In this document: positions 1 to 64,000 of the stretch, piece after piece
Position numbering within the stretch: the stretch's first letter is position 1
Layout: every line of letters starts with the position of its first letter
DNA from: Candidatus Woesearchaeota archaeon
Lineage (GTDB): Archaea > Nanobdellota > Nanobdellia > Woesearchaeales > ARS49
Direction: 5' to 3'
NCBI GenBank assembly: GCA_038868995.1
Contig: JAWCRZ010000004.1
Location: 4,967-68,966, forward strand
DNA: 64,000 nucleotides
The notes under the pieces: model-generated
What the model was told of the DNA's origin: nothing
The model's database searches: none
The model's input: only the letters and a program-made list of their open reading frames with translations
Translations under genes and position numbers: made by a program

Positions 1-1
1 G

Positions 2-601
2 GGAATTATTGCAGTTGCCGACCAGCTCAAGCCGTTTGCAAAAGAGGCAGTTGCAGAATTGCACGCATTGGGCAAGAAAGTTATGCTTATTACGGGCGAC
101 AACGAGCGCACCGGAAGGGCGATTGCATTGCAGGCAGGGATTGATGATGTGATGGCAAATGTTCTGCCTGCCCAAAAAGCGGAAAAAATCAAGGAATTGC
201 AGGCAAAAGGCATGAAGGTTGCAATGGTTGGCGATGGAATTAATGATGCGCCTGCTTTGACGCAGGCAGATGTTGGAATTGCAATCGGCTCTGGAACTGA
301 TATTGCTATTGAGGCGGGCAGTGTTGTTCTAATCAAGAGCGATGTTCGTGATGTGGTCACAGCGATGTCGCTGAGCAAGTATGCAATGTACAAGATAAGG
401 CAGAACCTGTTCTGGGCGTTTGCCTACAATATAATATTGATTCCTGTTGCTGCTGGCTTGATGTATCCTGTTACGGGCTGGTTGTTGAATCCTGCTTTGG
501 CAGGTCTTGCTATGGCTTTCAGCAGTGTTTCTGTTGTTTCCAACAGCTTGCTTATGCGAAGGTATAAGCCGAAATTGGCGAATCGTGTGCCATCACCATA
601 A
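2..601 (+). CDS. P1B-type (heavy-metal/copper-type) P-type ATPase, C-terminal fragment; the 5' end lies outside the window
   Basis: The frame is open from the window edge. It carries the hinge motif VAMVGDGINDAPAL and the last TM helices NLFWAFAYNIILIPVAAG, typical of CopA/ZntA-class pumps. Metal specificity cannot be determined from this fragment. Confidence 0.85.
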   Translation, partial: GIIAVADQLKPFAKEAVAELHALGKKVMLITGDNERTGRAIALQAGIDDVMANVLPAQKAEKIKELQAKGMKVAMVGDGINDAPALTQADVGIAIGSGTDIAIEAGSVVLIKSDVRDVVTAMSLSKYAMYKIRQNLFWAFAYNIILIPVAAGLMYPVTGWLLNPALAGLAMAFSSVSVVSNSLLMRRYKPKLANRVPSP

Positions 602-603
602 TC

Positions 604-611
604 TTTTTAAA
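604..611 (+). promoter_or_regulatory. Putative TATA box (TTTTTAAA) upstream of hppA
   Basis: An ATCTTTTTAAAGC motif lies about 50 nt upstream of ATG 661. The same 13-mer recurs at 4587-4599. A GGGGTG SD-like element precedes the ATG. Confidence 0.35.
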
Positions 612-660
612 GCCCTCCTTTCTCCCCCGGCTTATTACAATGGTATAGGGGTGTAGGACT

Positions 661-2619
661 ATGATATGGTATAGCATGGTGGTTATTGTTTTGATAGCTC
701 TCCTGGCATTGGTGTTTGCCGGGTTTACTGCGTCGCGAATTAGAAAGATGAACCCCGGCACGCCTCGAATGAAGGAAATTTCTGATGCAATTCATTCTGG
801 TGCAATGGCGTTCTTGAGGACGGAATACACAATTCTGGCAGTGTTTGTTGCAGTGGTTGCTGTTATTTTGGGGCTGCTGATCAGCTGGAAGTCATCGATA
901 TGCTTTTTGTCAGGCGCAGTTCTGTCAGCGAGTGCCGGCTTTGTCGGCATGAAGGTTGCCACTAAGGCGAACGTGCGCACGACTGAGGCAGCGCGTCATT
1001 CATTGCAGAATGGCTTGAAGGTAGCGTTTTCTTCAGGTGCTGTGCTGGGCATGACTGTTGTCGGCCTTGGATTGCTGGGCGTCACTGCTTTATACCTTAT
1101 TTTCCGTGATACTACGATTATTTTCAGCTTTGGGTTTGGAGCGTCGTCAATTGCTCTATTTGCGCGTGTCGGGGGCGGCATTTTCACAAAGGCGGCGGAC
1201 GTGGGTGCTGATTTGGTGGGCAAGGTTGAGAAGAACATTCCTGAGGATGACCCGAGAAACCCGGCAGTGATTGCTGACAATGTTGGCGATAACGTTGGCG
1301 ATGTTGCAGGGATGGGTGCTGACTTGTTTGAAAGCTATGTGGGCTCGATTATTGCGGCAATGGCGGTTGGCTTTGTTGTCTTTGGCCCGAACGGGTTGGT
1401 GCTTCCATTGGCTGTTTCAGCAGCAGGAATAATTGCTGCCATAGTCGGCACGTTTTTTGTAAGGACGAAGAACGAGCACGTTCATCCGGCATTGAGGAGA
1501 AGCTTGATTGTCAGCTCTGTTCTGGTTATTGCATTGTCGTACTGGCTGTCGGTGAGCATGTTGCAGAATATTGGAGTGTTTTACGCGATTGTTTCAGGCC
1601 TTGTTGCGGGCGTGCTGATCGGCCTGCTGACTGAGTATTATACTTCATATTCTTTCCGGCCGGTGAAGACAATTGCAAAGTCCTCATTGACTGGTCCGGC
1701 AACCAACATCATTCAGGGCATTGCGGTTGGTTTGGAATCAACGGCGTTGCCTATTGTTGTCATTTCAGTTGCGATTTTTGCCGCGTACCAGTTTGGCGGC
1801 TTATACGGCATTGCGATGGCTGCAGTTGGCATGCTGTCAACGCTGGGTATTTCTTTGGCTATTGACGCGTATGGTCCGGTTGCCGACAATGCAGGCGGCA
1901 TTGCAGAGATGGCTGGCTTGCCATCCGTTGTTCGCAAGCGCACTGATACGCTGGATGCTGTTGGCAACACAACTGCTGCAATGGGCAAGGGGTTTGCCAT
2001 TGGTTCTGCTGCGCTGACCGCGCTTGCATTGTTTTCAGCATTCATAGAGGCCTCAAAGGCAGGGGTCATTTCTATCACGACTCCGAAAGTCGTTATCGGC
2101 CTGTTTTTGGGCGGCGCGCTGCCGTTCTTGTTCTCGTCAATGACTATGCGCGCGGTGGGCAGGTCCGCGTTCAGCATGATTGAGGAGGTGCGCAGGCAGT
2201 TCAGGAGCATCAGGGGCTTGATGGAGGGCAGGGCAAAGCCGGATTACGCGAAATGTGTAAGCATTTCGACAAAAGCGGCGATTGCCCAGATGATTGCGCC
2301 GGGCTTGATTGCCGTTGCTACGCCGATTGTGATCGGCCGGTTTGTTGGAATTGACGCATTGGGCGGACTGCTTGCCGGCGCTTTGGTGTCCGGCACGCTG
2401 ATTGCCATCATGATGTCGAATGCAGGAGGCGCCTGGGATAATGCGAAAAAATTCATTGAGAAGGGCAAGCTTGGCGGCAAGGGCAGCGATGCGCACAAGG
2501 CAGCGGTTGTTGGCGACACTGTCGGCGACCCTATGAAGGACACAAGTGGCCCGTCCATCAACATCCTGATCAAGCTGATTTCAATAATATCAGTGGTGTT
2601 CGTGCCCTTTTTCCTTTGA
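661..2619 (+). CDS. hppA: Membrane-bound H+/Na+-translocating pyrophosphatase
   Basis: 652 aa and highly hydrophobic. It carries the signature motifs [41 protein letters not shown] and [26 protein letters not shown]. Confidence 0.95.
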
Positions 2620-2622
2620 TTA

Positions 2623-2630
2623 TTTTTTTT
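2623..2630 (+). terminator. Oligo-T tract (T8) right after the hppA stop, between convergent genes
   Basis: The T8 run begins 4 nt after the stop codon. Archaeal termination commonly uses oligo-T tracts. No hairpin is required or seen. Confidence 0.3.
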
Positions 2631-2635
2631 ATTAT

Positions 2636-3379
2636 TTACCCACAGTTATCATCGTCTGCGGTTTTGCCTCTAAAGGCGGTGTAGAACGCAGTTGCCATGC
2701 CCAAATAAGTTTTTGGGTTCAAAAGCTTTTCTACGAAGTCTGCTGCTCTCTGTCCGATTGTTTTTGGGCATTTGCCGGTTTTGTGCGACTCAATAAACTT
2801 TGATATGCAGTTGTATTTTGTCTTGCAACTCCTGCCTTCAAGCAAACAGTTTTCTTCTGCTTGTGCGAGTTTTAGCAGTTCTTCGCGTGTGCCGAATCTT
2901 TCTTCATACATTTTGATTATTTTTTCTTTTTCCTCTACTTTGTTGTCTGCGAGGAGAAGAGCGAGTTGTATGCCAAACTTGTAGTTTTCGCTTCGGATTT
3001 TTTCTTTTTTAAGTTCTTCCTCAAGGCGGGTTTTGTCAGAGTATTGCCTGTACAGGTCGTTTTGGACAAGTTCAACGCGCGCCTCAGCGATTTTTTGCGC
3101 CAGTATGCTGTTTTTCGCTGTGCGGAGCGCGTATTCTACAAGACCAATATGTACCTTAAGCCAGAATTCCGCGTCGCCTATTGGCGCGTAAATTGTTCTT
3201 GGCAGCTGGCTGGCGGGCTCTGTGTTTCCAATTTTAATCACCCTGCTGTCTTCAAGTGAATTATCGTCTTTCACGTCCAGCGGATGCTCGCGCACTATTG
3301 GAATGTCTGCTCTGCTGATTTGCATATCCTCATTGCTGCACTGTTCTTCAAGACCCATATCACTCACTTGGATTTGCAT
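2636..3379 (-). CDS. Hypothetical protein with a central coiled-coil region
   Basis: 247-aa ORF with E/K-rich heptad-like stretches (RLEEELKKEKIRSENYK). I recognise no family motif. Confidence 0.5.
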   Translation of the reverse strand: MQIQVSDMGLEEQCSNEDMQISRADIPIVREHPLDVKDDNSLEDSRVIKIGNTEPASQLPRTIYAPIGDAEFWLKVHIGLVEYALRTAKNSILAQKIAEARVELVQNDLYRQYSDKTRLEEELKKEKIRSENYKFGIQLALLLADNKVEEKEKIIKMYEERFGTREELLKLAQAEENCLLEGRSCKTKYNCISKFIESHKTGKCPKTIGQRAADFVEKLLNPKTYLGMATAFYTAFRGKTADDDNCG

Positions 3380-3444
3380 ACGGGTTGTTGATTTATAATG
3401 ATTGCGACATAAAATTATTAAGCGGGCGCCATCACAACCCAGTT

Positions 3445-4392
3445 ATGAAATTGTTTCCAAAGAGGAGGCCGTACAGGAAGGGTTATTTTCCGGTTGGTGA
3501 CGGGCATGAAATATATTACGCGCTGTACGGCAACCCGAAAGGGATTCCAGTGCTTTTTGTTCACGGCGGACCCGGCGCTGGATGCAATGAGGATGCGCAC
3601 AGGCATTTTAATCCGAAAAAGTTTAACATTTTGACTGTTGACCAGCGTGGCGCTGGCAGGAGCAGACCGTATGCAGGCTTGCGTGCGAATACCACTCAAA
3701 AGCTTGTGCAGGATTTCAGAAAGTTGCTCAAGTTTTTGAAAATTAAGAAAGTTTTCTTGTTTGGAGGCAGCTGGGGCTCTTGCTTGTCATTATGCTATGC
3801 TATAAAGTACCCACATACGGTGCTTGGCATGGTGCTGCGCGGCATTTACCTTGGCACTCGCCGTGAAAACGAGTATTTCTTGAAAGGCGGTCCAAAGTCG
3901 CATTTTCCCGAGGTGTGGGAGCGTTTCCTTAGCTTTGTTCCTAAGAAAAACAGGCGAAACCCGGCGCAGTTTTATTGGAAAATGATGAATTCTGAAAACA
4001 GGAAAACCTCTTACAAGCACTGTTATGAATGGACGCTGTACGAGAGCAGTATGCTGCACTTGAAATATGACCCGAAAAAGGTGCGGAAAAGCATCAAGCG
4101 CAAATGGGTTGAGGCGCTTGCGAAGCTTGAGGCAAAATATTTGATGAATGACTGCTTCCTTCCCCCGAATTATATTATGCGCAACGCGAAAAAGATAATA
4201 CACATCCCTGTTTCAATCGTGCACGGAAGGTACGATTTTGTCTGCACGCCTGATGTTGCGTACGGCTTGCACAAGGCATTGCCAAAGTCAAAGCTTCACT
4301 TTGTGCTTGCAGGGCATTCAATTGCAGATCCTCAGAATAGGGGATTGCTTATTAAAGAGATTCACGAGATGGCAAGAAAATATGGACGCTGA
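3445..4392 (+). CDS. pip: Proline iminopeptidase (alpha/beta hydrolase)
   Basis: It has HGGPGAG near the N-terminus, the nucleophile elbow GGSWGS and a C-terminal VHGRYD...GH. I prefer ATG 3445 over the TTG at 3385 given in the ORF track. Confidence 0.85.
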   Translation: MKLFPKRRPYRKGYFPVGDGHEIYYALYGNPKGIPVLFVHGGPGAGCNEDAHRHFNPKKFNILTVDQRGAGRSRPYAGLRANTTQKLVQDFRKLLKFLKIKKVFLFGGSWGSCLSLCYAIKYPHTVLGMVLRGIYLGTRRENEYFLKGGPKSHFPEVWERFLSFVPKKNRRNPAQFYWKMMNSENRKTSYKHCYEWTLYESSMLHLKYDPKKVRKSIKRKWVEALAKLEAKYLMNDCFLPPNYIMRNAKKIIHIPVSIVHGRYDFVCTPDVAYGLHKALPKSKLHFVLAGHSIADPQNRGLLIKEIHEMARKYGR

Positions 4393-4434
4393 ACAAATAG
4401 TTGCCTGATGGGTTCTGAAGGCGCACTCTGCAAT

Positions 4435-4569
4435 GGTTCTGTCAACTTAATGGTGCTGGCCGCTCTGCCTCGCTATGCAGGGGTCATTTTTCCTCCGCAC
4501 CTGCGAGGAGGAGAGAAAAATGAGTCCAGAGGACCAAAGGCAAGTTAGCACCAGAAACTTGACTTAACC
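4435..4569 (+). mobile_element. MITE copy 1 (orientation GGTKCTGTCAAC...GACTTAACC)
   Basis: 135 bp and non-coding. It has imperfect terminal inverted repeats and a central hairpin. It is flanked by the direct repeat CTCTGCAAT (4426-4434) / CTCTGCAAG (4570-4578). It is near-identical to the copies at 7072, 22090, 45793 and 51795. Confidence 0.8.
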
Positions 4570-4589
4570 CTCTGCAAGTGTCCTAAATC

Positions 4590-4597
4590 TTTTTAAA
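4590..4597 (+). promoter_or_regulatory. Putative TATA box (TTTTTAAA) for the VIT1-family gene
   Basis: The TATA centre lies about 26 nt upstream of ATG 4620 and 17 nt upstream of ATG 4611. This suggests a leaderless transcript starting at the second ATG. Confidence 0.4.
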
Positions 4598-4610
4598 GCA
4601 ATTGACATCT

Positions 4611-5318
4611 ATGGCAAGTATGGCAAAAAGAGAGGTGATGCACGAGCGCGGCTCTGCGGTTATCCGTGATGTTATTCTTGGCGGCCAGGATGGGCTGGTG
4701 AACGTGCTGGGCATTGTTCTTGCTGTTGCAGAGGCGACGCAGAGCAGGTACATCATTCTCATTTCAGGCCTTGCAGCCACTTTTGCAGAGTCGATATCAA
4801 TGGCTGCTGTCGCATATACGAGCGCGAAAGCCGGCAGGGAGTTTTACCGGAAGAAGCGCGAGGAGATTGAGGTAATGGTTAAGAAAAATCCCGAGTCAGC
4901 ACGCCCTGTTTTGCGGGAGATGTTTTCCAGGTGCGGATTGCAAGGGACTTTGTTAAACAAGGCAATCCAGTCGTTAATGTCCGACAAAAAGCGTCTTCAC
5001 GAGGCGTGGGTTTCCGCAGAGATGCGGCAGGCAGAAGAATTTGAGCATCCTGTCAGGGATGCAGTCATTGTCGGACTTGCGGCAATTGTCGGTTCTCTTG
5101 TTCCTCTGGTTCCTTTTATTTTTGTGCCTACTGGCGTTGCCATGTGGACTACGTTGGGAATTGCAACTCTTACCTTGTTTGCCAGCGGAGCAATAAAGGC
5201 AAAATATACTGCTGCCGACCCTTTCAAGTCAGGGCTTGAGATGGCTGTTGTCGGAATGACTGCGGCTATTGCGGGCTATCTGATTGGCGTGGCATTGGGG
5301 GCTTTGCCGATAGCATGA
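4611..5318 (+). CDS. VIT1/CCC1-family iron/manganese transporter
   Basis: It has the VILGGQDGLVNVLGIVLAVA motif, a helical cytoplasmic insert and C-terminal TM helices. An alternative start is ATG 4620. Confidence 0.8.
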   Translation: MASMAKREVMHERGSAVIRDVILGGQDGLVNVLGIVLAVAEATQSRYIILISGLAATFAESISMAAVAYTSAKAGREFYRKKREEIEVMVKKNPESARPVLREMFSRCGLQGTLLNKAIQSLMSDKKRLHEAWVSAEMRQAEEFEHPVRDAVIVGLAAIVGSLVPLVPFIFVPTGVAMWTTLGIATLTLFASGAIKAKYTAADPFKSGLEMAVVGMTAAIAGYLIGVALGALPIA

Positions 5319-6268
5319 GGCATCCTGAAGCTTCCAGAGTGTATTTCTTGGAAAAAAAGCCGGAGTGGCTGAAGATTAAGCTGTATTCAGGAGAAAAGTT
5401 TGACAAGATAAAGAACGCATTGAGAAAAAGAAATCTATACACCGTCTGCGAGGAAAGCCGCTGCCCGAATATTCCTGAGTGCTGGTCTAATGAAGGCACT
5501 GCAACTTTTCTGCTTATGGGGGATGTCTGCACGAGAGCTTGCAGGTTCTGTCATATCAAGACCGCTTATCCTGCAAAACCGCTTGATGCCGAAGAGCCGG
5601 TGAAGCTTGCAGAGGCGATTGCCGAGATGGACCTTGATTACGCTGTTCTTACTTCTGTCACCCGTGATGATTTGAAGGACGGCGGTGCTGCGCATTTTGC
5701 ATCATGCATCAGGGAAATAAAAAAAAGGCATCCCAATGCTTTAATTGAAGTTTTGACGCCTGATTTCAGGGGCAGTAAAGATGCCATTAAGACAGTTGTT
5801 GATGCAAAGCCTGATGTTTTTGCGCACAACATTGAAACAGTGAGAGACCTGCAAAAAAAGATTCGCGACCCGCGTGCAAATATGGACCAGAGCTTGTTTG
5901 TGCTGAAATATGTTAAAGAGCTTGATCCTGATATTATTACAAAATCTTCAATGATGCTCGGCATTGGAGAAACAGAAGAGCAGATTGTCAGCGCGATGAA
6001 TGAATTGCGTGCTGCAGGTGTCCAGATTCTTACGCTCGGGCAGTATTTGCGCCCCAGTTCGTGGCACGTGCCTGTTTTTGAATATGTTCATCCCGATAAG
6101 TTTAAGAAACTGCAGGCCATTGCTGAAGGCAAGGGGTTCCTTTTTGTCGCGGCAGGTCCTTTTGTGAGGAGTTCCTACCGTGCAGGGGAATTGTTTGTAA
6201 AGCACGTGAGAAATGGCAAGCGGTCTGGAGAAAACAATCATGGAACAGAAAATCCGGCTTATTCCTGA
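5315..6268 (+). CDS. lipA: Lipoyl synthase (radical SAM)
   Basis: It carries both Cys clusters, CEESRCPNIPEC (CX4CX5C) and CTRACRFC (CX3CX2C), plus C-terminal RSSY. It overlaps the upstream stop by 4 nt. Confidence 0.95.
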   Translation: MRHPEASRVYFLEKKPEWLKIKLYSGEKFDKIKNALRKRNLYTVCEESRCPNIPECWSNEGTATFLLMGDVCTRACRFCHIKTAYPAKPLDAEEPVKLAEAIAEMDLDYAVLTSVTRDDLKDGGAAHFASCIREIKKRHPNALIEVLTPDFRGSKDAIKTVVDAKPDVFAHNIETVRDLQKKIRDPRANMDQSLFVLKYVKELDPDIITKSSMMLGIGETEEQIVSAMNELRAAGVQILTLGQYLRPSSWHVPVFEYVHPDKFKKLQAIAEGKGFLFVAAGPFVRSSYRAGELFVKHVRNGKRSGENNHGTENPAYS

Positions 6269-7064
6269 AGTGTTGTTTTTGGATGGAGCCACAACAATGG
6301 CGTTGCATGAGCACTTGATGCTCCGGCGGCAGCCTGCATTGGTTTTGTCTCATTTTGTTCCTGCAACTGTAACTTTTGGCAAAAACGTTCATGTTGCCTC
6401 TCTGCCGGAAGCGTGCAAAAACAGCAGTTTGCCGGCTGTCAGAAGGATGACTGGTGGCGAGATTTTATACCACGCTGAATCCGATATTACTTATGCGTTT
6501 ACCAGTGTGCCTGAAGATTCTGAGTTGAATATTTCTAAAGCCGCATTATCTGTAATGCGGAATTTGATGGATGGGCTCGAATGTCTTGGCATTAAAACTT
6601 ACTCAAGGCGTGGAACTTCAATTTTTGCGAAAGTTGGTAATGTATATAAGAAGATTGCAGGCAGCGCACCCTGCCAGGAGGTTGGCAGGCCGTTTTTGGT
6701 TCATGGAAGCATTTTTTATGATGTGCCTGACTTTGAACTTCTTTCAAAAGTATATTGTTACTCTCCTGAACAGTTGCGGCAAGGCATTACGTGGATTAAG
6801 GAGCACAGGAATATTTCATTGGGGCAGGCATACGAATCAATCAGGATTGGTTTTATTAATGGCAGAAAGTATGAGGCGCGCTCATTGAGCGATGAAGAGA
6901 TTGCTGATATAAAGCGGCTGGCTGAAAAGTATGCAGGCCGGCTGCATTATCAAGGTACTGGCTGTGAGCGCCCAGGCAAGGCGTGCGCTATGGAATTTGG
7001 CACGCATATGGAGCTGAAAGACGTTGCTCCAAAGTACATCAAGCCCGACCGTATTATAGAATAA
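6240..7064 (+). CDS. Lipoate-protein ligase / octanoyltransferase family protein (LplA/LipM-like catalytic domain)
   Basis: It has RRMTGGEILYH and the lysine motif KKIAGSA characteristic of the BPL/LplA/LipB fold. It lies next to lipA and the E1/E2 genes. Ligase versus octanoyltransferase cannot be decided by eye. Confidence 0.75.
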   Translation: MEQKIRLIPEVLFLDGATTMALHEHLMLRRQPALVLSHFVPATVTFGKNVHVASLPEACKNSSLPAVRRMTGGEILYHAESDITYAFTSVPEDSELNISKAALSVMRNLMDGLECLGIKTYSRRGTSIFAKVGNVYKKIAGSAPCQEVGRPFLVHGSIFYDVPDFELLSKVYCYSPEQLRQGITWIKEHRNISLGQAYESIRIGFINGRKYEARSLSDEEIADIKRLAEKYAGRLHYQGTGCERPGKACAMEFGTHMELKDVAPKYIKPDRIIE

Positions 7065-7071
7065 TTGTTCG

Positions 7072-7211
7072 GGTTAAGTCAGGTTTCGGGTGCTAACTTG
7101 CCTTTGGTCCTCTGGACTCATTTTTCTCTCCTCATCGCAAATGCGGAGGAGAGAAAAATGACCCCGGCAAAGCCGGGGCAGAGCTGCCCGCACCATTAAG
7201 TTGACAGCACC
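7072..7211 (-). mobile_element. MITE copy 2 (reverse orientation)
   Basis: 140 bp, flanked by a perfect 9-bp direct repeat AATTGTTCG (7063-7071 and 7212-7220). The central hairpin is TTTTTCTCTCCTCATCGCAAATGCGGAGGAGAGAAAAA. Confidence 0.85.
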
Positions 7212-7225
7212 AATTGTTCGAAAGC

Positions 7226-7233
7226 ATTATAAA
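7226..7233 (+). promoter_or_regulatory. Putative TATA box (ATTATAAA) for the E1alpha-E1beta-E2 operon
   Basis: It lies 6 nt after the MITE target-site duplication and about 41 nt before ATG 7271. That ATG is preceded by an AGAGGAAG SD-like element. Confidence 0.4.
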
Positions 7234-7270
7234 CGCGCGCGTGTATTATTTCTTTGCAAAAAGAGGAAGC

Positions 7271-8350
7271 ATGCAGAAGACAGTTGGCAAGTTTACGGTT
7301 AAGTACGTCCAAATTATTGACGAAAAGGGCAATGTTGACAGGAAATTGGAGCCAAAGTTGTCTCCGCAACAGTTGCGCGATCTGTATAGATGGATGGTTC
7401 TGGAAAGAACATTTGACAACACAGCGCTTGCGCTGCAAAGGGAAGGAAGGATTGGCACTTATGCGCAAAGTTTGGGGGAGGAGGCAGTGCACGTCGGCTC
7501 TGTTTTTGCGTGCAAGGATGAGGACTGGATTTTTCCCGATTACCGCGAGCATGCCGCTTTTTTGATGCGAAAGGTTCCGGTTAAGATGCTGTTGATGCAT
7601 TGGGGAGGCAGCGAGGATGGTATGTCGCTGCCCGACAAGGCAAACATCATGTCTGTCTGCATTCCTGTTGGGACGCAGACCTTGCATGGCGCCGGCGCTG
7701 CAATTGCGATGAAATTGCAGAAAAGGAAGGCGTGCACGCTGACGTTTGTTGGTGATGCCTCAACAAGCACCGGCGATTTTAATGAGGGGCTGAATTTTGC
7801 GGGTACGTATGTTGCGCCTGCTGTTTTTGTAATCCGTAACAATCAGTGGGCGATTTCTGTGCCCCGCACGTGCGGGAAGTCGGACTGGGGCGGTTGTCAG
7901 TCAAGAGCGGAGACGTTGGCGCAGAAGGCGATTGCTTTTGGATTTGATGGCATTCAGGTTGACGGCAATGACGTTCTCGCGGTTTATTCTGTGATAAAGC
8001 AGGCATTGGACAGGGCGCGCGCGGGAAAAGGTCCGACTCTTGTGGAATGTAACACTTATCGTCTTGGCCCTCACACGACTGCTGATGATCCTACAAGGTA
8101 CCAGGACCCGAAAGTTTTGAGGGAATGGCAGGCAAAGGAGCCGCTAAGTAGGTTTAGGGAGTATTTGAAAAAGAAGAAGTTGTTGGACAGGAAGTTTGAG
8201 GCGGCGGTGCAGGCAGAGGCGAAGCGGATTGTTGACCAGGGCGTTAAGGAGTTTGAGAAGCACAAGCCGTCGCCGACTGATATGTTTGATTTTGTGTACG
8301 AGAAACTTACGCCGAATTTGGAGGAGCAGCGGAAGGAATGGCAAAGCTGA
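7271..8350 (+). CDS. 2-oxoacid (pyruvate/branched-chain/acetoin-type) dehydrogenase E1 component, alpha subunit (TPP-dependent)
   Basis: It resembles the E1alpha family (YRWMVLERTFDNTALALQREGRIG, GDASTSTGDFNEGLNFA, RLGPHTTADDP). Substrate specificity is not assignable by eye. Confidence 0.9.
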   Translation: MQKTVGKFTVKYVQIIDEKGNVDRKLEPKLSPQQLRDLYRWMVLERTFDNTALALQREGRIGTYAQSLGEEAVHVGSVFACKDEDWIFPDYREHAAFLMRKVPVKMLLMHWGGSEDGMSLPDKANIMSVCIPVGTQTLHGAGAAIAMKLQKRKACTLTFVGDASTSTGDFNEGLNFAGTYVAPAVFVIRNNQWAISVPRTCGKSDWGGCQSRAETLAQKAIAFGFDGIQVDGNDVLAVYSVIKQALDRARAGKGPTLVECNTYRLGPHTTADDPTRYQDPKVLREWQAKEPLSRFREYLKKKKLLDRKFEAAVQAEAKRIVDQGVKEFEKHKPSPTDMFDFVYEKLTPNLEEQRKEWQS

Positions 8351-9315
8351 CCATTGTTGAGGCGGTGCGGGATGCGCTGGATGTGGAGCTTGGGAGAGAT
8401 GAAAGGGTTGTTGTTCTTGGGGAGGATGTTGGCAGGGACGGCGGTGTTTTCCGCGCAACTGACGGCTTGTGGAAGAAATATGGCGACCACCGGGTTATCG
8501 ATACTCCCCTTGCAGAGTCAGGCATTGTTGGCGTGAGCATCGGGATGGCATTGCAGGGATTGCTGCCTGTTGCTGAAATCCAGTTTGACGGCTTTACCTA
8601 TCCGGCGTTTGACCAGATGTTCTCTCACGCTGCCAGAATCAGGAATCGTACGCGCGGCAAATATACCTGCCCGATGGTGCTACGCTTTCCGTACGGCGGC
8701 GGCATTCGCGCGTTGGAACATCATAATGAAAGCCCTGAGGCGTATTTTGTGCATACGCCCGGCTTGAAAGTGGTTATTCCAAGCAATCCATATGATGCCA
8801 AGGGTCTGCTCATTTCTGCCATTCGCGACCCAGATCCGGTTGTCTTTATGGAGCCGAAGCGGATTTATCGTGCCATTCGTGATGAGGTGCCCGATGGCGA
8901 GTATACTGTTGAGATTGGCAAGGCAAAGATTGTGAATGAGGGGACTGATGTAACATTAATCGGCTGGGGCGCGATGATGCGCGAATGTTTGAAAGCTGCA
9001 GATTCGGCTGCAGCAAAGGGCATCCGTGCAGAAGTCATCGATGTAAGAACGCTGAATCCGTGCGATTGGGACACTTTATTGGCAAGCGTTCAAAAAACAG
9101 GAAGAGCTGTTGTTGTTCACGAAGCTCCGCGCACCTTGGGCTTTGGGGCGGAGATTGCTGCACGAATTCAGGAGAAGCTATTATTATATCTTAAAGCGCC
9201 TGTTCTGCGCGTGACTGGCTATGACGCTCCGTTCCCCTATTTTAAGCTTGAAGATGCCTATTTGCCAAATCCGGAAAAGATTGGCAAGGCAATTGAAAAG
9301 GTGATGACGTTCTGA
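8338..9315 (+). CDS. 2-oxoacid dehydrogenase E1 component, beta subunit
   Basis: It has the motifs VLGEDVG..GGVFRATDGL, DTPLAESGIVG and EIQFDGF. It overlaps the alpha subunit by 13 nt. Confidence 0.9.
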   Translation: MAKLTIVEAVRDALDVELGRDERVVVLGEDVGRDGGVFRATDGLWKKYGDHRVIDTPLAESGIVGVSIGMALQGLLPVAEIQFDGFTYPAFDQMFSHAARIRNRTRGKYTCPMVLRFPYGGGIRALEHHNESPEAYFVHTPGLKVVIPSNPYDAKGLLISAIRDPDPVVFMEPKRIYRAIRDEVPDGEYTVEIGKAKIVNEGTDVTLIGWGAMMRECLKAADSAAAKGIRAEVIDVRTLNPCDWDTLLASVQKTGRAVVVHEAPRTLGFGAEIAARIQEKLLLYLKAPVLRVTGYDAPFPYFKLEDAYLPNPEKIGKAIEKVMTF

Positions 9316-10565
9316 TGGCATATGATTTCAGATTGCCGGACCTGGGGGAAGGTATTGCCGAGGGGGAATTAATCAAATGGCTTGTGAAAGAAGGCGACAA
9401 AGTGGAGGAGCACCAGCCGATTGTTGAGCTTGAGACAGACAAGGCAGTGGTGCAGGTGCCAAGCCCCAGGGCAGGAATAATTTTGAAGACATATGGCGGG
9501 CCCGGGGAAAAAATCAAGGTTGGAGAAATTTTGTGCACAATTGGCGAGGCAGGGGAGAAAGTCAGCGCGCCAGCACTCAAGGCAGCTGCCAAAAAGGTTT
9601 CAACAACAGTAATCGGCCAATTGGAAGAGGCGCCGGAAGAGGAGGAAAAGAAAGTTGCACCAATGCCGCCAAAAAAAACTGCAGAGCCGGCCGTTGCGAC
9701 CTTGCCTGCTGTTAGAAAGCTTGCGCAGGAGATGGGCGTTGATATTTCCAAAATTCAGGGTTCAGGTCCAGGAGGCAGAATTACCGAGGATGATGTTCGC
9801 CGGGCGTCGGGAAAAGTTGCGAAAGAGGAGCCAAAAGGCCCCACAGTAACATTTGAACGCTTTGGCAGGGTTATTCGCCTGCCGTTGAAAGGAATCAGGA
9901 GAACGATTGCCGAGAATATGCGCGAGAGCTTGAGCAGGGCAGCTCACGTGACGCATATGGATTATGCAGACGTGACCAAACTTGCTGAATTCAGGGAGAA
10001 GGAGAAGGAGGAGGCGGAAAAGAAAGGGGTTCATTTGACATTTATGCCTTTTATTGTCAAGGCGTGCGTTCTTGCGCTGAAGGAATTTCCCTATGTCAAT
10101 TCAAGCTTGGATGATGAAAAACAGGAAATTGTTCTGAAGCAGTATTACCATATTGGAATTGCTGTTGACACGCCTGCCGGATTGATGGTGCCTGTTGTTC
10201 ATAATGCGAATGAAAAGACCATTTTGGAGATTGCTCGTGACATCTGGAGGGTTGCAGAGCTTGCCCGCACTCGTGAAATCCAGCTGAAGGATTTGCAGGG
10301 CAGTACTTTCACCATTACCAATGTTGGCAGTTTGGGGGGCGAGTTTGCAACGCCCGTCATTAATTATCCGGAGTGTGCAATTCTCGCATTGGGCAGAATA
10401 TCTGAAAAGCCGGTGGCAGTGGAAGGAAAAGTTGAAATCAGGAAGATGCTTCCGTTGTCGCTTTCATTTGACCACCGAATTATTGACGGCGCTTTGGCTG
10501 CGAAGTTTGTAAATGAAATCAAGCGCCATTTGGAGAATCCCGACGCGTTGCTGATGGGGTATTAG
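9315..10565 (+). CDS. Dihydrolipoamide acyltransferase (E2) with one lipoyl domain, a subunit-binding domain and a catalytic domain
   Basis: It has the lipoyl-lysine motif ELETDKAVV, the PSBD-like segment PAVRKLAQEMGVDISKIQGSGPGGRI and the catalytic motif SLSFDHRIIDGA. Confidence 0.9.
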   Translation: MAYDFRLPDLGEGIAEGELIKWLVKEGDKVEEHQPIVELETDKAVVQVPSPRAGIILKTYGGPGEKIKVGEILCTIGEAGEKVSAPALKAAAKKVSTTVIGQLEEAPEEEEKKVAPMPPKKTAEPAVATLPAVRKLAQEMGVDISKIQGSGPGGRITEDDVRRASGKVAKEEPKGPTVTFERFGRVIRLPLKGIRRTIAENMRESLSRAAHVTHMDYADVTKLAEFREKEKEEAEKKGVHLTFMPFIVKACVLALKEFPYVNSSLDDEKQEIVLKQYYHIGIAVDTPAGLMVPVVHNANEKTILEIARDIWRVAELARTREIQLKDLQGSTFTITNVGSLGGEFATPVINYPECAILALGRISEKPVAVEGKVEIRKMLPLSLSFDHRIIDGALAAKFVNEIKRHLENPDALLMGY

Positions 10566-10948
10566 TATTTGATGTAGAAATCGTTGAACTTTCCCGTGTA
10601 TTCTTCCCAGTTGTGATTAACCGTTGCGACTTTAGACAATGGGCTTCCTTTCTTGCATAACATTATGAAACGCCGTAAAAGCATTTTGTCGCCTTCGGCA
10701 ATTATCTCAACTCCGCCGTCATCCGTATTTCTTGCCCAGCCGGTGATTCCCAGTTTGTCTGCTTCTTTTTTGGCATAATCCCTGAAAAACACGCCCTGCA
10801 CTTTCCCGCGCACAATAATGTGTGCGCGTGCGCGTTCCCTGAAGAGTGAATCTATTTCCTTTCTCCTGAGTTCTTCCTCTTTTTTGCCGTGTTCAATCTG
10901 CCTGTCAATCATTCTTTTGATGTCTTCTATATGAGTCATCTTCCACAA
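10562..10948 (-). CDS. acyP: Acylphosphatase with an N-terminal charged extension of about 35 aa
   Basis: It carries VRGKVQGVFFRDYAKKEADKLGITGWARNTDDGGVEIIAEG, the classic acylphosphatase signature. Confidence 0.8.
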   Translation of the reverse strand: MWKMTHIEDIKRMIDRQIEHGKKEEELRRKEIDSLFRERARAHIIVRGKVQGVFFRDYAKKEADKLGITGWARNTDDGGVEIIAEGDKMLLRRFIMLCKKGSPLSKVATVNHNWEEYTGKFNDFYIKY

Positions 10949-11190
10949 CAGCCCCGCATTTGCTGGAAATCTGAAAATGCCGTGAAGAACATCTGCAAAC
11001 TATTCTTTAATACCTCTTTTCCTTTCTTCGTCATGGTGCATTCTTTTTGTATGTTGAAACCAGCCTTTTTCCTTTAAATCTTTTGCACTGTGCTTTGTAA
11101 ACCAAGCCGGCGTTTTTTTATTAGTTTTTACTCATGCCTTTGACCTGATGATTTGGAAGCGCGCAAGGACCGAACAAGCGTCTCTGTTTT

Positions 11191-11394
11191 TTATGCACAC
11201 ACGCCCAAATCAGATTTGATGTTATTTTTGATGCGGTAAGAGGCATAACCCATTTTTGTTTCAATCTCGATTAACAGCCCTCGTTTTACATAGTTCGGGT
11301 CAATTTGCCTATATGTTGACTCTTCCCAAAACTCTGTTCGGATTCTTCTCGCATTCTTAGAGTCATTGACAGTTGTGTTTCTAATGTTCATCAA
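11191..11394 (-). CDS. Small hypothetical protein (67 aa)
   Basis: The only support is an ATGA overlap with the bcp stop, which suggests coupling. No motif was recognised. Confidence 0.3.
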   Translation of the reverse strand: MMNIRNTTVNDSKNARRIRTEFWEESTYRQIDPNYVKRGLLIEIETKMGYASYRIKNNIKSDLGVCA

Positions 11395-11843
11395 AAAGCC
11401 TCTAAAACATCTTTCGCATGACCTTCAGGGCTGACACCATACCATATTTTTTTTATTTTTCCATTTGGATTGATTAAAAACGTGCTTCGATGGGTGCCCA
11501 TATACTCCCTGCCCATGAACTTTTTGAGACGCCATACACCGTATTTTTGGCTGACTTTTGTATCCTCATCAGAAAGCAAGGTTATGGTCAGCTTTTTGTT
11601 TTCAATGAATTTTTTGTGCGACTTGCAGGCGTCTTTGCTGACTCCGAGTATGACTGCGTTCTTTTTTTCAAAATTTTTTTTGAGCGCGGTAAAGTCAAGC
11701 GCCTCAATTGTGCAGCCAGGAGTGTTGTCTTTTGGATAAAAATACAGCACAATCCATTTGCCCTTAAAATCGCTCAGGGCGACTTCTTTCCCATCCGCGT
11801 CTTTCAAAACAAAATCCGGCGCTTTGTCCCCTTCTTTTAACAT
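11391..11843 (-). CDS. bcp: Thiol peroxidase / peroxiredoxin, Bcp type
   Basis: It has the YFYPKDNTPGCT active-site motif and the typical length of 150 aa. Confidence 0.9.
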   Translation of the reverse strand: MLKEGDKAPDFVLKDADGKEVALSDFKGKWIVLYFYPKDNTPGCTIEALDFTALKKNFEKKNAVILGVSKDACKSHKKFIENKKLTITLLSDEDTKVSQKYGVWRLKKFMGREYMGTHRSTFLINPNGKIKKIWYGVSPEGHAKDVLEAF

Positions 11844-11866
11844 GCTATTTGTAGCTCATGTTTTTT

Positions 11867-12805
11867 TTAAATATCTTTTGCTAGAATTTTTGGCTTGAGA
11901 ACATCTTCTATCTGCTCTATTGTTTCGCATTGCGCGAGTTTTTGCCTTAAATCGCTGCCACGTATTATGCCTTTTGTGAACTGTATGGAATGCCCTTTAA
12001 TCTTGTTGAATTGTATGCTGTGCTTTTTGGCAAGCTCAAGGTATTCAAAGAATAGCTCAATTGGGTCCGCTTTCTCGTATTTTCCTGTCTGCAAATAATC
12101 CTCAATTTGCTTGAATACATATGGGTTTCCTATCGCGCCGCGTGCTATCATTATCGCATCCACGCCGCTTTCTTCAAGGCGTTTCTTGAATTGCTCTGGA
12201 GTGAACACGTCACCATTGCCAATAACAGGAATACTAACCGCACTTTTCACTTTTTTTATAATATCCCAATTTGCAGCGCACGTATAACCTTGCTTTTGCG
12301 TTCTTCCGTGAATTGCAATTGCTGCCGCGCCTGCTTTTTCAACGAGTTTCGCAACTTCAACAGCATTGATATTCCTGTCATCAATTCCGATTCGTATTTT
12401 GACCGTAACAGGTTTCCTTACTGCAGCAACAAGTTTGCTGACAAAACCGGCAATTTTTTCCGGCTGTTTCAGGAGTTCGCTTCCAGCTCCCGCCTTTATG
12501 ACGTTCCACGCCGGGCACCCGCAGTTAATGTCGATAATATCAAACTTTTCCTGCACTTCCTGTGCTGCTTTCACTACGTCTTCTTCGTTGTGGCCGAATA
12601 ATTGCACTGCAACCGGCTGCTCTGTCGAGTCGGCTTTAAGCATTCCCCACGCAACCTGACTGCCTCTGACCAATGAAGTGCTTCCTACAAATTCAGTGTA
12701 TGTTAAAGCCGCTCCATATTTTTTTGCAAGTGCCCTGAAAGCAACATCAGTAATCCCATACATCGGCGATAAAACTGCTTTCCCATTTAATTTTGGAAAT
12801 TTCAT
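11867..12805 (-). CDS. tRNA-dihydrouridine synthase (Dus family, FMN-dependent)
   Basis: It has SPMYGITDVAFR, DINCGCP and HGRT motifs plus the TIM-barrel length. Confidence 0.9.
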   Translation of the reverse strand: MKFPKLNGKAVLSPMYGITDVAFRALAKKYGAALTYTEFVGSTSLVRGSQVAWGMLKADSTEQPVAVQLFGHNEEDVVKAAQEVQEKFDIIDINCGCPAWNVIKAGAGSELLKQPEKIAGFVSKLVAAVRKPVTVKIRIGIDDRNINAVEVAKLVEKAGAAAIAIHGRTQKQGYTCAANWDIIKKVKSAVSIPVIGNGDVFTPEQFKKRLEESGVDAIMIARGAIGNPYVFKQIEDYLQTGKYEKADPIELFFEYLELAKKHSIQFNKIKGHSIQFTKGIIRGSDLRQKLAQCETIEQIEDVLKPKILAKDI

Positions 12806-12825
12806 CGTCGATGAGAAAAAACTGC

Positions 12826-13278
12826 CTATTTAACTGGCTTTCGCTCTGCTTCCCTCAGCTCTATTTTTTCCACCATTATCTCGTACAAGTCCGGCTCTAT
12901 TTTGAGAATGTCCTTCAAAGTTACAAGCCCTACAAATTTTCCCTGGTGCATTACCGGCAGGTGCCTGATGTTGTAATCTCTCATTATTCGCAGTGCTTCA
13001 AAAATGTCCTCGTCAGGAGTTGTTGTAGTGAGGTTTGTTTCCATTATTTCCTTGACTTTCTTGAGTGCGGTGTTCCCGGCGCCGGCAACTCCTTTTCTGA
13101 CAATATCCTGCTCGGTAAGTATGCCGATTATTTTGCTGTCTTCTTTGACAAGCAGTGCTCCGACATGTTCTTTTGACATTAATTTGGCTGCATCGCGCAA
13201 TGTTTTGTTTGGGGAAATGGTGACTGGTTCATGCGTCATTGCATCTGCTACCGTGTATCCTGTTGAGACCCTATACAT
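12826..13278 (-). CDS. CBS-domain pair protein
   Basis: It contains two CBS repeats (VTISPNKTLRDAAKLMSKEHVGALLV... and ...ALRIMRDYNIRHLPVM). Confidence 0.85.
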   Translation of the reverse strand: MYRVSTGYTVADAMTHEPVTISPNKTLRDAAKLMSKEHVGALLVKEDSKIIGILTEQDIVRKGVAGAGNTALKKVKEIMETNLTTTTPDEDIFEALRIMRDYNIRHLPVMHQGKFVGLVTLKDILKIEPDLYEIMVEKIELREAERKPVK

Positions 13279-13336
13279 GCCTAAAATTCAGGCGTTTGTT
13301 GTTTATTAATGTTGTGGACGACGTTCAAGGGGTGAC

Positions 13337-14002
13337 TTAGAAAATTTCAAAAGTTGTCGTGAATTCAACTTCCTTGTTCTCATCATAGAAGCGATGACAG
13401 TAGCCTTTCTTTTCGGCGCACGCAATATTTACAAAAAGGGTGAAGTTTCCAGTGTTCGCGGTTATTATTGTGACGAGCCATTTTCCGCTTTCAAAGTTTG
13501 GCTTGAGCTCTGATTTTCTTCCCTGCGGGTCCTGAATCATTATGTTTATTTTGAACTGTTCTCCATTGGTTATCGGAGTGCTGTCGTTTTCTCGTATGTC
13601 AATGTAATGGTGGGAAGTTGTTCCAATTGGAATGCGCTTAAGAGTATTTGGGAAAGTAACTGTTACTGTTTCCCAGCTTATGTTCACAAGTGCAGGGGTG
13701 GCTGTCGGCATCGGGGTTATGTTTGGTGTCTCATTTGCTGTTATGTTTGGCGTTATGTTGGTTTCAGGCATTGGTGCAATGGTTATGTTATCAGTTATGT
13801 TTTGTGTTGTGTTGGCAACAGTTGGCTCTAATGTTGGAGCTGCTGTTGGTTGCGTTGGCGCTGGTGCTGGCTTTTCTCCGCGCTCGGTAAAAATCGCAAA
13901 TATTATTCCGAAAAGAAGCAGTGCAGTTATTACTGTTGCCGCTATTTTATAGAGTGGAATTGACTTCTTCAGCTCTTCTCCGAATTCCTTTTCCGTCTCC
14001 AT
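13337..14002 (-). CDS. Membrane-anchored hypothetical protein with an N-glycosylation-sequon-rich linker
   Basis: It has an N-terminal TM helix (ATVITALLLFGIIFAIF). A Pro/Thr linker follows, with seven N-x-T sequons (NTT, NIT x5, NET) and an eighth, NIS, just downstream. A beta-rich C-terminal domain completes it. Confidence 0.6.
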   Translation of the reverse strand: METEKEFGEELKKSIPLYKIAATVITALLLFGIIFAIFTERGEKPAPAPTQPTAAPTLEPTVANTTQNITDNITIAPMPETNITPNITANETPNITPMPTATPALVNISWETVTVTFPNTLKRIPIGTTSHHYIDIRENDSTPITNGEQFKINIMIQDPQGRKSELKPNFESGKWLVTIITANTGNFTLFVNIACAEKKGYCHRFYDENKEVEFTTTFEIF

Positions 14003-14044
14003 TGAAGGCGGTTGTATTGCTGAATTTTATAAAATTAATGGAAG

Positions 14045-15931
14045 TCAGATAATTAATTCATAATCCCTGCCGAAGAATCTTTTCAAGCTTTCAAACAGGG
14101 GTTCTTTCAGAACAGCCCGTGTTGGCACAAGCTTTGCCAGCGCCTGCTCGAAGTCCTCCGGTGTGCAGGGTCCTGAATTGCCAAGGCTTCCATCAGGGTT
14201 TACAGGCGCTTTTTCAATAATTTTATCCGGACTGTCCATGTCTCTTACAATAAAGGCGGTGTTTCCCAAAAGAGTTATTTCGCCGTATTTTTGTCCGTGC
14301 TTTATGCGCAGTTTTGCGCGCTCAAGCTCGTGCGCTTTCCTGCGGTGCATGTAGTCGATAAGGAAGCGTATAAGTTCGTTGCTTTCCTTTTGGACTTTTT
14401 CCACTTCTGTCTTGCTCAGTTTGCCTGCGTCATAGTCGGCTTTTGCTTTGACTAAATCGTGCAGGTTTCTTAGGAATTTTGCCGGTATTTTTCCTGTTGA
14501 GATGAGCTTTTCCTCGAACAAGTGAGTGATTTCTTTTTCAGGAATGCTTTCAACACCTTCCATTTTTAGAACATCTCTCAGTATTGTCTGCATGGTGTCA
14601 TAGGTGTTGAGCATGCTTTCTTCTTCCTTCAATTTCTCTATTTGTGTGAAGAGCCGCTTGAGTCGTTTCATGTATTTTTCTGAATCTTCAAGCAGTTTGT
14701 CGATTTCCTTTCCAGTAATGTCCTTTTTGACGCCGTGCTCGATGTCTTTTCTTACCTGGATGACATTTTCAAGAATTTTCACATATTCTTCTTCCAGCAG
14801 TCCCTCTTTCTTGACAAAAACTTCTCTCAATACTCCACAGGTTTCCTTTGGTGCTGGCGGCGGGATTCCATACAGCATCAGCGCTGCCTGTGTTGGAGTG
14901 TGTATTCCCCAGAAGAAATCCTCTGTGCCGATGTCACGCAGCTTGAATTTTACTCTGTCAAGTGTCTGCTCTCCTGAGCTCATGAAGATGTCTATTGCTT
15001 CTGCCGACGGCTTGATTTTGCCCATCTTGAGCAGCTGTTTCCACGGCATGAAGATTCCTCTGTCGTAGAATGGTACGCCGTCTCGCAGGAAAGTAAATAT
15101 AACCGGGTTGCTTTCCCTGATTGAGTCCCAGAAGTCGGTCAGGATGTAAATCTGGATGTTGATTTTGTTTCTTATGCCCGTTATTTCTCCTGCTTCGACG
15201 CCCATTCCAATTATTATGGCGCGCAGTTTGTCTCTGAGCTCTGCTCTGGTCATTTTTTTGACGTCGGTGTCATCTATGACTATGAATACGTCAATATCAG
15301 AGTCCTTTGTTGCCCTGCCCTGTACCAAGCTTCCTGCCATGACATATGCAACGATGTATTTTTCGAATTTTTTCAGGACCATTGACTTGTGGACTTCCGC
15401 TATCCTGATGGCTCCCAGCATTCCCGTGTCATAGATTGGAGCGCTCATTCCAATTAGTTGCAGCAAATCGTATTTGCCGTCGTAGCAGTTCTGCCATAAT
15501 TCTGATAAAAGCAAAGTTTGCGGGAGGATATTCGGGTCAATTTCTTTCGCGGTTGCGTCCATTATCGCGCTTAGTTTGTCCCTGAGCTCTCCTTTTGTCA
15601 TCTTGGTTGGCTCGGTGTCGTCTATGAGAACAAGTGTTGCGTACTTGTCCTTCTCCTGCTCGTATCTTTTCTGCTCATCTGCAAAAACGTCAGGAGGAAG
15701 GTTTGGTGCAGGAGGCCTTGGGGGCGGCAGCAATGCCACGCCCACAACATACTTGTCAAATTTTTCCACTATTTTTTTCTGGAACGCCGTTATTTTTTCC
15801 TTGATGTTTTTGAGTTTTTCAGCAACTTCCTGCGAGAGGTTTGCCGGCAGTTCCGGCTCTTTTGCTTCTTTCTTTTCATACTTTTTTTCTTCATATTTTT
15901 CTTCTTTTGCTGCTTCTTTTCTCTTTGCCAT
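14045..15931 (-). CDS. Tandem nucleotidyltransferase-fold protein (degenerate NTase + intact minimal NTase) with a helical HEPN-like region
   Basis: There is an internal duplication (FDKYVVGVALL...ATLVLIDDTEPTKMTKGELRDKL vs FEKYIVAYVMAGSLVQGRATKDSDIDVFIVIDDTDVKKMTRAELRDKL). Only the second copy has the GS...DxD catalytic signature. Downstream is RKDIEH, an Rx4H motif. Confidence 0.7.
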   Translation of the reverse strand: MAKRKEAAKEEKYEEKKYEKKEAKEPELPANLSQEVAEKLKNIKEKITAFQKKIVEKFDKYVVGVALLPPPRPPAPNLPPDVFADEQKRYEQEKDKYATLVLIDDTEPTKMTKGELRDKLSAIMDATAKEIDPNILPQTLLLSELWQNCYDGKYDLLQLIGMSAPIYDTGMLGAIRIAEVHKSMVLKKFEKYIVAYVMAGSLVQGRATKDSDIDVFIVIDDTDVKKMTRAELRDKLRAIIIGMGVEAGEITGIRNKINIQIYILTDFWDSIRESNPVIFTFLRDGVPFYDRGIFMPWKQLLKMGKIKPSAEAIDIFMSSGEQTLDRVKFKLRDIGTEDFFWGIHTPTQAALMLYGIPPPAPKETCGVLREVFVKKEGLLEEEYVKILENVIQVRKDIEHGVKKDITGKEIDKLLEDSEKYMKRLKRLFTQIEKLKEEESMLNTYDTMQTILRDVLKMEGVESIPEKEITHLFEEKLISTGKIPAKFLRNLHDLVKAKADYDAGKLSKTEVEKVQKESNELIRFLIDYMHRRKAHELERAKLRIKHGQKYGEITLLGNTAFIVRDMDSPDKIIEKAPVNPDGSLGNSGPCTPEDFEQALAKLVPTRAVLKEPLFESLKRFFGRDYELII

Positions 15932-15936
15932 TGTTA

Positions 15937-16647
15937 TTACCTCGCGATTATGCTTGTAAGCCCGCGCGCCAGTGTCTTGAATATTTCAAATGAGGTGGAG
16001 CCGGTGTGCAAGAGGTATTTTACAAAGTCGAATGCGACGTCGTGCAGTCCGTTGTGAGCGGGGTTCGGCGCAATGTTTGGCTGCAGGCCTCCGATGTTGT
16101 TGTCCCGTATTGTTTCTATCCAAGTCAGGGAGAATGCGTGCGCTTTTGCTTCCTCATCCTGCTTGTTTGGAAGTGTTGGACCAAGGACGTGCCCCAATTC
16201 GTGTCCTATTGTCAGCAATACCGAGTCAAGGTGGTCTTGCTTTATGTAGATTTCTGAAATGCCTTTTCCGTATTTGTTGTAGCTGAATCCAACTACTCCG
16301 GTGCTTTTGTTTGGGCTTATTTGCCTGAATTCTTTTTCTTCGCAAATCGTTATTTTTATGCTGTCATGGGGGAATTCCTGTCCGGTTATTATTTGAAAAG
16401 TTTGTTCAACGATTTCCTTCACTTCCCCAAGGTTTGAAATTATTGGGGTTAACGGTCTGTTTTCTGCAAGAAAGTGTTCTTCATGGGAGAGGTTTGGAAC
16501 TTCTGGCTGCGTGTATTCTGCTCTGCCTGTTCTTGCAGAGTATCCGCCTCCTGAATAGCCGACAGTCGTGTTGGAACAACCGGGTGAATGCAAGTAATTG
16601 TTACTTCCGTAGCCGGAACTTACGCTGTAATTGCTCATTCCGTACAT
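15937..16647 (-). CDS. Putative zinc metallopeptidase (HEXXH; ImmA/IrrE-like by motif context) with a Tyr/Gly/Ser-rich N-terminus
   Basis: It has LLTIGHELGHVLGP, a HEXXH motif. The N-terminal 45 aa or so are low-complexity (YGMSNYSVSSGYGSNNY...GYSGGGYS). Confidence 0.6.
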   Translation of the reverse strand: MYGMSNYSVSSGYGSNNYLHSPGCSNTTVGYSGGGYSARTGRAEYTQPEVPNLSHEEHFLAENRPLTPIISNLGEVKEIVEQTFQIITGQEFPHDSIKITICEEKEFRQISPNKSTGVVGFSYNKYGKGISEIYIKQDHLDSVLLTIGHELGHVLGPTLPNKQDEEAKAHAFSLTWIETIRDNNIGGLQPNIAPNPAHNGLHDVAFDFVKYLLHTGSTSFEIFKTLARGLTSIIAR

Positions 16648-16847
16648 TATGCTCTCCGTGCAACTTTGTCTTCAAGCGGTTTTTTTGCCGCTTCCTGTTC
16701 AAGGTCAACGCCGAGATCTTTGAGCGCTTTCAGGTGCGCCTGCATTAGTTGTTCTACTATCTGCAGTATTCTCATCATTTCCTGCCTTTCTTTGGCAAGG
16801 GTTGTAAGTGCTCCTTTGTGGAATCCGATTTGTTCTTCGTTTGCCAT
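16647..16847 (-). CDS. Small coiled-coil protein (66 aa)
   Basis: ATG 16847 is followed by a heptad-like helix. Its last stop-codon base (16647) is also the first base of the downstream peptidase's start codon. Confidence 0.45.
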   Translation of the reverse strand: MANEEQIGFHKGALTTLAKERQEMMRILQIVEQLMQAHLKALKDLGVDLEQEAAKKPLEDKVARRA

Positions 16848-16858
16848 TGTGTTACCCC

Positions 16859-16930
16859 TGTGACGCACTTGTCACAATGTGCATCTATAAGACGAAACAG
16901 GATTTAACCCTTTGTGACGAAAAAGTCATA
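16859..16930. promoter_or_regulatory. Two copies of a TGTGAC-N6-GTCAYA palindrome in a divergent intergenic region (candidate operator)
   Basis: TGTGACGCACTTGTCACA lies at 16859-16876, between the predicted TATA (about 16884-16891) and ATG 16847. TGTGACGAAAAAGTCATA lies at 16913-16930. Confidence 0.4.
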
Positions 16931-17144
16931 GTGATGATGGATTAAGCGGTGTTTGCAACAAAAGCTTATGTGGTCCTAAAACACGTGTTTTATAGAAGGA
17001 ATAGGAATTCATGCTGGCATAAAGCCACACAATATCATCAGAGCAGGCAAACACTTGACTTAAGGGCTCTTTGTTGCAAGGAAATTTTAGGAATTATGAA
17101 GAAAGACATGACATGAACAAAACAATATAGTCGTACCATAAACC

Positions 17145-17152
17145 TTTAAATA
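17145..17152 (+). promoter_or_regulatory. Putative TATA box (TTTAAATA); the downstream gene looks leaderless
   Basis: The TATA centre is 26-27 nt upstream of ATG 17175. Confidence 0.4.
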
Positions 17153-17174
17153 CTGCTCTCTGTTAGTTTGGGGT

Positions 17175-17879
17175 ATGCGAAAGAGTGTGATTGTTGCAAT
17201 ACTTGTCATAGCAGTTCTGACGCTGTTTTTTGCAGCTTCCAACGGTTATAATTCCATTACAGGGCTTCAAACTATTGACTTGCCCGAGCCGCCTCCGCCT
17301 CCTGGCATGGAGGCAGACCAGTTGGTGCCTTCTACTCCTACCCCGCAGGTGGCGGCAACCCCTGTTCCAACGCCCGCCGCAATGCGTGCGGATGATACAA
17401 TGAACATTTTGAGGCGCCTTGAGCTTATAGAGCAGCGTCTTGCTGGGTTTCTTGCCTGGGAGCAGCGCCTCGCAACAGTTGAAGCGCAGATTAAGATTGT
17501 TTCTGACCCTTCTTCGCGGATTGATGCTCTGCAAAGCCAGATTGATGCAATGAGGGTTGATATCGAGAATTTGAAGCAACGTCCGGGTCTTGAGGCGCCG
17601 TTTTTTGATGCGCTGAGCAATTTGCAGGGCCAGCAGAGGAAGAACGCAATATTGAGCATTATGCTTTCTGTTCTTGCCTTGGTCATTATTGCCGGAATGA
17701 TAACTGCGGGAATAATTCACAAAAAGCGCGAGGAAATTGAGGACAAGAAGCTGGTCCGACAGTATTTGCATAATTACCTGCAGGCGGGCTATCGGCTTGA
17801 AACTTTGCGTATGCATTTGCTCGCCAATGGCTGGGATGAAAAATTCATCGATGAACGGATTAAAGAGCTTCCAAAGTAA
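17175..17879 (+). CDS. Bitopic membrane protein with a polyproline segment and a coiled coil
   Basis: It has an N-terminal TM helix, PEPPPPPG, a coiled-coil region and a second TM helix (ILSIMLSVLALVIIAGMITAGII). The antisense 239-aa ORF is R/C/H-rich junk. Confidence 0.6.
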   Translation: MRKSVIVAILVIAVLTLFFAASNGYNSITGLQTIDLPEPPPPPGMEADQLVPSTPTPQVAATPVPTPAAMRADDTMNILRRLELIEQRLAGFLAWEQRLATVEAQIKIVSDPSSRIDALQSQIDAMRVDIENLKQRPGLEAPFFDALSNLQGQQRKNAILSIMLSVLALVIIAGMITAGIIHKKREEIEDKKLVRQYLHNYLQAGYRLETLRMHLLANGWDEKFIDERIKELPK

Positions 17880-17926
17880 CATTTATATATTGTAGAATCA
17901 GGTTTTAACTAAAAAAGAGGGAGACA

Positions 17927-18832
17927 ATGAGACAGTTTGCAATTGTTCCAATTTTGATGCTTTTGTTCTTGGCAGCGTGCAAGGAGGAGCTGCCTCCAAG
18001 CCCCCCGCCGCCTGGTGGAGAGGTTGGAAGGGCTATTGCTGGCATGGCTGCAGGCATGCCTGCCTGGGCTTCCGAAGCGAAAAATGTTGCGGTAACTCCG
18101 GAGGAAGCGTTTTTCAACGATGGAATAATAGTGTCCGTAGGAAACTTTGACTATATCTATTCCAATGGGTATGTTTTTAATTCAAAAACAAGGACGTGGG
18201 AAAAGTTTTCATTGCAGGGCGAGAAGGTTGATGCCTGGCTGAAAAACACTGCTATCGGCAGCGTGACTGTTGATTCTGCGCGTTTTGCTGAAGGAAACAA
18301 TTATGTCGTCGTTTATGCCTGTTCAAAGGTTGCTGGCAAGTGGGACTGCAATGATAAGAAATGGATGCTTGCAAAATTTACAGTCAGGGGAAGCGCTACA
18401 GGCCGGATTCCCGAGATGGCGAATATTGACCAGTTTGTGATTAATGCCCCAATCAATCCATTTACAGTGATGTCGACTTTGGCTGAAAAGGACAACTTTG
18501 GAGACGTTAACGTCATCCGCTATGATGCAAAGTACCGCGAGACAGCTAAGAGAGGTCTTGTTGTTCTTGTGCACGTGTTTGACTTTAACAACAGACAGGA
18601 TTTGGACAAGTCGTTGCAGGCATTCTTCAAGGACATAATAAATAACGGCTGGAAGCAGCACGCAGGCCATAATCTTGCTTTGTTCCTGTCAACAGACGAC
18701 CATCGGATTGCTGTTTGGTCAAGTGGCAAGGTCATTGTTTATGTTGAAACTTTTGAGGCGGAAAGTGCCAACAAGGAGATTATTGAGGCGTACTTGAAAA
18801 AGTATCCTTCTGATTTGAAAAAGATACCATGA
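17927..18832 (+). CDS. Putative lipobox-anchored secreted protein
   Basis: The signal peptide ends in LAAC (lipobox-like) followed by PPSPPPPG. Its N-terminal domain is paralogous to that of the next gene. Confidence 0.7.
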   Translation: MRQFAIVPILMLLFLAACKEELPPSPPPPGGEVGRAIAGMAAGMPAWASEAKNVAVTPEEAFFNDGIIVSVGNFDYIYSNGYVFNSKTRTWEKFSLQGEKVDAWLKNTAIGSVTVDSARFAEGNNYVVVYACSKVAGKWDCNDKKWMLAKFTVRGSATGRIPEMANIDQFVINAPINPFTVMSTLAEKDNFGDVNVIRYDAKYRETAKRGLVVLVHVFDFNNRQDLDKSLQAFFKDIINNGWKQHAGHNLALFLSTDDHRIAVWSSGKVIVYVETFEAESANKEIIEAYLKKYPSDLKKIP

Positions 18833-21800
18833 AAAGAATGGCTTTGGCTGTTTTGTTGCTTTTTTTGTTAGTTGCGTGTGCGGACGAGTTTCCTCCCAGC
18901 CCTCCTCCTCCGGGTGAAGAGCAAATTGCCGGCAGGGCGTACGGCGGCATTCCGATTTCTCCCGGCCAGCTGCCGAGATGGGCTGCCGAGATAAAATATA
19001 CTGATATCGACCCGACTCAGGTAAAAGCGGGCGATACTGTTAAAGTTGTTGTGACCAAGCCGTCGGCTGTCAAGACGAAGTTTTATGTGCACGCAATTGC
19101 GTACGCGTATAACAAGAAGTTCAAATTCTGGGAAAAAGTGTTTGCTGACACCGGGCAGAGTGGCAAGATTCTGAAAAACTGGGCTGATGAAAAAGCAATG
19201 TTCAATATTCCCATTTCAACTGACCGTTTTCTTCCAGGCCCTAATTATGTCGTTATTTACTGGTGCATTGATACCGAAAAGCGTGACGACAAGGGCTTTA
19301 AGATTTGGGACTGCCAGGGCAACAAGTGGCAGCTTGGCTCGTTTGAGATGCTCGGCGTCCAGTATCCTGATATCTTGATTGAGAAGGATATCGAGAATAA
19401 CAGGTATAAGTCGTCCAGTAAAGTTGATGATGCCCTTGGACAGGTCTATACTGCCAGTTATGAACATTTGAATGGAGTCAAGACAGATGTAAGTGTGCTC
19501 GTTGCGAAAAACGTTGAGGACTTCAAGAAAACTTTGGTGCCGCCAGAAGGAATTGCGAGCATTGAAGCGAAATGGATAAAGCGCGGCAATGTGTGCGGCT
19601 TCCTCGAATCTATTGCTGGCAAAGTGATGTTTGGGTGGTTGTCTGGCGGTAACTGGATTACTGTAACAACGTATTCCAGCACTGTTGATGATGCAAAAAT
19701 CGGCGTTTACGGCATAAAGTATCCGTCTGATTGTGATTTGCTGAATAAGCTGAAGGCAATGGCGCCGCCGCCCGTGTCCCTGTGTGGCAACGGCAAGGTT
19801 GACATTCCTGAACAGTGTGACGGTTCTGATGACTCTGCCTGTCCGGGCGCGTGCAGGCCTGATTGCACTTGTATGCTTGTTGGAGATGCAAACTTTGGCT
19901 TCTGCGGGGACAATATTATTCAAAAGCCGAACAAGGACGGTGTTACTGAGGATTGCGAGCCGCCTGGCAGCCGTGACCCTGTGACTGGACAATTAATTTC
20001 CTCGGCGTGCTTCCTGAGAAATGCGCTCGGCCAGATTACAGGCCTTGGCGCTTGCGATGACAAGTGCAAATGTATTGATGCAACTTTCATCAAGTCGGCG
20101 TGTGGCAATGGAAAGGCAGAAGCGGGTGAGCAGTGCGGTGATACCGGAACTCCCGGCTGTGCTGCTGGGAATATGTGCGTGAATTGCAAGTGCGTTCCTG
20201 TTCCAAATAATTGCGGCAATGGCGCGAAGGATGCCGGCGAGCAGTGCGATCCTGGCGTGCCTGGTGCTCCGTGCCCTGCAGGCCAGATGTGCTCTGCAAA
20301 CTGCCTGTGCGTGAAGGGTCCCCAGTGCGGGGATGGCAAGGTGACTCCTCCTGAGCAGTGCGAGAAAGCTGCTGATTGTCCTAACGGGCTGCCCGGCACT
20401 TTCAAGGCGTGTCTTGCTTGCGGTTGCGCTTACTTTGGCTGGCCGGCAGGCGGCTGTGGCGACGGCAGTGTTGACAAGGCAGCGGGCGAGGAGTGTGAGA
20501 AAGACCAAGACTGTGCCAACCCTCCGGGTGGTATTGTGAGCCCGTTGTGCAACAAGCAGACGTGCAAATGCAACAAAGTCTGCGGCGACGGCAAAATTGA
20601 CGCTCCAAATGATGAAGTTCCTCCAAAGAATGAGCAGTGTGATCCTCCTGGAAAGCCGGGGGTTTGCCCGCCTATCCGTTTGCCCGATGGCGGTTGTGCT
20701 ATTCCGTTGTGTCAGAATGACTGCACGTGTCCTGCTGGTCAGCCGTGCCCTCAGCCGGTTGGCTGTGGAAATGGAATATTGGAGGCGGGCGAGGAGTGTG
20801 AAAAGCCGGGCGACTGGTGCGGTTGTGCTATTGGCGCTGAGACTGTGGAGTGCTTGATATGCGATTCTGCCTGCAAGTGTGGTCCTGCAAAGGCAGACAG
20901 TCCGTGCAGGAAGGCAGGTGGAAACGATTGCGGTCCTGTGCATGGCGTAACTTATGAAGGCCAGACAGGCACATTCTATACGTTGGGCACGCGTTATCCG
21001 ATGTTTGACAATTCGAATGCTGTTGCCGGCGACTTGTCATTTAAGGGAACGCAGTGTGGAGAGGTCTGCGTTTCCACGGTTGTCAAATTGGGCGCGGTTG
21101 ACACGGATGGCAGTGATGTGAGAAAGGACGGTTCTTGTTATTATGTTTCACAGGCGTCTGCAATAAGCGCGACTGGTCAGTTTTCTGCGAACGCGGTGGT
21201 GGGTGTTGGTACGACAGCTGATGTAACGTCGCCTTCACCAACACCTTTAGTTGCAAAATATTATACCATCACAAAAGTTAAATCGGCCTGCATAAGTGCT
21301 ACGCGGGTTTCCGAGCCGGTTGTTCGGGATAAAAAATGCATTCTGCGCACGATGGACTGTCCTTCAGGCACTGTGTGCAGTGATGCCGCTTCAGGTGCTG
21401 CTTGTGTTCCTGTTGCTGCTACACCTGTGCCGTCTCCTACGCCCACGCAAGTCGTTCAAAAATATGTCTGGACGCCGAGCGAGTGCTCTTTTGGTGCTTG
21501 TCCGAGCATTCATTGCACGACTGAAAATGCTGGCTATGAATGCCCGTTCAACGCATGGGGTTCTTCGTGCACCAAAGCGCTTGCAACTTATTACACGTTG
21601 GGTACAAAGCTGACCTGCCTGCCTGGCACGCCTTCATATTCGCCTCCCGTGACTGAAAGTTTATCATCTCAGATTGTTTCCGGAACTTACGGCTGCCGGG
21701 CGTCGACTGCAAATTGTTTCAGTTATTACACTGGCGGGATGCGGGCGACAGCGTGCAATACTTGTTATGCTGGCTGCTGTGTCACTTACAGCTGTTCAAC

Positions 21801-21999
21801 AACCTTTCAACTTGTTGAGCAGCGGAGCCCGGCTAATTGCGTGCTTTCCAGCCCCACCGGCAGTGCAGTTGTAGGACATGCGGTTTTCAATGAGGCGCGT
21901 GAAGTTGTTGCTTCAAAGGGCATCCAGATTGCCTTGTTTTTGATTGCTGCAATTGGGATTTTGCTGATTACCCTGCTGAATTTTGTGCATAAGGAGTGA
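18829..21999 (+). CDS. Large (1056 aa) surface protein: lipobox signal, conserved N-domain, eight Cys-rich repeats, Cys-rich C-region, C-terminal TM anchor
   Basis: The signal ...LLVAC is followed by PPSPPPPG. There are eight CG[ND]G...[EQ]C units. The C-terminal TM helix is IALFLIAAIGILLITLL. An ATGA overlap joins it to the upstream gene. Confidence 0.85.
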   Translation: MKRMALAVLLLFLLVACADEFPPSPPPPGEEQIAGRAYGGIPISPGQLPRWAAEIKYTDIDPTQVKAGDTVKVVVTKPSAVKTKFYVHAIAYAYNKKFKFWEKVFADTGQSGKILKNWADEKAMFNIPISTDRFLPGPNYVVIYWCIDTEKRDDKGFKIWDCQGNKWQLGSFEMLGVQYPDILIEKDIENNRYKSSSKVDDALGQVYTASYEHLNGVKTDVSVLVAKNVEDFKKTLVPPEGIASIEAKWIKRGNVCGFLESIAGKVMFGWLSGGNWITVTTYSSTVDDAKIGVYGIKYPSDCDLLNKLKAMAPPPVSLCGNGKVDIPEQCDGSDDSACPGACRPDCTCMLVGDANFGFCGDNIIQKPNKDGVTEDCEPPGSRDPVTGQLISSACFLRNALGQITGLGACDDKCKCIDATFIKSACGNGKAEAGEQCGDTGTPGCAAGNMCVNCKCVPVPNNCGNGAKDAGEQCDPGVPGAPCPAGQMCSANCLCVKGPQCGDGKVTPPEQCEKAADCPNGLPGTFKACLACGCAYFGWPAGGCGDGSVDKAAGEECEKDQDCANPPGGIVSPLCNKQTCKCNKVCGDGKIDAPNDEVPPKNEQCDPPGKPGVCPPIRLPDGGCAIPLCQNDCTCPAGQPCPQPVGCGNGILEAGEECEKPGDWCGCAIGAETVECLICDSACKCGPAKADSPCRKAGGNDCGPVHGVTYEGQTGTFYTLGTRYPMFDNSNAVAGDLSFKGTQCGEVCVSTVVKLGAVDTDGSDVRKDGSCYYVSQASAISATGQFSANAVVGVGTTADVTSPSPTPLVAKYYTITKVKSACISATRVSEPVVRDKKCILRTMDCPSGTVCSDAASGAACVPVAATPVPSPTPTQVVQKYVWTPSECSFGACPSIHCTTENAGYECPFNAWGSSCTKALATYYTLGTKLTCLPGTPSYSPPVTESLSSQIVSGTYGCRASTANCFSYYTGGMRATACNTCYAGCCVTYSCSTTFQLVEQRSPANCVLSSPTGSAVVGHAVFNEAREVVASKGIQIALFLIAAIGILLITLLNFVHKE
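19783..20880 (+). repeat. Eight tandem Cys-rich protein repeats (CG[ND]G-x5-12-[EQ]C ... C-x-C)
   Basis: The units start at aa 319, 359, 425, 462, 500, 543, 585 and 646. Examples are CGNGKVDIPEQCD, CGNGKAEAGEQCG, CGNGAKDAGEQCD, CGDGKVTPPEQCE, CGDGSVDKAAGEECE and CGNGILEAGEECE. Each ends in a CxC (DCTC, KCKC, NCKC, NCLC, ACGC, TCKC, DCTC, ACKC). Confidence 0.8.
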
Positions 22000-22089
22000 A
22001 GTTTTATTCTTGTAATGCTCAACGTTGCTGTATTTGATATAACAAGCTTTTGCCATATTTTACTCGCTGACGAAGAAAGGAAGTTAAGG

Positions 22090-22229
22090 GGTTAAGTCAG
22101 GTTTCTGGTGCTAACTTGCCTTTGGTCCTCTGGACTCATTTTTCTCTCCTCCTCGCAAATGCGGAGGAGAGAAAAATGATTTCAGCGAAGCTGAGGCAGA
22201 GCAGCCAGCACCATTGAGTTGACAGCACC
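22090..22229 (-). mobile_element. MITE copy 3 (reverse orientation), the best-preserved copy
   Basis: 140 bp, with a perfect 9-bp direct repeat AAGTTAAGG at 22081-22089 and 22230-22238. It has a perfect 14-bp central stem, TTTTTCTCTCCTCC / GGAGGAGAGAAAAA. Confidence 0.9.
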
Positions 22230-22244
22230 AAGTTAAGGAAAACT

Positions 22245-22252
22245 TTATAAAA
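22245..22252 (+). promoter_or_regulatory. Putative TATA box (TTTATAAA); the downstream gene looks leaderless
   Basis: The centre is about 26 nt upstream of ATG 22274. It lies 6 nt after the MITE target-site duplication. Confidence 0.45.
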
Positions 22253-22273
22253 AGGCGTTCAGCGCTGTGAATT

Positions 22274-22564
22274 ATGGCAGAGCATTTTATGGGCGCGTTT
22301 TTTGTTATCGCAATAATACTGTTCAGCATTGCTGGTGCTGGAACAATACTGAAATTTACTGAGAGCAGGCGTGAGTGCAGCACCAACAGCGAGTGCGGCA
22401 ATGGCTATTGTGGAAGTGATTTCAAGTGCCATCCTTTTCCGGTTATTGAAAACACGATTGTGAAGAATGACTGGACCACTCCGTCCGCGATTCTTGGGCT
22501 CGCTATTGTTTTTGCTGCCATGATTTTGAGAAGAAGGCAGCAGCCGCCAAGGCAGTTTTACTGA
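22274..22564 (+). CDS. Small two-TM protein with a Cys-rich loop
   Basis: TM helices at both ends flank the loop CSTNSECGNGYCGSDFKC. Confidence 0.5.
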   Translation: MAEHFMGAFFVIAIILFSIAGAGTILKFTESRRECSTNSECGNGYCGSDFKCHPFPVIENTIVKNDWTTPSAILGLAIVFAAMILRRRQQPPRQFY

Positions 22565-23799
22565 TATGATGCAAGGTCTGCCTGCGTGGCTTTTTTCTTG
22601 GCTTCTTCTTTGTGCGCAGCGCCTTCAAATAATGGAATTCCATACGCGCCGTCATAGCCGGGTTTCCATTTTACTGAGCAAACGCTTGATATCGCAGTTG
22701 CTATTTTTTCATCAGTGTGCTTTGCGAGTTCTTCCTTTTTTGCAGACAATGCACTTAATTCATTTCCAAATGCATTGACCAGTTTGAAATATTCTGCCCA
22801 TGTCTTCTTGCTTGCAACAGTGCCTCCTGTCACGTGCGCAATGATTTCTGAGAGTGGGATGAGGTTTCGGTATGGTTTTGCGCTTGCCGGCTTTTCTTGC
22901 TGGTCAGCTAATTCTTCCACTCTGCTCGCAACTCCCACCGTGACTTGTTTCCTGCATTGAGGGCATGTTTTTTTCATCGCCAGGCTCTCCGCTGGAGACA
23001 GGCACGTTCCGCAGTTTCTGTGCCCGTCAAAGTGGTATTTGCCTTCTTCAGGGTAGAATTCCAGAGTTTCAACAATGTTGTTTTCCCTGATTGCGCGTAT
23101 GAGTTCTGCATAGCTGAGTTCTTTCATGTCAAAAACAGTTGCTTCCCTGCCGATTCTCCACGGGTATGCGGAATGGCTGTCCGAGCTGCTGATAAGCGTT
23201 ATATTGTTAAGTTGTTTCAGCCGCCAGTTCATGCTTGGGTCGCTGCTTAGCCCTGTCTCTATCGCGCGTATGTTTTTTGTCCGGTCTTTGAAGCAATCCT
23301 GCAGTGAGTTGAAGCCGGACATGCTGCCGAATACGCTGAACCAGGGCGTCCAGGCGTGCGCGGGTATTATTTCAATGTCATCGCTTATTTTTTTCAAATT
23401 GTCGACAAAGTCAGGGCAGGGGATGTTGAATATTGGCCTGCCGTCGTAATCAAGCCGTCCTTTTTTGCCCAAGTATTCGATTATTTGGTCTGCAATTTCA
23501 AAGTTTGGCGCGAGCACGACGTTATGCACTCGCCTTCCTTTTCCGTCTTGTGTATAGATAAGCGAGATTTCTGTCTGGAGAACAAAGGGATATCCTGTTT
23601 TCGTCATCAATATGCCTTTTCCGTTATCTGTAAGCTCCTTTTTGAGTTCTGCAAGCCATTTTGGATGCTGAAAGTCTCCTGTGCCGAGTAAAGTGAGTCC
23701 TTTGAGCCGGGCGTATTTCTCCAAATTCTGCAAAGTTATGCTTTTGCTGCAGGCCCTTGAGAATTTGCTGTGCAGGTGCAGGTCCGCTATGACGTTCAT
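22558..23799 (-). CDS. endoQ: Endonuclease Q-like PHP-domain nuclease with a zinc finger
   Basis: It has ADLHLHSKFSRA, GTGD, PAHAWTPW, ETGLSSD, SDSHS...IGREATVF, GKYH, CPQCRK and GVASRVEELAD. This is collinear with the Pyrococcus EndoQ architecture as I recall it. I prefer ATG 23799. Confidence 0.8.
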   Translation of the reverse strand: MNVIADLHLHSKFSRACSKSITLQNLEKYARLKGLTLLGTGDFQHPKWLAELKKELTDNGKGILMTKTGYPFVLQTEISLIYTQDGKGRRVHNVVLAPNFEIADQIIEYLGKKGRLDYDGRPIFNIPCPDFVDNLKKISDDIEIIPAHAWTPWFSVFGSMSGFNSLQDCFKDRTKNIRAIETGLSSDPSMNWRLKQLNNITLISSSDSHSAYPWRIGREATVFDMKELSYAELIRAIRENNIVETLEFYPEEGKYHFDGHRNCGTCLSPAESLAMKKTCPQCRKQVTVGVASRVEELADQQEKPASAKPYRNLIPLSEIIAHVTGGTVASKKTWAEYFKLVNAFGNELSALSAKKEELAKHTDEKIATAISSVCSVKWKPGYDGAYGIPLFEGAAHKEEAKKKATQADLASYQ

Positions 23800-23821
23800 G
23801 GGTGTTTTCGTATAAGATATC

Positions 23822-23829
23822 TTTTTATA
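23822..23829. promoter_or_regulatory. Single shared TATA element (TTTTTATA / TATAAAAA) between divergent, apparently leaderless genes
   Basis: The centre (23825.5) is 26.5 nt from ATG 23799 on the minus strand and 26.5 nt from ATG 23852 on the plus strand. Confidence 0.4.
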
Positions 23830-23851
23830 CTTTTGTATGCGTGAATGGTGC

Positions 23852-24304
23852 ATGGCCAGGATGCGGAAAAGGGTGGCTGAGTTTGTCGGCTTTCAGGTCG
23901 CGAGCTGGATTGCGCACGTTTTCTATTTTGCAGGACTGACTGCTCTGATTCCTTTGATGCCGCTGGTGCTTTCACCGGAGCGTTTTGTGCAGGCGCGCTA
24001 TGCGTTCGGCGTTGCGGTTGGCTCGATTGTGCTTGGATTTGTGTTGATATTCTGGTTTTCAAAATCACGCAGGAATGCTTTCCGAAGCATGGGAATGTTT
24101 ACTCTTATTCCAGGCCTGCTGGCGGTTGCTTTCGCTTTTATGGGCCCTCGCAGGATAAGCGAGTTTTTGGGAATGTTTGGCAAGGTGACGCCTTTGCTGA
24201 AGCAATGGATTGACTCGTATGTTCCAAAGGCCTGGCTGCTCGCCGGAATTTACATTATTTTGGGAGTCATTCTGGTCTGGCTTGGCGAGAAAGCAAAAAA
24301 GTGA
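23852..24304 (+). CDS. Polytopic membrane protein, hypothetical
   Basis: It has four predicted hydrophobic helices. I chose ATG 23852 from the TATA spacing. ATG 23837 is also possible. Confidence 0.5.
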   Translation: MARMRKRVAEFVGFQVASWIAHVFYFAGLTALIPLMPLVLSPERFVQARYAFGVAVGSIVLGFVLIFWFSKSRRNAFRSMGMFTLIPGLLAVAFAFMGPRRISEFLGMFGKVTPLLKQWIDSYVPKAWLLAGIYIILGVILVWLGEKAKK

Positions 24305-25307
24305 TTTCTTTTCTAAGTTTGTCAATGCCGGTGCCTTTTTGCGCGCTGATTTCTATTGCGTGCTTGTATGTAGCGCCTGTGTCTGCCTTGTTGGCAGCAA
24401 GGATTATTGGCCTGTCAAACGCGTTTTTTATTTCTTGAAGAAGGTTCTGCTGTTCTTTTAATGTGTAACCGCACGTTTCTGTCGGGTCGATTACAAAAAC
24501 AATTATAGTCGCCACGTGCTTCAATGCAAGTATTGCCTGCCGCTCGATGGGATTTCTTTTTTCAAATGGCCTGTCAAGCAGTCCTGGCGTGTCGACATAC
24601 TGATTGCCGTTTGCGTCATAGCCAAGATTTAATGTTTGCGTGGTGAAAGGATAGTGTGCTGTTTGCGGCTTGCTGCCTGTCAATGCCGCCAAAAGCGTGC
24701 TTTTTCCTACATTCGGGGCGCCGGCAATAACTATCGTGTTGACTTTTGTCCTGAGCGCAGGGTATTTCTTCATTATTTTACGGCATTCCTCAAGATAGGC
24801 AAGGTTTTCCTTGATTTGCCTCATTACAGAGCTTGCCCTTCCTGAAAAGGCAGTTCGCAGCTTGTTGTACTGCCCGAGCTTGCGTGCAGAAGAAAGCTCT
24901 TTGGTGTACTTGTGCAGCAATCCTGTTATTTGCCGTTTTGCCCACGCAAGTGCTCCCTGGCTTTGTTTCAGCATTGCATAGTCAAGCGTGCACTTGACAA
25001 GCTCCTGGTAGAATGGTGCAAGTTGGTCGAATGAGGGAAAACTTCTGCCAATAAAGTCAAGGTTTTTGATTAATGACTTGCCCATTGCCTCTATGCGTGC
25101 CATTTCAATGCGCCTGCTTCTGATAAGCTTGTTCGGGCTTGTTGTCTGCTTGCGTGCCTCTGTTGCTGCCGCTATGCCGTTCTTGAACGCCATGTCAAGC
25201 AGTTTCTGGTAGTCCTCTACTTTGCCGAGTCCTTGCAAGTTCATGCCAGCAGAAAACTGGATTGGGTTTTTTAAATGTAGTGGCTTGCACGTCTGCTGAG
25301 CGAGCAC
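24267..25307 (-). CDS. NOG1-family GTP-binding protein (archaeal ribosome-biogenesis-type GTPase)
   Basis: It has a helical N-domain, then G1 GAPNVGKST, G3 DTPG and G4 NKAD. Confidence 0.85.
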   Translation of the reverse strand: MLAQQTCKPLHLKNPIQFSAGMNLQGLGKVEDYQKLLDMAFKNGIAAATEARKQTTSPNKLIRSRRIEMARIEAMGKSLIKNLDFIGRSFPSFDQLAPFYQELVKCTLDYAMLKQSQGALAWAKRQITGLLHKYTKELSSARKLGQYNKLRTAFSGRASSVMRQIKENLAYLEECRKIMKKYPALRTKVNTIVIAGAPNVGKSTLLAALTGSKPQTAHYPFTTQTLNLGYDANGNQYVDTPGLLDRPFEKRNPIERQAILALKHVATIIVFVIDPTETCGYTLKEQQNLLQEIKNAFDRPIILAANKADTGATYKHAIEISAQKGTGIDKLRKEITFLLSRQARPE

Positions 25308-25398
25308 CTTTGCAGGCGTGCAAGCCGGTTTTTTTGAAGGGGTTTGTATTAATTGGTGTATCGACGTGAAAATTGGAAAGTTTCTGAAGAAGCCCGGA

Positions 25399-26004
25399 TT
25401 AATCTTTGACCGTTCTTATTACTGCTTTGTTGCTGTAGCCGACAGGGGTTTCTCCTGCGTAAATTGTAAAGTACGCAATATAGTCCTTTGCTGCCATTCC
25501 TCCTATGTACTCGTCAAACTGGTAGCCGCGTGCAAAAGTAACGTATTTGTCCTGGTAGACGAGCGGAACAACTTCACATGCCGGCGCTGCCGGCACTTTG
25601 TAGTATTCTGCGCATAAGACAACTCGCATATGTGAGACAGGGTTTTCAAAATATGGCCCGAAGCTGCCAGCAAATGTTTTGATGTTTTTTTCTTTCACAG
25701 GTATGTAGTTCAGTCCTTCTGCGTAGCGGGTTGACGGCGGCACTCTGATGTCGTTTACCCAGAAGTTTACTTCTGCAGGCAGTACTTTTTCTATTTCTAT
25801 GCCTGGCGCTGGCGTTTTAAGTTCTGGCGCGCGCGGGGTTTGCTCGCCAATTATTACAGGTGTGGCGCGCGGGGTGATGACTTGGGGCTTTTCTGGTGTC
25901 GGTTGAGCTGGGACTGTAAATGTTGCTGGCTGTCGTGTTGCCGTGTATACAAGAAGGACTATCACTAATATCAGCAGTATTGTTATGATTGCGGTTTTAG
26001 CCAT
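25399..26004 (-). CDS. Module B4: N-terminally anchored protein with a Pro-rich linker
   Basis: It has a TM helix (AIITILLILVIVLLVY), a P/T-rich spacer and a globular domain. It overlaps B3 by 8 nt. Confidence 0.55.
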   Translation of the reverse strand: MAKTAIITILLILVIVLLVYTATRQPATFTVPAQPTPEKPQVITPRATPVIIGEQTPRAPELKTPAPGIEIEKVLPAEVNFWVNDIRVPPSTRYAEGLNYIPVKEKNIKTFAGSFGPYFENPVSHMRVVLCAEYYKVPAAPACEVVPLVYQDKYVTFARGYQFDEYIGGMAAKDYIAYFTIYAGETPVGYSNKAVIRTVKD

Positions 26005-26803
26005 GCTTGCTCCAGGTTGCGATTATCATATGCAGTCGCGCAAAGGCGAGCGCGGGTATTGTTATGAACAGTATGATTGCCAGTGCAATGAGGGGTTTGG
26101 TTGCAAGCCAGTTGAATGGCAGCGAGCACGCGATAAACAGGATGATTGTATTGACGAGGAATGCAGGAATGATTGTTTTTGCATGTTTGATGCCATAGAT
26201 GAACGTGTTCTTAAAGGTTTGTTGCGACGGTATGAGGGCAAAACTGACCTGGCTGAAGTAAAAGATTGCCAAAAAGACGACATACATGAACATTGTGACC
26301 CAGAACGGGCTTATAATAGGGAGTATTGTTGTTGTGCTTCCTGTGCCTATGCTGTAAAGTGAAAATGCAATTATGAGCACGATAAACCAGAACAGGCACA
26401 ATAATGGAAACTTAATCAGCACTGTCTTGAATGGCATTTTTTTTAGTATGCTTTTGTGGGATATGTACCATAATGGTGTTCTGAAAACTGCAAATGCTGC
26501 GAACAAGCTGGTGATGAAAAAGCCCATATGGGCGAGCAGCTCGTGGTATGCCGTCATGAATTCCTCATTCTGCGCCAGCAGTCCTTCCAACTGGTAGAGT
26601 TCTGTCTCCTGCAGTTTTTCCACTTCTTTCGTCATTATTTCACCTGCTCTTGCTGCCGCTTCCGCGCTTGGCACGAAATATGTCAGGTGTATTTGCGTGA
26701 GCACGAACAAAAACACAAACTCTATCAAAACTATCCATATCAAGTACTTCTTGTTTTCCTTAAACGCCAGCCAGGCACGGGGGAGTGTTTGGGATAAAGT
26801 CAT
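25997..26803 (-). CDS. Module B3: polytopic membrane protein (counterpart of A4)
   Basis: About six hydrophobic helices with a helical loop after TM1. Its start abuts the B2 stop (TAAATG). Confidence 0.6.
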   Translation of the reverse strand: MTLSQTLPRAWLAFKENKKYLIWIVLIEFVFLFVLTQIHLTYFVPSAEAAARAGEIMTKEVEKLQETELYQLEGLLAQNEEFMTAYHELLAHMGFFITSLFAAFAVFRTPLWYISHKSILKKMPFKTVLIKFPLLCLFWFIVLIIAFSLYSIGTGSTTTILPIISPFWVTMFMYVVFLAIFYFSQVSFALIPSQQTFKNTFIYGIKHAKTIIPAFLVNTIILFIACSLPFNWLATKPLIALAIILFITIPALAFARLHMIIATWSKHG

Positions 26804-29800
26804 TTAGTTCACCCAGTTCGTATTAACTGGCGGAGTCTTCGGCATTGGATTGGCGGGATAACACATATTTTTGGTATCACTGTCGCCAAAGTTTGGGTCA
26901 CTGTATAGATACTGGTGAACATACTGCATTTCTCTCCTGCCATTCTTCACGGTGAATTCTGGCACCAGATACGCTGCTCTTCCGTCGTCTCCAAATATGT
27001 CGTTGTCGACGCAGGTTACTCGTGGCATGAATGTTTTGCAGTTGTCCTCGCACACGCCTCGCTTGACGGAATACTCAATCACGTCATCGCAGTCTTCGCC
27101 GACTAGATCGTAGCAGAAGTCTTTAAGATTCTTATTGAAGAATATCTTATCAGACGGAAGTCCCTCATATCCCCAGTAAACAGTATAATCTTTGGGATTG
27201 TACCCTATCCACTCATCAGCTGCTATAACTATTACATCTCCGTTCTTTTTATCACAGATTTCGCCTTGGTCGATAGCGCCGTTGCCGCAGGTTGTTGTTT
27301 GTGGTGGGGGGGTTATTGCTTGTTGCGGCGCGGGTGGCTGTTCTTCCACCGCTTCTTTGACTACCTCTTCTGTCTTCTTTGGCACCAGTCCAAGGTCCTT
27401 ATTTAGAGCATTAACTGCAAAAGCGCGCATTATTTTGATACCGTCGAGTTCAAAGGCGACTTGGGAGAGAGCTGCTCTTATATTTTCTGGAGTTGGGCCT
27501 CCAGGCCCGGTCGGAGCACGCTGCGACATTGCATTAAGCCGATACTTGATATCATTCAACCTGTCTACAGAAATCGGTAGGCCGTAAATTGCTATTATAG
27601 ATCCAGGAGGAACTATCGTCTGCACCTTTCTCTCTAAGAAGTTCTTCACTTCTATAGGTACCTCTGTATTTTGTCCTTCATAGGACTTAACAAGCGAGGA
27701 TAACCCTTGTATTTCCAGTTCTTTAGCTTTGATAAAGGACTCTAAATCATTTATAATCTGCCTCGAAGTGAGACTTTGCTGTAACTGGTCGTCACTTTCT
27801 GCCAGTTTTCCTGAAAGATAATTTGCAAAAATATCGTCCTGGTTTCCAGCGTTTTCTATTTTGTCTCTTAGATCGCGGAGCCTTTTGGTAATGGTTTCTC
27901 TAACGACACAACACTTTTTGCCATCTGGGCAATAGATGTAGCTGCCAGTGTGTTCAAAAGAATTGCCTGTGCATTCGGAATCGCATTTGTATAAATCTCC
28001 GTTCTTTGTGCCGCTGCAGTAATTTGCGGCTGGTAGCTTCCAGCAGGTTTGGGTTGTAATGGTCCTGCATTGCTTGCTTGCGTCAGTTATCCAAGGTCCT
28101 GTAAAGATGTCAGCAGAGCATAGATAATAATTGCCTTCAGCGTCTGTTTGTTTGTCCGGGCATGCTTCTTTCTCTCCAGCCGCTGCCGGCAAGAGCGCCA
28201 GAAGCTCGCTTTTCTTGTCTATCGCGTTCGCCAGTATCGGCCTAAACTCTTGCAATTGTTCTCTTATTGCAGTGACATCAGTTGTCTTTGATATTTCTTC
28301 TCTTGCTGAATTCGCACGGAACGGAACGTTTGCCGCTTTGAAAACTGCAGTTACTTGAATTCCAAGAATGCCTTCAAGCTGCGGAATTTCTCCAAGCACC
28401 GCGTATAGTTGATTTGCTGCCTTTGATATACTCTGCAATTCTGTTTTTCCTTCAAGGTTTTTCAAATATTTGGTCTGTAGAACTGCCGCGTCAGCAAGTT
28501 CTGTTGACGCGATTGTGCTGAGCAGTTGCTGTATTGCCATTGAATTCTCTATCTTTATGTCTCCTTCCAGCCATTTGTTAACGTCTGCAAGGTGCTTTTC
28601 TTGTCTTTGCTTGAACGTTGTAACATCCGTTCTCAGTCCCGCCAGTATTTCTGCCAGCCCGAGTATTCCTTCCAGTGGCTCGAGCTCTTTTGCTGTCGCG
28701 CATATTGCGTTGAATGGTATGGTGAAGATTGCTTCTGCTCCCGTATACGGGTCTATTGAGACCTGGTCTGTTGGGCTTCCGTATTGGTCTGCGTCAAATG
28801 CCATTAATTGCATGGTAAACTGTTGTATTGGTCTGTTTTTTACGTCGCCAGCGCACGGGTCTGCTGCGCGTGGTATGTTGAGGTCTATGTGGAGTTGTAT
28901 TGTTTCGTCTGTTGTTGGCAGGACTGCGTCTGGCTTGAGGGTTATTGTAAGAGTGTCTTGTGGGATTGGCGCTTGTCCTGGCGCTGGCGTTATTTGCGGT
29001 GTGCAGGTGATTCTGTTTCCTGCTGTGCCTGTGCAGAGCGCTGGCTGTGCAACATAAAATCCTCCTTTTTCTCCGCCAAGTGTTGTGCTGACGCCTGCAG
29101 TGTATACTGCATAATTCACTTTGTCTGCTTGTCTTGTCAGCTCAAGCACGTATTGCTTGCGTGTTGTTACCGGCCCTGCAAGGCCTACTAATTGCACATT
29201 GTCGATTATTTTGTTGTCGGATATCGCGCTTGGGTTTTTGTTTGTCCATTGCCTGATTGCGAATGGCTTTCCTGGTTCTGTTGTGGTGAACCATTCTTTT
29301 TTGACTTCTATTGGCACGTTATCTGCTGCAAGGCGTTTTGTGTAGTCGCCGTTTGTCTGCAGCAAAATGAGCCCTCTGTCTTTGTTTGTGGCAAGTTCTC
29401 TTCCGCCAGGCCCGATTATTGTGTACTGCAGGTATTTGTTGTATTGTTCTCCTCCCGGGTAGTCCTGCTGCAATGATACGCCGATGTTGAGGTTTTCCTG
29501 GATGCCGTAGGCAGGTCCTTTGTCTTTTAGGTTGTGCGGGTATTCTACCTTGCCCTCTTTGAAGCGTATTCCTCCCGCCGCTTCTCCGAATGAGCATCTG
29601 AAGCTTACTGTGAATGGGTCCCATCTGCAGAACGCTGGCAAGCTGCCGCCTCCGCCTGTCTGCCCGATTGAGCAGGGCTCTGTTTTGTCTTCGCGCATCT
29701 GCTTGTTGGCTTCTTTCCACCTGTACAGCAGATATGCTTTGTCGTAGCGGACATTGCTTTCCCCGCTTCCTGCCTGCATTGTGTAGAATATTTCCTCGCT

Positions 29801-32800
29801 CAGTATTTGGTTTTTCTTTGCGCGAGCTGGCAGGTTCTCTGGCCTGATTACGATGTCGCGCTTGCCTTTGCCTTGGCAGTCGCATCTTCCGTTTTCAAAC
29901 CCGTCTGATTCTTTGCAGCTGTAGTCGTCGCTGCATACCAGGTGGAGTTCTACTTCTGCGTCCGCTCCTGCTGCGAAGAATGCGCCGAAGTGGTACACCC
30001 AGGTTACCAGTCCGCCTGGTCGTGTGGATGGGTTGAATGCTACAAATCTTCTGTTGCATGGCGTCAGTAATGCCTGGCTGTTTAGCGGGATATCGTCTAC
30101 CGACTGGTCGAAGACTGCTCCAAGGTCGAGGTTCCACGTGCCTGTGAATGCCCACATGCATATCGAATGGACGAGTTTTCTGTCTACAAAGACCGCCTTG
30201 TACATGCCTGTTTCGCCGTATCTTCCTTCCACTTCTCTTGACATTTCGCTGCCTGCTGCTACAAGCGCTCCCATTATGTCTCCGCCGCCTTCGCGTTCTA
30301 TTCTGCCTTGTCCTGTGCTGAATTTTTGGGTGAAGCAGGCAAGCGCGTCATACAACAAATCACACACGTATTGGCTTACCAGTGCCTGGCAGACGCCGTT
30401 TTCGCCGTCCCCTGTCAGCAATATCGTGTCAACGCAGCTTTTGACCGCTCCCATAATGTTGCGCCAGAGCTTTAGGTAGCCGATTATTGTTGGGAAGCAG
30501 AGGCATCTGATTGAGTTTACCAGTCCGTCGTTTGGTTTGATGATGTATTCTTTGTCTGGTGTGCCTATTGCTGCAATGACTTGTGCGTATAGTGATTTTG
30601 CGTCAAACTTGCTTGAACCGCTTGCCTTGCTTAAGTCTTCGGCAAATTCGTCGGGTATTGCGCCTGTTTTCCTGTACTTGTCTATTGCCTCTTGTTTGAA
30701 GTTTCTTTCTTGGAAGTCCTCAAATCCAGGGTATTCGACAACATCAAGTTTTTCTGTTAGTTTGGAGCGTTCGCTTGTTGCAAGCACGTCTGGCTTGTCG
30801 CTCTTTTGGAATTCGAGTGTCTTTACGATAATTCCGAGCTTTATTGAATATCCTTGTGATGCGCCTCTCGTGAGTATTCCTTCGAGTGCGTTTTCTCCTC
30901 CTTTTTCCTGCACTATGATGTAGAGTTCTTGGCTTTCTGCAAATTTTTGCAGTTCAAGGTCTTCTGCTACATTGGAGGATATTGTTGTAACTCTAATCGG
31001 CGTCAATGGTGGCATTCCGTTTTTCTCGCAGAAGCCGCCAAGGGCATTGAGGAGTTTGTTGCACTGCACCGGTTCTCCGTCTTGTCCTTCAATCTCGTTC
31101 TTTCCTATCTGTTGTGCCGAGAGGCAGGTGCTTTCTTTTATTTCGTCAAAAGTGTCAAGTCCTTGTCCGAGCGCGCTGACTCCGCAGGCAGAGCTCCATT
31201 CCTGCATGTATTCGTAGCCGCAGCATTCTGGTGTTGCCGGGTGCAGGCCTGCGCAGTTCACTCCTTCTCCTTCTCCAGCAGTGTCTGATTGGTGTTTGAG
31301 CCAGTCGTTGTAAATGCCTTGTATTTGTGTATTGGTGAAGAACAGTCGTGGTGGGATTATGATTCTTTTTGCCCGTGTCTCCCTTGCTCCAATGTCGTTT
31401 GCGTTTTTGAGCACCCAGGCGGCGCAGTCGCTGCCTGTGTAGAGTTTTCCGTTTACGAGGTAGTCCTTGAATTCTTCTTTGGCATTTTCTGCTTTTACTT
31501 CTGTTGGTGTTTGCCTGCCGCGTGTTCGCAAATAATATTGCAGTGATGGGGCTGCCGGGCACATTACCCTGTCGCACACTTGCCTGTATGTTCTGACGAA
31601 TTTTTTGCGGTAGTCCTTCCATTTCGCGCAGGTGTTGCAGTTTTCTGCTGAATCGCTTCCTGCACCGTATTCCGCGTCGCACGCGTTTATTGCTGCCACG
31701 TTGACGTCAAATGCTCCTTCCCCTCCCGAGAGGATGTCTGTGACTTTTTTGAATTCGCAATTGTACTTTTCAAGGAATATTGGCACGTATGAGAGGAATT
31801 GTCCTGCTACGCAGGTGTAAAAGAGGTATTTTCCAATTGTTTGTATTGGCGTGAGTATTTTGTCTATGCCCTCAACTATTTTGCCGAGTGTTCTGCTTAC
31901 TGTTTTTAGCATTCCTGAAGGAAGCACATCTGGCGGTATGCGCCGGTCGATTGCAATGTTGACGTCTATGCACGTCCGTTGTGTCAGGTGCTCGACCACT
32001 TCTTTTTCAAGCGTGCCGGCCACTTTCGGGTCGTACGCCATTTTCATGCTTGTCTCTGTGAAGGGTATTTCGAGCTCGATGAACAGCTTCATGCAGCCCA
32101 AGCCGGGCACGCAGTCGCCGAGCCGGTGATTTGATATTCTTTCTTCCCGCTCAAACATTGTTGCGTTTGCCGGCGCTTGCTCTGTTTTGCCGTCTTTTTC
32201 AGGCAGTTCCCAGGGATCGTCGATTGGCTGGAAGTTTATCTGTATGTAGCCGACGCCTTGGGGCTTGGCGGCGCGTTGTGCCCTGACGTTTGGCGCTCGA
32301 ACCTGGATGAGGTTGTTGTCGTATTCTTTTCTGACGTCTGGCGCGAGAACAAGCGGCTTTACTCTGATGTTTCTGGCATCTATTGTTGCTTTTTGGCCCC
32401 CGCGATACGTGTAATTAAATGCAATGCCTACTTGTTGTATTCCTTCGATGAGCAATCGCGGGTTTAGTATCTCAGGCATCGGCTCGCTTAATTGCACGTC
32501 TATCCACGTTCCGCTGCCGCAGATTGCGTATGTTATTTCGACTTCTGGTGTGCTTGCCTTCAGTCCTGCTGCGTCGATTGCTTCAAGGCGGACTTTGCTT
32601 TTCCATTGTATTCCTGCGTCGATTGATACAGCGCTTCCGGTTATTGATGTTTGCCCTGCCTTGGAGCCGATGGGTCTTTCGAGCTTTACTTTGATTGAGA
32701 AGCTTCCATCCGCGTCTGTTGTCACAGTTTTTTGAGGTCTGCCGTTTACGAATGCTGTGACGCTTCCAGGCTCTGAAAGTTTTCCTTTGACTTCCACTTC

Positions 32801-33451
32801 CTGCCTGTATGATGGTGATAGTTTGTCGAGGTTGGTTGTTTCAAAGCGTGGCGGTCCTGTGTCGTACACCACTCGCTCCTCAACGACTGTTCTGAAACCC
32901 GCTTTGTCGATTGCGATGAACGTGACCATGTTCTCTCCGGGTGTGAGGGCTACCTGGACTTCATTGCTGCCTGCTTGCAGGGTGTGGTTTTTTGGTGTTG
33001 CGTTGCCTGCCTGCACAGTCAGGTTGACCGGCTCTGAGAGTTTGACTTTTGCAGTTGCAGTGGCCGTAGTGACAACCGGCGGTATTGTGATATTCATCAG
33101 CGGCGCTGAATTGTCAACATCCGCCTGGTATGTCTGCGTTGCTGTTTCTCCTGCAAGTTCTGCTTTGACGACTATTGTGCTGCTCGGCTGGAGTGGTACG
33201 TTTTTGAAGAGGAATGTGCTTCCTTCGATTATGTCTTTTTTGGTATCCACTCCGTTGATGGTTATGGTGACTGTTGCGCCTGGCTTTGTTGTTCCGGGGA
33301 TGTCTATGTTTGCAATGCGTGGGTATCGTGGAATCGTTGCATTGACGAAAAGCGGGGTTTCCGCTGCCTGCCCGTTGGTTGCCTGTGCTTCGACTATTGG
33401 AAGCATCACGATGAGCCATGCAAGGCATATTGCAATTATGTTTTTGTTCAT
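26804..33451 (-). CDS. Module B2: giant (2215 aa) secreted Cys-rich protein
   Basis: An uninterrupted 6.6-kb ORF with the signal peptide MNKNIIAICLAWLIVMLPIVEAQA. It has N-terminal Ig-like beta-rich domains and a Cys-patterned core shared with A2. It also has a helical LEGILG-repeat region and one C-terminal CGNGAIDQGEICD repeat. Confidence 0.85.
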   Translation of the reverse strand: MNKNIIAICLAWLIVMLPIVEAQATNGQAAETPLFVNATIPRYPRIANIDIPGTTKPGATVTITINGVDTKKDIIEGSTFLFKNVPLQPSSTIVVKAELAGETATQTYQADVDNSAPLMNITIPPVVTTATATAKVKLSEPVNLTVQAGNATPKNHTLQAGSNEVQVALTPGENMVTFIAIDKAGFRTVVEERVVYDTGPPRFETTNLDKLSPSYRQEVEVKGKLSEPGSVTAFVNGRPQKTVTTDADGSFSIKVKLERPIGSKAGQTSITGSAVSIDAGIQWKSKVRLEAIDAAGLKASTPEVEITYAICGSGTWIDVQLSEPMPEILNPRLLIEGIQQVGIAFNYTYRGGQKATIDARNIRVKPLVLAPDVRKEYDNNLIQVRAPNVRAQRAAKPQGVGYIQINFQPIDDPWELPEKDGKTEQAPANATMFEREERISNHRLGDCVPGLGCMKLFIELEIPFTETSMKMAYDPKVAGTLEKEVVEHLTQRTCIDVNIAIDRRIPPDVLPSGMLKTVSRTLGKIVEGIDKILTPIQTIGKYLFYTCVAGQFLSYVPIFLEKYNCEFKKVTDILSGGEGAFDVNVAAINACDAEYGAGSDSAENCNTCAKWKDYRKKFVRTYRQVCDRVMCPAAPSLQYYLRTRGRQTPTEVKAENAKEEFKDYLVNGKLYTGSDCAAWVLKNANDIGARETRAKRIIIPPRLFFTNTQIQGIYNDWLKHQSDTAGEGEGVNCAGLHPATPECCGYEYMQEWSSACGVSALGQGLDTFDEIKESTCLSAQQIGKNEIEGQDGEPVQCNKLLNALGGFCEKNGMPPLTPIRVTTISSNVAEDLELQKFAESQELYIIVQEKGGENALEGILTRGASQGYSIKLGIIVKTLEFQKSDKPDVLATSERSKLTEKLDVVEYPGFEDFQERNFKQEAIDKYRKTGAIPDEFAEDLSKASGSSKFDAKSLYAQVIAAIGTPDKEYIIKPNDGLVNSIRCLCFPTIIGYLKLWRNIMGAVKSCVDTILLTGDGENGVCQALVSQYVCDLLYDALACFTQKFSTGQGRIEREGGGDIMGALVAAGSEMSREVEGRYGETGMYKAVFVDRKLVHSICMWAFTGTWNLDLGAVFDQSVDDIPLNSQALLTPCNRRFVAFNPSTRPGGLVTWVYHFGAFFAAGADAEVELHLVCSDDYSCKESDGFENGRCDCQGKGKRDIVIRPENLPARAKKNQILSEEIFYTMQAGSGESNVRYDKAYLLYRWKEANKQMREDKTEPCSIGQTGGGGSLPAFCRWDPFTVSFRCSFGEAAGGIRFKEGKVEYPHNLKDKGPAYGIQENLNIGVSLQQDYPGGEQYNKYLQYTIIGPGGRELATNKDRGLILLQTNGDYTKRLAADNVPIEVKKEWFTTTEPGKPFAIRQWTNKNPSAISDNKIIDNVQLVGLAGPVTTRKQYVLELTRQADKVNYAVYTAGVSTTLGGEKGGFYVAQPALCTGTAGNRITCTPQITPAPGQAPIPQDTLTITLKPDAVLPTTDETIQLHIDLNIPRAADPCAGDVKNRPIQQFTMQLMAFDADQYGSPTDQVSIDPYTGAEAIFTIPFNAICATAKELEPLEGILGLAEILAGLRTDVTTFKQRQEKHLADVNKWLEGDIKIENSMAIQQLLSTIASTELADAAVLQTKYLKNLEGKTELQSISKAANQLYAVLGEIPQLEGILGIQVTAVFKAANVPFRANSAREEISKTTDVTAIREQLQEFRPILANAIDKKSELLALLPAAAGEKEACPDKQTDAEGNYYLCSADIFTGPWITDASKQCRTITTQTCWKLPAANYCSGTKNGDLYKCDSECTGNSFEHTGSYIYCPDGKKCCVVRETITKRLRDLRDKIENAGNQDDIFANYLSGKLAESDDQLQQSLTSRQIINDLESFIKAKELEIQGLSSLVKSYEGQNTEVPIEVKNFLERKVQTIVPPGSIIAIYGLPISVDRLNDIKYRLNAMSQRAPTGPGGPTPENIRAALSQVAFELDGIKIMRAFAVNALNKDLGLVPKKTEEVVKEAVEEQPPAPQQAITPPPQTTTCGNGAIDQGEICDKKNGDVIVIAADEWIGYNPKDYTVYWGYEGLPSDKIFFNKNLKDFCYDLVGEDCDDVIEYSVKRGVCEDNCKTFMPRVTCVDNDIFGDDGRAAYLVPEFTVKNGRREMQYVHQYLYSDPNFGDSDTKNMCYPANPMPKTPPVNTNWVN

Positions 33452-35478
33452 GTGAAAGTTGGTTCCAGGTTTTCGTGCTTTGTTTCGTATAGGAACAGGA
33501 ACATTTGCGCCTGTTTTTCTCCTGTGTCAGGCAATGGCCTCCATTCGAACACGTTGAAGACGACTTGTTCCGCCTGTGCTATCTGCTCGTATGTTATAGT
33601 GATGTTTTCTGCGTGGTAGCCGCCGACTACAGTGTTGCCTTTGAATAGGAGGATGTCGATGTCGTATCTGGCATCGTCGTAGACAAACTCTATTTCATCT
33701 TTTGCGACGTCAGACACGTCTGAAATGTCTGTTGTTCCGTCCGCCTGGAACTGGGTTGCGTTTGCCGGGTAGCTCTTGTACTGGTCAAAGCTTTGGTTTC
33801 TGAGTGATATCGCGACAGTTGCATGGGTTGTTTTTGGCAATCTGTTGTAGACGTCTCCCAGCCATCTCTTGTTTATTGAGTCATACGGGTGGACTGATAT
33901 TGTGTAAGGCAGTTTTTTCAGGCGCGTGAGCATCAGTTCAACGTTGTCGGTTGTTGCGTATTTGCTTGCGGACAGGTAGCCCTCTTTTTGTGCTGTTATG
34001 CGCGGGTTGGCGCAACCCTCTGGCAGGTAGCTGCGCAGGCGTATTACTCCTGTGCCGTCGCTGTACGTCTTGCCCAGCAGGCATTCTTGATTCATGCATG
34101 TGTATGTTATGTTTGCTTCATCAAGTTCTTCTGCTACCAGTCCTCCTTCGACAAAGCCCTTTGCCCTTACTTCGATTGATTGTGTTCCGAAGTTTGTGCA
34201 GAAGTCCGTGCCTTGGTCGGGAATGGTAAAGCGCTTGATGCCGAAGAACGTTCTGGCTTCCTCGTTGTCATTGATAATTACAGGGAATCCCATTTGGAAG
34301 ACGTAGCCCTCGCCGTTAAAGGCAGTGTCGTCTTTTACCTGCATTTTGACCGGGTAAATGACGTCGTAGGTGAAGTGCCATTGGTTTATGCAGAGGAATC
34401 TGAGGTACTTTCTTGCTCCTTTTACGTTTGCCGTGCTTAGTATTCCTCCGCTGCTTGGCTGTGCGTTGACAAGCAGGGGCCAGTTTGGCAGATATGTGAA
34501 TGCGACTTTCAGGTCTGTCCGTTTTGCTCCCACGTCAAGCATCATTCTGTTCATTTCAAACACGTCTGCTGGCGGGTTTTCAGGCCAGTCGGGCTCTCTG
34601 TTTGCTTCAAGGTCTTTCCTGATGTCCTTTGCGTCTGCTTTGAGGCTTGCATATGTTCGCAATGACGCAATTGGGGGAGGGTAGTTGGTGTTTGCTACTC
34701 TGATGAGTGGCAGGTTGTAGTAAAGAATTTTTTGAAGTTGTTTTTTGATGTCTTGTATGTGCCATTTCTTTGTCGCGCAGCTGATTTCCATTCCTGAGAA
34801 TGGTATTTTTTCGTTTGCTGTCATCAGGTCTATTGTCAAATTCTCAAACCATCCCTGCCTGTTTTCTGTTTCCATTGTCTGCCTGGCGAGCTCGTGCATT
34901 GCTTTGAGCTTGAGTGGGAAGCTGACTATGAACTCGTTTAATTGCATAAGCCGGTTTTGCACTGTCACTTCAAGCTGCCATTTGACTTCCACAATTACTT
35001 CTTCTTCTGTATATGTTATGACTGGCAGGATGTCGCTTTTTGGGGTTATGGTGAATCTTTCTTTGAACGCTTCAAAGTTGCCTGTGCAGGCAGGCAGGTT
35101 TTGCTTTACGTGGACTGCGAGTTCGCGTTGCATGAATTCAAGTGTTGGCGTTCTGTCTTCTCCTTCGTAATACCATAGTGGCGTTTTTGCTATGCCTGCC
35201 GGGTCTGCTGGTATGAACGCGTTTGGGTTTTTGTCGATAATCGGGGGTATGTTGATGTAGCCGCCTTGCGCTCCTTGCAGGATAAGACCATCTTTGGCTA
35301 TTTGCTCTGTGCACGTGGCAACGTAATCATATATTTGCTGGACTTCTTCAGGCACTGCCACTATTCTTTTTATCGGGGCTGTGACTCGCTGTTGGTAGAA
35401 GTATATGCCTATGGCTATGCTGAGTACAAGGATTATTCCGATAATGATGAATATCGTAATTTGTCCTCTTTTTTTCAT
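33448..35478 (-). CDS. Module B1: 676-aa protein with a class III (prepilin-like) signal, paralog of A1
   Basis: The N-terminus is MKKRGQITIFIIIGIILVL. An ATGA overlap joins it to B2. It is collinear with A1. Confidence 0.8.
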   Translation of the reverse strand: MKKRGQITIFIIIGIILVLSIAIGIYFYQQRVTAPIKRIVAVPEEVQQIYDYVATCTEQIAKDGLILQGAQGGYINIPPIIDKNPNAFIPADPAGIAKTPLWYYEGEDRTPTLEFMQRELAVHVKQNLPACTGNFEAFKERFTITPKSDILPVITYTEEEVIVEVKWQLEVTVQNRLMQLNEFIVSFPLKLKAMHELARQTMETENRQGWFENLTIDLMTANEKIPFSGMEISCATKKWHIQDIKKQLQKILYYNLPLIRVANTNYPPPIASLRTYASLKADAKDIRKDLEANREPDWPENPPADVFEMNRMMLDVGAKRTDLKVAFTYLPNWPLLVNAQPSSGGILSTANVKGARKYLRFLCINQWHFTYDVIYPVKMQVKDDTAFNGEGYVFQMGFPVIINDNEEARTFFGIKRFTIPDQGTDFCTNFGTQSIEVRAKGFVEGGLVAEELDEANITYTCMNQECLLGKTYSDGTGVIRLRSYLPEGCANPRITAQKEGYLSASKYATTDNVELMLTRLKKLPYTISVHPYDSINKRWLGDVYNRLPKTTHATVAISLRNQSFDQYKSYPANATQFQADGTTDISDVSDVAKDEIEFVYDDARYDIDILLFKGNTVVGGYHAENITITYEQIAQAEQVVFNVFEWRPLPDTGEKQAQMFLFLYETKHENLEPTFT

Positions 35479-35493
35479 TGTATTTTCCTTTAA

Positions 35494-35544
35494 TGGCAAA
35501 AAAGAGACCAGCCGGGGCTTTGCTTCGGCGCTGCCTCTTTTTTT
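35494..35544 (-). terminator. Hairpin plus T-run after vapC (terminator-like)
   Basis: The minus strand reads AAAAAAAGAGGCAGC...GCTGGTCTCTTTTTTGCC, with AAAAAAGAG/CTCTTTTTT arms plus an inner CAGC/GCTG pair. It lies between the vapC stop and the B1 start. Confidence 0.3.
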
Positions 35545-35549
35545 ATGAT

Positions 35550-35963
35550 TTATATCAATGCTTTTTCGATTGGTTTTCGTGTTATTTCTTTTATCTTGTC
35601 AAAATTTGCGTCATTGCTTATCATTGTCTTTATTCCACGGGAGCGCATGGTTGCATAATGAATCGCGTCGCGCGGATGCAATTCTGAGTGTGAAAAAATG
35701 TCAACTGCCTCGCTTATTACAGAATGAGAGGCATCGCAGACATCAAGATTTCTTAATGCAAGGATTGTCCTTGCAGTTGCTATTGCCTGTTCTTTTCCTC
35801 CTATTTTTTTGACAGCCCACATAACTTCACCAACCGTCAGAGCTGACGTGCAAGCAAGCAGTTTTCCTGTCTCTATTGCATCAATTATTCTGCGTGCTTT
35901 CTGCCCAAGCGCTCCTTGGTCCAATGCCGCTGTTGCAAAAACATTTGAATCGATGTAAATCAT
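35550..35963 (-). CDS. vapC: PIN-domain ribonuclease toxin
   Basis: It starts MIYIDSNVF with the conserved Asp and ends ...SNDANFDKI. It is 137 aa and overlaps the antitoxin by 4 nt. Confidence 0.85.
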   Translation of the reverse strand: MIYIDSNVFATAALDQGALGQKARRIIDAIETGKLLACTSALTVGEVMWAVKKIGGKEQAIATARTILALRNLDVCDASHSVISEAVDIFSHSELHPRDAIHYATMRSRGIKTMISNDANFDKIKEITRKPIEKALI

Positions 35964-36226
35964 AATTTTATTCCCGCCCTACGTGCACGTTCTTCATATT
36001 CTTCTATCGCATGCGTGTTTATTTTGACGCTTTTCTTGCCTATGCTTTTCGCTATTTGTTCGAATGCATGGGCAGCATTGATTTTTTCCTCCTTCTTTAC
36101 AATGAGCTCACCTTCTTTTTCTATGAATGTGACCATGCTTCCGGGCGCGATTTTGTATTCATCCCTGAACACTTTTGGAATTACAACCTGCCCTTTTGGT
36201 CCAACTTTTGTTTTGACTTCAACCAT
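35960..36226 (-). CDS. vapB: AbrB/SpoVT-fold antitoxin
   Basis: It has VGPKGQVVIPKVFRDEYKIAPGSMV, a swapped-hairpin AbrB-type motif. It is 88 aa and lies directly upstream of the PIN gene. Confidence 0.8.
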   Translation of the reverse strand: MVEVKTKVGPKGQVVIPKVFRDEYKIAPGSMVTFIEKEGELIVKKEEKINAAHAFEQIAKSIGKKSVKINTHAIEEYEERARRAGIKL

Positions 36227-36228
36227 TC

Positions 36229-36256
36229 CTTACCTCCGGTAAGAATAATTCTTACC
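36229..36256 (-). promoter_or_regulatory. Candidate VapB operator: three GGTAAG/CTTACC half-sites including a perfect 9+9 palindrome
   Basis: GGTAAGAAT-A-ATTCTTACC lies at 36238-36256, with an extra CTTACC at 36229-36234 overlapping the SD region of vapB. Confidence 0.5.
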
Positions 36257-36299
36257 TGAAGTAAAACTTCCGTATAACTCATATTTTAACCTTCTCATT

Positions 36300-37190
36300 T
36301 TAGTATTGCTTGAATTGTTTGATTACGTGGTAGAGGTATATTCTCAGCCACGCGATGAACAACACAACGAACAACATTGATATTGGCCGCATTATAGCGG
36401 TTGTTTGAAATAATCTGAATATTTGATAGAGCACTATGTAAATTACAAATGCGTACGTGTATGGAACTATGAGCAGGTGGAGTTTTGAGAGCCCCCAGCC
36501 GAGCCCGTTGGCAATGCTGTATCCCTTTTTCCGTGTTTGCATGTAAAGCGTGTGCATTATTGCTGTAAAATACGCAGCAACGCCCAGTATGAGGGCTATG
36601 CTGGCTCCGGCAATTTGTGTTCCGTAATTTTTTGTTCCGATTAGCATAAAGATGAATATTGGAAGCCAGATTGCCCACCAGCCGAGGTTTAAAAGCGCCC
36701 ATTGTCCGAAGAATTTCTTGTCTGCTTTCTGTCTTGCTATTGTTGTCCAGATGTATCCGCGGGAGAGGACGTATGCTATGAATACAAGTGCAAACAGCAC
36801 GAGCAGTCCGATGTAGAGATAGCTGACAAAGCCCTGCAATGATGCCAGGCTTTGTGCTGCAATTTCCGGGTTTGCGAGCGCTTCCTTGTTGACAAACCCT
36901 GCTGTTTGTGCCGCTGTTGCTTTTGCCTGGAGCCGCCATTGGAAGAAGTATACCGCTCCAAAGACGAAAAGCCAGTAGAGCGCGTCGCAGAGTGCGGTGG
37001 TGAAGAGTGTTTTCCAGCGGGCGAGTGCTGTTATTGCTGTATCCAGCATTTTTTGCGTGTAAGCTTCTTTTGCTGCGAGTAGCACAATGCCTGCAATGCC
37101 GAGCCCTATCCATCCTTGCAGTTTGCTGAAATAGGCGAGTGCTGCTATTATTATTAGCAATCCTCCGATTATGCGGGGTGTGTGTTTCAT
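36300..37190 (-). CDS. Module A4: polytopic membrane protein (counterpart of B3)
   Basis: I chose ATG 37190 because it gives an ATGA overlap with A3 and removes an R/S/T-rich non-membrane leader. There are about seven hydrophobic helices. Confidence 0.7.
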   Translation of the reverse strand: MKHTPRIIGGLLIIIAALAYFSKLQGWIGLGIAGIVLLAAKEAYTQKMLDTAITALARWKTLFTTALCDALYWLFVFGAVYFFQWRLQAKATAAQTAGFVNKEALANPEIAAQSLASLQGFVSYLYIGLLVLFALVFIAYVLSRGYIWTTIARQKADKKFFGQWALLNLGWWAIWLPIFIFMLIGTKNYGTQIAGASIALILGVAAYFTAIMHTLYMQTRKKGYSIANGLGWGLSKLHLLIVPYTYAFVIYIVLYQIFRLFQTTAIMRPISMLFVVLFIAWLRIYLYHVIKQFKQY

Positions 37191-38896
37191 ACAAGTGCTC
37201 CTGGCGTGTCTGCCACTGTCGTGCCTGGCGCGGGTGCTGGCGGTTGTGCTGCGCCCGGCGCTGCTATTTCTGTTGGCGGTCCTGTGTATTCCACGAATGG
37301 TACGCATAACTGGCCGACCATGCTGGAGTGTGCTGCGTGTCCTGATGGAAGCCGTGGGTCAAAGGTTAGGCATACCGCATTGTATTCTGTTGCGCTGAAT
37401 TTGTAAATGTCATCACGCGCTGTTTCCAGGTATTTTATGCTTTGGTCGTTTTTCCACCAGCGTGCCTGCGCTATTGGCGTTCCGTAGCTTGAGTTTAGTG
37501 CTTCTCCCACTCTTCTGAAGATGAGGTTGTAGTTTAGGTCTTTTTCATTTTCTGCGTTGTTTGTCACGCTGTACTGTACGTGGTATAGCCGGAGTTTTAT
37601 TTTGCCGAGTACTCTTGGGTCAAAGGCGGGGTTTGTCAGGTTTATCAACACGCCTTTTATGACTGTGTAGTTGCCGAATAGGTCGAGCATTTGCTGTCGT
37701 GTCATTCCTTCCACTTCTATTGCCTGGCTTCTTTCTGCGTTTAGTGATGCGCTGCTGACAAACCTGCCTCCTGGTCCTCTTCCTGCGAGCACGTTGTCCG
37801 CGCTTATTTTGTAGATGTTGCCGCAGATTGTCGAGACAGCGCAGTTTGTTATTCCTGCTGCGAGGCAGAACTGTTGTTGTATTCTGTTTTTTCTCTCTTG
37901 CACTTCCTTTTCGTATTTTGGCCAGAATAGCGAGGTTAATTGCCGAAGGCCAGCATATTCGTAATACGCCCTGATGACTCTTCCCACTTTCTGCCAGGTG
38001 CTGTACGTCTTCCACGCGGCTGTAAAGCTGAGCGAGTGTTCTCTGATGATTTGGTCGCGCAGCCGGTTTTTTTCTGCTGTGGTTAGCCCTTCCACTTCAT
38101 CTATTTTGTTTACTTCGACTTCAAGGTCTTGTGTTTGAACATTCCATATTGCCTTGTAGTATGTGATATCGCCAACAGTAAATTTAATTTCTTCTGCTAT
38201 GCGCGTGCTGAATGGGTCATCTGTCCTTGATGGCTGGTAATTTGCAGTGAGCGTGCCAACATTCTCGTTTTTTTTGTTGTATATTGCAGTGTTTGTTTCT
38301 GACAGCACGTATCTTTTTTCCTCAGTGTCTTTATCTTTTTTGGTTGCAACCGTGTACTTTTCTGTTTTTGTGATTTGCGAGCCGGGCACTGTCTTCCAGT
38401 CCCCTTCGCATTTTGTCAGCCCGCTTCCGCAGATTTTTGTCACTTGGTCGTATTTTTTCGTCAGTCCATCATCCGCTATGGTGATGGTTGTTTCTGTGGT
38501 TGTTTTGTATTCTTCAAAAACATTGTCTTCTTTTTTAGTAGTGGTTTTGGTGTAGGTGAATTTTCCATTACTATATTGGTATTTTTGCTTGCCAAGCGCT
38601 GCTGCCATGATTGCCGGGATTTCCCTTAAATTATTGGGGACTATTTTATCCTTCTCAGGATTGATGAGTATTGTTCCTTTTGGCACGTCTTCGTTTTTGT
38701 ATTTCTGGTTGTCAGCAACAACAACATAATAATTGTCTGTTATCCGTCCTTTTTCTTTCGCTCTGCCGTCATGTGCTGTTGGCTTTCCTTCCTCGTCTGT
38801 TAGTGTTGGTTTTGAATAGATGCCGCTTTTCTGCGCTTCCACGGCTATTGTGCCGAGCAAAAGTGCCAGTATTGCTATCAAAATTATTTTTCTCAT
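37187..38896 (-). CDS. Module A3: secreted 569-aa protein
   Basis: The signal peptide is MRKIILIAILALLLGTIAVEAQ. There are ATGA overlaps at both ends and a Pro/Ala-rich C-terminus. Confidence 0.75.
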   Translation of the reverse strand: MRKIILIAILALLLGTIAVEAQKSGIYSKPTLTDEEGKPTAHDGRAKEKGRITDNYYVVVADNQKYKNEDVPKGTILINPEKDKIVPNNLREIPAIMAAALGKQKYQYSNGKFTYTKTTTKKEDNVFEEYKTTTETTITIADDGLTKKYDQVTKICGSGLTKCEGDWKTVPGSQITKTEKYTVATKKDKDTEEKRYVLSETNTAIYNKKNENVGTLTANYQPSRTDDPFSTRIAEEIKFTVGDITYYKAIWNVQTQDLEVEVNKIDEVEGLTTAEKNRLRDQIIREHSLSFTAAWKTYSTWQKVGRVIRAYYEYAGLRQLTSLFWPKYEKEVQERKNRIQQQFCLAAGITNCAVSTICGNIYKISADNVLAGRGPGGRFVSSASLNAERSQAIEVEGMTRQQMLDLFGNYTVIKGVLINLTNPAFDPRVLGKIKLRLYHVQYSVTNNAENEKDLNYNLIFRRVGEALNSSYGTPIAQARWWKNDQSIKYLETARDDIYKFSATEYNAVCLTFDPRLPSGHAAHSSMVGQLCVPFVEYTGPPTEIAAPGAAQPPAPAPGTTVADTPGALV

Positions 38897-41800
38897 TCTT
38901 CCATCTCGTCCTCGATGTCTTCCATTCTGTCGCACCAGTTGTTGCCTACTGTGCCGAAGGCATCCTTGTTTTTGCGGTATGTTTTTACTGCCGCTACCGC
39001 CTCTCCAACTGTTGAGACCACTTTGAGTGTTGAGCAGGCGATGAAACCGGTGGGCGCGGTGTCTATTGACCGGCAGGGGATTGTGCAGACCGTGCCGATT
39101 GCAGTCGTGAACAATGCCACCGGGTTTGTGATTAGGTCAAGCACCATATTAATCAGCCGGTCGAAGAACGCGGCAAAGGGGATTAAGCTGAATATTTCGC
39201 CTATGACGAATGCGCACATCATATAGCCGTACATTTCATTGCAGAAGCTTGCGGGGTAGCCGGAAAGTTTGACGTCGTCGTGCAGGCAGACCGCTTTGAA
39301 ACAGCGTATCTGGCGGAGTTTGTCAAGGTTGTAAATGATGCCCGGCAGGCACATGCACATGATGCTGAGTATCAATGAGTTTTTGACGTCGAGGTCGAGC
39401 ATTCCTGAGCCGGTGAAGTCAAGGTTTTGCCACAGTGCGCGCATGTCTGAGCACCAAGGCATTCCTCCACCAATGTATGCCTGTATTCCTGTTCCTTTGC
39501 CTGAAACAGCCGCGCAGTTGACTAATGAGCATACCGAGTCAAGGAATCCAATTATGCCTTCGTAGCTGCCCGCCCAGGCCTCTTCAACATCGCATGTATT
39601 GATTGCTGCACCGCCAACCGCCTTGCCTGCTGGCGCTCCGATGCCTGTTGCCTGTAGTGTTGCCGATGTGATTCCGAGCGCTATCGATACAAGATATAGT
39701 GCGCTGATGATGTTTGTCAGGAGGACTTTAACTTGACATAACAGTTCTCCGTAGTGGAGTATTTTTCTGAGGTCGCTTATCCAGTCGGCGTCCGCCAGTC
39801 CTTTCTTCATTGCCTTCCTTATTTGGTTGTCAATGTTTTGGTTAAGCTCTCCAAGCGGGTTGTCGTAGAACTTGATGGTCATATTGACAGGCAGTTCCTG
39901 TGGCTCTGGTGAGACGTAGTATGCAGTCCTGTTTGCGGTTGTAACTGCGCGTTTTGAATATACGGAAATCGGGCAGTTTATGTTTAACTCGTTGACGTAG
40001 TAGTCGCGTGGCTCTAATTTCAGGAACAAATATGGGTTTTTGCTGTTTTCGAAATTGTTTGTTACGTAGATGTCGTTGAGAGTGAGTTCTATGTCGCCGT
40101 CACATTCGTCAGGCATTGTTGGTCCTGATATGGCAAGTGTGGTAATATCTTGTCTTGGTGTTTGAAGGTCCACTCTGCAGGTTACTATGGGCGGAATTAG
40201 CGAGGCTGTTTTTCTGTCTACAACCGATGGGCTGCACACGACAGGCGGGTTTGGATTCCAATAAGCGGCGTTTGTTTCATTGTCTATTCCGTAAATTTCC
40301 AGCGTCGTGTTTGTTTTTGCAGTGTTGTTGGCGTCGTCTGCAAATGTGAAAGTGAAGTATGCGGTGTATGGACCGCTGATGTCCACTCTGCTTTCAAAGA
40401 CGCAATCCCTGCTTACGTTGCCGGAGTCAGTGCAGCTGGTCGGGCTGGTTCTGGTTTCTCCTCCCACGTCGCTGAAGTTTGCATATGCTGTTGAGAAGTT
40501 CGCGCTTCTTACCGTGTATTGGATGAAATTGCCCCTTACTGCACCGCCTTTGTATTCAAGCCCTTGCTGTCCTGTGATGACTCTGAAATCAATTATCTGT
40601 GGCGGGTATGGCCCTGTGTTGTCATAGATGATGTTGTAGTCTGCGGTTGTTGCGATGCGGTTGCCGAGGTCGTCTGAAGTGTCAGCGAGCACAGTTATCT
40701 TGTAGGTTCCTTCTGCAACCCAGGCAGGCGGAGTGAGAAGCCAGAGGCATCTCCACGTTGCGCCTGAGTAGCGTGAGCACCCATCTGCCTGCGCGTTGCT
40801 GCTCATTCCGAGCGCGCTTAGGTCAAGATACACCCGGCTGCTGGTGAACCCGATGCCTTCTGCTCCCGTGTTGTCCCGGTCTTCAATCTCGAGGACAATT
40901 GGGGCGCCGTAGCCGAATAATGGCAATCCGCCGCGTGTTGCTTCTGAGACAATGTTTTTTACTGTTGGCGGAGTGTCGTCCGCCCTGATAATGCAGGGGA
41001 AGGTTTTTCTTGCCTCATTGCCGAGAATGTCTTTTGCCGTGACTGTTATCTGGCAGGGGCTGACTTCGCTGACTGGTATGTCTCTCCAGCTGTAGAGGTC
41101 TCCTGATGAGAGGTCTGGCGCGAGAATTGTCGGCAAGGTCGGGTTGAGCTGGTGGAAGTCGGCGAAGACCGTTGTTCCGTCAACGCCTCCGTCATCGGCA
41201 ATTGTCACGGTGACTGTTGCGATGCGTTCTTCGCCTGAATGCACATGCGTCAGCACAAATCCTTCCTCGTCCAAAATGGACAATTTCTCAATAGTTGGCG
41301 GGGCCTTGTCAACCCTGACGGTCTTGCAGCGGGGCGCGCTGGCGTAGTTCGCATTGTCGACTGCAGTGGCGCAGACCTGGTTTGTTCCTGCTTTTTGCAG
41401 GGTGAGTGTGAATGTGTTGTCAGCGATGCACTTTCCTTCTCCGGAATCAACTACGCTTTGGTTGCCTGCTGTTATAGTGACGCTTTTGATTCCTCCGCAT
41501 TGTTCGGTGCTTCCATACAGGAGGGCGTAGTCCTCTGCGACGTACGATACCGACACTTGTCCGCTGGTAAGATTTGGCTCTACGGAAAAGGACTTGATGA
41601 CTGGCGCGTTGGCGTCGGCAATGAGTGTTTTTGTCTCGCTTCCCACTATGTTGCCGTCATCATCACGCAGCTCTATCGTGAAATCAATCGGCTCGTATGC
41701 TTCAAAGTCGGGCTCGCGGAATATGCAGGTGTGGTAGCCACCGGTGCTGGGGGTGCAGCTGTCAAACGGCGCATAGCTGTCTTCAACGTACACGCGCACC

Positions 41801-41994
41801 TGGTCGTTGCTGATGATGTCCTCACCTGGGATTTTGACAAGAACTTCTATTGTCAGCTCGTCTTGTGTTCTTGCTACTCCTTTGCTGCTTCCTTTTCCGT
41901 TGAGTTGTTGTATGCTGAGTTCTTGTGCCGCGACAAAAGGTATTGACACTATCAGAACCATCATGAACAGGGAGATGGTGTGGAGTTTTTTCAT
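38893..41994 (-). CDS. Module A2: 1033-aa secreted protein with Ig-like repeats and a hydrophobic Cys-patterned C-terminal region
   Basis: The signal peptide is MKKLHTISLFMMVLIVSIPFVAAQ. Domain boundaries repeat (NAPVIKSFSV, KAPPTIEKLSI, DTPPTVKNIVS, GPYPPQIIDFRV). The C-terminal block with CMCLPGIIYNL...FCNEMYGYMMCAF is shared with B2. Confidence 0.85.
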   Translation of the reverse strand: MKKLHTISLFMMVLIVSIPFVAAQELSIQQLNGKGSSKGVARTQDELTIEVLVKIPGEDIISNDQVRVYVEDSYAPFDSCTPSTGGYHTCIFREPDFEAYEPIDFTIELRDDDGNIVGSETKTLIADANAPVIKSFSVEPNLTSGQVSVSYVAEDYALLYGSTEQCGGIKSVTITAGNQSVVDSGEGKCIADNTFTLTLQKAGTNQVCATAVDNANYASAPRCKTVRVDKAPPTIEKLSILDEEGFVLTHVHSGEERIATVTVTIADDGGVDGTTVFADFHQLNPTLPTILAPDLSSGDLYSWRDIPVSEVSPCQITVTAKDILGNEARKTFPCIIRADDTPPTVKNIVSEATRGGLPLFGYGAPIVLEIEDRDNTGAEGIGFTSSRVYLDLSALGMSSNAQADGCSRYSGATWRCLWLLTPPAWVAEGTYKITVLADTSDDLGNRIATTADYNIIYDNTGPYPPQIIDFRVITGQQGLEYKGGAVRGNFIQYTVRSANFSTAYANFSDVGGETRTSPTSCTDSGNVSRDCVFESRVDISGPYTAYFTFTFADDANNTAKTNTTLEIYGIDNETNAAYWNPNPPVVCSPSVVDRKTASLIPPIVTCRVDLQTPRQDITTLAISGPTMPDECDGDIELTLNDIYVTNNFENSKNPYLFLKLEPRDYYVNELNINCPISVYSKRAVTTANRTAYYVSPEPQELPVNMTIKFYDNPLGELNQNIDNQIRKAMKKGLADADWISDLRKILHYGELLCQVKVLLTNIISALYLVSIALGITSATLQATGIGAPAGKAVGGAAINTCDVEEAWAGSYEGIIGFLDSVCSLVNCAAVSGKGTGIQAYIGGGMPWCSDMRALWQNLDFTGSGMLDLDVKNSLILSIMCMCLPGIIYNLDKLRQIRCFKAVCLHDDVKLSGYPASFCNEMYGYMMCAFVIGEIFSLIPFAAFFDRLINMVLDLITNPVALFTTAIGTVCTIPCRSIDTAPTGFIACSTLKVVSTVGEAVAAVKTYRKNKDAFGTVGNNWCDRMEDIEDEMEE

Positions 41995-44141
41995 GTAATC
42001 ACCGGGTATATTCTGTCAAGGTTTGATTGCGCGTACATGTTGACCTTGTCTATCTGGTTGAGGTCTTCTGCAATGCGCTGGTCTTCGGGAATCCTGTCGA
42101 TTGCAATGATGAATTGCTTGAATTCAATCTTGCTTTTTCCGCGGAGCATTGAGCTTGTTATTTCGTATTCGTATTCAGCGCCTCCGTAGGGGAATGGCGA
42201 TGTTTCGTTGAACACTATCGGTTTTTGAGGCACCCAGAAGCATTTTTTCTTGCTTCCAATTAGCTTTTTGATTTTGAAGCATCTCTCGTCCGGGGGTATG
42301 ATGAGTTCTTTTCTGAGGAAGCTGTTGATATTTATTGTGTAATTGCCTGGAATGATTGTTAGTTCTCCTATCTCGTCGCCTTCGAGGGAAACAACCGAGC
42401 TGAAAGGTTCTTCCCATGAGTTTCCTTTTCTGACAAGTTGTATTGATGTGTCCTGCTCTTCAGGCGGTCTTAATGAGCCTCCTTCCCTGAAGTCCCATTG
42501 TCCTCGCTTGCTTTGTTTTGTTAAGGCGTAATTTCTGATGGTCGCGTTCAAAATGCGCACCGGCTCGAGAAGTAGTTCTGTGCTGAGTGGTTCTTCCCGT
42601 TGCGTGTCAAGCGGTGCTGAATAGCTCGCATAGCCGTCTTTTGTCACTCTTAGGATTCCGCCTATGCATCGTGGGAATTTTCCGGCAAAATTGCCTTCGC
42701 GTGTCTGCCCAATGGTGCAGCTTTGCTGTCCGCAAATATAGCTGATGCTTGCATCACTTAACCCTTTCAGGTTTTCGGCGTCCTTGACAAAAATGTTAAT
42801 CATTCCTGAAGTGCGCTGTGCCGGGTCACAAAATATTGACGGGATTGTACGTGCTGCTGCCGCTTGGAATTCAGGTATGTCTGTGGTGAACGCCTCGGCG
42901 TCCCTCAGGTTTTGTTCGAGCATGAAGTTGAAGCTGTACCCTTCCTGGTTGAATGCATCTGGATTTCTTATTTCCACAAGCACCGGATAGCTGAAATCAT
43001 AGGCAAACTCGTACCTGTTGATTGTTAGTGGAAGTATTGCAAAGTTGGTGGCTGTGTCTGCCCTGCATAGCTCACCGTTGCAGTTTAACTGGAAGTATGG
43101 CTTCCACCAGTCGAGGTAGCTGAAGCGCACGGTAAGGTCTGGGTGGCTTTCGTTGAGGGGTATGAAGAATTGCCGGTTGTAGAAGTTCTCAAAGCTTTCC
43201 GGGTCTCTAACGTCTGCAGGTGCTGATATGTAGCGGTAGTTGCGCACGCTGGATGTCTGTATGATTGGAATGTAGGCAGCGATGATGTCCTGAAGTTTTT
43301 TTCCAACCTCGCTTTTAATCCAGAACACTCCCGGCTTTGGAGGGCCTACTTCAAAGTCTCTTGGCGGGGGCAGTTTTTGTGGGTCAACGTCGCTGAAGCT
43401 GTAGATGAGCGTTTTGGTCGCGCTTTCGAGGAAGCGGTTGTCTTTCTGGTAATTGGTGAGCGTTGTTGCGAGGTTGTAAATTTCGCGCAGGTTGAGGTCA
43501 ATGCTTACATAAGTGTCTTCGATGTCAAAACTCTGGCTGCCGCAGACAGCACGAAGGGGGTATTTGCCTACAAAGAATACGTCTTCTTGTGCAACGTTCG
43601 CAGTGACTTTTGGCTCGCCGAGTTCTTGCACGGTGCAGCCGCGTTTTTGATAGTCCTCAAAGGTACCTAGGCAGCTGCGGAGGTTGTTTGTTACGTATTC
43701 GTCAAGCTGGCTTTCAATGTTGATTTGTCCTTCCCCTCTTCTTAGCCCGGGCCTTTTTGAGCCGAATACGCAGTTTGGCGCTTTACAGTTGTTGCTGCTT
43801 TGCAGGTGCCACCAGTATGCAACTGCAGGTCCTGCTTTTGGCGACATTTGGACTGCTTCTCCTTCTGTTGGTGACAGGATGTTGTAAGTCAGGTATTTCT
43901 GGTCTACATAACCGCCTGAGTCGCCGATTTTTCGTAGTCCGTCTGTTGCGAGGCGTTTGATGCAGCTTTCAACAAAGTCGCGCAATGGCTGCACTTCTTG
44001 TGGAACTGTTGCAATTGTTGGGCGTGCTGCTTCGAATGGCTTCCTTGTTTCGCGTGTGCTTAGGTAGATGGCAGTGCCGATAATGAAAAGGAGAACGATG
44101 CCGATGATGATGAATATGGTTATTTGTCCCCTTTTTGTCAT
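41991..44141 (-). CDS. Module A1: 716-aa protein with a class III (prepilin-like) signal, paralog of B1
   Basis: The N-terminus is MTKRGQITIFIIIGIVLLFIIG. An ATGA overlap joins it to A2. A GTG at 44177 is an alternative start. Confidence 0.8.
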   Translation of the reverse strand: MTKRGQITIFIIIGIVLLFIIGTAIYLSTRETRKPFEAARPTIATVPQEVQPLRDFVESCIKRLATDGLRKIGDSGGYVDQKYLTYNILSPTEGEAVQMSPKAGPAVAYWWHLQSSNNCKAPNCVFGSKRPGLRRGEGQINIESQLDEYVTNNLRSCLGTFEDYQKRGCTVQELGEPKVTANVAQEDVFFVGKYPLRAVCGSQSFDIEDTYVSIDLNLREIYNLATTLTNYQKDNRFLESATKTLIYSFSDVDPQKLPPPRDFEVGPPKPGVFWIKSEVGKKLQDIIAAYIPIIQTSSVRNYRYISAPADVRDPESFENFYNRQFFIPLNESHPDLTVRFSYLDWWKPYFQLNCNGELCRADTATNFAILPLTINRYEFAYDFSYPVLVEIRNPDAFNQEGYSFNFMLEQNLRDAEAFTTDIPEFQAAAARTIPSIFCDPAQRTSGMINIFVKDAENLKGLSDASISYICGQQSCTIGQTREGNFAGKFPRCIGGILRVTKDGYASYSAPLDTQREEPLSTELLLEPVRILNATIRNYALTKQSKRGQWDFREGGSLRPPEEQDTSIQLVRKGNSWEEPFSSVVSLEGDEIGELTIIPGNYTININSFLRKELIIPPDERCFKIKKLIGSKKKCFWVPQKPIVFNETSPFPYGGAEYEYEITSSMLRGKSKIEFKQFIIAIDRIPEDQRIAEDLNQIDKVNMYAQSNLDRIYPVIT

Positions 44142-44206
44142 GTATAGAGCGCCCCAGTGATGACTATTGGAAACCACCTTTTTTTGTATAGGGAACTCTT
44201 GCTTCA

Positions 44207-44223
44207 GGGTTTATAAATGTTGC
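44207..44223 (-). promoter_or_regulatory. Putative BRE/TATA promoter of module A (minus strand GCAACATTTATAAACCC)
   Basis: This 17-mer is 16/17 identical to the rps6e promoter at 45768-45784. The TATA centre lies about 36 nt from GTG 44177 and about 72 nt from ATG 44141. Confidence 0.45.
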
Positions 44224-44396
44224 TGTAGGGCTGTGCAGCCAAGTTTTGTGTCTAAGCAGCTTTGTCCAAGGCTTGCCCTGGGTGATTTTCTTCTCGACTT
44301 GCGTGGGGAAAATCAGTCCCTGGGACCAGAGCTGTGGCAACATTGTCAGTTAATTTGATAGCGCCGTGTAGGGCTTACAGATAGTCAAGAAGCGAA

Positions 44397-45302
44397 TCAC
44401 TTTACTTCAATCGTGACCGGCACCTTGGTGACATCGAGCAGGTCTGAGGCGATGAAGACGATGTGCTTTGTGCCAGCTGTTTTTGGTGTTATGCTTACTT
44501 TGCTGTTTTGCACAAGCACGTCAAGCCCGTCGTCTGTTGTGCTGAGGTATACAAGTTTGTCGTTTTCCGCATCAGTGAAATACTGGTTGACATCTATTGT
44601 GAGCGTTTTGCCGCGTATGGCGGTGAAAGTTTTTGTCTTGCCGGTCCAGGTGGGCGCGGTGTTGTCTTTACGCTTTACTTTGTATGAGAGTTCTTTTATG
44701 TGCAGCCGGCTTCCTTCTGTTACGTCTGCAAATAGTTCTATTGCGTTTGAATCCGCTATTATTTCGCAGGTTTCTTCGCAGATGTCGGTGAATATGCCGT
44801 TCTGGCTTTTGCTTTTCTCGCTGTCAAAGATGAGTTCGAATTTATCCCCTTTCTTGTAGAAAAGTTTTGCTTTTCCGCTGAATTCGCCGCTCGCGGAAAG
44901 CGTCAACGGCCGGTCTTTGAGCGTTACCTGCTGCAGTTTTGGCTCTGTGAATACAAAATCGGTTGGCTGCCTGATGAGGTCTTCAAAGCCCGCCAGTCCG
45001 ACGATGCTTGGCTTGAATACGACAAGTATGCTGAATCCGATGATTAGCACTGCTGCAAGGATTAAATTATACGGCACTTGAACTCTCTGTTTTGCCTCGT
45101 TTACTTTTTTGAAAAGCTGTGTGACCTGGTCGTACGCTAGTTCCTTGTGAAAGTGTTCAAGGGAGCTTTTTTCTATGTCGTGGTAGGCGTTTACGACGTC
45201 AAGATATTTCTGTTTTGCCTCCGAAATTTTGTCTTCGTGCAGCAATTGCTCTGTCTGCGCGTGCAGTTCTACAAATTTTTTGACGAGTTCATCGTCTGCC
45301 AT
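44397..45302 (-). CDS. Bitopic membrane protein with a C-terminal Ig/cadherin-like domain
   Basis: It has a helical N-domain and a TM helix (YNLILAAVLIIGFSILVVF). The C-terminal beta domain is NTAPTWTGKTKTFTAIRGKTLTIDVNQYFTDAENDKLVY. Confidence 0.65.
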   Translation of the reverse strand: MADDELVKKFVELHAQTEQLLHEDKISEAKQKYLDVVNAYHDIEKSSLEHFHKELAYDQVTQLFKKVNEAKQRVQVPYNLILAAVLIIGFSILVVFKPSIVGLAGFEDLIRQPTDFVFTEPKLQQVTLKDRPLTLSASGEFSGKAKLFYKKGDKFELIFDSEKSKSQNGIFTDICEETCEIIADSNAIELFADVTEGSRLHIKELSYKVKRKDNTAPTWTGKTKTFTAIRGKTLTIDVNQYFTDAENDKLVYLSTTDDGLDVLVQNSKVSITPKTAGTKHIVFIASDLLDVTKVPVTIEVK

Positions 45303-45331
45303 CTTTTTCAGCAGTGTTTACAGAATTCGCG

Positions 45332-45339
45332 TATATAAA
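45332..45339 (-). promoter_or_regulatory. Putative TATA box (minus strand TTTATATA)
   Basis: The centre is about 33 nt upstream of ATG 45302. Confidence 0.4.
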
Positions 45340-45351
45340 GTTAATGTCGTA

Positions 45352-45747
45352 TTACTTGGCTTCTTCTTTCTTCTCTTCTGCAGGGGCTGCAAGCGGCTCT
45401 TTTCCTTCTTTGGTTACTTTGAGGTTGACCTGAGAAATCTTCGGATGAATGGTGTTGCCGCATACGGTTTTGCGCTGCCTGATGCCTTTTGCTTTCATCT
45501 TAAGGCCTACTCCTTTTACTGCGAGTATTCTTTTGCGCGCAAAGCCCTCAACGTCTTTTCTCATTGGAAAACCGCAGTAGTCGCTTCCGCCTGTGACGAC
45601 GAACTCATAGCCGGTTAGGCCAATTGCGTCTCCGGAAATGGTGTCGCCTATTTTCTTGCCCAGAAATGTCTTGGCTTCCGGTTCCCGTATTTCTTTCTGT
45701 ACGCACCTGCCATTTTTTGTACCAATTACGACTTTGAAACTGACCAT
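45352..45747 (-). CDS. rps6e: 30S ribosomal protein S6e
   Basis: It has FKVVIGTKNGRCVQKEI...GDAIGLTGYEFVVTGGSDYCGFPMRKDVEG...RKRIL. Confidence 0.95.
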   Translation of the reverse strand: MVSFKVVIGTKNGRCVQKEIREPEAKTFLGKKIGDTISGDAIGLTGYEFVVTGGSDYCGFPMRKDVEGFARKRILAVKGVGLKMKAKGIRQRKTVCGNTIHPKISQVNLKVTKEGKEPLAAPAEEKKEEAK

Positions 45748-45767
45748 AGTCGTGGATTTTCAGAAGG

Positions 45768-45784
45768 GGGTTTATAAACGTTGC
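45768..45784 (-). promoter_or_regulatory. Putative BRE/TATA promoter of rps6e (minus strand GCAACGTTTATAAACCC); the gene looks leaderless
   Basis: The TATA centre is about 27 nt upstream of ATG 45747. Confidence 0.5.
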
Positions 45785-45792
45785 GGTGACTT

Positions 45793-45917
45793 GGTGCTGT
45801 CAACTTAATGGTGCCGCGCTGGCCTGACTTTTCTTCTCCCCTTGCAAGTGCGTGGAGAGAAAAATCATCACGACAACGTCGAGGCAGCGCGGCCAGCACC
45901 AGAGAGTTGACTTAACC
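45793..45917 (+). mobile_element. MITE copy 4
   Basis: 125 bp, with a perfect 9-bp direct repeat CGGTGACTT at 45784-45792 and 45918-45926. It has the same termini, GGTGCTGTCAAC...GTTGACTTAACC. Confidence 0.85.
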
Positions 45918-45929
45918 CGGTGACTTTTG

Positions 45930-46280
45930 CTATTGGATAAGAGAAAGTTTGCCTGTTATCTTGTCTATTTTTTCTTCTTTGTCAGGTCCTATTCCAAGGC
46001 AGGTTATTGTTCCGGGTTTGAGGTGCGTGTGGCCTGCATCTGTTATCAGTGCAACAACAAGCCCTGCGTCTTCCGCTTTTTTCTTGTATTCGTTAAGCTC
46101 TTGCACGTCTTTGACTTTCAGAATGATTTTCTTCATTCCTTGCTCCTGCCATTTTTTGATGTCGTCCTTGTGTGATTTTAATACGGCACCTACAGAGGCG
46201 TGGCTTGCCTGCGCTGCCATTTTTCCTTTTGCCAGCTTTAAGTCGTCGCGCACCAAAATAACTTGCTTGTATTCTGCCAT
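45930..46280 (-). CDS. pth2: Peptidyl-tRNA hydrolase, archaeal/eukaryotic Pth2 type
   Basis: It has KQVILVRDDLKLAKGKMAAQASHASVGA and ITDAGHTHLKPGTITCLGIGP. Confidence 0.95.
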   Translation of the reverse strand: MAEYKQVILVRDDLKLAKGKMAAQASHASVGAVLKSHKDDIKKWQEQGMKKIILKVKDVQELNEYKKKAEDAGLVVALITDAGHTHLKPGTITCLGIGPDKEEKIDKITGKLSLIQ

Positions 46281-46415
46281 AAAAATGGTTTGTAATCTGC
46301 AGTTAATAAATTATTACTTTCCGATGAACAATGGTGACTGAACGGAGTTCGGAGCCGATTGTGAGGAGTGTCTTCGAGCGTGGCGAGAGTTGACGCATAA
46401 AGATTATCTTAAAAA

Positions 46416-47036
46416 TCAGTATTGTGGGTACCCTTGGGGGTAGATGAAATATTGTCCTTTCTGGCATACAAGGACTTTTTGCCCGTTTATTTCGGCAAGT
46501 CCCCATCCTTTTGGAAGAAGAATTTCTTTCAGTTTTGCGTACAATTCGCTTCTTTCGTACGGGAAGTGCTCATAACAGTAAATGTCCCCGCCAATTTGGT
46601 ACAAGGGCCTTGGCATTGCCGAGCTTGTTGGCCAGAACCACCCGGTAACTTCCACGGCAGGTCCGCTGGTTGGCACTGAATAGCAGCTGAATGCGTCTTG
46701 TGGTGCCGCCATTATGAAGCTGATGTCGTTCCAGCATTTGCTCATTTCCCTGATGTCTCCGTATTCTCCCCTGAAGAATATCATGAAAGGGGTTGTTGTG
46801 CCGATTGTTTCGCTTGGTCCTGCTGGAAATTGCGGTTCGGCTCCGAATGGAACTCGTGGTGGAAGTTTTGTTAGTGGCACGATGCCTGGCTGCGGCCCGT
46901 ATGAATCACCAATGCCGAGCTGTGTTATGCCTGTTAATCTGCTGGTAAAAAAGAGCACGAGCGCGACAATGAGAATTATGGAGATTATTGCCACTATAAA
47001 GATTTTGTTGTCGGTTTGGGCTCGTTTGGAAATCAT
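46416..47036 (-). CDS. Secreted or pilin-like 206-aa protein, tandem paralog of 47050..47802
   Basis: The N-terminus is KRAQ followed by a hydrophobic helix. Four Cys residues are conserved (..KCW.., DAFSCY, GGDIYCY, VLVC). Confidence 0.6.
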   Translation of the reverse strand: MISKRAQTDNKIFIVAIISIILIVALVLFFTSRLTGITQLGIGDSYGPQPGIVPLTKLPPRVPFGAEPQFPAGPSETIGTTTPFMIFFRGEYGDIREMSKCWNDISFIMAAPQDAFSCYSVPTSGPAVEVTGWFWPTSSAMPRPLYQIGGDIYCYEHFPYERSELYAKLKEILLPKGWGLAEINGQKVLVCQKGQYFIYPQGYPQY

Positions 47037-47049
47037 TTAAATAAAAAAT

Positions 47050-47802
47050 TTATTGCGGGAAGGGGAATGTCTTCGCGCTTATCCAGCAAACAGGCACTTC
47101 CTTGCCGTTGACTATTGTGGTTGTCCATTCATAGTTGCCGTAGTTTGCCTTGCCGCTTTTGACTGCGTTCAGCACGTTCAGGCGCACCCTGTCTTCGCTG
47201 TCCGGGATTTGTGCTTCTGCTCCGTAGCTGTTCGCGTAGCAGTAGACGTCTCCTCCCTGGTTGCCCAAGTCGCTCTTGATTGGGCGTGGCTCTGCTGAAC
47301 TGTCTGGCGGGTAGTAGCCGACTGCCGGTCCTTGTGGGACTCCTTTGTTTGGTACTTGGTAGCAGTTGAATGCGTCGTGCGGTACTCCCATTTTTGCGCC
47401 TGTTATCAAGCTCCATTCGCAACCATAGCTGTCAGCAATTGTTGCAAACCCGCTTCTTTCTCCTTCTTCAAATCTTGCGCTGATGATGTAAGCAGGTGTT
47501 CTTGTTCCTTTGGTGTCAATGACTGCTGTCGGGTAGGTTATATAGCCGGGGACTTCTTTAACTGGTGTTCTTATCTGATAGCCGCCACCGCCGAAGCGTT
47601 GGTATTGCTCTGTTGGGAATGTTGGCGCGATGCCTTGCGCTCCTCCTTGTGAGCCGTACGGGTTTCCGATTGACAAATCATATAATAATGCGCCTTGTGC
47701 TTCTTTGCTTGCGCGAGTGAATAACAGCACAAGTCCGATGACTGCTATAATGGCGATGACTCCCAGAATGACTAATGCAATGCCGATTTGTCCTCGTTTC
47801 AT
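47050..47802 (-). CDS. Secreted or pilin-like 250-aa protein
   Basis: The N-terminus is MKRGQIGIALVILGVIAIIAVIGLVLL. A strong SD (AAGGAGGT) lies 8 nt upstream. The same four-Cys pattern occurs (GCEW, DAFNCY, GGDVYCY, VPVCW). Confidence 0.65.
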   Translation of the reverse strand: MKRGQIGIALVILGVIAIIAVIGLVLLFTRASKEAQGALLYDLSIGNPYGSQGGAQGIAPTFPTEQYQRFGGGGYQIRTPVKEVPGYITYPTAVIDTKGTRTPAYIISARFEEGERSGFATIADSYGCEWSLITGAKMGVPHDAFNCYQVPNKGVPQGPAVGYYPPDSSAEPRPIKSDLGNQGGDVYCYANSYGAEAQIPDSEDRVRLNVLNAVKSGKANYGNYEWTTTIVNGKEVPVCWISAKTFPFPQ

Positions 47803-47876
47803 TTGTATAACCTCCTTTGTATTTTGCTAATGACGATAAAAGTGTATTTAAATGTTGTGTATGTATATTACTTGCC

Positions 47877-49775
47877 TTATCTCTTTTCAGCTATTTCCTT
47901 TAGCAGCTCCTGTATGAATGCTTCTTTTTTTACAGGTCCGAATACCTTGTTGTCGCGTGTTCTTATCTGCAACGCACCCGATTGCTCTTTTTCTCCGAAG
48001 ACAAGTATATAATTGACTTGGTCAATCTGTGCATTTCTGACTTTTTTGTTTATTGTTTCTGCGCTTGCATCGAGTGTTGCTCTGATGTGGTGTTTGCGCA
48101 TTTCATCAACCAGTTTTTGCGCGTCTAATACAAACCTGTCTGCTATTGACAGCACACGGACTTGTTCCGGTGATAGCCAGAGTGGGAATTTTCCTGCGTA
48201 ATGTTCTGTCATCACTCCAATGAATCTTTCCAGGCTTCCAAGTATTGCGCGGTGTATCATGACGCACGGATGCTTGGTGTTGTCTGCTCCTTCGTATTCT
48301 GCTCCCATTCGCAATGGCATTTGGAAGTCAAGCTGTATGGTTGCTAATTGCCAGTCCCTGCCGAGTGCGTCTTTTACGTCAAAGTCAATTTTTGGCCCGT
48401 AGAACGCGCCTTCTCCCGGCTTGACTTCGTATTTAATTTTCAATTCATTAAGAGCGTCAGCAAGCGCGATTTCTGCCTTTTCCCATAGCGCTGCTGCGCC
48501 CATTGCCTTTTCTGGCTTTGTTGAAAGTTTTGCTTTGTATTGGAATTTGAATGTGTCGTTGTATACATATTTTACAAAGTCAAGCACGTTTTTGATTTCG
48601 TCTTTTATCTGCTCCGGCGTGCAGAAGATATGCGCATCATCTTGTGATAATTTTCTTACTCTTGTCATGCCTCCGAGTGTGCCGCGTACTTCATTGCGAT
48701 GCAAAAAGCAGAAATCAGCAATGCGCAGTGGCAAATCTCTGTAGCTTCTTGTTTTTGACTTGAAAATCAGGACGTGAGAGGGGCAGTTCATTGGCTTTAG
48801 TGAGAATTCTTCATCGTCCACTTCAAGCACGAACATGTTTTCCTTGTAATGCGCCCAGTGTCCTGATAATTCCCAGAGTGCTTTGTTGAATAGTTGTGGC
48901 GTGATGACTTCCTGATAGCCGCGTTTCCAGTATTGTTCTCTTATGAAATTCTGCAGCTCATTGTACATTATGGTGCCTTTTGGCAATAAGAATGGCGAGC
49001 CGGGGCTCCATTCGTGCGTCATGAATAATTCAAGCTTTGCTCCTATTTTTCGGTGGTCTCTTTTTTCTGTTTCTTCCATTAATTTTTCGTAATCGTGCAG
49101 TTCTTTTGTCGATGGGAATGAAATTCCATAAATGCGGATTAGCTGTTTGTTTTTCGGGTCTCCTCTCCAGTGTGCTGCTGCTATTTTGGTGAGCTTGAAT
49201 GCCTTGACGTAACCTGTTGACGGCACGTGTGGCCCTTCGCATAAATCTATGAAGTCGCCGTCGCGGTATGCTGTGAGTTTCCATCCTTTTTTCCTGAAGT
49301 CCTCTGCGAGTTCTATTTTGTATGGATTGTCGCCTTCAAATTTTTTGACGTCTGCAAGCGTCCATTCAATGCGCTCAAAGGGATGGTCCGCATTTATGAT
49401 TTCCTGCATTTTCATTTCTATTTTTTCAAAGTCCTCCGGTGTTATTTTCAGGTCGTCAAAGTCATAGTAGAATCCTTCCTCTACCGCTGGCCCGATTGTC
49501 GGCTTTGCATTTGGATAAAGGTGTTTTACCGCGTGTGCGAAGATGTGCGCAGTGCTGTGACGCAAGGTGTCTTTTCCGCCTTTGTCTGCAAAGGTCAGAA
49601 TTCTTATTTTTGCGTCTTTCTCAATTGGCCGCATCAAGTCGCGCACTTCACCATCAACTTCTATTGCCAACGCATCTTTTGCCAGTTTTTTTCCTATGCT
49701 TTCAGCTGCCTGCATGCCTGTTGATTTGTCTGGCAGTTGCAGGACTTTTCCATCCGGCAGAGTAAGCTTGAGCAT
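47877..49775 (-). CDS. thrS: Threonyl-tRNA synthetase (TGS + editing + class II catalytic + anticodon-binding domains)
   Basis: 632 aa. It has HSTAHIFAHAV (editing-domain Zn motif), class II motifs (FRNE...RVRKLSQDDAHIF, GAFYGPKID) and a C-terminal anticodon-binding domain. Confidence 0.97.
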   Translation of the reverse strand: MLKLTLPDGKVLQLPDKSTGMQAAESIGKKLAKDALAIEVDGEVRDLMRPIEKDAKIRILTFADKGGKDTLRHSTAHIFAHAVKHLYPNAKPTIGPAVEEGFYYDFDDLKITPEDFEKIEMKMQEIINADHPFERIEWTLADVKKFEGDNPYKIELAEDFRKKGWKLTAYRDGDFIDLCEGPHVPSTGYVKAFKLTKIAAAHWRGDPKNKQLIRIYGISFPSTKELHDYEKLMEETEKRDHRKIGAKLELFMTHEWSPGSPFLLPKGTIMYNELQNFIREQYWKRGYQEVITPQLFNKALWELSGHWAHYKENMFVLEVDDEEFSLKPMNCPSHVLIFKSKTRSYRDLPLRIADFCFLHRNEVRGTLGGMTRVRKLSQDDAHIFCTPEQIKDEIKNVLDFVKYVYNDTFKFQYKAKLSTKPEKAMGAAALWEKAEIALADALNELKIKYEVKPGEGAFYGPKIDFDVKDALGRDWQLATIQLDFQMPLRMGAEYEGADNTKHPCVMIHRAILGSLERFIGVMTEHYAGKFPLWLSPEQVRVLSIADRFVLDAQKLVDEMRKHHIRATLDASAETINKKVRNAQIDQVNYILVFGEKEQSGALQIRTRDNKVFGPVKKEAFIQELLKEIAEKR

Positions 49776-49797
49776 GGAATTTTATGATGCCAATATG

Positions 49798-49805
49798 TTT
49801 AAAAA
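49798..49805 (-). promoter_or_regulatory. Putative TATA box (minus strand TTTTTAAA); thrS looks leaderless
   Basis: The centre is 26.5 nt upstream of ATG 49775. Confidence 0.45.
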
Positions 49806-49852
49806 TGTTGTGCAGAAGCGGCGGTATTGAAAAGTTTTCAATGGGGTGCCCC

Positions 49853-50090
49853 GGTTTCACAGCGTGAGACTTCCTTTTTTCCTCCCCTCGCCTGCGCAGT
49901 AAAGAAAAAAGGAACCTTGGCTTTGCCAAGGCGGGGTCTGCGCTGAACCTTTCAATACAGCCGCAGAAGCGGTGCTGCCAACCAAATGGTGCTTGCCGCA
50001 CTGCCTCGGCTTCGCTGATGCCTCCATCCTCCGCATATGCAAGAGTAGAAAAATTCGCTTGAACAAAAGTTCAGGCGCGGGGGAAACTTT
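49853..50090. mobile_element. Two degenerate MITE copies, abutting and in opposite orientations (about 49853-49974 reverse, about 49981-50090 forward)
   Basis: Both align loosely but collinearly with the intact copies. Shared features are GGTGCTGCCAACCAAATGGTGCTTGCC, CCTCCGCATATGC and a central TTCCTTTTTTC...GAAAAAAGGAA hairpin. No target-site duplications are recognisable. Confidence 0.45.
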
Positions 50091-50792
50091 ATGTATGACA
50101 AGCAACGTAGACAAGATATGCTCGATGAGTTGCGTGCTGAACTGAAGAGAAACGCTGACAGGACATACAATTATAATATGTTCTTCAAGGAGCCGATAAA
50201 GGCGTATGGAGTGCGCTATCCCGTATTGAGAAAAATTGCAAAGGATTTCTTTCCTGAAAATCTTGATGGCTGTGATTTGGAGGAATTGTGCGAAGAGTTA
50301 TGGCAGTCCGGCTGGCATGAAGAATCTGTTGTCGCTGTTTATTGGGCGAAGCGCGGCGGCATTGCGGGCGTCGCATTAATGAAAAAGTGGCTTGACGAGT
50401 ACGCGTCAAATTGGGCGCAGGTTGATGACATTTGCTTGAATGTCCTGTGCCCATTGCTGGAAAAGGATTCAAGGCTTTTGCCGGAAATAAAGAGCTGGGC
50501 AAAATCAAGAAATTTATGGACGCGGAGGGCATCCGCAGTTTCTTTTGTCTACCCGTGCAGGCGTGGTTTGTATCTGAAAGATGTTTTTGAAGTTGCAGAG
50601 CAATTGTTTCCTGACAAAGAGGACTTGATTCAGAAAGCTTATGGATGGGCTTTGCGCGAAGCCGGCAAAAAACATCAGAAAGAAGTGTTCAACTTTGTAA
50701 TGAAGCACAAAAATAAAATCGGAAGAACCGCCTTGCGGTATGCAATTGAGCTGATGCCGGAAAATCTGAAAAGGCAGTTGATGAAGAAATGA
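50091..50792 (+). CDS. DNA alkylation repair protein (AlkD-like HEAT-repeat glycosylase family)
   Basis: The C-terminal half (W..SRNLWTRRASAVSF...EDLIQKAYGWALREAGKK...) is collinear with the B. cereus AlkD pattern (N.W..RAA...FIQKAIGWVLRE) as I recall it. Confidence 0.75.
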   Translation: MYDKQRRQDMLDELRAELKRNADRTYNYNMFFKEPIKAYGVRYPVLRKIAKDFFPENLDGCDLEELCEELWQSGWHEESVVAVYWAKRGGIAGVALMKKWLDEYASNWAQVDDICLNVLCPLLEKDSRLLPEIKSWAKSRNLWTRRASAVSFVYPCRRGLYLKDVFEVAEQLFPDKEDLIQKAYGWALREAGKKHQKEVFNFVMKHKNKIGRTALRYAIELMPENLKRQLMKK

Positions 50793-50894
50793 CTATTTTA
50801 CGAATTCAACATTCGGCATATTTTGGAATTCTTTGTCACCGGTCAGAAATTTGATTATTGCATAGCTGTCGAAGAAATAAACAGGAACTGCCAT
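50793..50894 (-). pseudogene. Possible internally deleted PIN-domain (VapC-like) remnant, 33 codons
   Basis: The translation is MAVPVYFFDSYAIIKFLTGDKEFQNMPNVEFVK. It joins a PIN-like N-terminal strand with Asp directly to a PIN-like C-terminal TGDKEF motif. This rests on motif resemblance only. Confidence 0.25.
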
Positions 50895-51037
50895 AATGCT
50901 TTTCTTGCTTCGTCCTTTAATTTCTGGGTAAATTTGCTGAATTTTAATGGCTTAAGTCCTTGTAAAACGTTTTTAACCTTGGGCAGAAAAAGCAGGTCCG
51001 CGTCTTGATTTTCTTTTAGATTTAATCTATTAACCAT
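50855..51037 (-). CDS. Small ORF (60 aa), possibly a former antitoxin partner of the PIN remnant
   Basis: Support comes only from its position upstream of and overlapping the remnant. No motif was recognised. Confidence 0.2.
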   Translation of the reverse strand: MVNRLNLKENQDADLLFLPKVKNVLQGLKPLKFSKFTQKLKDEARKALWQFLFISSTAMQ

Positions 51038-51178
51038 TTCGCTTTATTATTAAGCCCAGGGAATTTTTCCATTTCTTGGTTCGTGAGTGTATAAGCATCA
51101 TAAGTTATACAAAGTATAACTAATTATAATTAACAAAGTTTTCGCATGACTTTCCGTAAAATTTCCAGACTGCAAAAA

Positions 51179-51186
51179 TTTATATA
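51179..51186 (+). promoter_or_regulatory. Putative BRE/TATA (AAAATTTATATA) for the Nudix gene
   Basis: A canonical TTTATATA is centred about 32 nt upstream of ATG 51215, in an AT-rich spacer. Confidence 0.5.
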
Positions 51187-51214
51187 GAAGAATTTAAATG
51201 AAATTGTTTGAAAA

Positions 51215-51706
51215 ATGGTGATGCAGGAAGTGCTTGATGTTGTTGACGAAAGCAATGAAGTTGTTGGCGCTGCTTCCATTGAGGAAATTTATTCAAAGCG
51301 CCTTAATCACAGGATTGTTCACGTCCTGATTTTCAATGACAAGGGCGAGATATTTTTGCAGCAGACTTCTGCAAAAAAGAAATTCTGCCCCGGGCATTGG
51401 GTGACTTCTGCCGGCGGCCATGTGCAAAGGGGAGAGACGTACGAACAGGCAGCGAAAAGAGAATTGAAGAAAGAGCTTGGAATTTCTGTCCCATTGACAA
51501 AAATTCACGCAAGCCCGTACGACCATTACAGGATGCGCAAATTCTTGGAGGTTTTCAGGGGAATTTCCGAAGGCCCGTTCAATTTAAACAAGGATGAAGT
51601 TGCCGGCGGCAGGTGGTTTTCTGTCGCAGATGTGCGCGATATGGTGAAGAAGAATCAGTTGATACATCCGGAGCTTGCCCATATTATGGAAAAACTTTAT
51701 CCGTAG
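51215..51706 (+). CDS. Nudix hydrolase
   Basis: The Nudix box is GGHVQRGETYEQAAKRELKKELGI (GX5EX7REUXEEXGU). Confidence 0.85.
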   Translation: MVMQEVLDVVDESNEVVGAASIEEIYSKRLNHRIVHVLIFNDKGEIFLQQTSAKKKFCPGHWVTSAGGHVQRGETYEQAAKRELKKELGISVPLTKIHASPYDHYRMRKFLEVFRGISEGPFNLNKDEVAGGRWFSVADVRDMVKKNQLIHPELAHIMEKLYP

Positions 51707-51794
51707 TCCTAAAATTAAGTTTGCAACATGTGAGGTATCCGGGAAATTTTAATCCAATGTTCGCCAGCGAGGCATTTGTTATTTTCGAAAACAC

Positions 51795-51928
51795 AATTCT
51801 GTCAACTTAATGGTGCTGGCCGCTCTGCCCCGGCTTTGCCGAGGTCATTTTTCCCTCCTCCGCATTTGCGAGGGGAAAATGATTTCAGAGGACCAAAGGC
51901 AGGTTAGCACCAGAAACTTGGCTTAACC
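51795..51928 (+). mobile_element. MITE copy 5
   Basis: 134 bp and collinear with copy 1. The first two bases differ (AATTCTGTCAAC) and no clean 9-bp duplication is found. The right flank TTCTGTCAG resembles the element's own left terminus. Confidence 0.7.
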
Positions 51929-51942
51929 TTCTGTCAGAAAGC

Positions 51943-51950
51943 TTTATAAA
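51943..51950 (+). promoter_or_regulatory. Putative TATA box (TTTATAAACC context) of the rps19e operon
   Basis: It lies 14 nt after the MITE end. The predicted TSS is about 51973, giving a leader of about 50 nt. Confidence 0.45.
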
Positions 51951-51977
51951 CCACCCCTCTTGCCCATTATTTATTCT

Positions 51978-51998
51978 GGATGCTTCTTCGGAACATCC
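51978..51998 (+). other. Stem-loop with a UUCG tetraloop at the predicted 5' end of the rps19e operon leader
   Basis: The sequence is GGATGCTTC-TTCG-GAACATCC, an 8-bp stem with one bulged C. It is followed by SD-like GAGGT at 52011-52015 and ATG 52024. Confidence 0.3.
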
Positions 51999-52023
51999 AA
52001 ATAAGACCGCGAGGTCAAAAATT

Positions 52024-52593
52024 ATGGCAGTGCATGATGTTGATGCAACATTGCTTATCAAGCGTGTTGCTGAGGAACTGAAAAAGGACGCTAACATAAA
52101 GCCAACTTCATGGGCTCCTTTTGTAAAGACAGGAATGTCAAGAGAGCGGGCTCCTGTGCAGCAGGACTGGTGGCATGTTCGTGCTGCCTCTATTTTAAGA
52201 AAAATTTTCATTCTTGGCCCCATTGGAACGCACAAATTGCAAACGCGGTATGGAGGCAGGAAAAATGAGGGTATGGCGCCTGAGCATTTCTATCCTGCAG
52301 GCGGAAATCACATTCGCAAGATTCTTCAGCAGTTGGAAAAAGCAGGTCTGGCTAAGCAGACCGTGAAAGGCGTTCACAAGGGAAGGATTGTGACTCCAAA
52401 AGGCCACCAGTTGCTGGAAGCGGTCGCTGCAGCCATCATGAAAGAGCAGGGTATTGTTATCAAGCCAGCTCCAAAGGAAGCGCCAAAAGAAGCAAAGGCA
52501 GAAGAAGCAAAAGAAGCGCCGGCAGAAAAGCCGAAGAAAGCGCGAGCTCCAAGGAAAAAAAAGGAGGTTGCTGTTGAAAATGCCAAGTCATAA
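52024..52593 (+). CDS. rps19e: 30S ribosomal protein S19e with a Lys/Ala/Glu/Pro-rich C-terminal extension
   Basis: It has WAPFVKTGMSRERAPVQQDWWHVRAASILRK and GGNHIRKILQQLEKAGL. The tail is KPAPKEAPKEAKAEEAKEAPAEKPKKARAPRKKK. Confidence 0.93.
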   Translation: MAVHDVDATLLIKRVAEELKKDANIKPTSWAPFVKTGMSRERAPVQQDWWHVRAASILRKIFILGPIGTHKLQTRYGGRKNEGMAPEHFYPAGGNHIRKILQQLEKAGLAKQTVKGVHKGRIVTPKGHQLLEAVAAAIMKEQGIVIKPAPKEAPKEAKAEEAKEAPAEKPKKARAPRKKKEVAVENAKS

Positions 52594-52753
52594 GCATCCT
52601 GCAAGAAAGAAGCGGTTGGTGAAACGTATGAAGCAGACACGCTGGGCGCCGTTCTGGACTGTTCCAAAGACGTATGGCAAAGGCAGAAGAGTGCACCCTG
52701 GCAGGCATACTGCAGTAAAACGCAGCTGGCGCAGGACAAAGTTGAAGGTTTAA
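52580..52753 (+). CDS. rpl39e: 50S ribosomal protein L39e
   Basis: 57 aa, MPSHKHPARKKRLVKRMKQTRWAPFWTV...SWRRTKLKV. It overlaps the rps19e 3' end by 14 nt. Confidence 0.9.
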   Translation: MPSHKHPARKKRLVKRMKQTRWAPFWTVPKTYGKGRRVHPGRHTAVKRSWRRTKLKV

Positions 52754-52754
52754 A

Positions 52755-53288
52755 ATGGCGCTCGAAAGAACTTATGTTATTCCGTTGAGAAAGGGCTGGC
52801 TGAAGGCGCCAAGATATCGTAGAGCAAAGAAGGCGGTCAATACCATAAAGGAATTTGTGGCGCGGCACATGAAAAGCGATGATGTGCGTTTGATGCCTGA
52901 ACTGAACATTGAACTGTGGAAGCACGGCATGAAAAATCCGCCTCCGCGCATCAAGGTCAACGCAGTCAGGGACGACAAGGGCGTTGTGAAAGTGCAGCTT
53001 TTCGGCATTCCAATTGTGCAGGAAGTCAAGGAAGAAAAGAAGGGCTTGGTCAAGAAGATTGCGGAAAAAGTGACTGGCAGGAAGGAAAAGGCAAAACCGT
53101 CAGAACCAATGGCTGAAGCGAAAGCAGAAACGGTGAAGGTTGAGGCAAAACCTGAAAATCTGAAAGCTGAAACAAAGGCGGAATTGCCAAAAGTTGGAAC
53201 AAAATCGGAAACTTCGAAAAGTCCTGCAGAAAAGCCCTTGCCAAAACCTGCCCCTAAAAAACCTGCTGCAAAGAAAGAAGCGGCATAA
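52755..53288 (+). CDS. rpl31e: 50S ribosomal protein L31e with a long Lys/Glu/Ala/Pro-rich C-terminal extension
   Basis: The first 85 aa or so form the L31e core (ERTYVIPLRKGWLKAPRYRRAKKAVNTIKEFVARHM...NPPPRIKV). A low-complexity tail of about 90 aa follows. Confidence 0.9.
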   Translation: MALERTYVIPLRKGWLKAPRYRRAKKAVNTIKEFVARHMKSDDVRLMPELNIELWKHGMKNPPPRIKVNAVRDDKGVVKVQLFGIPIVQEVKEEKKGLVKKIAEKVTGRKEKAKPSEPMAEAKAETVKVEAKPENLKAETKAELPKVGTKSETSKSPAEKPLPKPAPKKPAAKKEAA

Positions 53289-54289
53289 TGATGGGCTTGT
53301 TGCCGTTTGAAAAAATTAAGCGCGAAATTCTTGTCAAGCGTGAGGCAGAAACTGATTCAAGACATGGCTGTTTTCCGGACGAAAGGAAAATGCAGGACCT
53401 GCTGGAGTACGGAGTTATCTGCCTGAACAAACCAAAAGGTCCGACTTCTCACATGACTTCTGATTATGTGCAGAAAATTCTGCATGTTGAGAAAGCAGGG
53501 CATGGTGGCAGCTTGGACCCCGCGGTTACCGGTGTTCTTCCTGTCGCGACCGGCAGGGCGACAAGAATTGTTCAGGCACTGCTTACAGCCGGAAAGGAAT
53601 ATGTCTGCATTATGCACTTGCACAAGCCGGTGCCTAAAGAAGATATTGAAAAAGCATTGAAGGAATTCACTGGAAAAATCACGCAAATGCCTCCGGTGAA
53701 ATCTGCTGTTGCAAGAAAAGAAAGGGAGCGCGAGGTGTATTATCTTGACATTTTGGAAATCGAGGGCCAGGATGTTCTTTTCAGGATGGGCTCGCAGGCA
53801 GGAACTTACGTCAGAAAATTGTGCCATGATGTTGGAAAGCGCTTGAAGGTTGGCGCGCACATGTCTGAATTAATCAGGACAAAAGCAGGACCATTTACTG
53901 AAAAGGATTGGGTTTCATTGCAGGATTTGGAGGATGCGTATGCTTTTTGGAAGGAGGATGGCAATGAAAAGTTTTTGCGCTACTGCATCAGGCCTGTTGA
54001 GTTTGCAGTGCAGCATCTGCCGAAAATCTGGATTCAGGATTCTGCGTGTGATACCGTCTGCCACGGTGCAAGTTTGAACGTTCCGGGTGTTGCAAAGATT
54101 AATTCCGGCATTGACAAAGACGACATTGTTGCGATAATGTCTTTGAAAGATGAGCTTGTTGCGCTTGGCACTGCCGTTATGGCAACAGAGCAGGTTATGA
54201 CTGAGAATAAGGGTTTGTGCGTGAAAATTAATAAGGTGTTTATGCTGCCCGGCACGTATCCGAAGCAGGTTATTCCGAAGAAAGAGTGA
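53288..54289 (+). CDS. cbf5: tRNA/rRNA pseudouridine synthase Cbf5 (H/ACA RNP catalytic subunit, TruB + PUA domains)
   Basis: It has LNKPKGPTSH and GHGGSLDPAVTGVLPV (catalytic Asp), plus a C-terminal PUA-like region. A TAATG overlap joins it to rpl31e. Confidence 0.93.
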   Translation: MMGLLPFEKIKREILVKREAETDSRHGCFPDERKMQDLLEYGVICLNKPKGPTSHMTSDYVQKILHVEKAGHGGSLDPAVTGVLPVATGRATRIVQALLTAGKEYVCIMHLHKPVPKEDIEKALKEFTGKITQMPPVKSAVARKEREREVYYLDILEIEGQDVLFRMGSQAGTYVRKLCHDVGKRLKVGAHMSELIRTKAGPFTEKDWVSLQDLEDAYAFWKEDGNEKFLRYCIRPVEFAVQHLPKIWIQDSACDTVCHGASLNVPGVAKINSGIDKDDIVAIMSLKDELVALGTAVMATEQVMTENKGLCVKINKVFMLPGTYPKQVIPKKE

Positions 54290-54334
54290 AAACTTACAGG
54301 TGAATCTTGTTAGCAATCATTAAAGGTGATTACG

Positions 54335-54520
54335 ATGAAGATTTCAATTCTGATTTTACTGCTATTTTTAATTTCTGTTGCCGCGCAGGCATACGATAAA
54401 GTCGCGATTTCTCCAAACAATATGAAAGTAATAGTTGTTTCAGGAGAAGTTTACGGTACAAATCAGGGCACCTGCACGACTGACTGTACAAACCAGTGTC
54501 TTGAGGAGCGGCAGGGCTGA
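54335..54520 (+). CDS. Small secreted Cys-containing peptide (61 aa precursor)
   Basis: The signal peptide is MKISILILLLFLISVAAQA, with SD-like AGGTGA 7 nt upstream. The mature part contains TCTTDCTNQC. Confidence 0.4.
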   Translation: MKISILILLLFLISVAAQAYDKVAISPNNMKVIVVSGEVYGTNQGTCTTDCTNQCLEERQG

Positions 54521-54654
54521 TGCATTAGTTGCTATTCAAGTCAGGGCTTCTTTTGGCTCATTAAGAATCTTTGGCTGGTTTTTTCCATATATTTTAAGCA
54601 TACACAAACTATTTAAACGAGTATACTAAAAGGTACACTGAGTAGTAATACGCC

Positions 54655-56463
54655 ATGGCACTGACATTTGGACCATTTAGTGTAGGGAATCCCAGCGGGT
54701 TATGGGCTCTTTTAGCGCTTGTCCCGCTAATTATTCTCTACCTTATCCGCCCAAAGCCAAAAGTTATGCCTATTCCGAGTTTGATGTTTTTCCTGAAGTC
54801 GTCTGGCGCGAGAAAGCTGAACAGTTTTCTTAAGCAGATTACGCACGACTGGCTTTTCCTGATTCAGCTGTTGTTGCTGCTCGGCCTTGCATTGACATTT
54901 GCGCAGCCGTTCACCAAATACCAGCACGATGTAACCGCTTCAAACACGGTCATCGTGCTTGATGTGAGCGCTTCTTCGCAGGTGCAGGAAGGAAGCAAAA
55001 CAAGATTTGACCTTTCTGTTGCGCAGGCAAAAAAGGTTCTTGGCAATAAGAATACTATTATTCTTGCAAAGGACGTGCCATTCATTGCATTGCAGGATGC
55101 TTCTGCTGAGGAAGCTGCAAAGTTTTTGAACGGCTTGAAGCCCCTGGAAACCCCGTCAAAGATTGGGGAAGCAATAATTTTAGCAGGGGAGACCTTAAGT
55201 GAAGGCAGGGTTGTTGTTATCAGTGACTTCATCAATACAGGCGGCCAGGACCCGGATGTTGCAAAGGCGGTTTTGCAGAGCAAGGGATTGGTGGTTGATT
55301 TCATCAATATTGCAGGCCCGCCAAGAAGCAATGTTGGAATTATTCAGCTTGATGCAGGCAACGACCAGACAACTGTTTATGTTAAGAATTATGATGCCCA
55401 GCAGAGGAGTGTTCCATTGAAGATTGGTTCGTCGCAGACAACGTTGTCAATCGCGCCAAAAGGCACTGAAACTTATTCGTTCAAGACGCCGCCCGGAGTG
55501 ACGAAAATCGAGATAAGTGTGAATGATGATTTTCCGGTTGATAATGAGGTGTTTTTGAGCGCGCCTGCTGGGGGGAAATCAAGAGTGCTTTTGATTGCGA
55601 ATAATGCAAGCGTTTTCCTCAAAAACGCATTGCTTGCTTCAGGGGAGTTTGATGTTGTTATGACAGAGCCGCCTGTTGTAAGTCAGGACGATTTTGATGT
55701 GATAATTATTAACAATGTTGACATGCGTCAGTTGCTGCCAGGCACATTTGAGGATATCAGGGAAAAAGCGCAGGAAGGTGCAACAGTGATTGTGGCAGTG
55801 CAGGATGATTCAGAAAGGATTGATTACAAGGGGTTGCTTCCTGTGAAGTTGTCTGGAAGAGCAGACGGCGGCTTTGTTTCTGTTGAGCAGCTGAACAGGT
55901 TCACGAAAAATATTGATTTCGGAAAGACGGATTATGCGCTGAAAGCAGAGCCTGTAGGCGACCAGACTGTTATTTTGGCGGTTGCCGGCATTCCTGTGAT
56001 GACTTTCAAGACGGAGGGAGCCGGCAAGCTGGTGTATTACGGCATTCCGGAAACAAGCGATTTCAAGTATTCACCTCATTTCCCGATTTTTTGGACTGAG
56101 CTTGTAAAGTTTGTGACAGAGCAGCAGGATGTGAATAATTTGAATTACAGGACTGGCGAGACGATACTGCTGGACAAAGAACAGGTAATCAGGACACCGA
56201 CGCGGGTGGTGAAGCGTGCTGCGCTGATTCTTGAGGAGCAGGGCATCTACGAGCTGGAGGACCGCGTCATTGCGGCGAATCTTGTTGATGGGCTTGAGTC
56301 AAATATCAATATGGACAAGAAGGTTGGTACAAAAAGCACAGAGTATGAACTGAAGCCTGTGAAGGAAACAAGGGAGTTCCATTGGGAATTGCTGCTGTTG
56401 GCAATTGCATTGGTTTTGCTGGTGTTTGAGGTGTTTTTTGTGAAATACCGGGGTGACCTATGA
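54655..56463 (+). CDS. BatA-like membrane protein: aerotolerance-type N-terminal TM domain + VWA-like domain, C-terminal TM
   Basis: The N-terminus is FSVGNPSGLWALLALVPLIILYLIRPKPK (BatA_N-like). A second TM helix follows, then VIVLDVSASSQ (DxSxS) and a terminal TM helix. Confidence 0.7.
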   Translation: MALTFGPFSVGNPSGLWALLALVPLIILYLIRPKPKVMPIPSLMFFLKSSGARKLNSFLKQITHDWLFLIQLLLLLGLALTFAQPFTKYQHDVTASNTVIVLDVSASSQVQEGSKTRFDLSVAQAKKVLGNKNTIILAKDVPFIALQDASAEEAAKFLNGLKPLETPSKIGEAIILAGETLSEGRVVVISDFINTGGQDPDVAKAVLQSKGLVVDFINIAGPPRSNVGIIQLDAGNDQTTVYVKNYDAQQRSVPLKIGSSQTTLSIAPKGTETYSFKTPPGVTKIEISVNDDFPVDNEVFLSAPAGGKSRVLLIANNASVFLKNALLASGEFDVVMTEPPVVSQDDFDVIIINNVDMRQLLPGTFEDIREKAQEGATVIVAVQDDSERIDYKGLLPVKLSGRADGGFVSVEQLNRFTKNIDFGKTDYALKAEPVGDQTVILAVAGIPVMTFKTEGAGKLVYYGIPETSDFKYSPHFPIFWTELVKFVTEQQDVNNLNYRTGETILLDKEQVIRTPTRVVKRAALILEEQGIYELEDRVIAANLVDGLESNINMDKKVGTKSTEYELKPVKETREFHWELLLLAIALVLLVFEVFFVKYRGDL

Positions 56464-58847
56464 GCGTTGCCGACATATTGCGGTGGGCGTATGCGCATAT
56501 GGAATACCCTTGGGTTTTGTTGCTTGCGCTAATTATCATTCCTCTGCTCTGGTGGCTGTTGCGCCATGATTTTGTTCTTGTGAAAGAGGACCTGATTGTC
56601 AAGCTGCAGAAAAGGCGTGTCAGGAAGTTGATGCTATTTACTCGCTCTATTCTTATCATCTTGGTTTTGATAGCTCTGGCATCACCTTACGTTCAAAAGG
56701 AGAAAATTATCGAGGGTGATGCTTTTGTTCAGCTTTTGATTGACAACAGCACTTCTATGGCTGTCTTTGAGGATGTTTCCCAGCAGCTTGCTGCAAAACT
56801 GGAGAAGAAAATGAATACAGAGGTTAAAATTGTCGGTTCCGGCACGACTTCAAATATTGGAGATGCGGTTCTTAATAATTTGCAGCCTCATGGAAGCGTT
56901 TTGCTGTTTTCTGATGGCAATGTGAATTCCGGCGCTGATCTGGGCGATGTTGCCCTGTTCGCGACAAAGCTGAACGCCACGATTAGCGCGATACGGCTCA
57001 ATCCAATCAGGAATGACGCAAGTGTTGAGATTTTCGGTCCTTCTAAGGCATTGGAAAATTCTGAGAACACGTTCACCGTGTTTATCAACAAGGTTGGCAC
57101 TGTTGGCCCTGTCCAGCTGACCGTCACGCTGGACGGAGAGGTTGTTTATGACCAGTTGACGAGTGAGAAAGCATATCAGTTTACTCGCAAGCTTCCAAAG
57201 GGAACACACAAGATTACAGCCAAGATTGCTTCGCAGGATTTCTTCCCTAACAACAACGCTTTTTACAAGACAGTGAAAGTGGTGCCGCAGCCGAAAGTGC
57301 TGTTGTTGAGCGAAAAATCCTCTCCATTGGAGATGTTGTTGAGGCAGTTGTATGTTGTTGATACCGCAGCCAGCATGCCGCCGCGATTGGCTGACTATTA
57401 TGCAATCGTGGTGAATGACATTCCTGCCGACCATATCGATGCCTCAACAGATGTTCTTAACGATTTTGTCTCTGATGGCAACGGCATGGTGGTATTTGGC
57501 GGGGAGAATTCTTTTGACAAGGGCAAATACCGTAATTCTGTTTTTGAGACAATGCTGCCTGTTTTGGTCGGCTCTCCTGAGAAAAAGGAGGGTGATGTTG
57601 CAATTGCCATTGTGATTGATATCTCAGGGAGCGTGGGTGCGCCGTTCGGCAGGTTTGCCAGCACGGCTGATTTTGAAAAAGCCGCGGCTATCGGCATTAT
57701 CCAGAGCGTGAAGCTTGATACAAGAGTTTCGGTGATTGCGTTCAATAATCAGGCATATTTGATTAGCGAGCTGAGTCCTGTCTTTTCAAAGCAGGACCTT
57801 CCGGACATTATCAGCCGAATCAAGTGGGGTGGAGGCACGAACATTGGTGCTGGCTTGCTGAAGGCAATTAGCGTTCTGGCGGATGCCGGCGGCAGCAAGA
57901 ATATAGTGCTGCTTTCGGATGGAAAAACGCAGGCACCGGCATCTGCGTATGAAGCGGCAAAGTTTGCAGCCAACAACGGCATCAAGATTTACACTGTTGG
58001 TGTTGGCCCTACAACCGATGAGAAGACGATGATGGATTTGGCTGAGATCAGCAACGGCATTTATTTCCGCGCGACTGAAGAGAGCAGGCTTAACATCTTG
58101 TTTGGGCCTGTTGACGAACAGAAGGCGCAGTCGGGCCAGATGGAGCTGGTTATCCTTAACAAAAATCATTTCATCACTGAGAATTTCGAGCCGAATGCTA
58201 CATTGTATGGATTCAACCAGGTTTCGCCAAAGGGCGCTGCGCGCCTGCTTGCAACCACTTCAACCGGCGAGCCGGTTTTGACAGTATGGCGGCTTGGTTT
58301 GGGCAGGGTGGCAGCGTTTTCTGTTGATGATGGCAGCAAATGGGCCGGCTCTTTGCTTACTGCCGGCAACTCAAGGATTATTGCAAGGACCATGAACTGG
58401 GCGATTGGCGATCCTGAAAGAAAGAGTGCTTCGTTCATTGATGCCAAGGATACAAGGATTAATGAGCCGGCTGAGGTTACCATTAAGAGCAGCGTTCCGC
58501 CATCTGCCGGGGGAGTTGTGTTTTACAAGATTGATGAGGATACTTACACTGGTAGCATTATGCCTACTTCCATTGGCTTCCAATCGGCTGCCGGTGCCGA
58601 GTTCGCTGTTAATTACGAAACAGAGTTTGGCAGTTTGGGCTTGAATCCTGAACTGGACAGGATTGCCGGGTCTACAGGTGGCAAGGTGTTTGACCCGAAT
58701 GATATCGATGGCATTGTTGAGCGTGCGCGTACTACGGCAAAGCGCGTTATAAGCTCAAGGGATTATATCAGGGCTCCTTTCATCCTGCTCGCCATCGTGT
58801 TGTTCCTCGTCGAAATATTTATAAGACGTTTGCTGCGTAAGGAGTGA
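56460..58847 (+). CDS. Membrane protein with two VWA-like domains
   Basis: It has a BatA_N-like N-terminus (YPWVLLLALIIIPLLWWLL). MIDAS-like motifs are LLIDNSTSMA and IAIVIDISGSVG, with GGGTNIGAGL also present. There is a C-terminal TM helix. It overlaps the upstream gene by 4 nt. Confidence 0.8.
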   Translation: MSVADILRWAYAHMEYPWVLLLALIIIPLLWWLLRHDFVLVKEDLIVKLQKRRVRKLMLFTRSILIILVLIALASPYVQKEKIIEGDAFVQLLIDNSTSMAVFEDVSQQLAAKLEKKMNTEVKIVGSGTTSNIGDAVLNNLQPHGSVLLFSDGNVNSGADLGDVALFATKLNATISAIRLNPIRNDASVEIFGPSKALENSENTFTVFINKVGTVGPVQLTVTLDGEVVYDQLTSEKAYQFTRKLPKGTHKITAKIASQDFFPNNNAFYKTVKVVPQPKVLLLSEKSSPLEMLLRQLYVVDTAASMPPRLADYYAIVVNDIPADHIDASTDVLNDFVSDGNGMVVFGGENSFDKGKYRNSVFETMLPVLVGSPEKKEGDVAIAIVIDISGSVGAPFGRFASTADFEKAAAIGIIQSVKLDTRVSVIAFNNQAYLISELSPVFSKQDLPDIISRIKWGGGTNIGAGLLKAISVLADAGGSKNIVLLSDGKTQAPASAYEAAKFAANNGIKIYTVGVGPTTDEKTMMDLAEISNGIYFRATEESRLNILFGPVDEQKAQSGQMELVILNKNHFITENFEPNATLYGFNQVSPKGAARLLATTSTGEPVLTVWRLGLGRVAAFSVDDGSKWAGSLLTAGNSRIIARTMNWAIGDPERKSASFIDAKDTRINEPAEVTIKSSVPPSAGGVVFYKIDEDTYTGSIMPTSIGFQSAAGAEFAVNYETEFGSLGLNPELDRIAGSTGGKVFDPNDIDGIVERARTTAKRVISSRDYIRAPFILLAIVLFLVEIFIRRLLRKE

Positions 58848-58852
58848 TTAAA

Positions 58853-59374
58853 ATGGGCTTTATTACCAAGAATGCAAATATGATTTTGCTGTTTTTGATT
58901 ATGCTGAGCGCCGCCTCTTTGGTTGGTGCGACTGTGTTTTTCCAGATGAATTTCGAGAAGATTAACACGGAATATAACCAGAAAGTGCAGCAGTTGCAGC
59001 AGGTTTCAAAGGATTTGCAGACCCAGCAGGCGTTGCTGGACAAGATTAAGGCGGAGTTGACAGTGAAAACAGAGCGTGAGGAGCAGCTTGGTGAGAGGTT
59101 TACTGAAGTGAAGGAAACCAAGGAGCAGCTGGAAGTGCAGAAGGCGGCGCTTGAGCGCTCGAAGGAGCAGCTGGAGAATGAGTTGGAAACTACCGAATCA
59201 ACATTGCGTTCAACGCAGGCAGAGCTTGAGGCAAAGAAGGATGTTATAACGACATTGACTGCTGAGAATGACAAGCTCGAATCTCAGCTTGATGTTTGCG
59301 AGGACAAGCGTGATGATTACAAGAAAGAGAGGGATGCGTGCCAGGCAGCAAAGGCACTTTGCACATGCCCGTAG
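58853..59374 (+). CDS. N-terminally anchored coiled-coil protein
   Basis: SD AAGGAG lies 7-8 nt upstream of ATG 58853. A TM helix is followed by a continuous Q/E/K/L heptad region. Confidence 0.6.
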   Translation: MGFITKNANMILLFLIMLSAASLVGATVFFQMNFEKINTEYNQKVQQLQQVSKDLQTQQALLDKIKAELTVKTEREEQLGERFTEVKETKEQLEVQKAALERSKEQLENELETTESTLRSTQAELEAKKDVITTLTAENDKLESQLDVCEDKRDDYKKERDACQAAKALCTCP

Positions 59375-60156
59375 TTGTAAAGCCGATTGCGAGGGCGCTG
59401 AAGGAAGCCAAGAGGGCAGTTTTGCAGGTTGTTGTTTTCAACAGCGTTATTGATTCTCTTGTTGCTTACATTCTTCTGTTATTGGGCTGTACTTTGCTGT
59501 CGTTGCCTTCCTGGTGGGCGTTGGTGCCTGCTGTGGCGTATGCCGTCATCCACACTTATGGCAACATCAAGGATGTTCATTTTTCTGCGATTGAGGAAAA
59601 GTTTCCTGCTTTGAAGGAGCAGTTGATCACTGTTGCTGACAATTGGAAGGAGCAGAATGAGATTGTTGATGCCCTGAACCAGGAAGTTCTTCAGAAGATG
59701 AAGGAAATACGCACTTCCTCTTTTTTGAATTTCGGCAAATTGACGCGCGAGATTGCGGTGATGGCTGTTGTATCATTTATCATTATTGGCTCTGCCGCTT
59801 TTAATGTGAAATTCCTTGATTTGAAGGGAACGATTAAGGAAATTCGCGAGTTTAAGCCCTTTCAGCAGTATGATATCAATCAGGAATTGCTTGAGTTTGA
59901 GGAAAGCCAGAACTTGAGTGAGATTTTGGGGGAGAAGAGCATTACTGAGCTTGGCCAGCAGCAGCTGGATTTGGAGCTGAATCCAATTATGAGCGACGTA
60001 ATTATTGGAAGGTACAAGCCGCCTGAGGAGCGTGAGTTCCGGGAGGTTCTGCCTTCTGAAATCAAGGCAACTACCGATGTGAGTTTTGAGGAGAATATTC
60101 CAAAGCAGTATCAGAGGATAGTCAAAACATACTTTAAGGAAATCACCAAGTCGTAA
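59365..60156 (+). CDS. Two-TM membrane protein, hypothetical
   Basis: ATG 59365 overlaps the upstream gene by 10 nt. It has two hydrophobic helices and then an acidic soluble domain. Confidence 0.55.
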   Translation: MPVVVKPIARALKEAKRAVLQVVVFNSVIDSLVAYILLLLGCTLLSLPSWWALVPAVAYAVIHTYGNIKDVHFSAIEEKFPALKEQLITVADNWKEQNEIVDALNQEVLQKMKEIRTSSFLNFGKLTREIAVMAVVSFIIIGSAAFNVKFLDLKGTIKEIREFKPFQQYDINQELLEFEESQNLSEILGEKSITELGQQQLDLELNPIMSDVIIGRYKPPEEREFREVLPSEIKATTDVSFEENIPKQYQRIVKTYFKEITKS

Positions 60157-60198
60157 GAAGCATAAAGATTAAATACCAAAAAGCAAGAGGTGTTGTAT

Positions 60199-61134
60199 AT
60201 GAAAATAGAGGATGCAAAGAAGACGTTTGATTATGTTTTCAGCGAATTGAACAAGGTTATTGTCGGCCAGACAGAGGTTTTGAAGCAGGCAACGTGCGCT
60301 TTGCTGGCGGATTCTCACGCTTTGATGGAAGGTTATCCAGGCCTTGCAAAGACATTGACTATCAAGACAATGGCGCAGTTGATGGATTTGAAGTTTTCCC
60401 GTATTCAGAACACGCCTGACCTTATGCCATCCGACATTACAGGAACTTACATAATTGAGGAAACTTCTGCAGGCAAGCGCAATTTCAAGTTCCAGCCAGG
60501 CCCTGTTTTTGCAAATATTGTGCTCGCAGACGAAATCAACCGTGCAACTCCAAAGACGCAGTCAGCTTTGCTTGAGGCAATGCAGGAGCACCAGGTGACT
60601 GTTGGCAATACTACGTTCAAGCTTGAGGAGCCTTTTTTCGTGCTTGCCACACAGAACCCTATTGAACAGGAGGGCACGTATCCTTTGCCTGAGGCGCAGG
60701 CGGACCGTTTCCTGCTGAAAATCAAGGTTGATTATCCTACTTTTGATGAGGAGATTGAGATTGTCAACCGTTTTGCTGAGGAGCACAAGAAAGCGGCATT
60801 GAAGCCTGTTTTGAACAGGGACAGTTTGCTTTATTTGCAGAATATGACCCGCCTGATTCCCATTGCTAATGACATTAAGAAATATGCCGTGCAGCTGGTA
60901 ACTTCTACGCGCCAGAAGAAGAACCTGATTGAGTTTGGTGCTTCTCCCAGGGCAAGCATTGGCTTGATTCTTGCTTCAAAGGCGCGTGCTTTGATTGAGG
61001 GCAGGAAATATGTCAGCAAGGACGATATCAACAGGATGGCTTTCCCGATTTTGAGGCATAGAATTGTGCTTAGCTTTGAGGCGGAAAGGCAGGGCATGCA
61101 TGCTGATGATGTCATCAAGTCATTGTTGAAATGA
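60199..61134 (+). CDS. moxR: MoxR-family AAA+ ATPase
   Basis: Walker A is GYPGLAKT and Walker B is LADEINRA. It also has ATQNPIEQEGTYPLPEAQ.DRF and GASPRA. SD AAGAGGTG lies upstream. Confidence 0.92.
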   Translation: MKIEDAKKTFDYVFSELNKVIVGQTEVLKQATCALLADSHALMEGYPGLAKTLTIKTMAQLMDLKFSRIQNTPDLMPSDITGTYIIEETSAGKRNFKFQPGPVFANIVLADEINRATPKTQSALLEAMQEHQVTVGNTTFKLEEPFFVLATQNPIEQEGTYPLPEAQADRFLLKIKVDYPTFDEEIEIVNRFAEEHKKAALKPVLNRDSLLYLQNMTRLIPIANDIKKYAVQLVTSTRQKKNLIEFGASPRASIGLILASKARALIEGRKYVSKDDINRMAFPILRHRIVLSFEAERQGMHADDVIKSLLK

Positions 61135-61994
61135 TAACCGCTGATTTTCTTCACCAGTTGGACAGGTTTAGTTTGATTATCAACAAGCGTATTACTTCCA
61201 ATTATGTTGGCGAGCGTTTTTCACACGCGACAGGGAGGGGTTTGATTTTCAAGGACCACGCGATTTACACGCCTGGCGAGGATTTCCGTTCTGTGGACTG
61301 GCGCGTTTTTGGCAGAACCGACAAGTTATATGTAAAAAGATATGAAGAAGAGAGAAATCTCTGCGTGCACATTATTCTTGACTTTTCCGCAAGCATGGGC
61401 TTTGGCACCAACACTACAAAAGCGGAATTTGCCAGCATGGTCGGTGTCGGATTTGCTTATCTTGCCTTGAAGAACAATGAGCGCTTTGTTCTTTCAACTT
61501 TTTCTGACAGTTTGGAGTTTTACAAACCAAAGAGGGGGCGGGGCCAGCTTGCCTCGATGGTTGAGTTTTTGAATGCGAAAAAACCGAAAGGGCTGAGCAA
61601 GCTTGAGCAGTCGTTGGCGAGCTACAAGAAACTGCTGAATTCCAAGTCGTATGTGGTTATTGTTAGTGATTTTCTTTATCCGATTGAAGACATTAAGAAG
61701 GCACTTTACCTTTTCAAGAATCATCGTGTTGTCCTCATTCAGGTGCTGGACAAGGTTGAGAAAAATCTTGACTTGGAAGGTGATTTTAAGCTTAAGGATT
61801 TGGAAACGAATGAAGTATTGCGCACGTTTATCAACCCGTTTGCGCGGAAGCAATACTCCGGAATGCTTAATGAGCATATTGACAAGATTCAGCAGGCGTG
61901 CAATGAAGTTGGCGCAAAGTTTTATTCTGCAAATACAGGGCAGAGCGTGTTTGACGTGTTTTTTGACGTGTTGGGCAGGCGTCGTGAAACATGA
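61131..61994 (+). CDS. DUF58-family protein (VWA-like, MoxR partner)
   Basis: It has YTPGEDFRSVDWRVFGRTDKLYVKRYEEE...ILDFSASMGFG. It overlaps moxR by 4 nt. Confidence 0.85.
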   Translation: MITADFLHQLDRFSLIINKRITSNYVGERFSHATGRGLIFKDHAIYTPGEDFRSVDWRVFGRTDKLYVKRYEEERNLCVHIILDFSASMGFGTNTTKAEFASMVGVGFAYLALKNNERFVLSTFSDSLEFYKPKRGRGQLASMVEFLNAKKPKGLSKLEQSLASYKKLLNSKSYVVIVSDFLYPIEDIKKALYLFKNHRVVLIQVLDKVEKNLDLEGDFKLKDLETNEVLRTFINPFARKQYSGMLNEHIDKIQQACNEVGAKFYSANTGQSVFDVFFDVLGRRRET

Positions 61995-62662
61995 AATTAA
62001 AAGATAAGGCTGTTTTAATTACCGGTTCGAGCGAGGGCATTGGCAGGGAAACCGCGCTCAAGTTTGCGGCAGAGGGTTGTGCTCTTGCCATTACGTATTG
62101 TCATCACAGGAAGGAAGGTGAAGATACAGTTAAAAAGTGCATTGAGCGTGGCGCCTCTGATGCGTTGCTGGTGCAATTGGACATTTCTGACGATAAGAGC
62201 ATCAAAAACTGCGTGAAATCTGTTGTCAAAAAGTTCAAGCACATATCAATTCTTATCAACAATGCTGGCGTTTTGAGGTTTGCCTTGTTCAGGGACCAGT
62301 CGTTTGATGATATCACTCTGCAGGTGAACGTCAATCTTTCTGGTACGATGAAAATGACGCACGAGGCATTGCCGTATGTGAAGGATATGATTATCAACAT
62401 CGCAAGCGGCGCTGGAAAAACTGCATATGATACATTGGTGCCGTATTGCGCAACAAAATTTGGCGTTCGCGGCTTTACGCAGGGGCTTGCTCAGGAAGTC
62501 AAGATTCCTGTTTATGCTGTTAATCCGGGTATGACGTCAACCAGAATGACTAATTACAAGGGAGTGCCGCCTGAAAAAGTTGCACAGGTTATTTTCAACA
62601 CGGCAAAAGGGAGATATAGGGTAAAGTCAGGAGGGGATATTGATGTTTGGAATTACATCTGA
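61991..62662 (+). CDS. Short-chain dehydrogenase/reductase (SDR)
   Basis: It has the TGSSEGIGRE cofactor motif, NNAG and the catalytic YCATK. Confidence 0.88.
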   Translation: MKLKDKAVLITGSSEGIGRETALKFAAEGCALAITYCHHRKEGEDTVKKCIERGASDALLVQLDISDDKSIKNCVKSVVKKFKHISILINNAGVLRFALFRDQSFDDITLQVNVNLSGTMKMTHEALPYVKDMIINIASGAGKTAYDTLVPYCATKFGVRGFTQGLAQEVKIPVYAVNPGMTSTRMTNYKGVPPEKVAQVIFNTAKGRYRVKSGGDIDVWNYI

Positions 62663-62937
62663 CGTTCTTTCATCCCTTTCACGGTTTTCTTGAACGCGTC
62701 TATCTGTTTTTCTGTCAGCTTGCCGAATTTGAGGTAGCTTGACTTGATTGCGCGTAAAAAGCCGTTTTGTTTGTAGAAGTCCTCTGGAATGTCAAACAGT
62801 TCTTTCATTTTAGGGTCTGTTATTTCTCCTTCAAGTTCTTTTTTCTGGCAGTCGTAGCAGATTGGGAACTGGTTTTTGCCAGTGATGAGCAACATGTTTT
62901 TCTTGCATATGGCGCATCGCTGTTTATACTGAATCAT
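62653..62937 (-). CDS. Small zinc-ribbon protein (94 aa)
   Basis: It has the CAICKK...CYDCQ four-Cys motif. I truncated it to ATG 62937 because the longer ORF runs antisense through msrB. Confidence 0.5.
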
Positions 62938-62989
62938 TTCTATTTGGCAAAGAGGCAGATATTTAAAGGTTGCCAGCATTGAAGTTTGT

Positions 62990-63388
62990 ATGGATAATCC
63001 CATTACTTGCTCTGACGAAGAATGGCGTGCAAAGTTAACACCAGAGCAATACAAAGTTCTAAGAAAAAAGGGCACAGAAATGCCTGGTTCTGGCAAATGG
63101 CTGAAGAACAAAAAGACTGGAATGTATGTCTGCGCTGCCTGCGGCAATGAGTTGTTTTCTTCCGATGCTAAGTTTGATTCCGGCACTGGCTGGCCGAGTT
63201 TTTCTGATGTTGCAAAGAGTGATTCTGTTGAACTGAAGGAGGACAAAAGCCACGGAATGGACAGAATTGAGGTTACCTGCAAAAAGTGCGGTGGTCATCT
63301 GGGCCATGTATTTGATGATGGTCCCAAGCCGACTGGCAAAAGGTATTGCATTAACTCGTTGGCTTTGGATTTCAAGAAAAGGAGGTGA
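62990..63388 (+). CDS. msrB: Peptide-methionine (R)-S-oxide reductase
   Basis: It has [28 protein letters not shown] and RYCINS. Confidence 0.95.
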
Positions 63389-63391
63389 AAA

Positions 63392-63529
63392 ATGGTGTCT
63401 GCAAAAGTTGTTGTTGCCGTGACAAGCATCATTTTCGGCATTCTGGTGATTGCGTTTCCGGGCTTGCTTAGATGGATTATCGGCTTGTATTTTATCCTGA
63501 GCGGATTGTTGACTCTGCTGCTGCCGTGA
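63392..63529 (+). CDS. Small membrane protein (45 aa), DUF3096-like; absent from the supplied ORF track
   Basis: AAGGAGGTGA lies immediately upstream of ATG 63392. The translation is MVSAKVVVAVTSIIFGILVIAFPGLLRWIIGLYFILSGLLTLLLP, two hydrophobic helices. Confidence 0.5.
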   Translation: MVSAKVVVAVTSIIFGILVIAFPGLLRWIIGLYFILSGLLTLLLP

Positions 63530-63956
63530 GTTCGCCATATGCTTGCTGCTTGTTGCTGCCGAGAAAATAATAGCCGGTTATTTTTGCGCTGAATTCGGGT
63601 ATTATGGTTTTTAAGTACGTGTCAATGTTTTGTGCTTCCCTGACAAGCAGTGCTTTTGCGTCATTTTCATTTAGTTCCTTTTCGGCGTGTGCCAATGCTT
63701 CTGTAAGGTTTTCCATCCTGAGTTGCACTATCCATTGATCGCGACCGTTTTTTAATCTGGAAGTGTAGTTTAATTCTATGGTTTTTGCTGTTTTCAGCCG
63801 CTCGTATAGACCGTGTTCTGGTCTTATCAGTTGCGCAATAGCATAAGCAAGACTTCCCATGAATAGCTGTGCTGAATTATTTGATAAATAAATGTTGCCA
63901 TAAGATTTATATACAGCAGTATACGAATTCAATCTATGGAATCTGTGAGAAGCCAT
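63492..63956 (-). CDS. Hypothetical protein (154 aa)
   Basis: This is an ORF with ordinary amino-acid composition. No motif was recognised. Its 3' end overlaps the small plus-strand gene. Confidence 0.4.
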   Translation of the reverse strand: MASHRFHRLNSYTAVYKSYGNIYLSNNSAQLFMGSLAYAIAQLIRPEHGLYERLKTAKTIELNYTSRLKNGRDQWIVQLRMENLTEALAHAEKELNENDAKALLVREAQNIDTYLKTIIPEFSAKITGYYFLGSNKQQAYGELTAAAESTIRSG

Positions 63957-64000
63957 TCGTAATTGGTTTTCTTCTTGGTTATTTTTATGACTGACAAGCT

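Follow-up and report, generated by a model that had tools for sequence, protein, structure and literature searches.

Results

Genome setting of the window

The window, by which we mean the whole 64-kb stretch of DNA analysed, encodes the ribosomal proteins S6e, S19e and L39e as well as an archaeal Pth2, and among named homologues the best matches to its ThrRS and Dus come from Candidatus Woesearchaeota/Nanoarchaeia MAGs. The host is thus an archaeon, most likely one of the Woesearchaeota/Nanoarchaeia. Its G+C content in this window is ~47%. The genome is very compact, with most spacers measuring 5-60 bp, and almost all spacers longer than 140 bp hold one of the elements that are the subject of this work. 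The gene order includes a VIT1-like gene followed by a cluster for lipoyl synthase, lipoate-protein ligase and pyruvate dehydrogenase (PDH) E1-alpha, E1-beta and E2 (4602-10565), a richer central metabolism than DPANN archaea usually have. A block on the reverse strand (26804-44177) contains large ORFs of 2215, 683, 582, 1033 and 728 aa together with small ones, without Pfam matches; it is syntenic in three related Woesearchaeal loci (L009, L012 and L013) and may code for a conserved surface structure or secretion system of unknown type. Within ORF territory on the forward strand (26029-26120), ARAGORN called a tRNA-His of 92 nt with the anticodon ATG; in view of its odd anticodon and its length, this call may be a false positive or a tRNA with an intron.

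A family of short inverted-repeat elements

A previous, sequence-only reading of this DNA had proposed a MITE family, here termed MITE-A, with five copies. All five (c1 to c5) are present, with lengths of 125-140 bp (Table 1). When the window was scanned with the left-end 18-mer CTGTCAACTTAATGGTGC, six sites were found at no more than 3 mismatches versus 0.07 expected, and the right-end 23-mer gave five sites versus 0.00 expected. Similarly, an nhmmer profile built from the five copies found each of them again, with E values from 4e-26 to 5e-47. Copies c1, c2, c3 and c5 share pairwise identities of 87-92%; c4, a shorter and more diverged variant, is ~78-81% identical to these. The termini GGTGCTGTCAACTTAATGGTGCTGGC and GGTTAAGTCAAGTTTCTGGTGCTAAC, previously described as imperfect inverted repeats of about 26 bp, match at 18 of 26 positions and pair with each other in the consensus fold, and they exceed the minimum of 10-15 bp for MITEs. 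The central hairpin, said to be perfect in c3, has a 14-bp stem, TTTTTCTCTCCTCC-N10-GGAGGAGAGAAAAA, without a mismatch in that copy.

Four copies had been reported to lie between 9-bp direct repeats, and these are indeed perfect in c2, c3 and c4 and identical at eight of nine positions in c1. Including the further elements described below, the target-site duplication is constantly 9 bp long and its sequences are unrelated from site to site, with eight of nine positions matching in c7 and MITE-B as well. Element sizes, 125-142 bp overall, fall within the MITE range of ~50-800 bp, and none of the six frames is both long and free of stop codons, so the elements have no coding capacity of their own. 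The ORF 22111..22401, which crosses c3 and had been dismissed as an artefact, is indeed one and overlaps a conserved gene on the opposite strand (22274-22564), a real 96-aa ORF that is 67% identical to its orthologue. In c1, c2 and c3 the central palindrome also gives rise to mini-ORFs of the form GGAGG-N8-ATG on both strands, for example MSPEDQRQVSTRNLT*, which end in the TTAA of the termini; they are probably a by-product of the palindrome. Thus, the MITE interpretation is supported on each testable point, namely small size, lack of coding sequence, terminal inverted repeats, unrelated 9-bp duplications and multiple copies.

Table 1. Elements of the window, their 9-bp flanks and the TATA boxes of the adjacent genes.
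Feature	Position	Strand	Length	Flanking duplication	Distance from duplication to TATA box	Spacer	Remarks
c1, MITE-A	4435..4569	+	135 bp	CTCTGCAAT at 4426-4434, CTCTGCAAG at 4570-4578, i.e. CTCTGCAA(T/G)	11 nt (exception)	TGTCCTAAATC	right end toward promoter of VIT1-like gene
c2, MITE-A	7072..7211	-	140 bp	perfect, AATTGTTCG at 7063-7071 and 7212-7220	5 nt	AAAGC	distal duplication overlaps TAA stop of LplA-like gene; left end toward PDH E1-alpha promoter
c3, MITE-A	22090..22229	-	140 bp	perfect, AAGTTAAGG at 22081-22089 and 22230-22238	5 nt	AAAAC	
c4, MITE-A	45793..45917	+	125 bp	perfect, CGGTGACTT at 45784-45792 and 45918-45926	5 nt	CAACG	diverged subfamily; between Pth2 and S6e
c5, MITE-A	51795..51928	+	134 bp	right flank TTCTGTCAG at 51929-51937; no clean left duplication	5 nt (S19e)	AAAGC	left terminus damaged (AATTCTG...)
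c6	49971-50060	+			5 nt (before MITE-B arrival)	CAACA	degenerate, right-truncated MITE-A copy; nhmmer E=3.9e-13
c7	44232-44365	-	134 bp	CTGTAGGGC at 44223-44231, GTGTAGGGC at 44366-44374	5 nt	CAACA	diverged member; nhmmer E=7e-4
MITE-B	49820-49961	.	142 bp	GCTTCTGC(G/A) at 49962-49970 and 49811-49819	5 or 6 nt, by boundary choice	CAACA	
TATA box of VIT1-like gene, TTTTTAAA	4590..4597	+		 	11 nt (c1)		kept in L015, L017
TATA box of PDH E1-alpha, ATTATAAA	7226..7233	+			5 nt (c2)		kept in empty orthologue
TATA box of 96-aa gene 22274-22564, TTTATAAA	22244..22251	+			5 nt (c3)		
TATA box of gene 41991-44177, TTTATAAA	44210..44217	-			5 nt (c7)		
TATA box of S6e, TTTATAAA	45771..45778	-			5 nt (c4)		kept in L009, L013
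TATA box of ThrRS, TTTTTAAA	49798..49805	-			5 (or 6) nt (MITE-B, proximal)		kept in L008, L009
TATA box of S19e, TTTATAAA	51943..51950	+					14 nt from c5 right end; kept in five related loci

Repeat and profile searches revealed three additional elements, c6, c7 and MITE-B, bringing the total in the 64 kb to eight. The left end of c6, GGTGCTGCCAAC, abuts the distal duplication of MITE-B. The termini of MITE-B, GGC(T/G)GTATTGAAA, are unlike those of MITE-A, and the MITE-A profile gave only weak nhmmer matches to it; its build is nevertheless that of MITE-A, with terminal repeats, a GC hairpin, a central palindrome of a T-run and an A-run, and a second small hairpin. Sequence evidence that c7 and MITE-B are homologous to MITE-A is marginal (E ~7e-4); further support comes from their common architecture, 9-bp repeats and position. 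The duplications of c5, c6, c7 and MITE-B are imperfect or ambiguous, with boundaries uncertain by ~1 nt; for example, the flanks of MITE-B become a perfect CGCTTCTGC when its boundaries are moved by 1 nt. Elsewhere in the window, a gene-free stretch of 299 bp (16864-17162) contains a C-box-like GTGATGATGG and the 13-mer ACTTGACTTAAGG, which resembles the right end of the MITE, and the MITE profile gives no call there. This stretch may represent a C/D-box small RNA or the remains of a very ancient copy.

Related loci with empty sites

Syntenic loci were taken from related species, in which ThrRS is 84-91% and Dus 80-83% identical to the window. The orthologous intergenic regions, whose comparison had been proposed as a check, are empty in the relatives at the c1, c2, c3, c4 and c6/MITE-B loci, each with a single copy of the target. 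At c4, the spacer between Pth2 and S6e is 48 bp in L009 versus 48+125+9 bp in the window. At the same site L013 reads TAG-TTA-CAGTCACCG-TAACC-TTTATAAA, versus AAGTCACCG-CAACG-TTTATAAA at the duplication in the window; the 9-mer of L013 is present once and is nearly identical to the duplicated AAGTCACCG. The spacer between LplA and E1alpha at the c2 site is 44 bp in L015, with the TATA box present and no element. No element is found at the c1 site in L015 and L017, where the TTTTTAAA box is conserved, or at the c3 site in L017 and L018, and the spacer that holds c6 and MITE-B measures 51 bp in L008 versus 315 bp in the window. Loci that are empty in relatives and carry one copy of the target show insertion rather than an ancestral RNA. 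The sequence-only reading had also named a longer conserved sequence around the flanking repeats as a possible objection; the TATAA lying outside them turned out to be a pre-existing TATA box, and the 9-mers are unrelated to one another. Both of the refuting conditions set by that reading thus came out in favour of transposition.

Searches with nhmmer and blastn found no homologue of MITE-A, c7 or MITE-B in ~170 kb of related Woesearchaeal loci (L008-L018), from which it follows that the family is apparently lineage-specific; it is probably also young. In the same loci, a search for 9-bp repeats lying 3-7 nt from TATA boxes returned few pairs; most were separated by 300-1800 bp or had low-complexity sequence, and none bounds an element. 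An independent assembly (Logan, SRR27730035) supplied contigs that match the window at 99.98-100% identity, with 0, 0 and 1 mismatches. Of these, one (L020) starts inside c2, another (L021) inside c5, and a third (L007) starts inside c7 and ends inside c4; such breaks, here inside four elements, are what repeats are expected to cause. No insertion polymorphism was seen in these short contigs of one sample. Together, we conclude that this is a genuine, mobile MITE family with past transposition, accompanied by two related element types.

Some regions of the related loci differ from the window in further ways. The spacer between Pth2 and S6e in L012 (13620-13768; GCA_035292785.1) is 149 bp rather than 48 bp and holds an unrelated, palindrome-rich insert of ~100 nt without a clear 9-bp duplication. 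A region of L015, a related JGI contig (2165-5247), carries two Phage_integrase (tyrosine recombinase) genes, is variable and missing from the window, and is probably an integrated element. In the interval between NUDIX and S19e (51707-52023 in the window), L008, L009, L012, L013 and L014 carry one to several variable genes (MazE/PIN, MazE/ParE, DUF433, acetyltransferase and others), and the window carries only c5. With its damaged left tip and no clean duplication, the c5 locus possibly arose by MITE-associated deletion or recombination.

Position of the elements relative to core promoters

The TATAA motif conserved immediately beyond the duplications represents the TATA box of the neighbouring gene. 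These boxes lie 21-23 nt upstream of the ATG in apparently leaderless cases, and their conservation in empty orthologues shows them to be older than the insertions. The distance from the end of the duplication to the TATA box is exactly 5 nt in six of the eight elements (c2, c3, c4, c5, c6 and c7), which places the element end 14 bp from the box in either orientation. Insertions are found in both orientations, with the left end toward the promoter in c2, c3, c4 and c6 and the right end toward it in c1, c5 and c7. The ThrRS promoter was struck twice at the same 9-bp target, by the older, degenerate c6 and then by the intact MITE-B. In relatives, ThrRS and a divergent DNA-alkylation-repair gene have one common palindromic TATA box, TTTTTAAA, in a spacer of 51 bp (L008 6906-6956); in the window (49776-50090), c6 and MITE-B put the DNA-alkylation-repair gene ~264 bp away from that box.

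Spacers reconstructed without the elements would have offered ~87, ~94 and ~28 alternative positions to c3, c5 and c7, respectively. When insertions were simulated as uniformly placed within the spacers, the probability of at least six of eight sharing one offset was ~1e-6 and that of at least four of eight ~1e-3, figures that rest on eight insertions in one 64-kb window. Within this window, there is good support for insertion ~14 bp upstream of TATA boxes. In archaeal promoters the 6-7 nt directly upstream of the TATA box form the TFB-recognition element (BRE), so the promoter-proximal cut coincides with the upstream edge of the BRE. Part of the promoter-adjacent pattern must be due to purifying selection, given how compact the genome is. 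However, a 9-bp duplication keeps the BRE intact at any offset of 0 or more, so selection alone would not choose an offset of 5, and the alternatives that were available to c3, c5 and c7 likewise argue that selection is not the whole story. The pattern suggests that the transposase selects archaeal core promoters as its target.

Internal hairpins and terminator-like modules

A scan with a bacterial-style terminator consensus, applied here to an archaeal host, found its best site in each scanned 20-kb region within an element, namely in c2 (GCCCCGGCTTTGCCGGGGT-CATTTTT) and in MITE-B (GCCTTGGCAAAGCCAAGGT-TCCTTTTTT). A partner module on the opposite strand (GGTCCTCTGGACT-CATTTTT and equivalents) was called in c1, c2, c3 and MITE-B, and c7 has one terminator-like module on one strand. 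With modules on both strands, the element has a central palindrome flanked by two convergent terminator-like modules. Oligo-T tracts act as termination signals for archaeal RNA polymerase, and the T5-T6 runs on both strands could therefore stop read-through.

Folded as single-stranded DNA, the MITE-A copies are more stable than shuffled sequences (z from -2.4 to -6.2), as is MITE-B (z -3.7). The pairing of the hairpin HP1 is kept through different sequences, CCCCGGC/GCCGGGG in c2 and CCTTGGC/GCCAAGG in MITE-B, with a change from G-C to A-T in c3. Double changes affect 3 of 47 pairs, too little covariation to support an RNA function. A search of the whole window against Rfam (15) gave no match at gathering thresholds; below threshold, c3 showed only matches to microRNA hairpins, at 17-33 bits versus thresholds of 70-118. 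Given this Rfam result, the weak covariation and the loci that are empty in relatives, a reading of the elements as structured RNAs was rejected.

Search for homologues and a parent transposase

The sequence-only reading had stated that the window holds no transposase, and the ~40 ORFs, searched with NCBIfam or Pfam, indeed contain no transposase domain. Exact searches with the terminal 18-mer against the GTDB representative genomes and JGI metagenome contigs returned chance matches only (18-23 nt), and the two termini had one chance match and none, respectively, in IMG/VR. The elements had no blastn match among plasmids and phages, and their concatenated six-frame peptides none at E<=1 in a set of 5.8 billion proteins. 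The absence of matches in Rfam or in any searched collection is consistent with the earlier description of the family as previously unannotated.

The 9-bp duplication and the GG termini point toward a DDE enzyme. The left end of MITE-A is identical at 16 of 20 positions to positions 4-23 of the inverted repeat (IR) of E. coli IS1 (NC_000913 19796-20563), an alignment scoring 9 versus 3.1 +/- 1.4 for shuffles (maximum 10), that is, ~4 sd above their mean with one shuffle higher. IS1 itself makes 9-bp target duplications, is reported to prefer sites beside AT-rich DNA, and has ends of a type that follows the GGnnnTG rule (ISfinder). The duplication length of the elements is that of IS1. As to their termini, the left end, GGTGCTG, fits the rule and the right end, GGTTAAG, does not, and the IR alignment begins 3 nt inward of the IS1 tip. 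No InsA/InsB-like gene was found in the window. IS1-family transposases occur in archaea, including Sulfolobus (PMC3718332). Termini and duplication length look IS1-like, and a parent insertion sequence of the IS1 family would fit them best.

Origins from elements of the IS256, IS903, IS4 or IS1595/IS1016 type are possible. These families also give duplications of 8-9 bp. A casposon-derived MITE was rejected on the basis of the 9-bp duplications; casposons, integrated by Cas1, make target duplications of 14-15 bp. IS6/IS26 termini have a conserved GG...TGTTGCAAA, and the likeness to them is confined to the first 8 nt of c1, GGTTCTGT. An IS6/IS26 origin was also rejected, as the duplications are 9 bp here versus the 8 bp made by the IS6 family (PMC7986276).

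Discussion

Taken as a whole, these observations are best explained by a MITE family in a DPANN archaeon that is moved by a transposase and targeted to promoter edges, an explanation we consider probable. A transposase encoded elsewhere would bind the ~26-bp terminal inverted repeats and cut the target with a 9-bp stagger, and repair of the gaps would yield the 9-bp duplications; both the anatomy of the elements and the empty orthologous sites point to such cutting and repair. The promoter-proximal cut would be made 5 nt upstream of the TATA box, at the upstream BRE edge, and the transposase may recognise the BRE/TATA region either as a DNA sequence or shape or as a complex bound by TBP/TFB. 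Because 9 bp are duplicated, the core promoter would remain intact, making this a safe site in a genome with spacers of 5-60 bp. Finally, the two convergent modules, each a GC hairpin plus TCATTTTT, could block read-through from both sides, so that insertions might be tolerated or even be mildly useful as insulators. A bolder version, in which the landmark is TBP/TFB on the BRE/TATA or its bend, read with single-nucleotide precision, and the elements serve as mobile bidirectional terminators that insulate promoters, is one that we hold to be doubtful.

Among the competing explanations, the one that survives best takes the elements for ordinary MITEs with little target preference and their position at promoter edges for survivorship, with insertions retained only between a stop codon and the next core promoter. 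The extreme compactness of the genome fits it, as only ~6-11 positions were available at c2 and c4 and the c2 duplication overlaps a stop codon. Nevertheless, the much roomier spacers of c3, c5 and c7 show the same single-nucleotide offset, one that BRE preservation does not favour, and one promoter was struck twice, at offset 5 and then at 5 or 6. Survivorship as the sole cause therefore seems unlikely to us. It is very unlikely that the repeat was spread by positive selection as a host-selected bidirectional terminator, insulator or structured small RNA, an idea that is compatible with promoter-targeted transposition rather than exclusive of it. It accounts well for the two convergent hairpin-plus-T5 modules, which include the best terminator-like sites of the scanned regions, and for the preserved HP1 pairing in c2, c3 and MITE-B and the folding scores. 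Yet there is no Rfam family, double changes are few, relatives do without the element at the same loci, and T-runs alone suffice for archaeal termination; moreover, function would leave the 9-bp duplications and the single-nucleotide positioning unexplained. An ancestral conserved intergenic element, with flanking repeats that belong to a longer motif, is hardly credible, as the conserved TATAA outside several copies that might suggest it is the TATA box already present in empty orthologues, the 9-mers are mutually unrelated, five loci are empty and the ~170 kb of related DNA contain no homologue.

MITEs have been described from several archaea, among them Sulfolobus, Halobacterium and Haloquadratum (PMC10969869). 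A census from 2024 lists one Woesearchaeal genome with 105 MITEs per Mb, among the highest archaeal densities, and describes no families there (PMC11602168). The density found here, ~125 per Mb, is close to that value. In Sulfolobus, the MITEs SM1-SM4, SMN1 and SM3A are mobilised in trans by ISC1733 and ISC1058 (PMC3718332; Redder et al. 2001 cited there). Like these, the elements described here are short, non-coding and multi-copy, have terminal inverted repeats and target duplications, and depend on a transposase elsewhere in an archaeal genome. They differ in having no sequence similarity to the Sulfolobus MITEs, a DPANN host and no partner insertion sequence identified. Furthermore, the texts consulted on the Sulfolobus MITEs give no fixed position relative to promoters.

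In bacteria, the Correia elements of Neisseria and the pneumococcal SPRITE/RUP elements are intergenic MITEs located mostly just upstream of genes, with regulatory modules that include promoters, IHF sites or hairpins resembling rho-independent terminators (PMC10969869). The archaeal elements resemble them in being intergenic, mostly upstream of genes and equipped with terminator-like hairpins. Correia and SPRITE/RUP elements, unlike those in the window, are bacterial, have TA or other short duplications and have no reported fixed distance to a core promoter; the elements in the window carry terminator-like rather than promoter modules and lie at archaeal host promoters of the BRE/TATA type. 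The closest analogy for the positioning may come from yeasts. Ty3 integrates at Pol III start sites via TFIIIB, and Tf1 of S. pombe at Pol II promoters; both are LTR retrotransposons with retroviral-type integrases and 5-bp duplications. What they have in common with the elements here is a near-fixed distance from a promoter element bound by proteins of the TBP/TFIIB family and a safe haven in a compact genome; unlike in those systems, recognition of DNA sequence alone would explain the present data equally well. Our search of the literature on archaeal MITEs and insertion sequences found no report of insertion at a fixed distance from the BRE/TATA, and the promoter-edge target preference is apparently undescribed.

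A new MITE family alone would be routine; what stands out is an archaeal class II element found at a single nucleotide position with respect to the BRE/TATA. Evidently, a reduced genome of the DPANN type can bear ~125 such elements per Mb with its gene order kept. If the preference were confirmed genome-wide, archaea would have a natural 'safe-harbour' integration system that is keyed to their promoters, the positions of the repeats would map promoters in uncultured DPANN genomes, and the family would offer a testable case of a transposase that reads the transcription-initiation machinery or its DNA signature. Should recognition be guided by the bound complex, the family would represent a prokaryotic DDE-transposon counterpart of promoter-guided integration of the Ty3/TFIIIB type.

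Follow-up and report, generated by a model that had tools for sequence, protein, structure and literature searches.

A 19-kb block on the minus strand of the window (the whole 64,000-nucleotide stretch of Candidatus Woesearchaeota DNA analyzed here) carries eight ORFs for membrane or exported proteins in two modules, A1-A4 and B1-B4. The best reading of the region is that of a core chromosomal operon in Woesearchaeota, which are DPANN archaea of the class Nanoarchaeia, with the two modules as anciently duplicated versions of one putative surface complex. Conserved in gene order across dozens of Woesearchaeota and unlike any characterized system, the block is a strong candidate for a major cell-surface structure, and we give about even credence to the locus encoding a cell-surface complex in two versions, composed of a membrane dock, an anchored stalk, and a large secreted, disulfide-rich head. 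The original prediction of a candidate undescribed cell-surface apparatus is supported by the paralogy of the modules, their synteny, and the lack of a known family, with the apparatus itself being what we infer from them. A description of the cluster was not found in the searchable literature.

Organization and conservation of the locus

Module A consists of A1 (41991..44141, 716 aa, candidate stalk protein), A2 (38893..41994, 1033 aa, Sec-exported), A3 (37187..38896, 569 aa, a Sec-exported accessory protein), and A4 (36300..37190, 296 aa, a membrane protein). Module B consists of B1 (33448..35478, 676 aa, candidate stalk protein and A1 paralog), B2 (26804..33451, 2215 aa, a Sec-exported giant), B3 (25997..26803, 268 aa, a membrane protein), and the bitopic B4 (25399..26004, 201 aa), which closes the module. 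All eight ORFs lie on the minus strand at the coordinates first proposed, and their six stop/start junctions are as described: ATGA overlaps at 41991-41994, 38893-38896, 37187-37190, and 33448-33451, a TAAATG junction between B2 and B3, and an 8-nt overlap between B3 and B4. A TATA-like box read from the sequence on the same strand, TTTATAA (44211..44217), is located 76 nt 5' of the A1 ATG and may serve module A as an archaeal promoter; another, ATATAAAT (35548..35555, minus strand), is located 77 nt 5' of the B1 ATG and may be the module B promoter in this genome. The 0.8-kb gap between the modules is occupied by a PIN/MazE toxin-antitoxin pair. Of the genes originally placed just upstream, the bitopic U1 (44397..45302, minus strand, 301 aa) belongs to the conserved cluster and opens it, but the two small pilin-like paralogs (46416-47802) are set apart by the S6e and PTH2 genes.

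Other genomes of Woesearchaeota/Nanoarchaeia repeat the gene order U1-A1-A2-A3-A4-B1-B2-B3-B4. The B1 profile matched 45 species loci, in 38 of which A-module genes lie just 5' of B1, and the same order was recovered with family HMMs in every sufficiently long locus, down to 28% identity. The synteny in relatives on which the original prediction depended is strongly conserved across 45 species-level genomes. U1 orthologs are directly 5' of A1 in at least 13 loci, B4 orthologs are 3' of B3 in at least 16, and the A3 HMM matches in most. The 4-nt overlaps are also kept in other species (A1/A2, 21/25; A2/A3, 15/25; A3/A4, 19/31; B1/B2, 18/42), and A4 and B1 overlap as well in 6 of 36 loci. In several genomes the cluster is flanked by housekeeping genes (ThrRS, PTH2, S6e, NOG1). 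One locus (L048) has a third, permuted module, a trio of A1-like, A2-like, and A4-like genes; another (L049) has an A1-like and A2-like pair alone; and in four genomes module B has no module A next to it. Therefore, the module is the unit, and stalk plus head would be its core. For A1, a homolog search returned 139 relatives and a representative search 1742 clusters at E<=1e-30; in metagenomes, the A1/B1 family amounts to ~1,700 diverse clusters at this threshold, none of them named.

Paralogy and features of the components

The homology proposed for A1 and B1 is significant by BLASTP (E=3e-32, 25% identity over ~610 aa, including the motifs first quoted) and by hhalign of the two families, which align over their full length (probability 100, E=3e-87). 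The A1 and B1 sequences fall into two separate, reciprocal clades, and thus the duplication is ancient. The other two proposed pairs hold only at the level of family profiles. For A4 and B3, pairwise BLASTP falls short of significance (E=0.29), whereas hhalign aligns the families over nearly their full length (probability 97.3, E=1.9e-11); their sole invariant residue is a Trp within the YIW/PLW segment quoted originally, and one Arg is nearly invariant. For the Cys block common to A2 and B2, pairwise BLASTP gives only E=0.03, whereas the profiles align A2 844-1005 with B2 937-1116 (probability 87.5, E=3.6e-6). The A2 and B2 profiles also match over the signal peptide and Ig-like N-terminus (E=4.6e-11, and 4.2e-9 in a second run of this comparison).

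When A1 to B4 were searched against Pfam, NCBIfam, PHROGs, PDB sequences, and Foldseek, only generic beta-sandwich domains were found, and no characterized S-layer, adhesin, or pilus family was matched. These results agree with the earlier view that, apart from Ig-like repeats and one CGNG...CD unit, the eight proteins show no motif that places them in a characterized family. Likewise, no ATPase, prepilin peptidase, or secretin-type gene had been noticed, and none was matched in the family searches. The enrichment of N-glycosylation sequons is only mild (0.3-1.0 per 100 aa).

The N-termini of A1 (MTKRG/QITIFIIIG, class-III-like) and B1 (MKKRG/QITIFIIIG) follow the consensus M-x-K-[KR]-[GAS]-Q-[IVL]-T-x-F-I-I-I-G, in which, among 89 sequences, Q is kept in 88, T in 86, F in 85, and G in 86. 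Judged from these counts, the N-terminal helix is conserved to a much higher degree than its use as an anchor would require. In the AF2 model of A1 (pLDDT 91, pTM 0.81), a long helix at the N-terminus leads to an alpha/beta domain (~50-330), which is followed by three beta-sandwich domains and C-terminal helices. Foldseek matches to this model are confined to the beta-sandwich parts, which are similar to the CnaB/transthyretin-like domains found in pilins and adhesins (E from 1e-7 to 1e-4 for CnaB-type domains) and also SlaB. Hydropathy indicates a single TM helix each in A1, B1, B4, and U1.

Sec-type signal peptides were read from the sequences of A2, A3, and B2. The N-terminal 700 aa of A2 consist of Ig-like repeats with VD..PP linkers, and its C-terminal ~330 aa are conserved, all-alpha, and Cys-rich, with Cys residues that are invariant in the family alignment. 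The AF2 model of this C-terminus is all helical and poor (pLDDT 57). Two hydrophobic helices within it (751-775 and 926-952, by hydropathy) could be real TM segments, in which case the topology would be different. No PDB relative of A2 was found, and Big_3_3 is present in some of its homologs. B2 has no membrane anchor by hydropathy; Ig/fn3-like repeats at its N-terminus are followed by a conserved Cys-rich core (~480-1600) containing the block common with A2, and by a hypervariable C-terminal ~600 aa with coiled coils and a CGNG..CD unit. Pfam matches of the B2 family are limited to Glucodextran_B, fn3, Big_13, and Big_6, and its PDB matches are of the fn3 type only, at profile positions 108-333.

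Hydropathy gives seven hydrophobic segments in A4 and six in B3, the latter predicted as TM helices; B3 contains no Asp residue. A4 has no Pfam or PDB match, and catalytic signatures are absent from A4/B3, which we propose as the membrane dock, although they could be enzymes or transporters with an unrecognized signature. In A3, the T/K-rich N-terminal half is variable and the C-terminal half (~300-569) conserved; B4 combines a TM helix at its N-terminus with a Pro-rich linker and a small domain that is conserved. Neither has a family match. U1 is laid out as a cytoplasmic helical N-terminus, a TM helix (78-96), and an Ig-like ectodomain, with a weak Big_9 match among its orthologs.

A proposed surface complex and its alternatives

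Signal peptides and hydrophobic segments point to a surface location of these proteins, and the operon structure suggests their physical association; docking roles and function are proposed below. In the two-version complex, Sec would export all parts, and the stop/start overlaps would fix the subunit ratios. The stalk (A1/B1) would be held in the membrane by its conserved N-terminal helix bearing the prepilin-type [KR]G/Q site, A4/B3 would dock the stalk via this transmembrane helix, and the stalk would keep the giant head protein at the cell surface. The head (A2/B2) would be Sec-exported and anchorless, combining Ig-like repeats with a unique disulfide-rich helical domain, and A3, B4, and the upstream U1 would be accessory exported or bitopic parts. 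Since the cluster encodes no NTPase, assembly outside the membrane is proposed to be self-assembly. The conservation profile is that of a conserved base and a variable tip, and the fast-evolving distal parts (the B2 C-terminus and the A3 N-terminal half) would be exposed to the surroundings or to a host cell. The probable role of such a complex is in building the envelope and/or in cell-to-cell (host) contact. Host-specific adhesins are not usually so conserved in sequence, which counts against this reading.

The prepilin-like site suggests dependence on pilus machinery encoded elsewhere which, if real, would make self-assembly wrong. Under the corresponding alternative, which we consider unlikely, the locus would be a type IV pilus accessory set: A1/B1, along with the small protein at 47050-47802, would be pilin-like proteins with class III signals cut by a prepilin peptidase at [KR]G/Q, a pilus ATPase/TadC machinery encoded elsewhere would insert them as minor pilins or tip adhesins, and A2/B2 would be adhesive cargo. 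The N-terminal consensus, with its Q in 88 of 89 sequences, fits this reading and has the form of the EppA-processed sites of Epd pilins in M. maripaludis (PMC4371748), but A1/B1 do not have the +5 Glu of EppA substrates and match no curated archaeal pilin/archaellin N-terminal model, even at E<=10. The A1 model opens with a 35-residue helix and later has a further helix, along with an antiparallel meander of four strands; however, helix 3-37 precedes a low-confidence linker instead of packing on a sheet, and no type IV pilin is among the top Foldseek matches. Type IV pilus loci (CpaF, TadC, PilA, FlaF) are reported to be conserved in Woesearchaeota (PMC11291902), and large "adhesin or minor pilin" proteins with class III signals are frequent in archaeal pilus loci (PMC4858521), but peptidase, ATPase, and TadC are absent from the window and from all ~50 related loci examined.

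A two-component S-layer or envelope lattice, with A1/B1 as SlaB-like membrane-anchored stalks, A2/B2 as a SlaA-like outer canopy, and the two modules giving a mixed or alternative lattice, seems to us improbable. The co-translated pair would supply an anchor and a large secreted anchorless partner, S-layer assembly requires no NTPase, and the locus is universal and single-copy, in a core position, and accounts for a sizeable part of a small genome. Foldseek aligns A1 with SlaB (8qox_B; E=1.4e-6, probability 1.0), but the TM-scores are only 0.13-0.19 and the matched parts are generic beta-sandwiches. The anchor is N-terminal in A1/B1 and C-terminal in SlaB, no S-layer family was matched, and such conservation or Cys-richness is rare in S-layer proteins. 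Furthermore, S-layer genes that are annotated separately and highly expressed are reported from Woesearchaeota MAGs (PMC11606122).

It is very unlikely that the disulfide-rich helical domain of A2/B2 is a host-directed, membrane-active (pore-forming or fusogenic) effector that the stalk would present to the host membrane, a reading whose sole basis is analogy. The domain is predicted to be all-alpha with long helices, two of them strongly hydrophobic, and DPANN archaea are ectosymbionts in direct cell contact with their hosts (PMC11291902). ClyA and MakA appear in a weak Foldseek list, far below significance, but the model is of low confidence, no structural match is significant (best E=0.67), and B2 carries the homologous block but has no hydrophobic helices. 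Unrelated neighboring surface-protein genes or a mobile/viral island, to which the lack of known functions and the toxin-antitoxin pair inside the region might point, are hardly credible, being contradicted by the synteny data (order and overlaps conserved over 45 species), the reciprocal clades of A1 and B1, the housekeeping flanks, a GC content resembling the rest of the window, and the absence of PHROGs matches and of relatives on viral contigs.

Comparison with known surface systems

The proposed two-version complex shares features with several known systems. Successive CnaB/transthyretin-like domains make up the C-terminal half of A1 and are similar to those of Gram-positive pilins and adhesins (BcpA, SpaA/SpaC, TIE proteins), a likeness at the level of domain fold only; the present system has no sortase, LPXTG, or PGF-CTERM signal. 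The Epd type IV-like pili of Methanococcus maripaludis, with processing sites KGQI, KGQV, KGQL, and RAQI (Table 1 of PMC4371748), have in common with A1/B1 (KRG/QI) the site form [KR][GA]/Q[IVL] and a hydrophobic helix, and archaeal pilus loci likewise carry large putative adhesins with class III signals (PMC4858521). In contrast, the present locus has no EppA/PibD peptidase, ATPase, or TadC, and A1/B1 are ~700-aa proteins with three beta-sandwich domains that lack the +5 Glu and are not matched by pilin N-terminal HMMs; the A2/B2 and A4/B3 families are not known from pilus loci.

The DPANN loci for type IV pili and coiled-coil proteins (Hamm et al. 2024) are likewise conserved across cluster-2 DPANN, including Woesearchaeota, and, like the present cluster, are proposed for host interaction (PMC11291902). 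They carry CpaF, TadC, PilA/FlaF, and sigma-1-like coiled-coil proteins, none of which is in the present cluster, and the two lie at different genomic positions. The archaeal "threads" (the Saci_0406 cluster of Sulfolobus acidocaldarius), like the proposed complex, come from a small, ATPase-free cluster for a surface structure; their subunits are Sec-exported, and assembly is thought to be independent of external energy (PMC9715654). Threads are built of small subunits by donor-strand complementation, independently of PibD, with no homology to the present proteins; a giant partner or polytopic protein has not been shown for them, unlike in the present modules.

The SlaA/SlaB S-layer of Sulfolobales resembles the present pair in its adjacent, co-expressed anchored beta-sandwich stalk and very large secreted partner, and neither system would need an assembly NTPase. 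The two pairs share no sequence homology, A1/B1 are anchored at the N-terminus rather than the C-terminus, and the TM-score is low (0.13-0.19); to such a pair, the present module adds a polytopic membrane protein, Cys-rich proteins, and a duplication.

Gene layout and paralogy of the two modules

Between positions 25399 and 45302 of the window, nine successive ORFs lie on the minus strand. These are U1 (44397-45302, 301 aa), which encodes a bitopic protein upstream of A1; A1 (41991-44141, 716 aa), A2 (38893-41994, 1033 aa), A3 (37187-38896, 569 aa) and A4 (36300-37190, 296 aa), which form module A; and B1 (33448-35478, 676 aa), B2 (26804-33451, 2215 aa), B3 (25997-26803, 268 aa) and B4 (25399-26004, 201 aa), which form module B. 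The junctions given in the original prediction were recovered, with ATGA overlaps at A1/A2, A2/A3, A3/A4 and B1/B2, TAAATG at B2/B3 and an 8-nt overlap at B3/B4, and the start codons chosen there fit the N-termini of orthologs. U1 and two small pilin-like paralogs had also been placed just upstream of the cluster; U1 does adjoin A1, whereas the PTH2 and S6e genes intervene before the paralogs. The genes around the cluster are housekeeping genes (ThrRS, PTH2 and S6e upstream, a NOG1-type GTPase downstream), and the GC content of the region is not distinct from that of the remainder of the window.

A PIN-domain toxin and a MazE/AbrB-type antitoxin (35550-36226, minus strand; PF01850, E = 4.7e-16; PF04014, E = 5.7e-10) lie in the 0.8 kb that separates A4 from B1, exactly between the two modules. 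Other genomes have A4 and B1 abutting or overlapping at this place, and in one related locus (L032) a related toxin-antitoxin pair is located upstream of B1 on the opposite strand. TATA-like boxes precede the A1 start codon by 76 nt (44211-44217) and the B1 start codon by 77 nt (35548-35555; both on the minus strand). With such near-equal spacing, modules A and B may each have their own promoter in this genome, the two being similar. A 92-nt "tRNA-His (anticodon atg)" was called by ARAGORN at 26029-26120 (plus strand), antisense inside B3. This call, the only one for a tRNA in the window, is probably a false positive, since Rfam returned no RNA family across the 64-kb window.

The two modules had been proposed to be paralogous, and all three pairs of proteins bear this out. 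BLASTP aligns ~610 residues of A1 and B1 at 25% identity (E = 3e-32), a stretch that takes in both motifs originally cited for the pair, and the A1 and B1 family alignments built from related loci match with an hhalign probability of 100 (E = 3e-87). Pairwise BLAST was not significant for A2/B2 (E = 0.03) or A4/B3 (E = 0.29), thus family profiles were required for these pairs. With such profiles, the polytopic membrane proteins A4 and B3 are related over almost their full length (hhalign probability 97.3, E = 1.9e-11), and the large exported proteins A2 and B2 over the signal peptide and Ig-like N-terminus (E = 4.6e-11). The predicted Cys block shared by A2 and B2 was found in a focused comparison (A2 844-1005 vs B2 937-1116; probability 87.5, E = 3.6e-6), with the common core SLIxSxxCxCLPxI...R.I...C. 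Three further relationships were rejected, since hhalign showed signal-peptide matches at most: that A3 is part of B2, that B4 is related to A3, A2 or B2, and that U1 is related to another cluster protein.

Synteny, distribution and age

Scanning one genome per GTDB species with the B1 profile yielded 45 loci, whose ORFs were labelled by BLAST and then by family HMMs. Many of the "Methanosarcinales" labels among these loci are on contigs with otherwise Woesearchaeota-like genes, and are probably wrong. The order (U1)-A1-A2-A3-A4-B1-B2-B3-B4 is conserved wherever the contig is long enough, even in loci at 28% identity, as would be expected of the conserved synteny originally proposed as a check. 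Genes of module A lie directly upstream of B1 in 38 of the 45 loci, and module B stands alone in four loci having 10 kb of upstream sequence. The 4-nt overlap is kept at A1/A2 in 21 of 25 loci, at A2/A3 in 15 of 25, at A3/A4 in 19 of 31 and at B1/B2 in 18 of 42 (with 8 nt in six more). A4 and B1 also overlap in six loci, which indicates a single operon there. A phage or mobile-element module was rejected: there is no PHROGs match and there are no IMG/VR relatives, and the position beside housekeeping genes is fixed.

A neighbour-joining tree of 22 A1 and 44 B1 sequences places each set in a clade of its own, so duplication of the module predates the diversity sampled. A third, permuted module was observed in one marine MAG (L048, 2167-9181) between U1 and module A, comprising an A2-like protein (1067 aa), a 172-aa ORF, an A4-like protein (254 aa) and an A1-like protein (854 aa) that branches beside the A1 clade. 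Distant relatives carry an A1-like and A2-like pair alone (L049, 9840-15805, and the locus of the relative protein P0118). The third module and these lone pairs show that the recurring unit is a stalk (A1/B1) plus a giant partner, usually with a polytopic protein. In these distant relatives, a 54-aa ORF that reads as ribbon-helix-helix-like has a 4-nt overlap with the A1 start and is a possible dedicated regulator. On the 774-kb chromosome OZ246410.1, the region upstream of the main cluster (L001, 224-6071, minus strand) has a 1703-aa ORF and, overlapping it, a gene for a 247-aa protein that matches the N-terminal part of A1/B1 (HMM E = 1e-45); the two may be a further, reduced stalk-plus-giant pair.

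The A1 homolog search returned 139 proteins, nearly all of 700-760 aa. Those bearing a name are "hypothetical" or "uncharacterised," and those with an organism given are mostly from Woesearchaeota or Nanoarchaeia. When 1.84 billion cluster representatives were searched exhaustively with the A1/B1 family profile, 9111 matched at E ≤ 1e-3, of which 1742 were at E ≤ 1e-30. None of the ten representatives checked had an informative name, and the distant family members include no named protein.

Architecture of the subunits

The cluster proteins had been judged to fall outside characterised families. Consistently, Pfam, NCBIfam and PHROGs searches with all proteins gave only generic Ig/fn3-type matches (for Pfam, the queries also included 38 members of A4/B3, 22 of B2 and additional orthologs of A3, B4 and U1), and PDB sequence profiles for the A1, A2, A4/B3 and B2 families found fn3 domains only.

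A class III signal has a short positive N-terminus, [KR][GA] at -2/-1, a cleavage site and then a hydrophobic helix of ~20 residues, and the N-termini of A1 and B1 take this form. Among the 89 sequences of the A1/B1 family, K/R is found at -2 in 87, G/A/S at -1 in 88 and Q at +1 in 88, and the residues after the site read I-T-x-F-I-I-I-G (T in 86/89, F in 85/89, G in 86/89). The pattern is identical to that of the EppA-processed pilins of M. maripaludis, with sites KGQI/KGQV/KGQL/RAQI, although A1 and B1 do not have the +5 Glu of EppA substrates (PMC4371748). Pilin and archaellin N-terminal models (Pfam Pilin_N type, NCBIfam arch_flag_Nterm type) gave no match at E ≤ 0.1 with the full-length proteins and none at E ≤ 10 with the isolated 51-aa A1/B1 N-termini.

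The AF2 model of A1 on the 89-sequence alignment (pLDDT 91, pTM 0.81) contains a helix at 3-37, a low-confidence linker at 38-50, an alpha/beta domain at ~50-330 (with a helix at 51-74 and a four-strand meander at 169-214), beta-rich domains at ~335-415, 447-541 and 563-680, and C-terminal helices. In the pilin fold, the C-terminal half of a long N-terminal helix is packed on an antiparallel sheet; whole-chain Foldseek with A1 lists no type IV pilin among its top matches. Matches in PDB and BFVD cover beta-sandwich parts only, with query-normalised TM-scores <0.2, and include CnaB and transthyretin-like domains, Gram-positive pilins, a TIE adhesin and SlaB, while the N-terminal alpha/beta domain has no Foldseek match in PDB or viral structures. 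The best match is a TIE protein, and its ~400 aligned columns are judged to be explained by the three beta-sandwich domains of A1, so a thioester-domain adhesin is not claimed.

Of the two small paralogs farther upstream (46416-47036 and 47050-47802, minus strand; 206 and 250 aa; BLASTP E = 4e-14), the 250-aa protein starts MKRGQIGIALVILG and so shares with A1/B1 a class-III-like site of the form [KR]G↓Q; the pair may therefore be true small pilins. They are near the cluster in only a few other genomes.

A2, A3 and B2 carry Sec-type signal peptides. The predicted signal-peptidase-I sites (A2 VAA↓Q, A3 VEA↓Q, B2 VEA↓Q) place Gln at +1, as in the [KR]G↓Q of A1/B1, and Q is the commonest +1 residue in the families (A2 20/30, A3 7/26, B2 16/35), which raises the possibility of an N-terminal pyroglutamate on all exported subunits. 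The N-termini of A2 and B2 bear Ig/fn3-type repeats, with family-wide matches to Big_3_3, Big_13, Big_6, fn3 and Glucodextran_B. For their conserved Cys-rich parts (A2 700-1033; B2 ~480-1600), neither PDB nor Pfam yielded a sequence relative. For the A2 Cys-rich domain, AF2 gave an all-helical prediction in a poor model (pLDDT 57) that had no significant Foldseek match. This domain has two strongly hydrophobic helices, whereas B2 has none and is without any anchor. Sequence is hypervariable over the final 600 residues of B2 and the N-terminal half of A3, and enrichment of N-glycosylation sequons is too weak to serve as evidence. Elsewhere in the window (17927-21999, plus strand), a 1056-aa exported protein with 7.7% Cys, repeated CGNGK.D..EQCD units and no Pfam match is preceded by a 301-aa protein with a similar N-terminus; the CGNG..CD unit also occurs once near the B2 C-terminus.

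A4 has seven hydrophobic segments and B3 six. The segment originally reported to be shared by the two proteins holds the sole invariant residue, a Trp, in the joint alignment of 38 sequences, in which one Arg is nearly invariant. Pfam searches with these members and PDB sequence profiles gave no relatives, and, judging by the alignment, a plausible catalytic set appears to be absent. A24 prepilin peptidases have two catalytic Asp, one in a GxGD-type motif, within a polytopic protein; this assignment was rejected for A4/B3, as B3 has no Asp and there is no Pfam match. Sortases and archaeosortases-exosortases use a Cys/Arg/His catalytic set on substrates with C-terminal LPXTG or PGF-CTERM signals. 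A4/B3 acting as such an enzyme on A1/A2 was likewise rejected, since no Cys or His is conserved and no family match was found; none of the exported cluster proteins has a TM-helix sorting signal at its C-terminus.

Possible roles and comparison with known systems

These findings point to a co-translated membrane/extracytoplasmic multi-protein unit whose duplication was early and whose core position on the chromosome has been maintained. What was observed is the anatomy of this unit; to its being a stalk-head-dock complex, with the location and role outlined here, we assign roughly an even chance. A4/B3 would reside in the membrane, bound to the conserved helix of A1/B1, which would project a beta-sandwich stalk on which the anchorless A2/B2 would be held, with A3, B4 and U1 as accessories and the variable distal parts facing outward. 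Given export by Sec and no dedicated NTPase, extracellular assembly would be spontaneous, as has likewise been proposed for S-layers and archaeal threads (PMC9715654). In view of the inferred episymbiotic biology of DPANN, the likely roles would be envelope building and host contact (PMC11291902, PMC8204110).

A further-reaching reading, which we put forward tentatively and consider rather unlikely, is that the cluster is an unrecognised NTPase-independent surface machine specific to Nanoarchaeia, a stalk-and-head complex serving these ultrasmall archaea as the chief host-attachment device and perhaps opening a connection with the host. If so, the three protein families that make up the complex would be without relatives in any characterised system, and the prepilin-like helix would have been co-opted as a membrane assembly interface, not a pilus subunit.

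It is improbable that A1/B1 and their partners are a pilus accessory set. Type IV pilus loci are reported elsewhere in Woesearchaeota genomes (PMC11291902) and A1/B1 carry a prepilin-like site, but pilin HMM matches are lacking and no ATPase, TadC-like protein or peptidase was found in ~50 related loci of ~20 kb each. The 64-kb window also contains no A24 peptidase and no PilB/TadC-type ATPase/platform. Of five plus-strand ORFs at 54655-61994, four were named by reading their translations, as two large BatA/VWA-like membrane proteins, a MoxR-type AAA ATPase and a DUF58-like protein; the fifth is an unassigned ORF of 272 aa. The group resembles an operon of the Bat/aerotolerance type, which would be a second envelope-associated gene set in the window.

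A two-component S-layer of the SlaA/SlaB type has a still slimmer chance. Anchor and canopy would be encoded side by side, with one N-terminal TM helix on A1/B1, Sec signals on A2/B2 and a 4-nt gene overlap, and Foldseek did match A1 to SlaB. However, the TM-score of that match is 0.13-0.19 and its coverage is confined to beta-sandwich domains, A1/B1 anchor at the opposite end from SlaB, no S-layer family is matched in Pfam or NCBIfam, and the high conservation and Cys richness of the cluster proteins also argue against it, as do the separately annotated S-layer genes reported in Woesearchaeota MAGs (PMC11606122). A membrane-active effector, conceivable by analogy, is very unlikely, and a chance neighbourhood or mobile island, contradicted by the synteny, is scarcely credible.

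Few uncultured archaea are as widespread as Woesearchaeota and their relatives, which have genomes of ~1 Mb and a presumed life in attachment to other cells; we know of no attachment molecules identified for them. The operon occupies ~19 kb, a large share of such a genome, and is intact across species, and metagenomes contain thousands of divergent, unnamed members of its stalk family alone. Thus, it is a concrete and testable candidate for the principal envelope or host-contact structure in a major lineage of archaea. The cluster also defines at least three sizeable protein families missing from current domain databases, and if a prepilin peptidase does process A1/B1, class-III-signal proteins would extend to 700-aa stalks with giant partners.

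We found no paper describing the cluster. The DPANN pilus/coiled-coil loci of Hamm et al. 2024 contain CpaF, TadC, PilA/FlaF and sigma-1-like proteins, and are therefore a different locus (PMC11291902). In their census of archaeal pili, Makarova et al. 2016 list large class-III-signal "adhesin or minor pilin" and S-layer-like genes; unlike the cluster, these genes sit inside ATPase/TadC loci (PMC4858521). Castelle et al. 2021 describe DPANN-specific families as mostly unannotated and membrane-bound or extracellular, and nothing beyond that. In function, the cluster most resembles the known archaeal surface systems built of an anchor plus a large partner, and its conserved families are new.

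Follow-up and report, generated by a model that had tools for sequence, protein, structure and literature searches.

In a 64-kb stretch of DNA (hereafter the window, meaning the whole stretch that was analysed) from the genome of a tiny DPANN (Woesearchaeota-like) archaeon of a hot-spring metagenome, short repeats have transposed to positions at a fixed distance upstream of TATA boxes that were present before the elements arrived, and one promoter has been struck more than once. It is likely, with a probability of roughly 0.8, that these insertions are the work of a DDE transposase that acts in trans and measures its target from the core promoter, i.e., from the BRE and TATA box. The nearest proteins to the S6e and E1 alpha proteins of the window are named Candidatus Woesearchaeota or Nanoarchaeia; the coding share of the window is ca. 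93%.

Elements, Termini, and Target Duplications

The repeats are prokaryotic MITEs and are non-autonomous. The first-pass annotation of the window had listed five copies, each with an adjoining TATA-like box, and had named VIT1, E1 alpha, S6e, and S19e as downstream genes; the copies, the boxes, and the Pfam identities of these genes were all borne out. The list itself was too short, since a repeat scan, alignment, and HMM search recovered eight elements in the 64 kb: the five listed copies, two sister-family elements (B and C), and one truncated copy of the main family. The gap given for each element below runs from the element terminus to the TATA box, the one reference point used for every copy.

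4435-4569, minus strand: main-family MITE copy 1, 135 bp, gap 20 bp (the exception); duplications CTCTGCAAT (4426-4434) and CTCTGCAAG (4570-4578); L end facing the promoter; 11-nt spacer, TATA box TTTTTAAA (4590-4597), VIT1 ATG at 4620, 30 nt on
7072-7211, plus strand: main-family MITE copy 2, 140 bp, gap 14 bp; perfect duplication AATTGTTCG (7063-7071 and 7212-7220); R end, spacer AAAGC, TATA box ATTATAAA (7226-7233), E1 alpha operon
22090-22229, plus strand: main-family MITE copy 3, 140 bp, gap 14 bp; perfect duplication AAGTTAAGG (22081-22089 and 22230-22238); spacer AAAAC, TATA box TTTATAAA (22244-22251), ATG at 22274, 30 nt on
44233-44366, plus strand: sister-family element C, 134 bp, gap 15 bp; perfect duplication TGTAGGGCT (44224-44232 and 44367-44375); TATA box TTTATAAA (44210-44217) of a minus-strand gene of 728 aa
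45793-45917, minus strand: main-family MITE copy 4, 125 bp, gap 14 bp; perfect duplication CGGTGACTT (45784-45792 and 45918-45926), tabulated with the gap as AAGTCACCG beside the minus-strand TATA box; R end, spacer CAACG (minus strand), TATA box TTTATAAA (45778 to 45771), S6e ATG at 45747, 31 nt on
49821-49962, plus strand: sister-family element B, 142 bp, gap 15 bp; duplication GCAGAAGCG (49812-49820 and 49963-49971); TATA box TTTAAAAA (49798-49805) of the minus-strand ThrRS gene, ATG at 49775, 30 nt away
49971-50055, minus strand: older main-family copy, truncated, R half only (model positions 48-140)
51799-51928, minus strand: main-family MITE copy 5, 130 bp left, gap 14 bp; duplication TTCTGTCAG on the right (51929-51937), remnant TTCTGTCA on the left (51797-51804); L end, spacer AAAGC, TATA box TTTATAAA (51943-51950), S19e operon

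Elements of the main family are 125-140 bp long, and the complete members of the three families together span 125-142 bp; all eight elements are non-coding, the ORF listing contains no reading frame of at least 60 aa inside them, and no Rfam match was obtained anywhere in the window. The main family is bounded by the L end GGTTAAGTCA and the R end GTTGACAGCACC, which read GGTGCTGTCAAC and GGTTAAGTCA when set in inverted orientation. These terminal inverted repeats are imperfect and ca. 26 nt long (L and R match at 15-19 of 26 positions in main-family copies 1-4), and the ends read 5'-GG...CC-3'. Every element folds as a whole into a long imperfect hairpin, with folding energies of -48 to -66 kcal/mol across all families. 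A central hairpin between a T tract and an A tract is common to the three families (e.g., 7110-7165, 45835-45870, and 49873-49915); each strand carries a run of T4-T6 ca. 45-50 nt in from either element end, the central tract being T5 in four of five main-family copies. Such T runs could stop archaeal transcription that enters from either side.

The target duplication is 9 bp long and has a different sequence at each element; it is perfect in five elements, matches at 8 of 9 positions in copy 1, and has 8 of its 9 nucleotides remaining at copy 5. The duplicated 9-mers share no common motif and are of mixed composition rather than AT-rich, as CGGTGACTT and TGTAGGGCT illustrate. Relative to the promoter both orientations occur, as previously proposed, with the R end facing it in copies 2, 3, and 4 and the L end in copies 1 and 5. 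Upstream genes may be very close: the left duplication of copy 2 shares the two last nucleotides of the LplA stop codon (7062-7064), and only 3 nt separate the far duplication of copy 4 from the stop codon of PTH2 (45930-45932).

The earlier listing of copy 5 among the intact copies does not hold; this copy lacks the GGTG of its R terminus together with the last base of its left duplication (51797-51806). This terminus appears to have been lost by an 11-nt deletion between two CTGTCA repeats, and such a deletion would immobilise the copy. Presence/absence polymorphism was not found; no contig skips copy 4 in runs X1-X3 or copy 3 in runs X1-X2.

Spacing Between Element and TATA Box

The gap is exactly 14 bp in copies 2-5 and in the truncated copy as it stood before the insertion of element B, and 15 bp in families B and C. 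The 14 bp consist of the 9-bp duplication and a 5-nt BRE-like spacer, with AAAGC, AAAAC, CAACG, and CAACA as the pentamers. The distances of 6-14 bp given by the first-pass annotation were right about adjacency; the values themselves had to be replaced, because the duplication and the element end had been mixed as reference points, and the TATA box of copy 3, formerly placed at 22245, starts at 22244. The TATA box is not part of the element; this candidate explanation was ruled out by the variable duplication that lies between the two.

Within the 3,421 nt of non-element intergenic DNA in the window, 15 TATA-like octamers differ from TTTATAAA by at most one mismatch, so that for an element inserted at random into intergenic DNA, the probability of meeting one of them at a single exact offset, on either side, is P = 0.009. 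The comparison with random intergenic placement that had been proposed for the whole genome was run on the window, and the probability under such placement that five or more of six main-family copies would lie at the exact offset is P = 3e-10. Perfect TTTATAAA octamers occur five times in the 64 kb, always in intergenic DNA, and four of the five are occupied by a MITE. In seven of the 13 promoters that were measured, 30-31 nt separate the start of the TATA box from the ATG, the spacing expected for leaderless archaeal mRNAs; in this respect the boxes look like genuine promoters.

Before insertion, the target lay at very different distances from the upstream gene: -2 nt for copy 2, 3 nt for copy 4, 21 nt for family C, 81 nt for copy 3, and 90 nt for copy 5. 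Were every position within each spacer open to the target, the joint probability of four exact hits, as computed from the coordinates, would be ca. 2e-6; since the room upstream varies and the TATA side stays constant, selection alone does not explain the phasing.

The ThrRS promoter received two independent insertions 1 nt apart, the now truncated main-family copy and then family B. The truncated copy begins right behind the duplication of B; when B and one of its duplications are taken out, the R terminus of the truncated copy comes to lie 14 bp from the ThrRS TATA box, and the restored order at this promoter reads TTTAAAAA, TGTTG, TGCAGAAGC, GGTGCTGCC.

Copy 1 remains an exception. Compared to locus L041 of a related genome, its locus has ca. 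197 extra nucleotides between the last codons of the hydrolase gene and the block CCTAAATC-TTTTTAAA; ca. 53 nt of these go beyond copy 1 and its duplication (in comparison with L041 and L042) and occupy window positions 4393-4434 and 4579-4589. This surplus indicates more than one event at the locus and could be left over from an older one; a second GGTTCTG motif is found within it at 4397-4403. Two ways of bringing copy 1 into line were dropped: taking TAAATCTT (4584-4591) for its box, and postulating that a canonical insertion had occurred earlier at this promoter.

Empty Sites in Related Genomes

Relatives of the window organism were located through homologs of S6e and E1 alpha; the loci (L032-L044) comprise ca. 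60-70 kb of distinct sequence, some of them overlapping, and their identity to the window reaches 85-88% for S6e and 87% for E1 alpha. The main-family HMM had no match in this ca. 60-70 kb of related sequence. All seven orthologous promoters were found in these relatives with the BRE/TATA present, the gene order kept, and the element absent, as follows.

Copy 4 site, L036: PTH2 stop codon, 17 nt, TTTATAAA
Copy 5 site, L032: TAG-AAACC-TTTATAAA-CCACC
Site of element B and the older truncated copy, L032: TTTAAAAA-TGTTG, element absent
Family C site, L032: TGCGCTATA-GCAACA-TTTATATA
Copy 3 site, L039 and L040: GAGTTTAGG-AAAGC-TTTATAAG, ATG 30 nt downstream
Copy 2 site, L041 and L042: TAA-CG-AAAGC-CTTATAAA
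Copy 1 site, L041 and L042: block CCTAAATC-TTTTTAAA

These empty sites demonstrate that each BRE/TATA is older than the insertion next to it and was not brought in by the element.

Several further differences between the window and its relatives were recorded along the way. In L032 (6000-6140), the divergent start codons of ThrRS and of a DNA-alkylation-repair gene are each 22 nt away from one TTTAAAAA box, which looks like a single shared two-way TATA box; in the window (49776-50120), the MITEs are located on the repair-gene side of the TTTAAAAA box, and the repair gene has a weak box of its own, TTTATGTA (50088-50095), with its ATG at 50118, 30 nt on. Between the repair gene and a NUDIX gene, the window contains 422 nt without a long ORF (50793-51214), where the gap in L032 measures 26 nt. 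A PIN/MazE-type toxin-antitoxin pair (35550-36226), situated between genes of 683 and 299 aa, is absent from this position in a relative (L037/L039). The leader of the S19e operon, ca. 55-80 nt long (51951-52023), contains the hairpin GGATGCTTCTTCGGAACATCC, followed by GAGGT before the ATG; the hairpin is conserved in L032 (4707-4790, reverse strand), where bases of both the loop and the stem differ, and the leader may be a ribosomal-protein leader.

The S6e promoter region also varies among the relatives. Loci L034 and L035 encode an S6e protein identical to that of L036; at this promoter (L034, 7444-7595, and L035, 3959-4110, against L036, 622-671), the contigs differ by an unrelated insert of ca. 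101 nt, which carries four CGGAAATT motifs in alternating orientation. It follows directly on the stop codon of PTH2 and ends 17 nt short of the S6e TATA box; this insert may be another small mobile element. In L032 (9848-10001), the closest relative with 88% S6e identity, ca. 120 nt of unrelated, hairpin-rich DNA extend from PTH2 to the S6e TATA box, with a possible imperfect duplication (ATCATTCCA and TGCATTCCA) around them, ca. 5-6 nt before the TATA box; here a third element family may have reached the same promoter.

Insertions Elsewhere in the Source Metagenome

Loci outside the window were collected by matching Logan contigs of the source study to the elements, the loose contig ends being the flanks of other copies; together with the eight elements, the sample includes ca. 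35 such ends. The window was probably assembled from run X1, and the extra loci represent the same population and no independent organism; many of these contig ends are present only as mixed consensus sequences. Among the single contig ends absent from the window, six have a TATA box at offset 14; further ends include one at 13/14 and two weak ones at 14-15. The six flanks with offset 14, each read from a single contig, are the following.

Outside locus, single contig: CTCTTCTGA-TAAGC-TTTATAAA
Outside locus, single contig: AAAACATAG-CAACT-TTTTTAAA
Outside locus, single contig: GGTTTATCG-CAAAG-TTTTTATA
Outside locus, single contig: AGCCCATAA-GAAGG-TTTATAAA
Outside locus, single contig: TTTATAAA-AGTTA-CGAGAAGAG
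Outside locus, single contig: TTTATAAA-TGTTA-TGCGCGAAT

In grouped R-end flanks (two to five contigs per group), each consensus contains a TATA octamer at offset 15-22, the adjoining 9 nt being blurred. Flanks of family B outside the window show TATATAAA at 15 bp. Among L-end flanks, in which the copies are not told apart, one group has a TATA box and another has none, with about half lacking it overall; this split is expected if only one side of an element faces a promoter. Run X2 contains, at a different locus, a second case of double occupancy, where family B once more lies directly against the R end of a main-family copy. The study's only metatranscriptome yielded nothing from this organism.

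Proposed Targeting Mechanism and Competing Explanations

We infer that the fixed spacing reflects the target choice of a transposase, and that the enzyme is a DDE transposase, possibly of the Mutator-like type. Supplied in trans, it would mobilise the MITEs and capture its target just where the BRE-like, A-rich pentamer begins on the upstream side; counted back from the first base of the TATA box, two cuts staggered by 9 bp would lie at 5 (or 6) and 14 (or 15) bp, and gap repair would then duplicate the 9 bp between them. The BRE, the TATA box, the transcription start, and the 14 bp upstream would thereby remain unchanged, and an upstream gene whose last codons lie in the target would have its end preserved. 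Such a site would do no harm, would offer a "safe haven" where 93% of the genome is coding, and could explain a density of ca. eight elements per 64 kb. The TATA box is a palindrome, and insertions past it on the gene side have probably been removed by selection. What the enzyme recognizes is a separate matter: it is possible, although doubtful, that the transposase docks on the promoter-bound TBP/TFB complex, or on the DNA bend of this complex, and cuts at its upstream edge without reading the DNA sequence.

The transposase was sought in several places. No Pfam match to a transposase was obtained among 50 ORFs of the window; an autonomous partner with matching ends was found neither in the window nor in the related loci or in three scans of contig collections; and the non-coding stretches at 10949-11390 and 50793-51214 contain no long ORF. 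The conserved R-end 18-mer produced chance matches only in genome and metagenome contig collections, as did the 17-nt core of the R end and a 22-nt L-end pattern in a viral contig collection. An apparent element match in locus L026 proved to be a coding repeat and was discarded.

As an alternative to target choice, the elements could have inserted at random into intergenic DNA, with purifying selection in a very compact genome retaining only those copies that spare the upstream gene and the promoter. The ca. 93% coding share favors this explanation, and so do the spacers between stop codon and TATA box, which originally measured 12 nt at copy 2 and 17 nt at copy 4, with few positions to choose from, and which are even shorter in relatives (3-7 nt). 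It fails, however, at copies 3 and 5, where 81-90 nt are free further upstream and the gap is still exactly 14 bp; more distal sites would have been equally harmless, since with the 9-bp duplication the 14 nt in front of the TATA box stay whole wherever further upstream an element lands. At least six resolved loci beyond the window repeat this offset, as do second elements that join an occupied promoter; random insertion with purifying selection is thus improbable. Positive selection for useful copies among unaimed insertions, for example copies that terminate read-through transcription or insulate the promoter, would account for the long hairpin in every family (-48 to -66 kcal/mol) and for the central T4-T6 run carried by each strand, a sequence that looks like an archaeal oligo-T terminator whichever way the element is read; in relatives, the promoter directly adjoins the stop codon of the upstream gene, and no terminator lies between them. 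Yet a terminator or insulator works at any distance upstream of the BRE, which leaves phasing to the single nucleotide unexplained, and relatives with identical gene order manage without the elements; we consider such selection very improbable as the cause of the spacing.

The repeats could also be immobile, as a conserved regulatory module upstream of promoters or a small-RNA gene that was copied together with them; they do always adjoin promoters, and their hairpin architecture is conserved. Against immobility, each copy bears the footprint of transposition in its variable 9-bp direct duplications, both orientations are found, the elements are missing from seven of seven orthologous promoters in relatives, Rfam provides no match, and the BRE/TATA lies outside the duplication and is therefore not part of the repeated unit; hardly any weight can be given to this possibility. 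The first-pass annotation had left the choice between targeting of DNA just upstream of the BRE/TATA and mere tolerance of insertions there; the fixed spacing, the variable far side, and the repeated hits favor targeting.

Relationship to Known Mobile Elements

The closest parallel is found in the bacterial elements TnGBS, ISLre2, and ISKra4 (p-MULT 3/4), which insert 15-17 bp before the -35 box, generate 8-9-bp duplications, and carry inverted ends of 18-39 bp that terminate in C (Guerillot et al., 2014; PMC3942029). Their transposase is a Mutator-like DDE enzyme with an N1-N2 signature linked to promoter targeting, and like ends go together with insertion in both orientations (PMC3942029). 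The window MITEs resemble these elements in their fixed distance from a core promoter element, 14-15 bp before the TATA box, and in their 9-bp duplication, ends of ca. 26 nt, and terminal G:C pair. In contrast to TnGBS, ISLre2, and ISKra4, which are bacterial, target sigma-A promoters with -35/-10 boxes, and encode their own transposase, the window MITEs are archaeal, occur at BRE/TATA promoters, and are non-coding. Their behavior would best be termed analogous to that of p-MULT 3/4, the promoters concerned not being of the sigma-A type.

Among eukaryotes, Ty3 of yeast and the tRNA-gene-targeting retroelements of Dictyostelium occupy a nucleotide-fixed position relative to an initiation complex that contains TBP; in TFIIIB, TBP is combined with Brf1, a relative of archaeal TFB. 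These retroelements use an integrase, their targets are Pol III genes, and their tethering to a protein complex has been demonstrated. The window MITEs follow the same safe-haven logic in a compact genome, whereas tethering to a protein complex is only one possibility for them.

The ISH6 family (p-MULT 2) is mostly archaeal and Mutator-like; Guerillot et al. suggested a preference for AT-rich, promoter-like DNA, and the family duplicates its own AT-rich target motif of 8 bp, AANATNTT (PMC3942029). Unlike ISH6, the window elements have duplications of 9 bp and mixed composition, with the TATA box 5-6 nt outside the duplication. Prokaryotic MITEs include the SM1-SM4 elements of Sulfolobus and the Correia elements of Neisseria. 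The window elements agree with prokaryotic MITEs in general: they are short, non-coding, hairpin-forming, multicopy, and intergenic, with inverted ends and duplications. In a MITE census that recorded a Woesearchaea genome with 105 MITEs per Mb, the word TATA is absent (PMC11602168), and promoters go unmentioned in a 2026 survey of insertion sequences in archaea (PMC13343696). In the literature, no report of a fixed promoter distance was found for any archaeal MITE, and the full-text literature offered nothing relevant on the targeting of TATA, BRE, TBP, or TFB by archaeal MITEs or insertion sequences. What would be new here is promoter-anchored transposition on the archaeal BRE/TATA promoter, made visible through non-autonomous elements.

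Implications

Promoter-anchored transposition is documented in bacteria (TnGBS, ISLre2, and ISKra4) and in eukaryotic retroelements, and archaeal promoters, like those of eukaryotes, work with TBP and TFB; no report of such transposition was found for archaea. If the cut always fell at the upstream edge of the BRE, this would explain how mobile DNA can be dense and yet spare the genes in a tiny, 93%-coding genome of the symbiont type. The flanks of the elements constitute an annotation-free list of promoters for an organism beyond cultivation, and the transposase, if it were found, could serve to insert DNA directly upstream of promoters in archaea. If docking on TBP/TFB were true, the system would be an archaeal counterpart of the tethering of Ty3 to TFIIIB, and the MITE flanks would act as a naturally made footprint, marking which promoters are occupied in this uncultivated DPANN archaeon; whether the archaeal pre-initiation complex serves as a landmark for a DNA transposase becomes a directly testable question.
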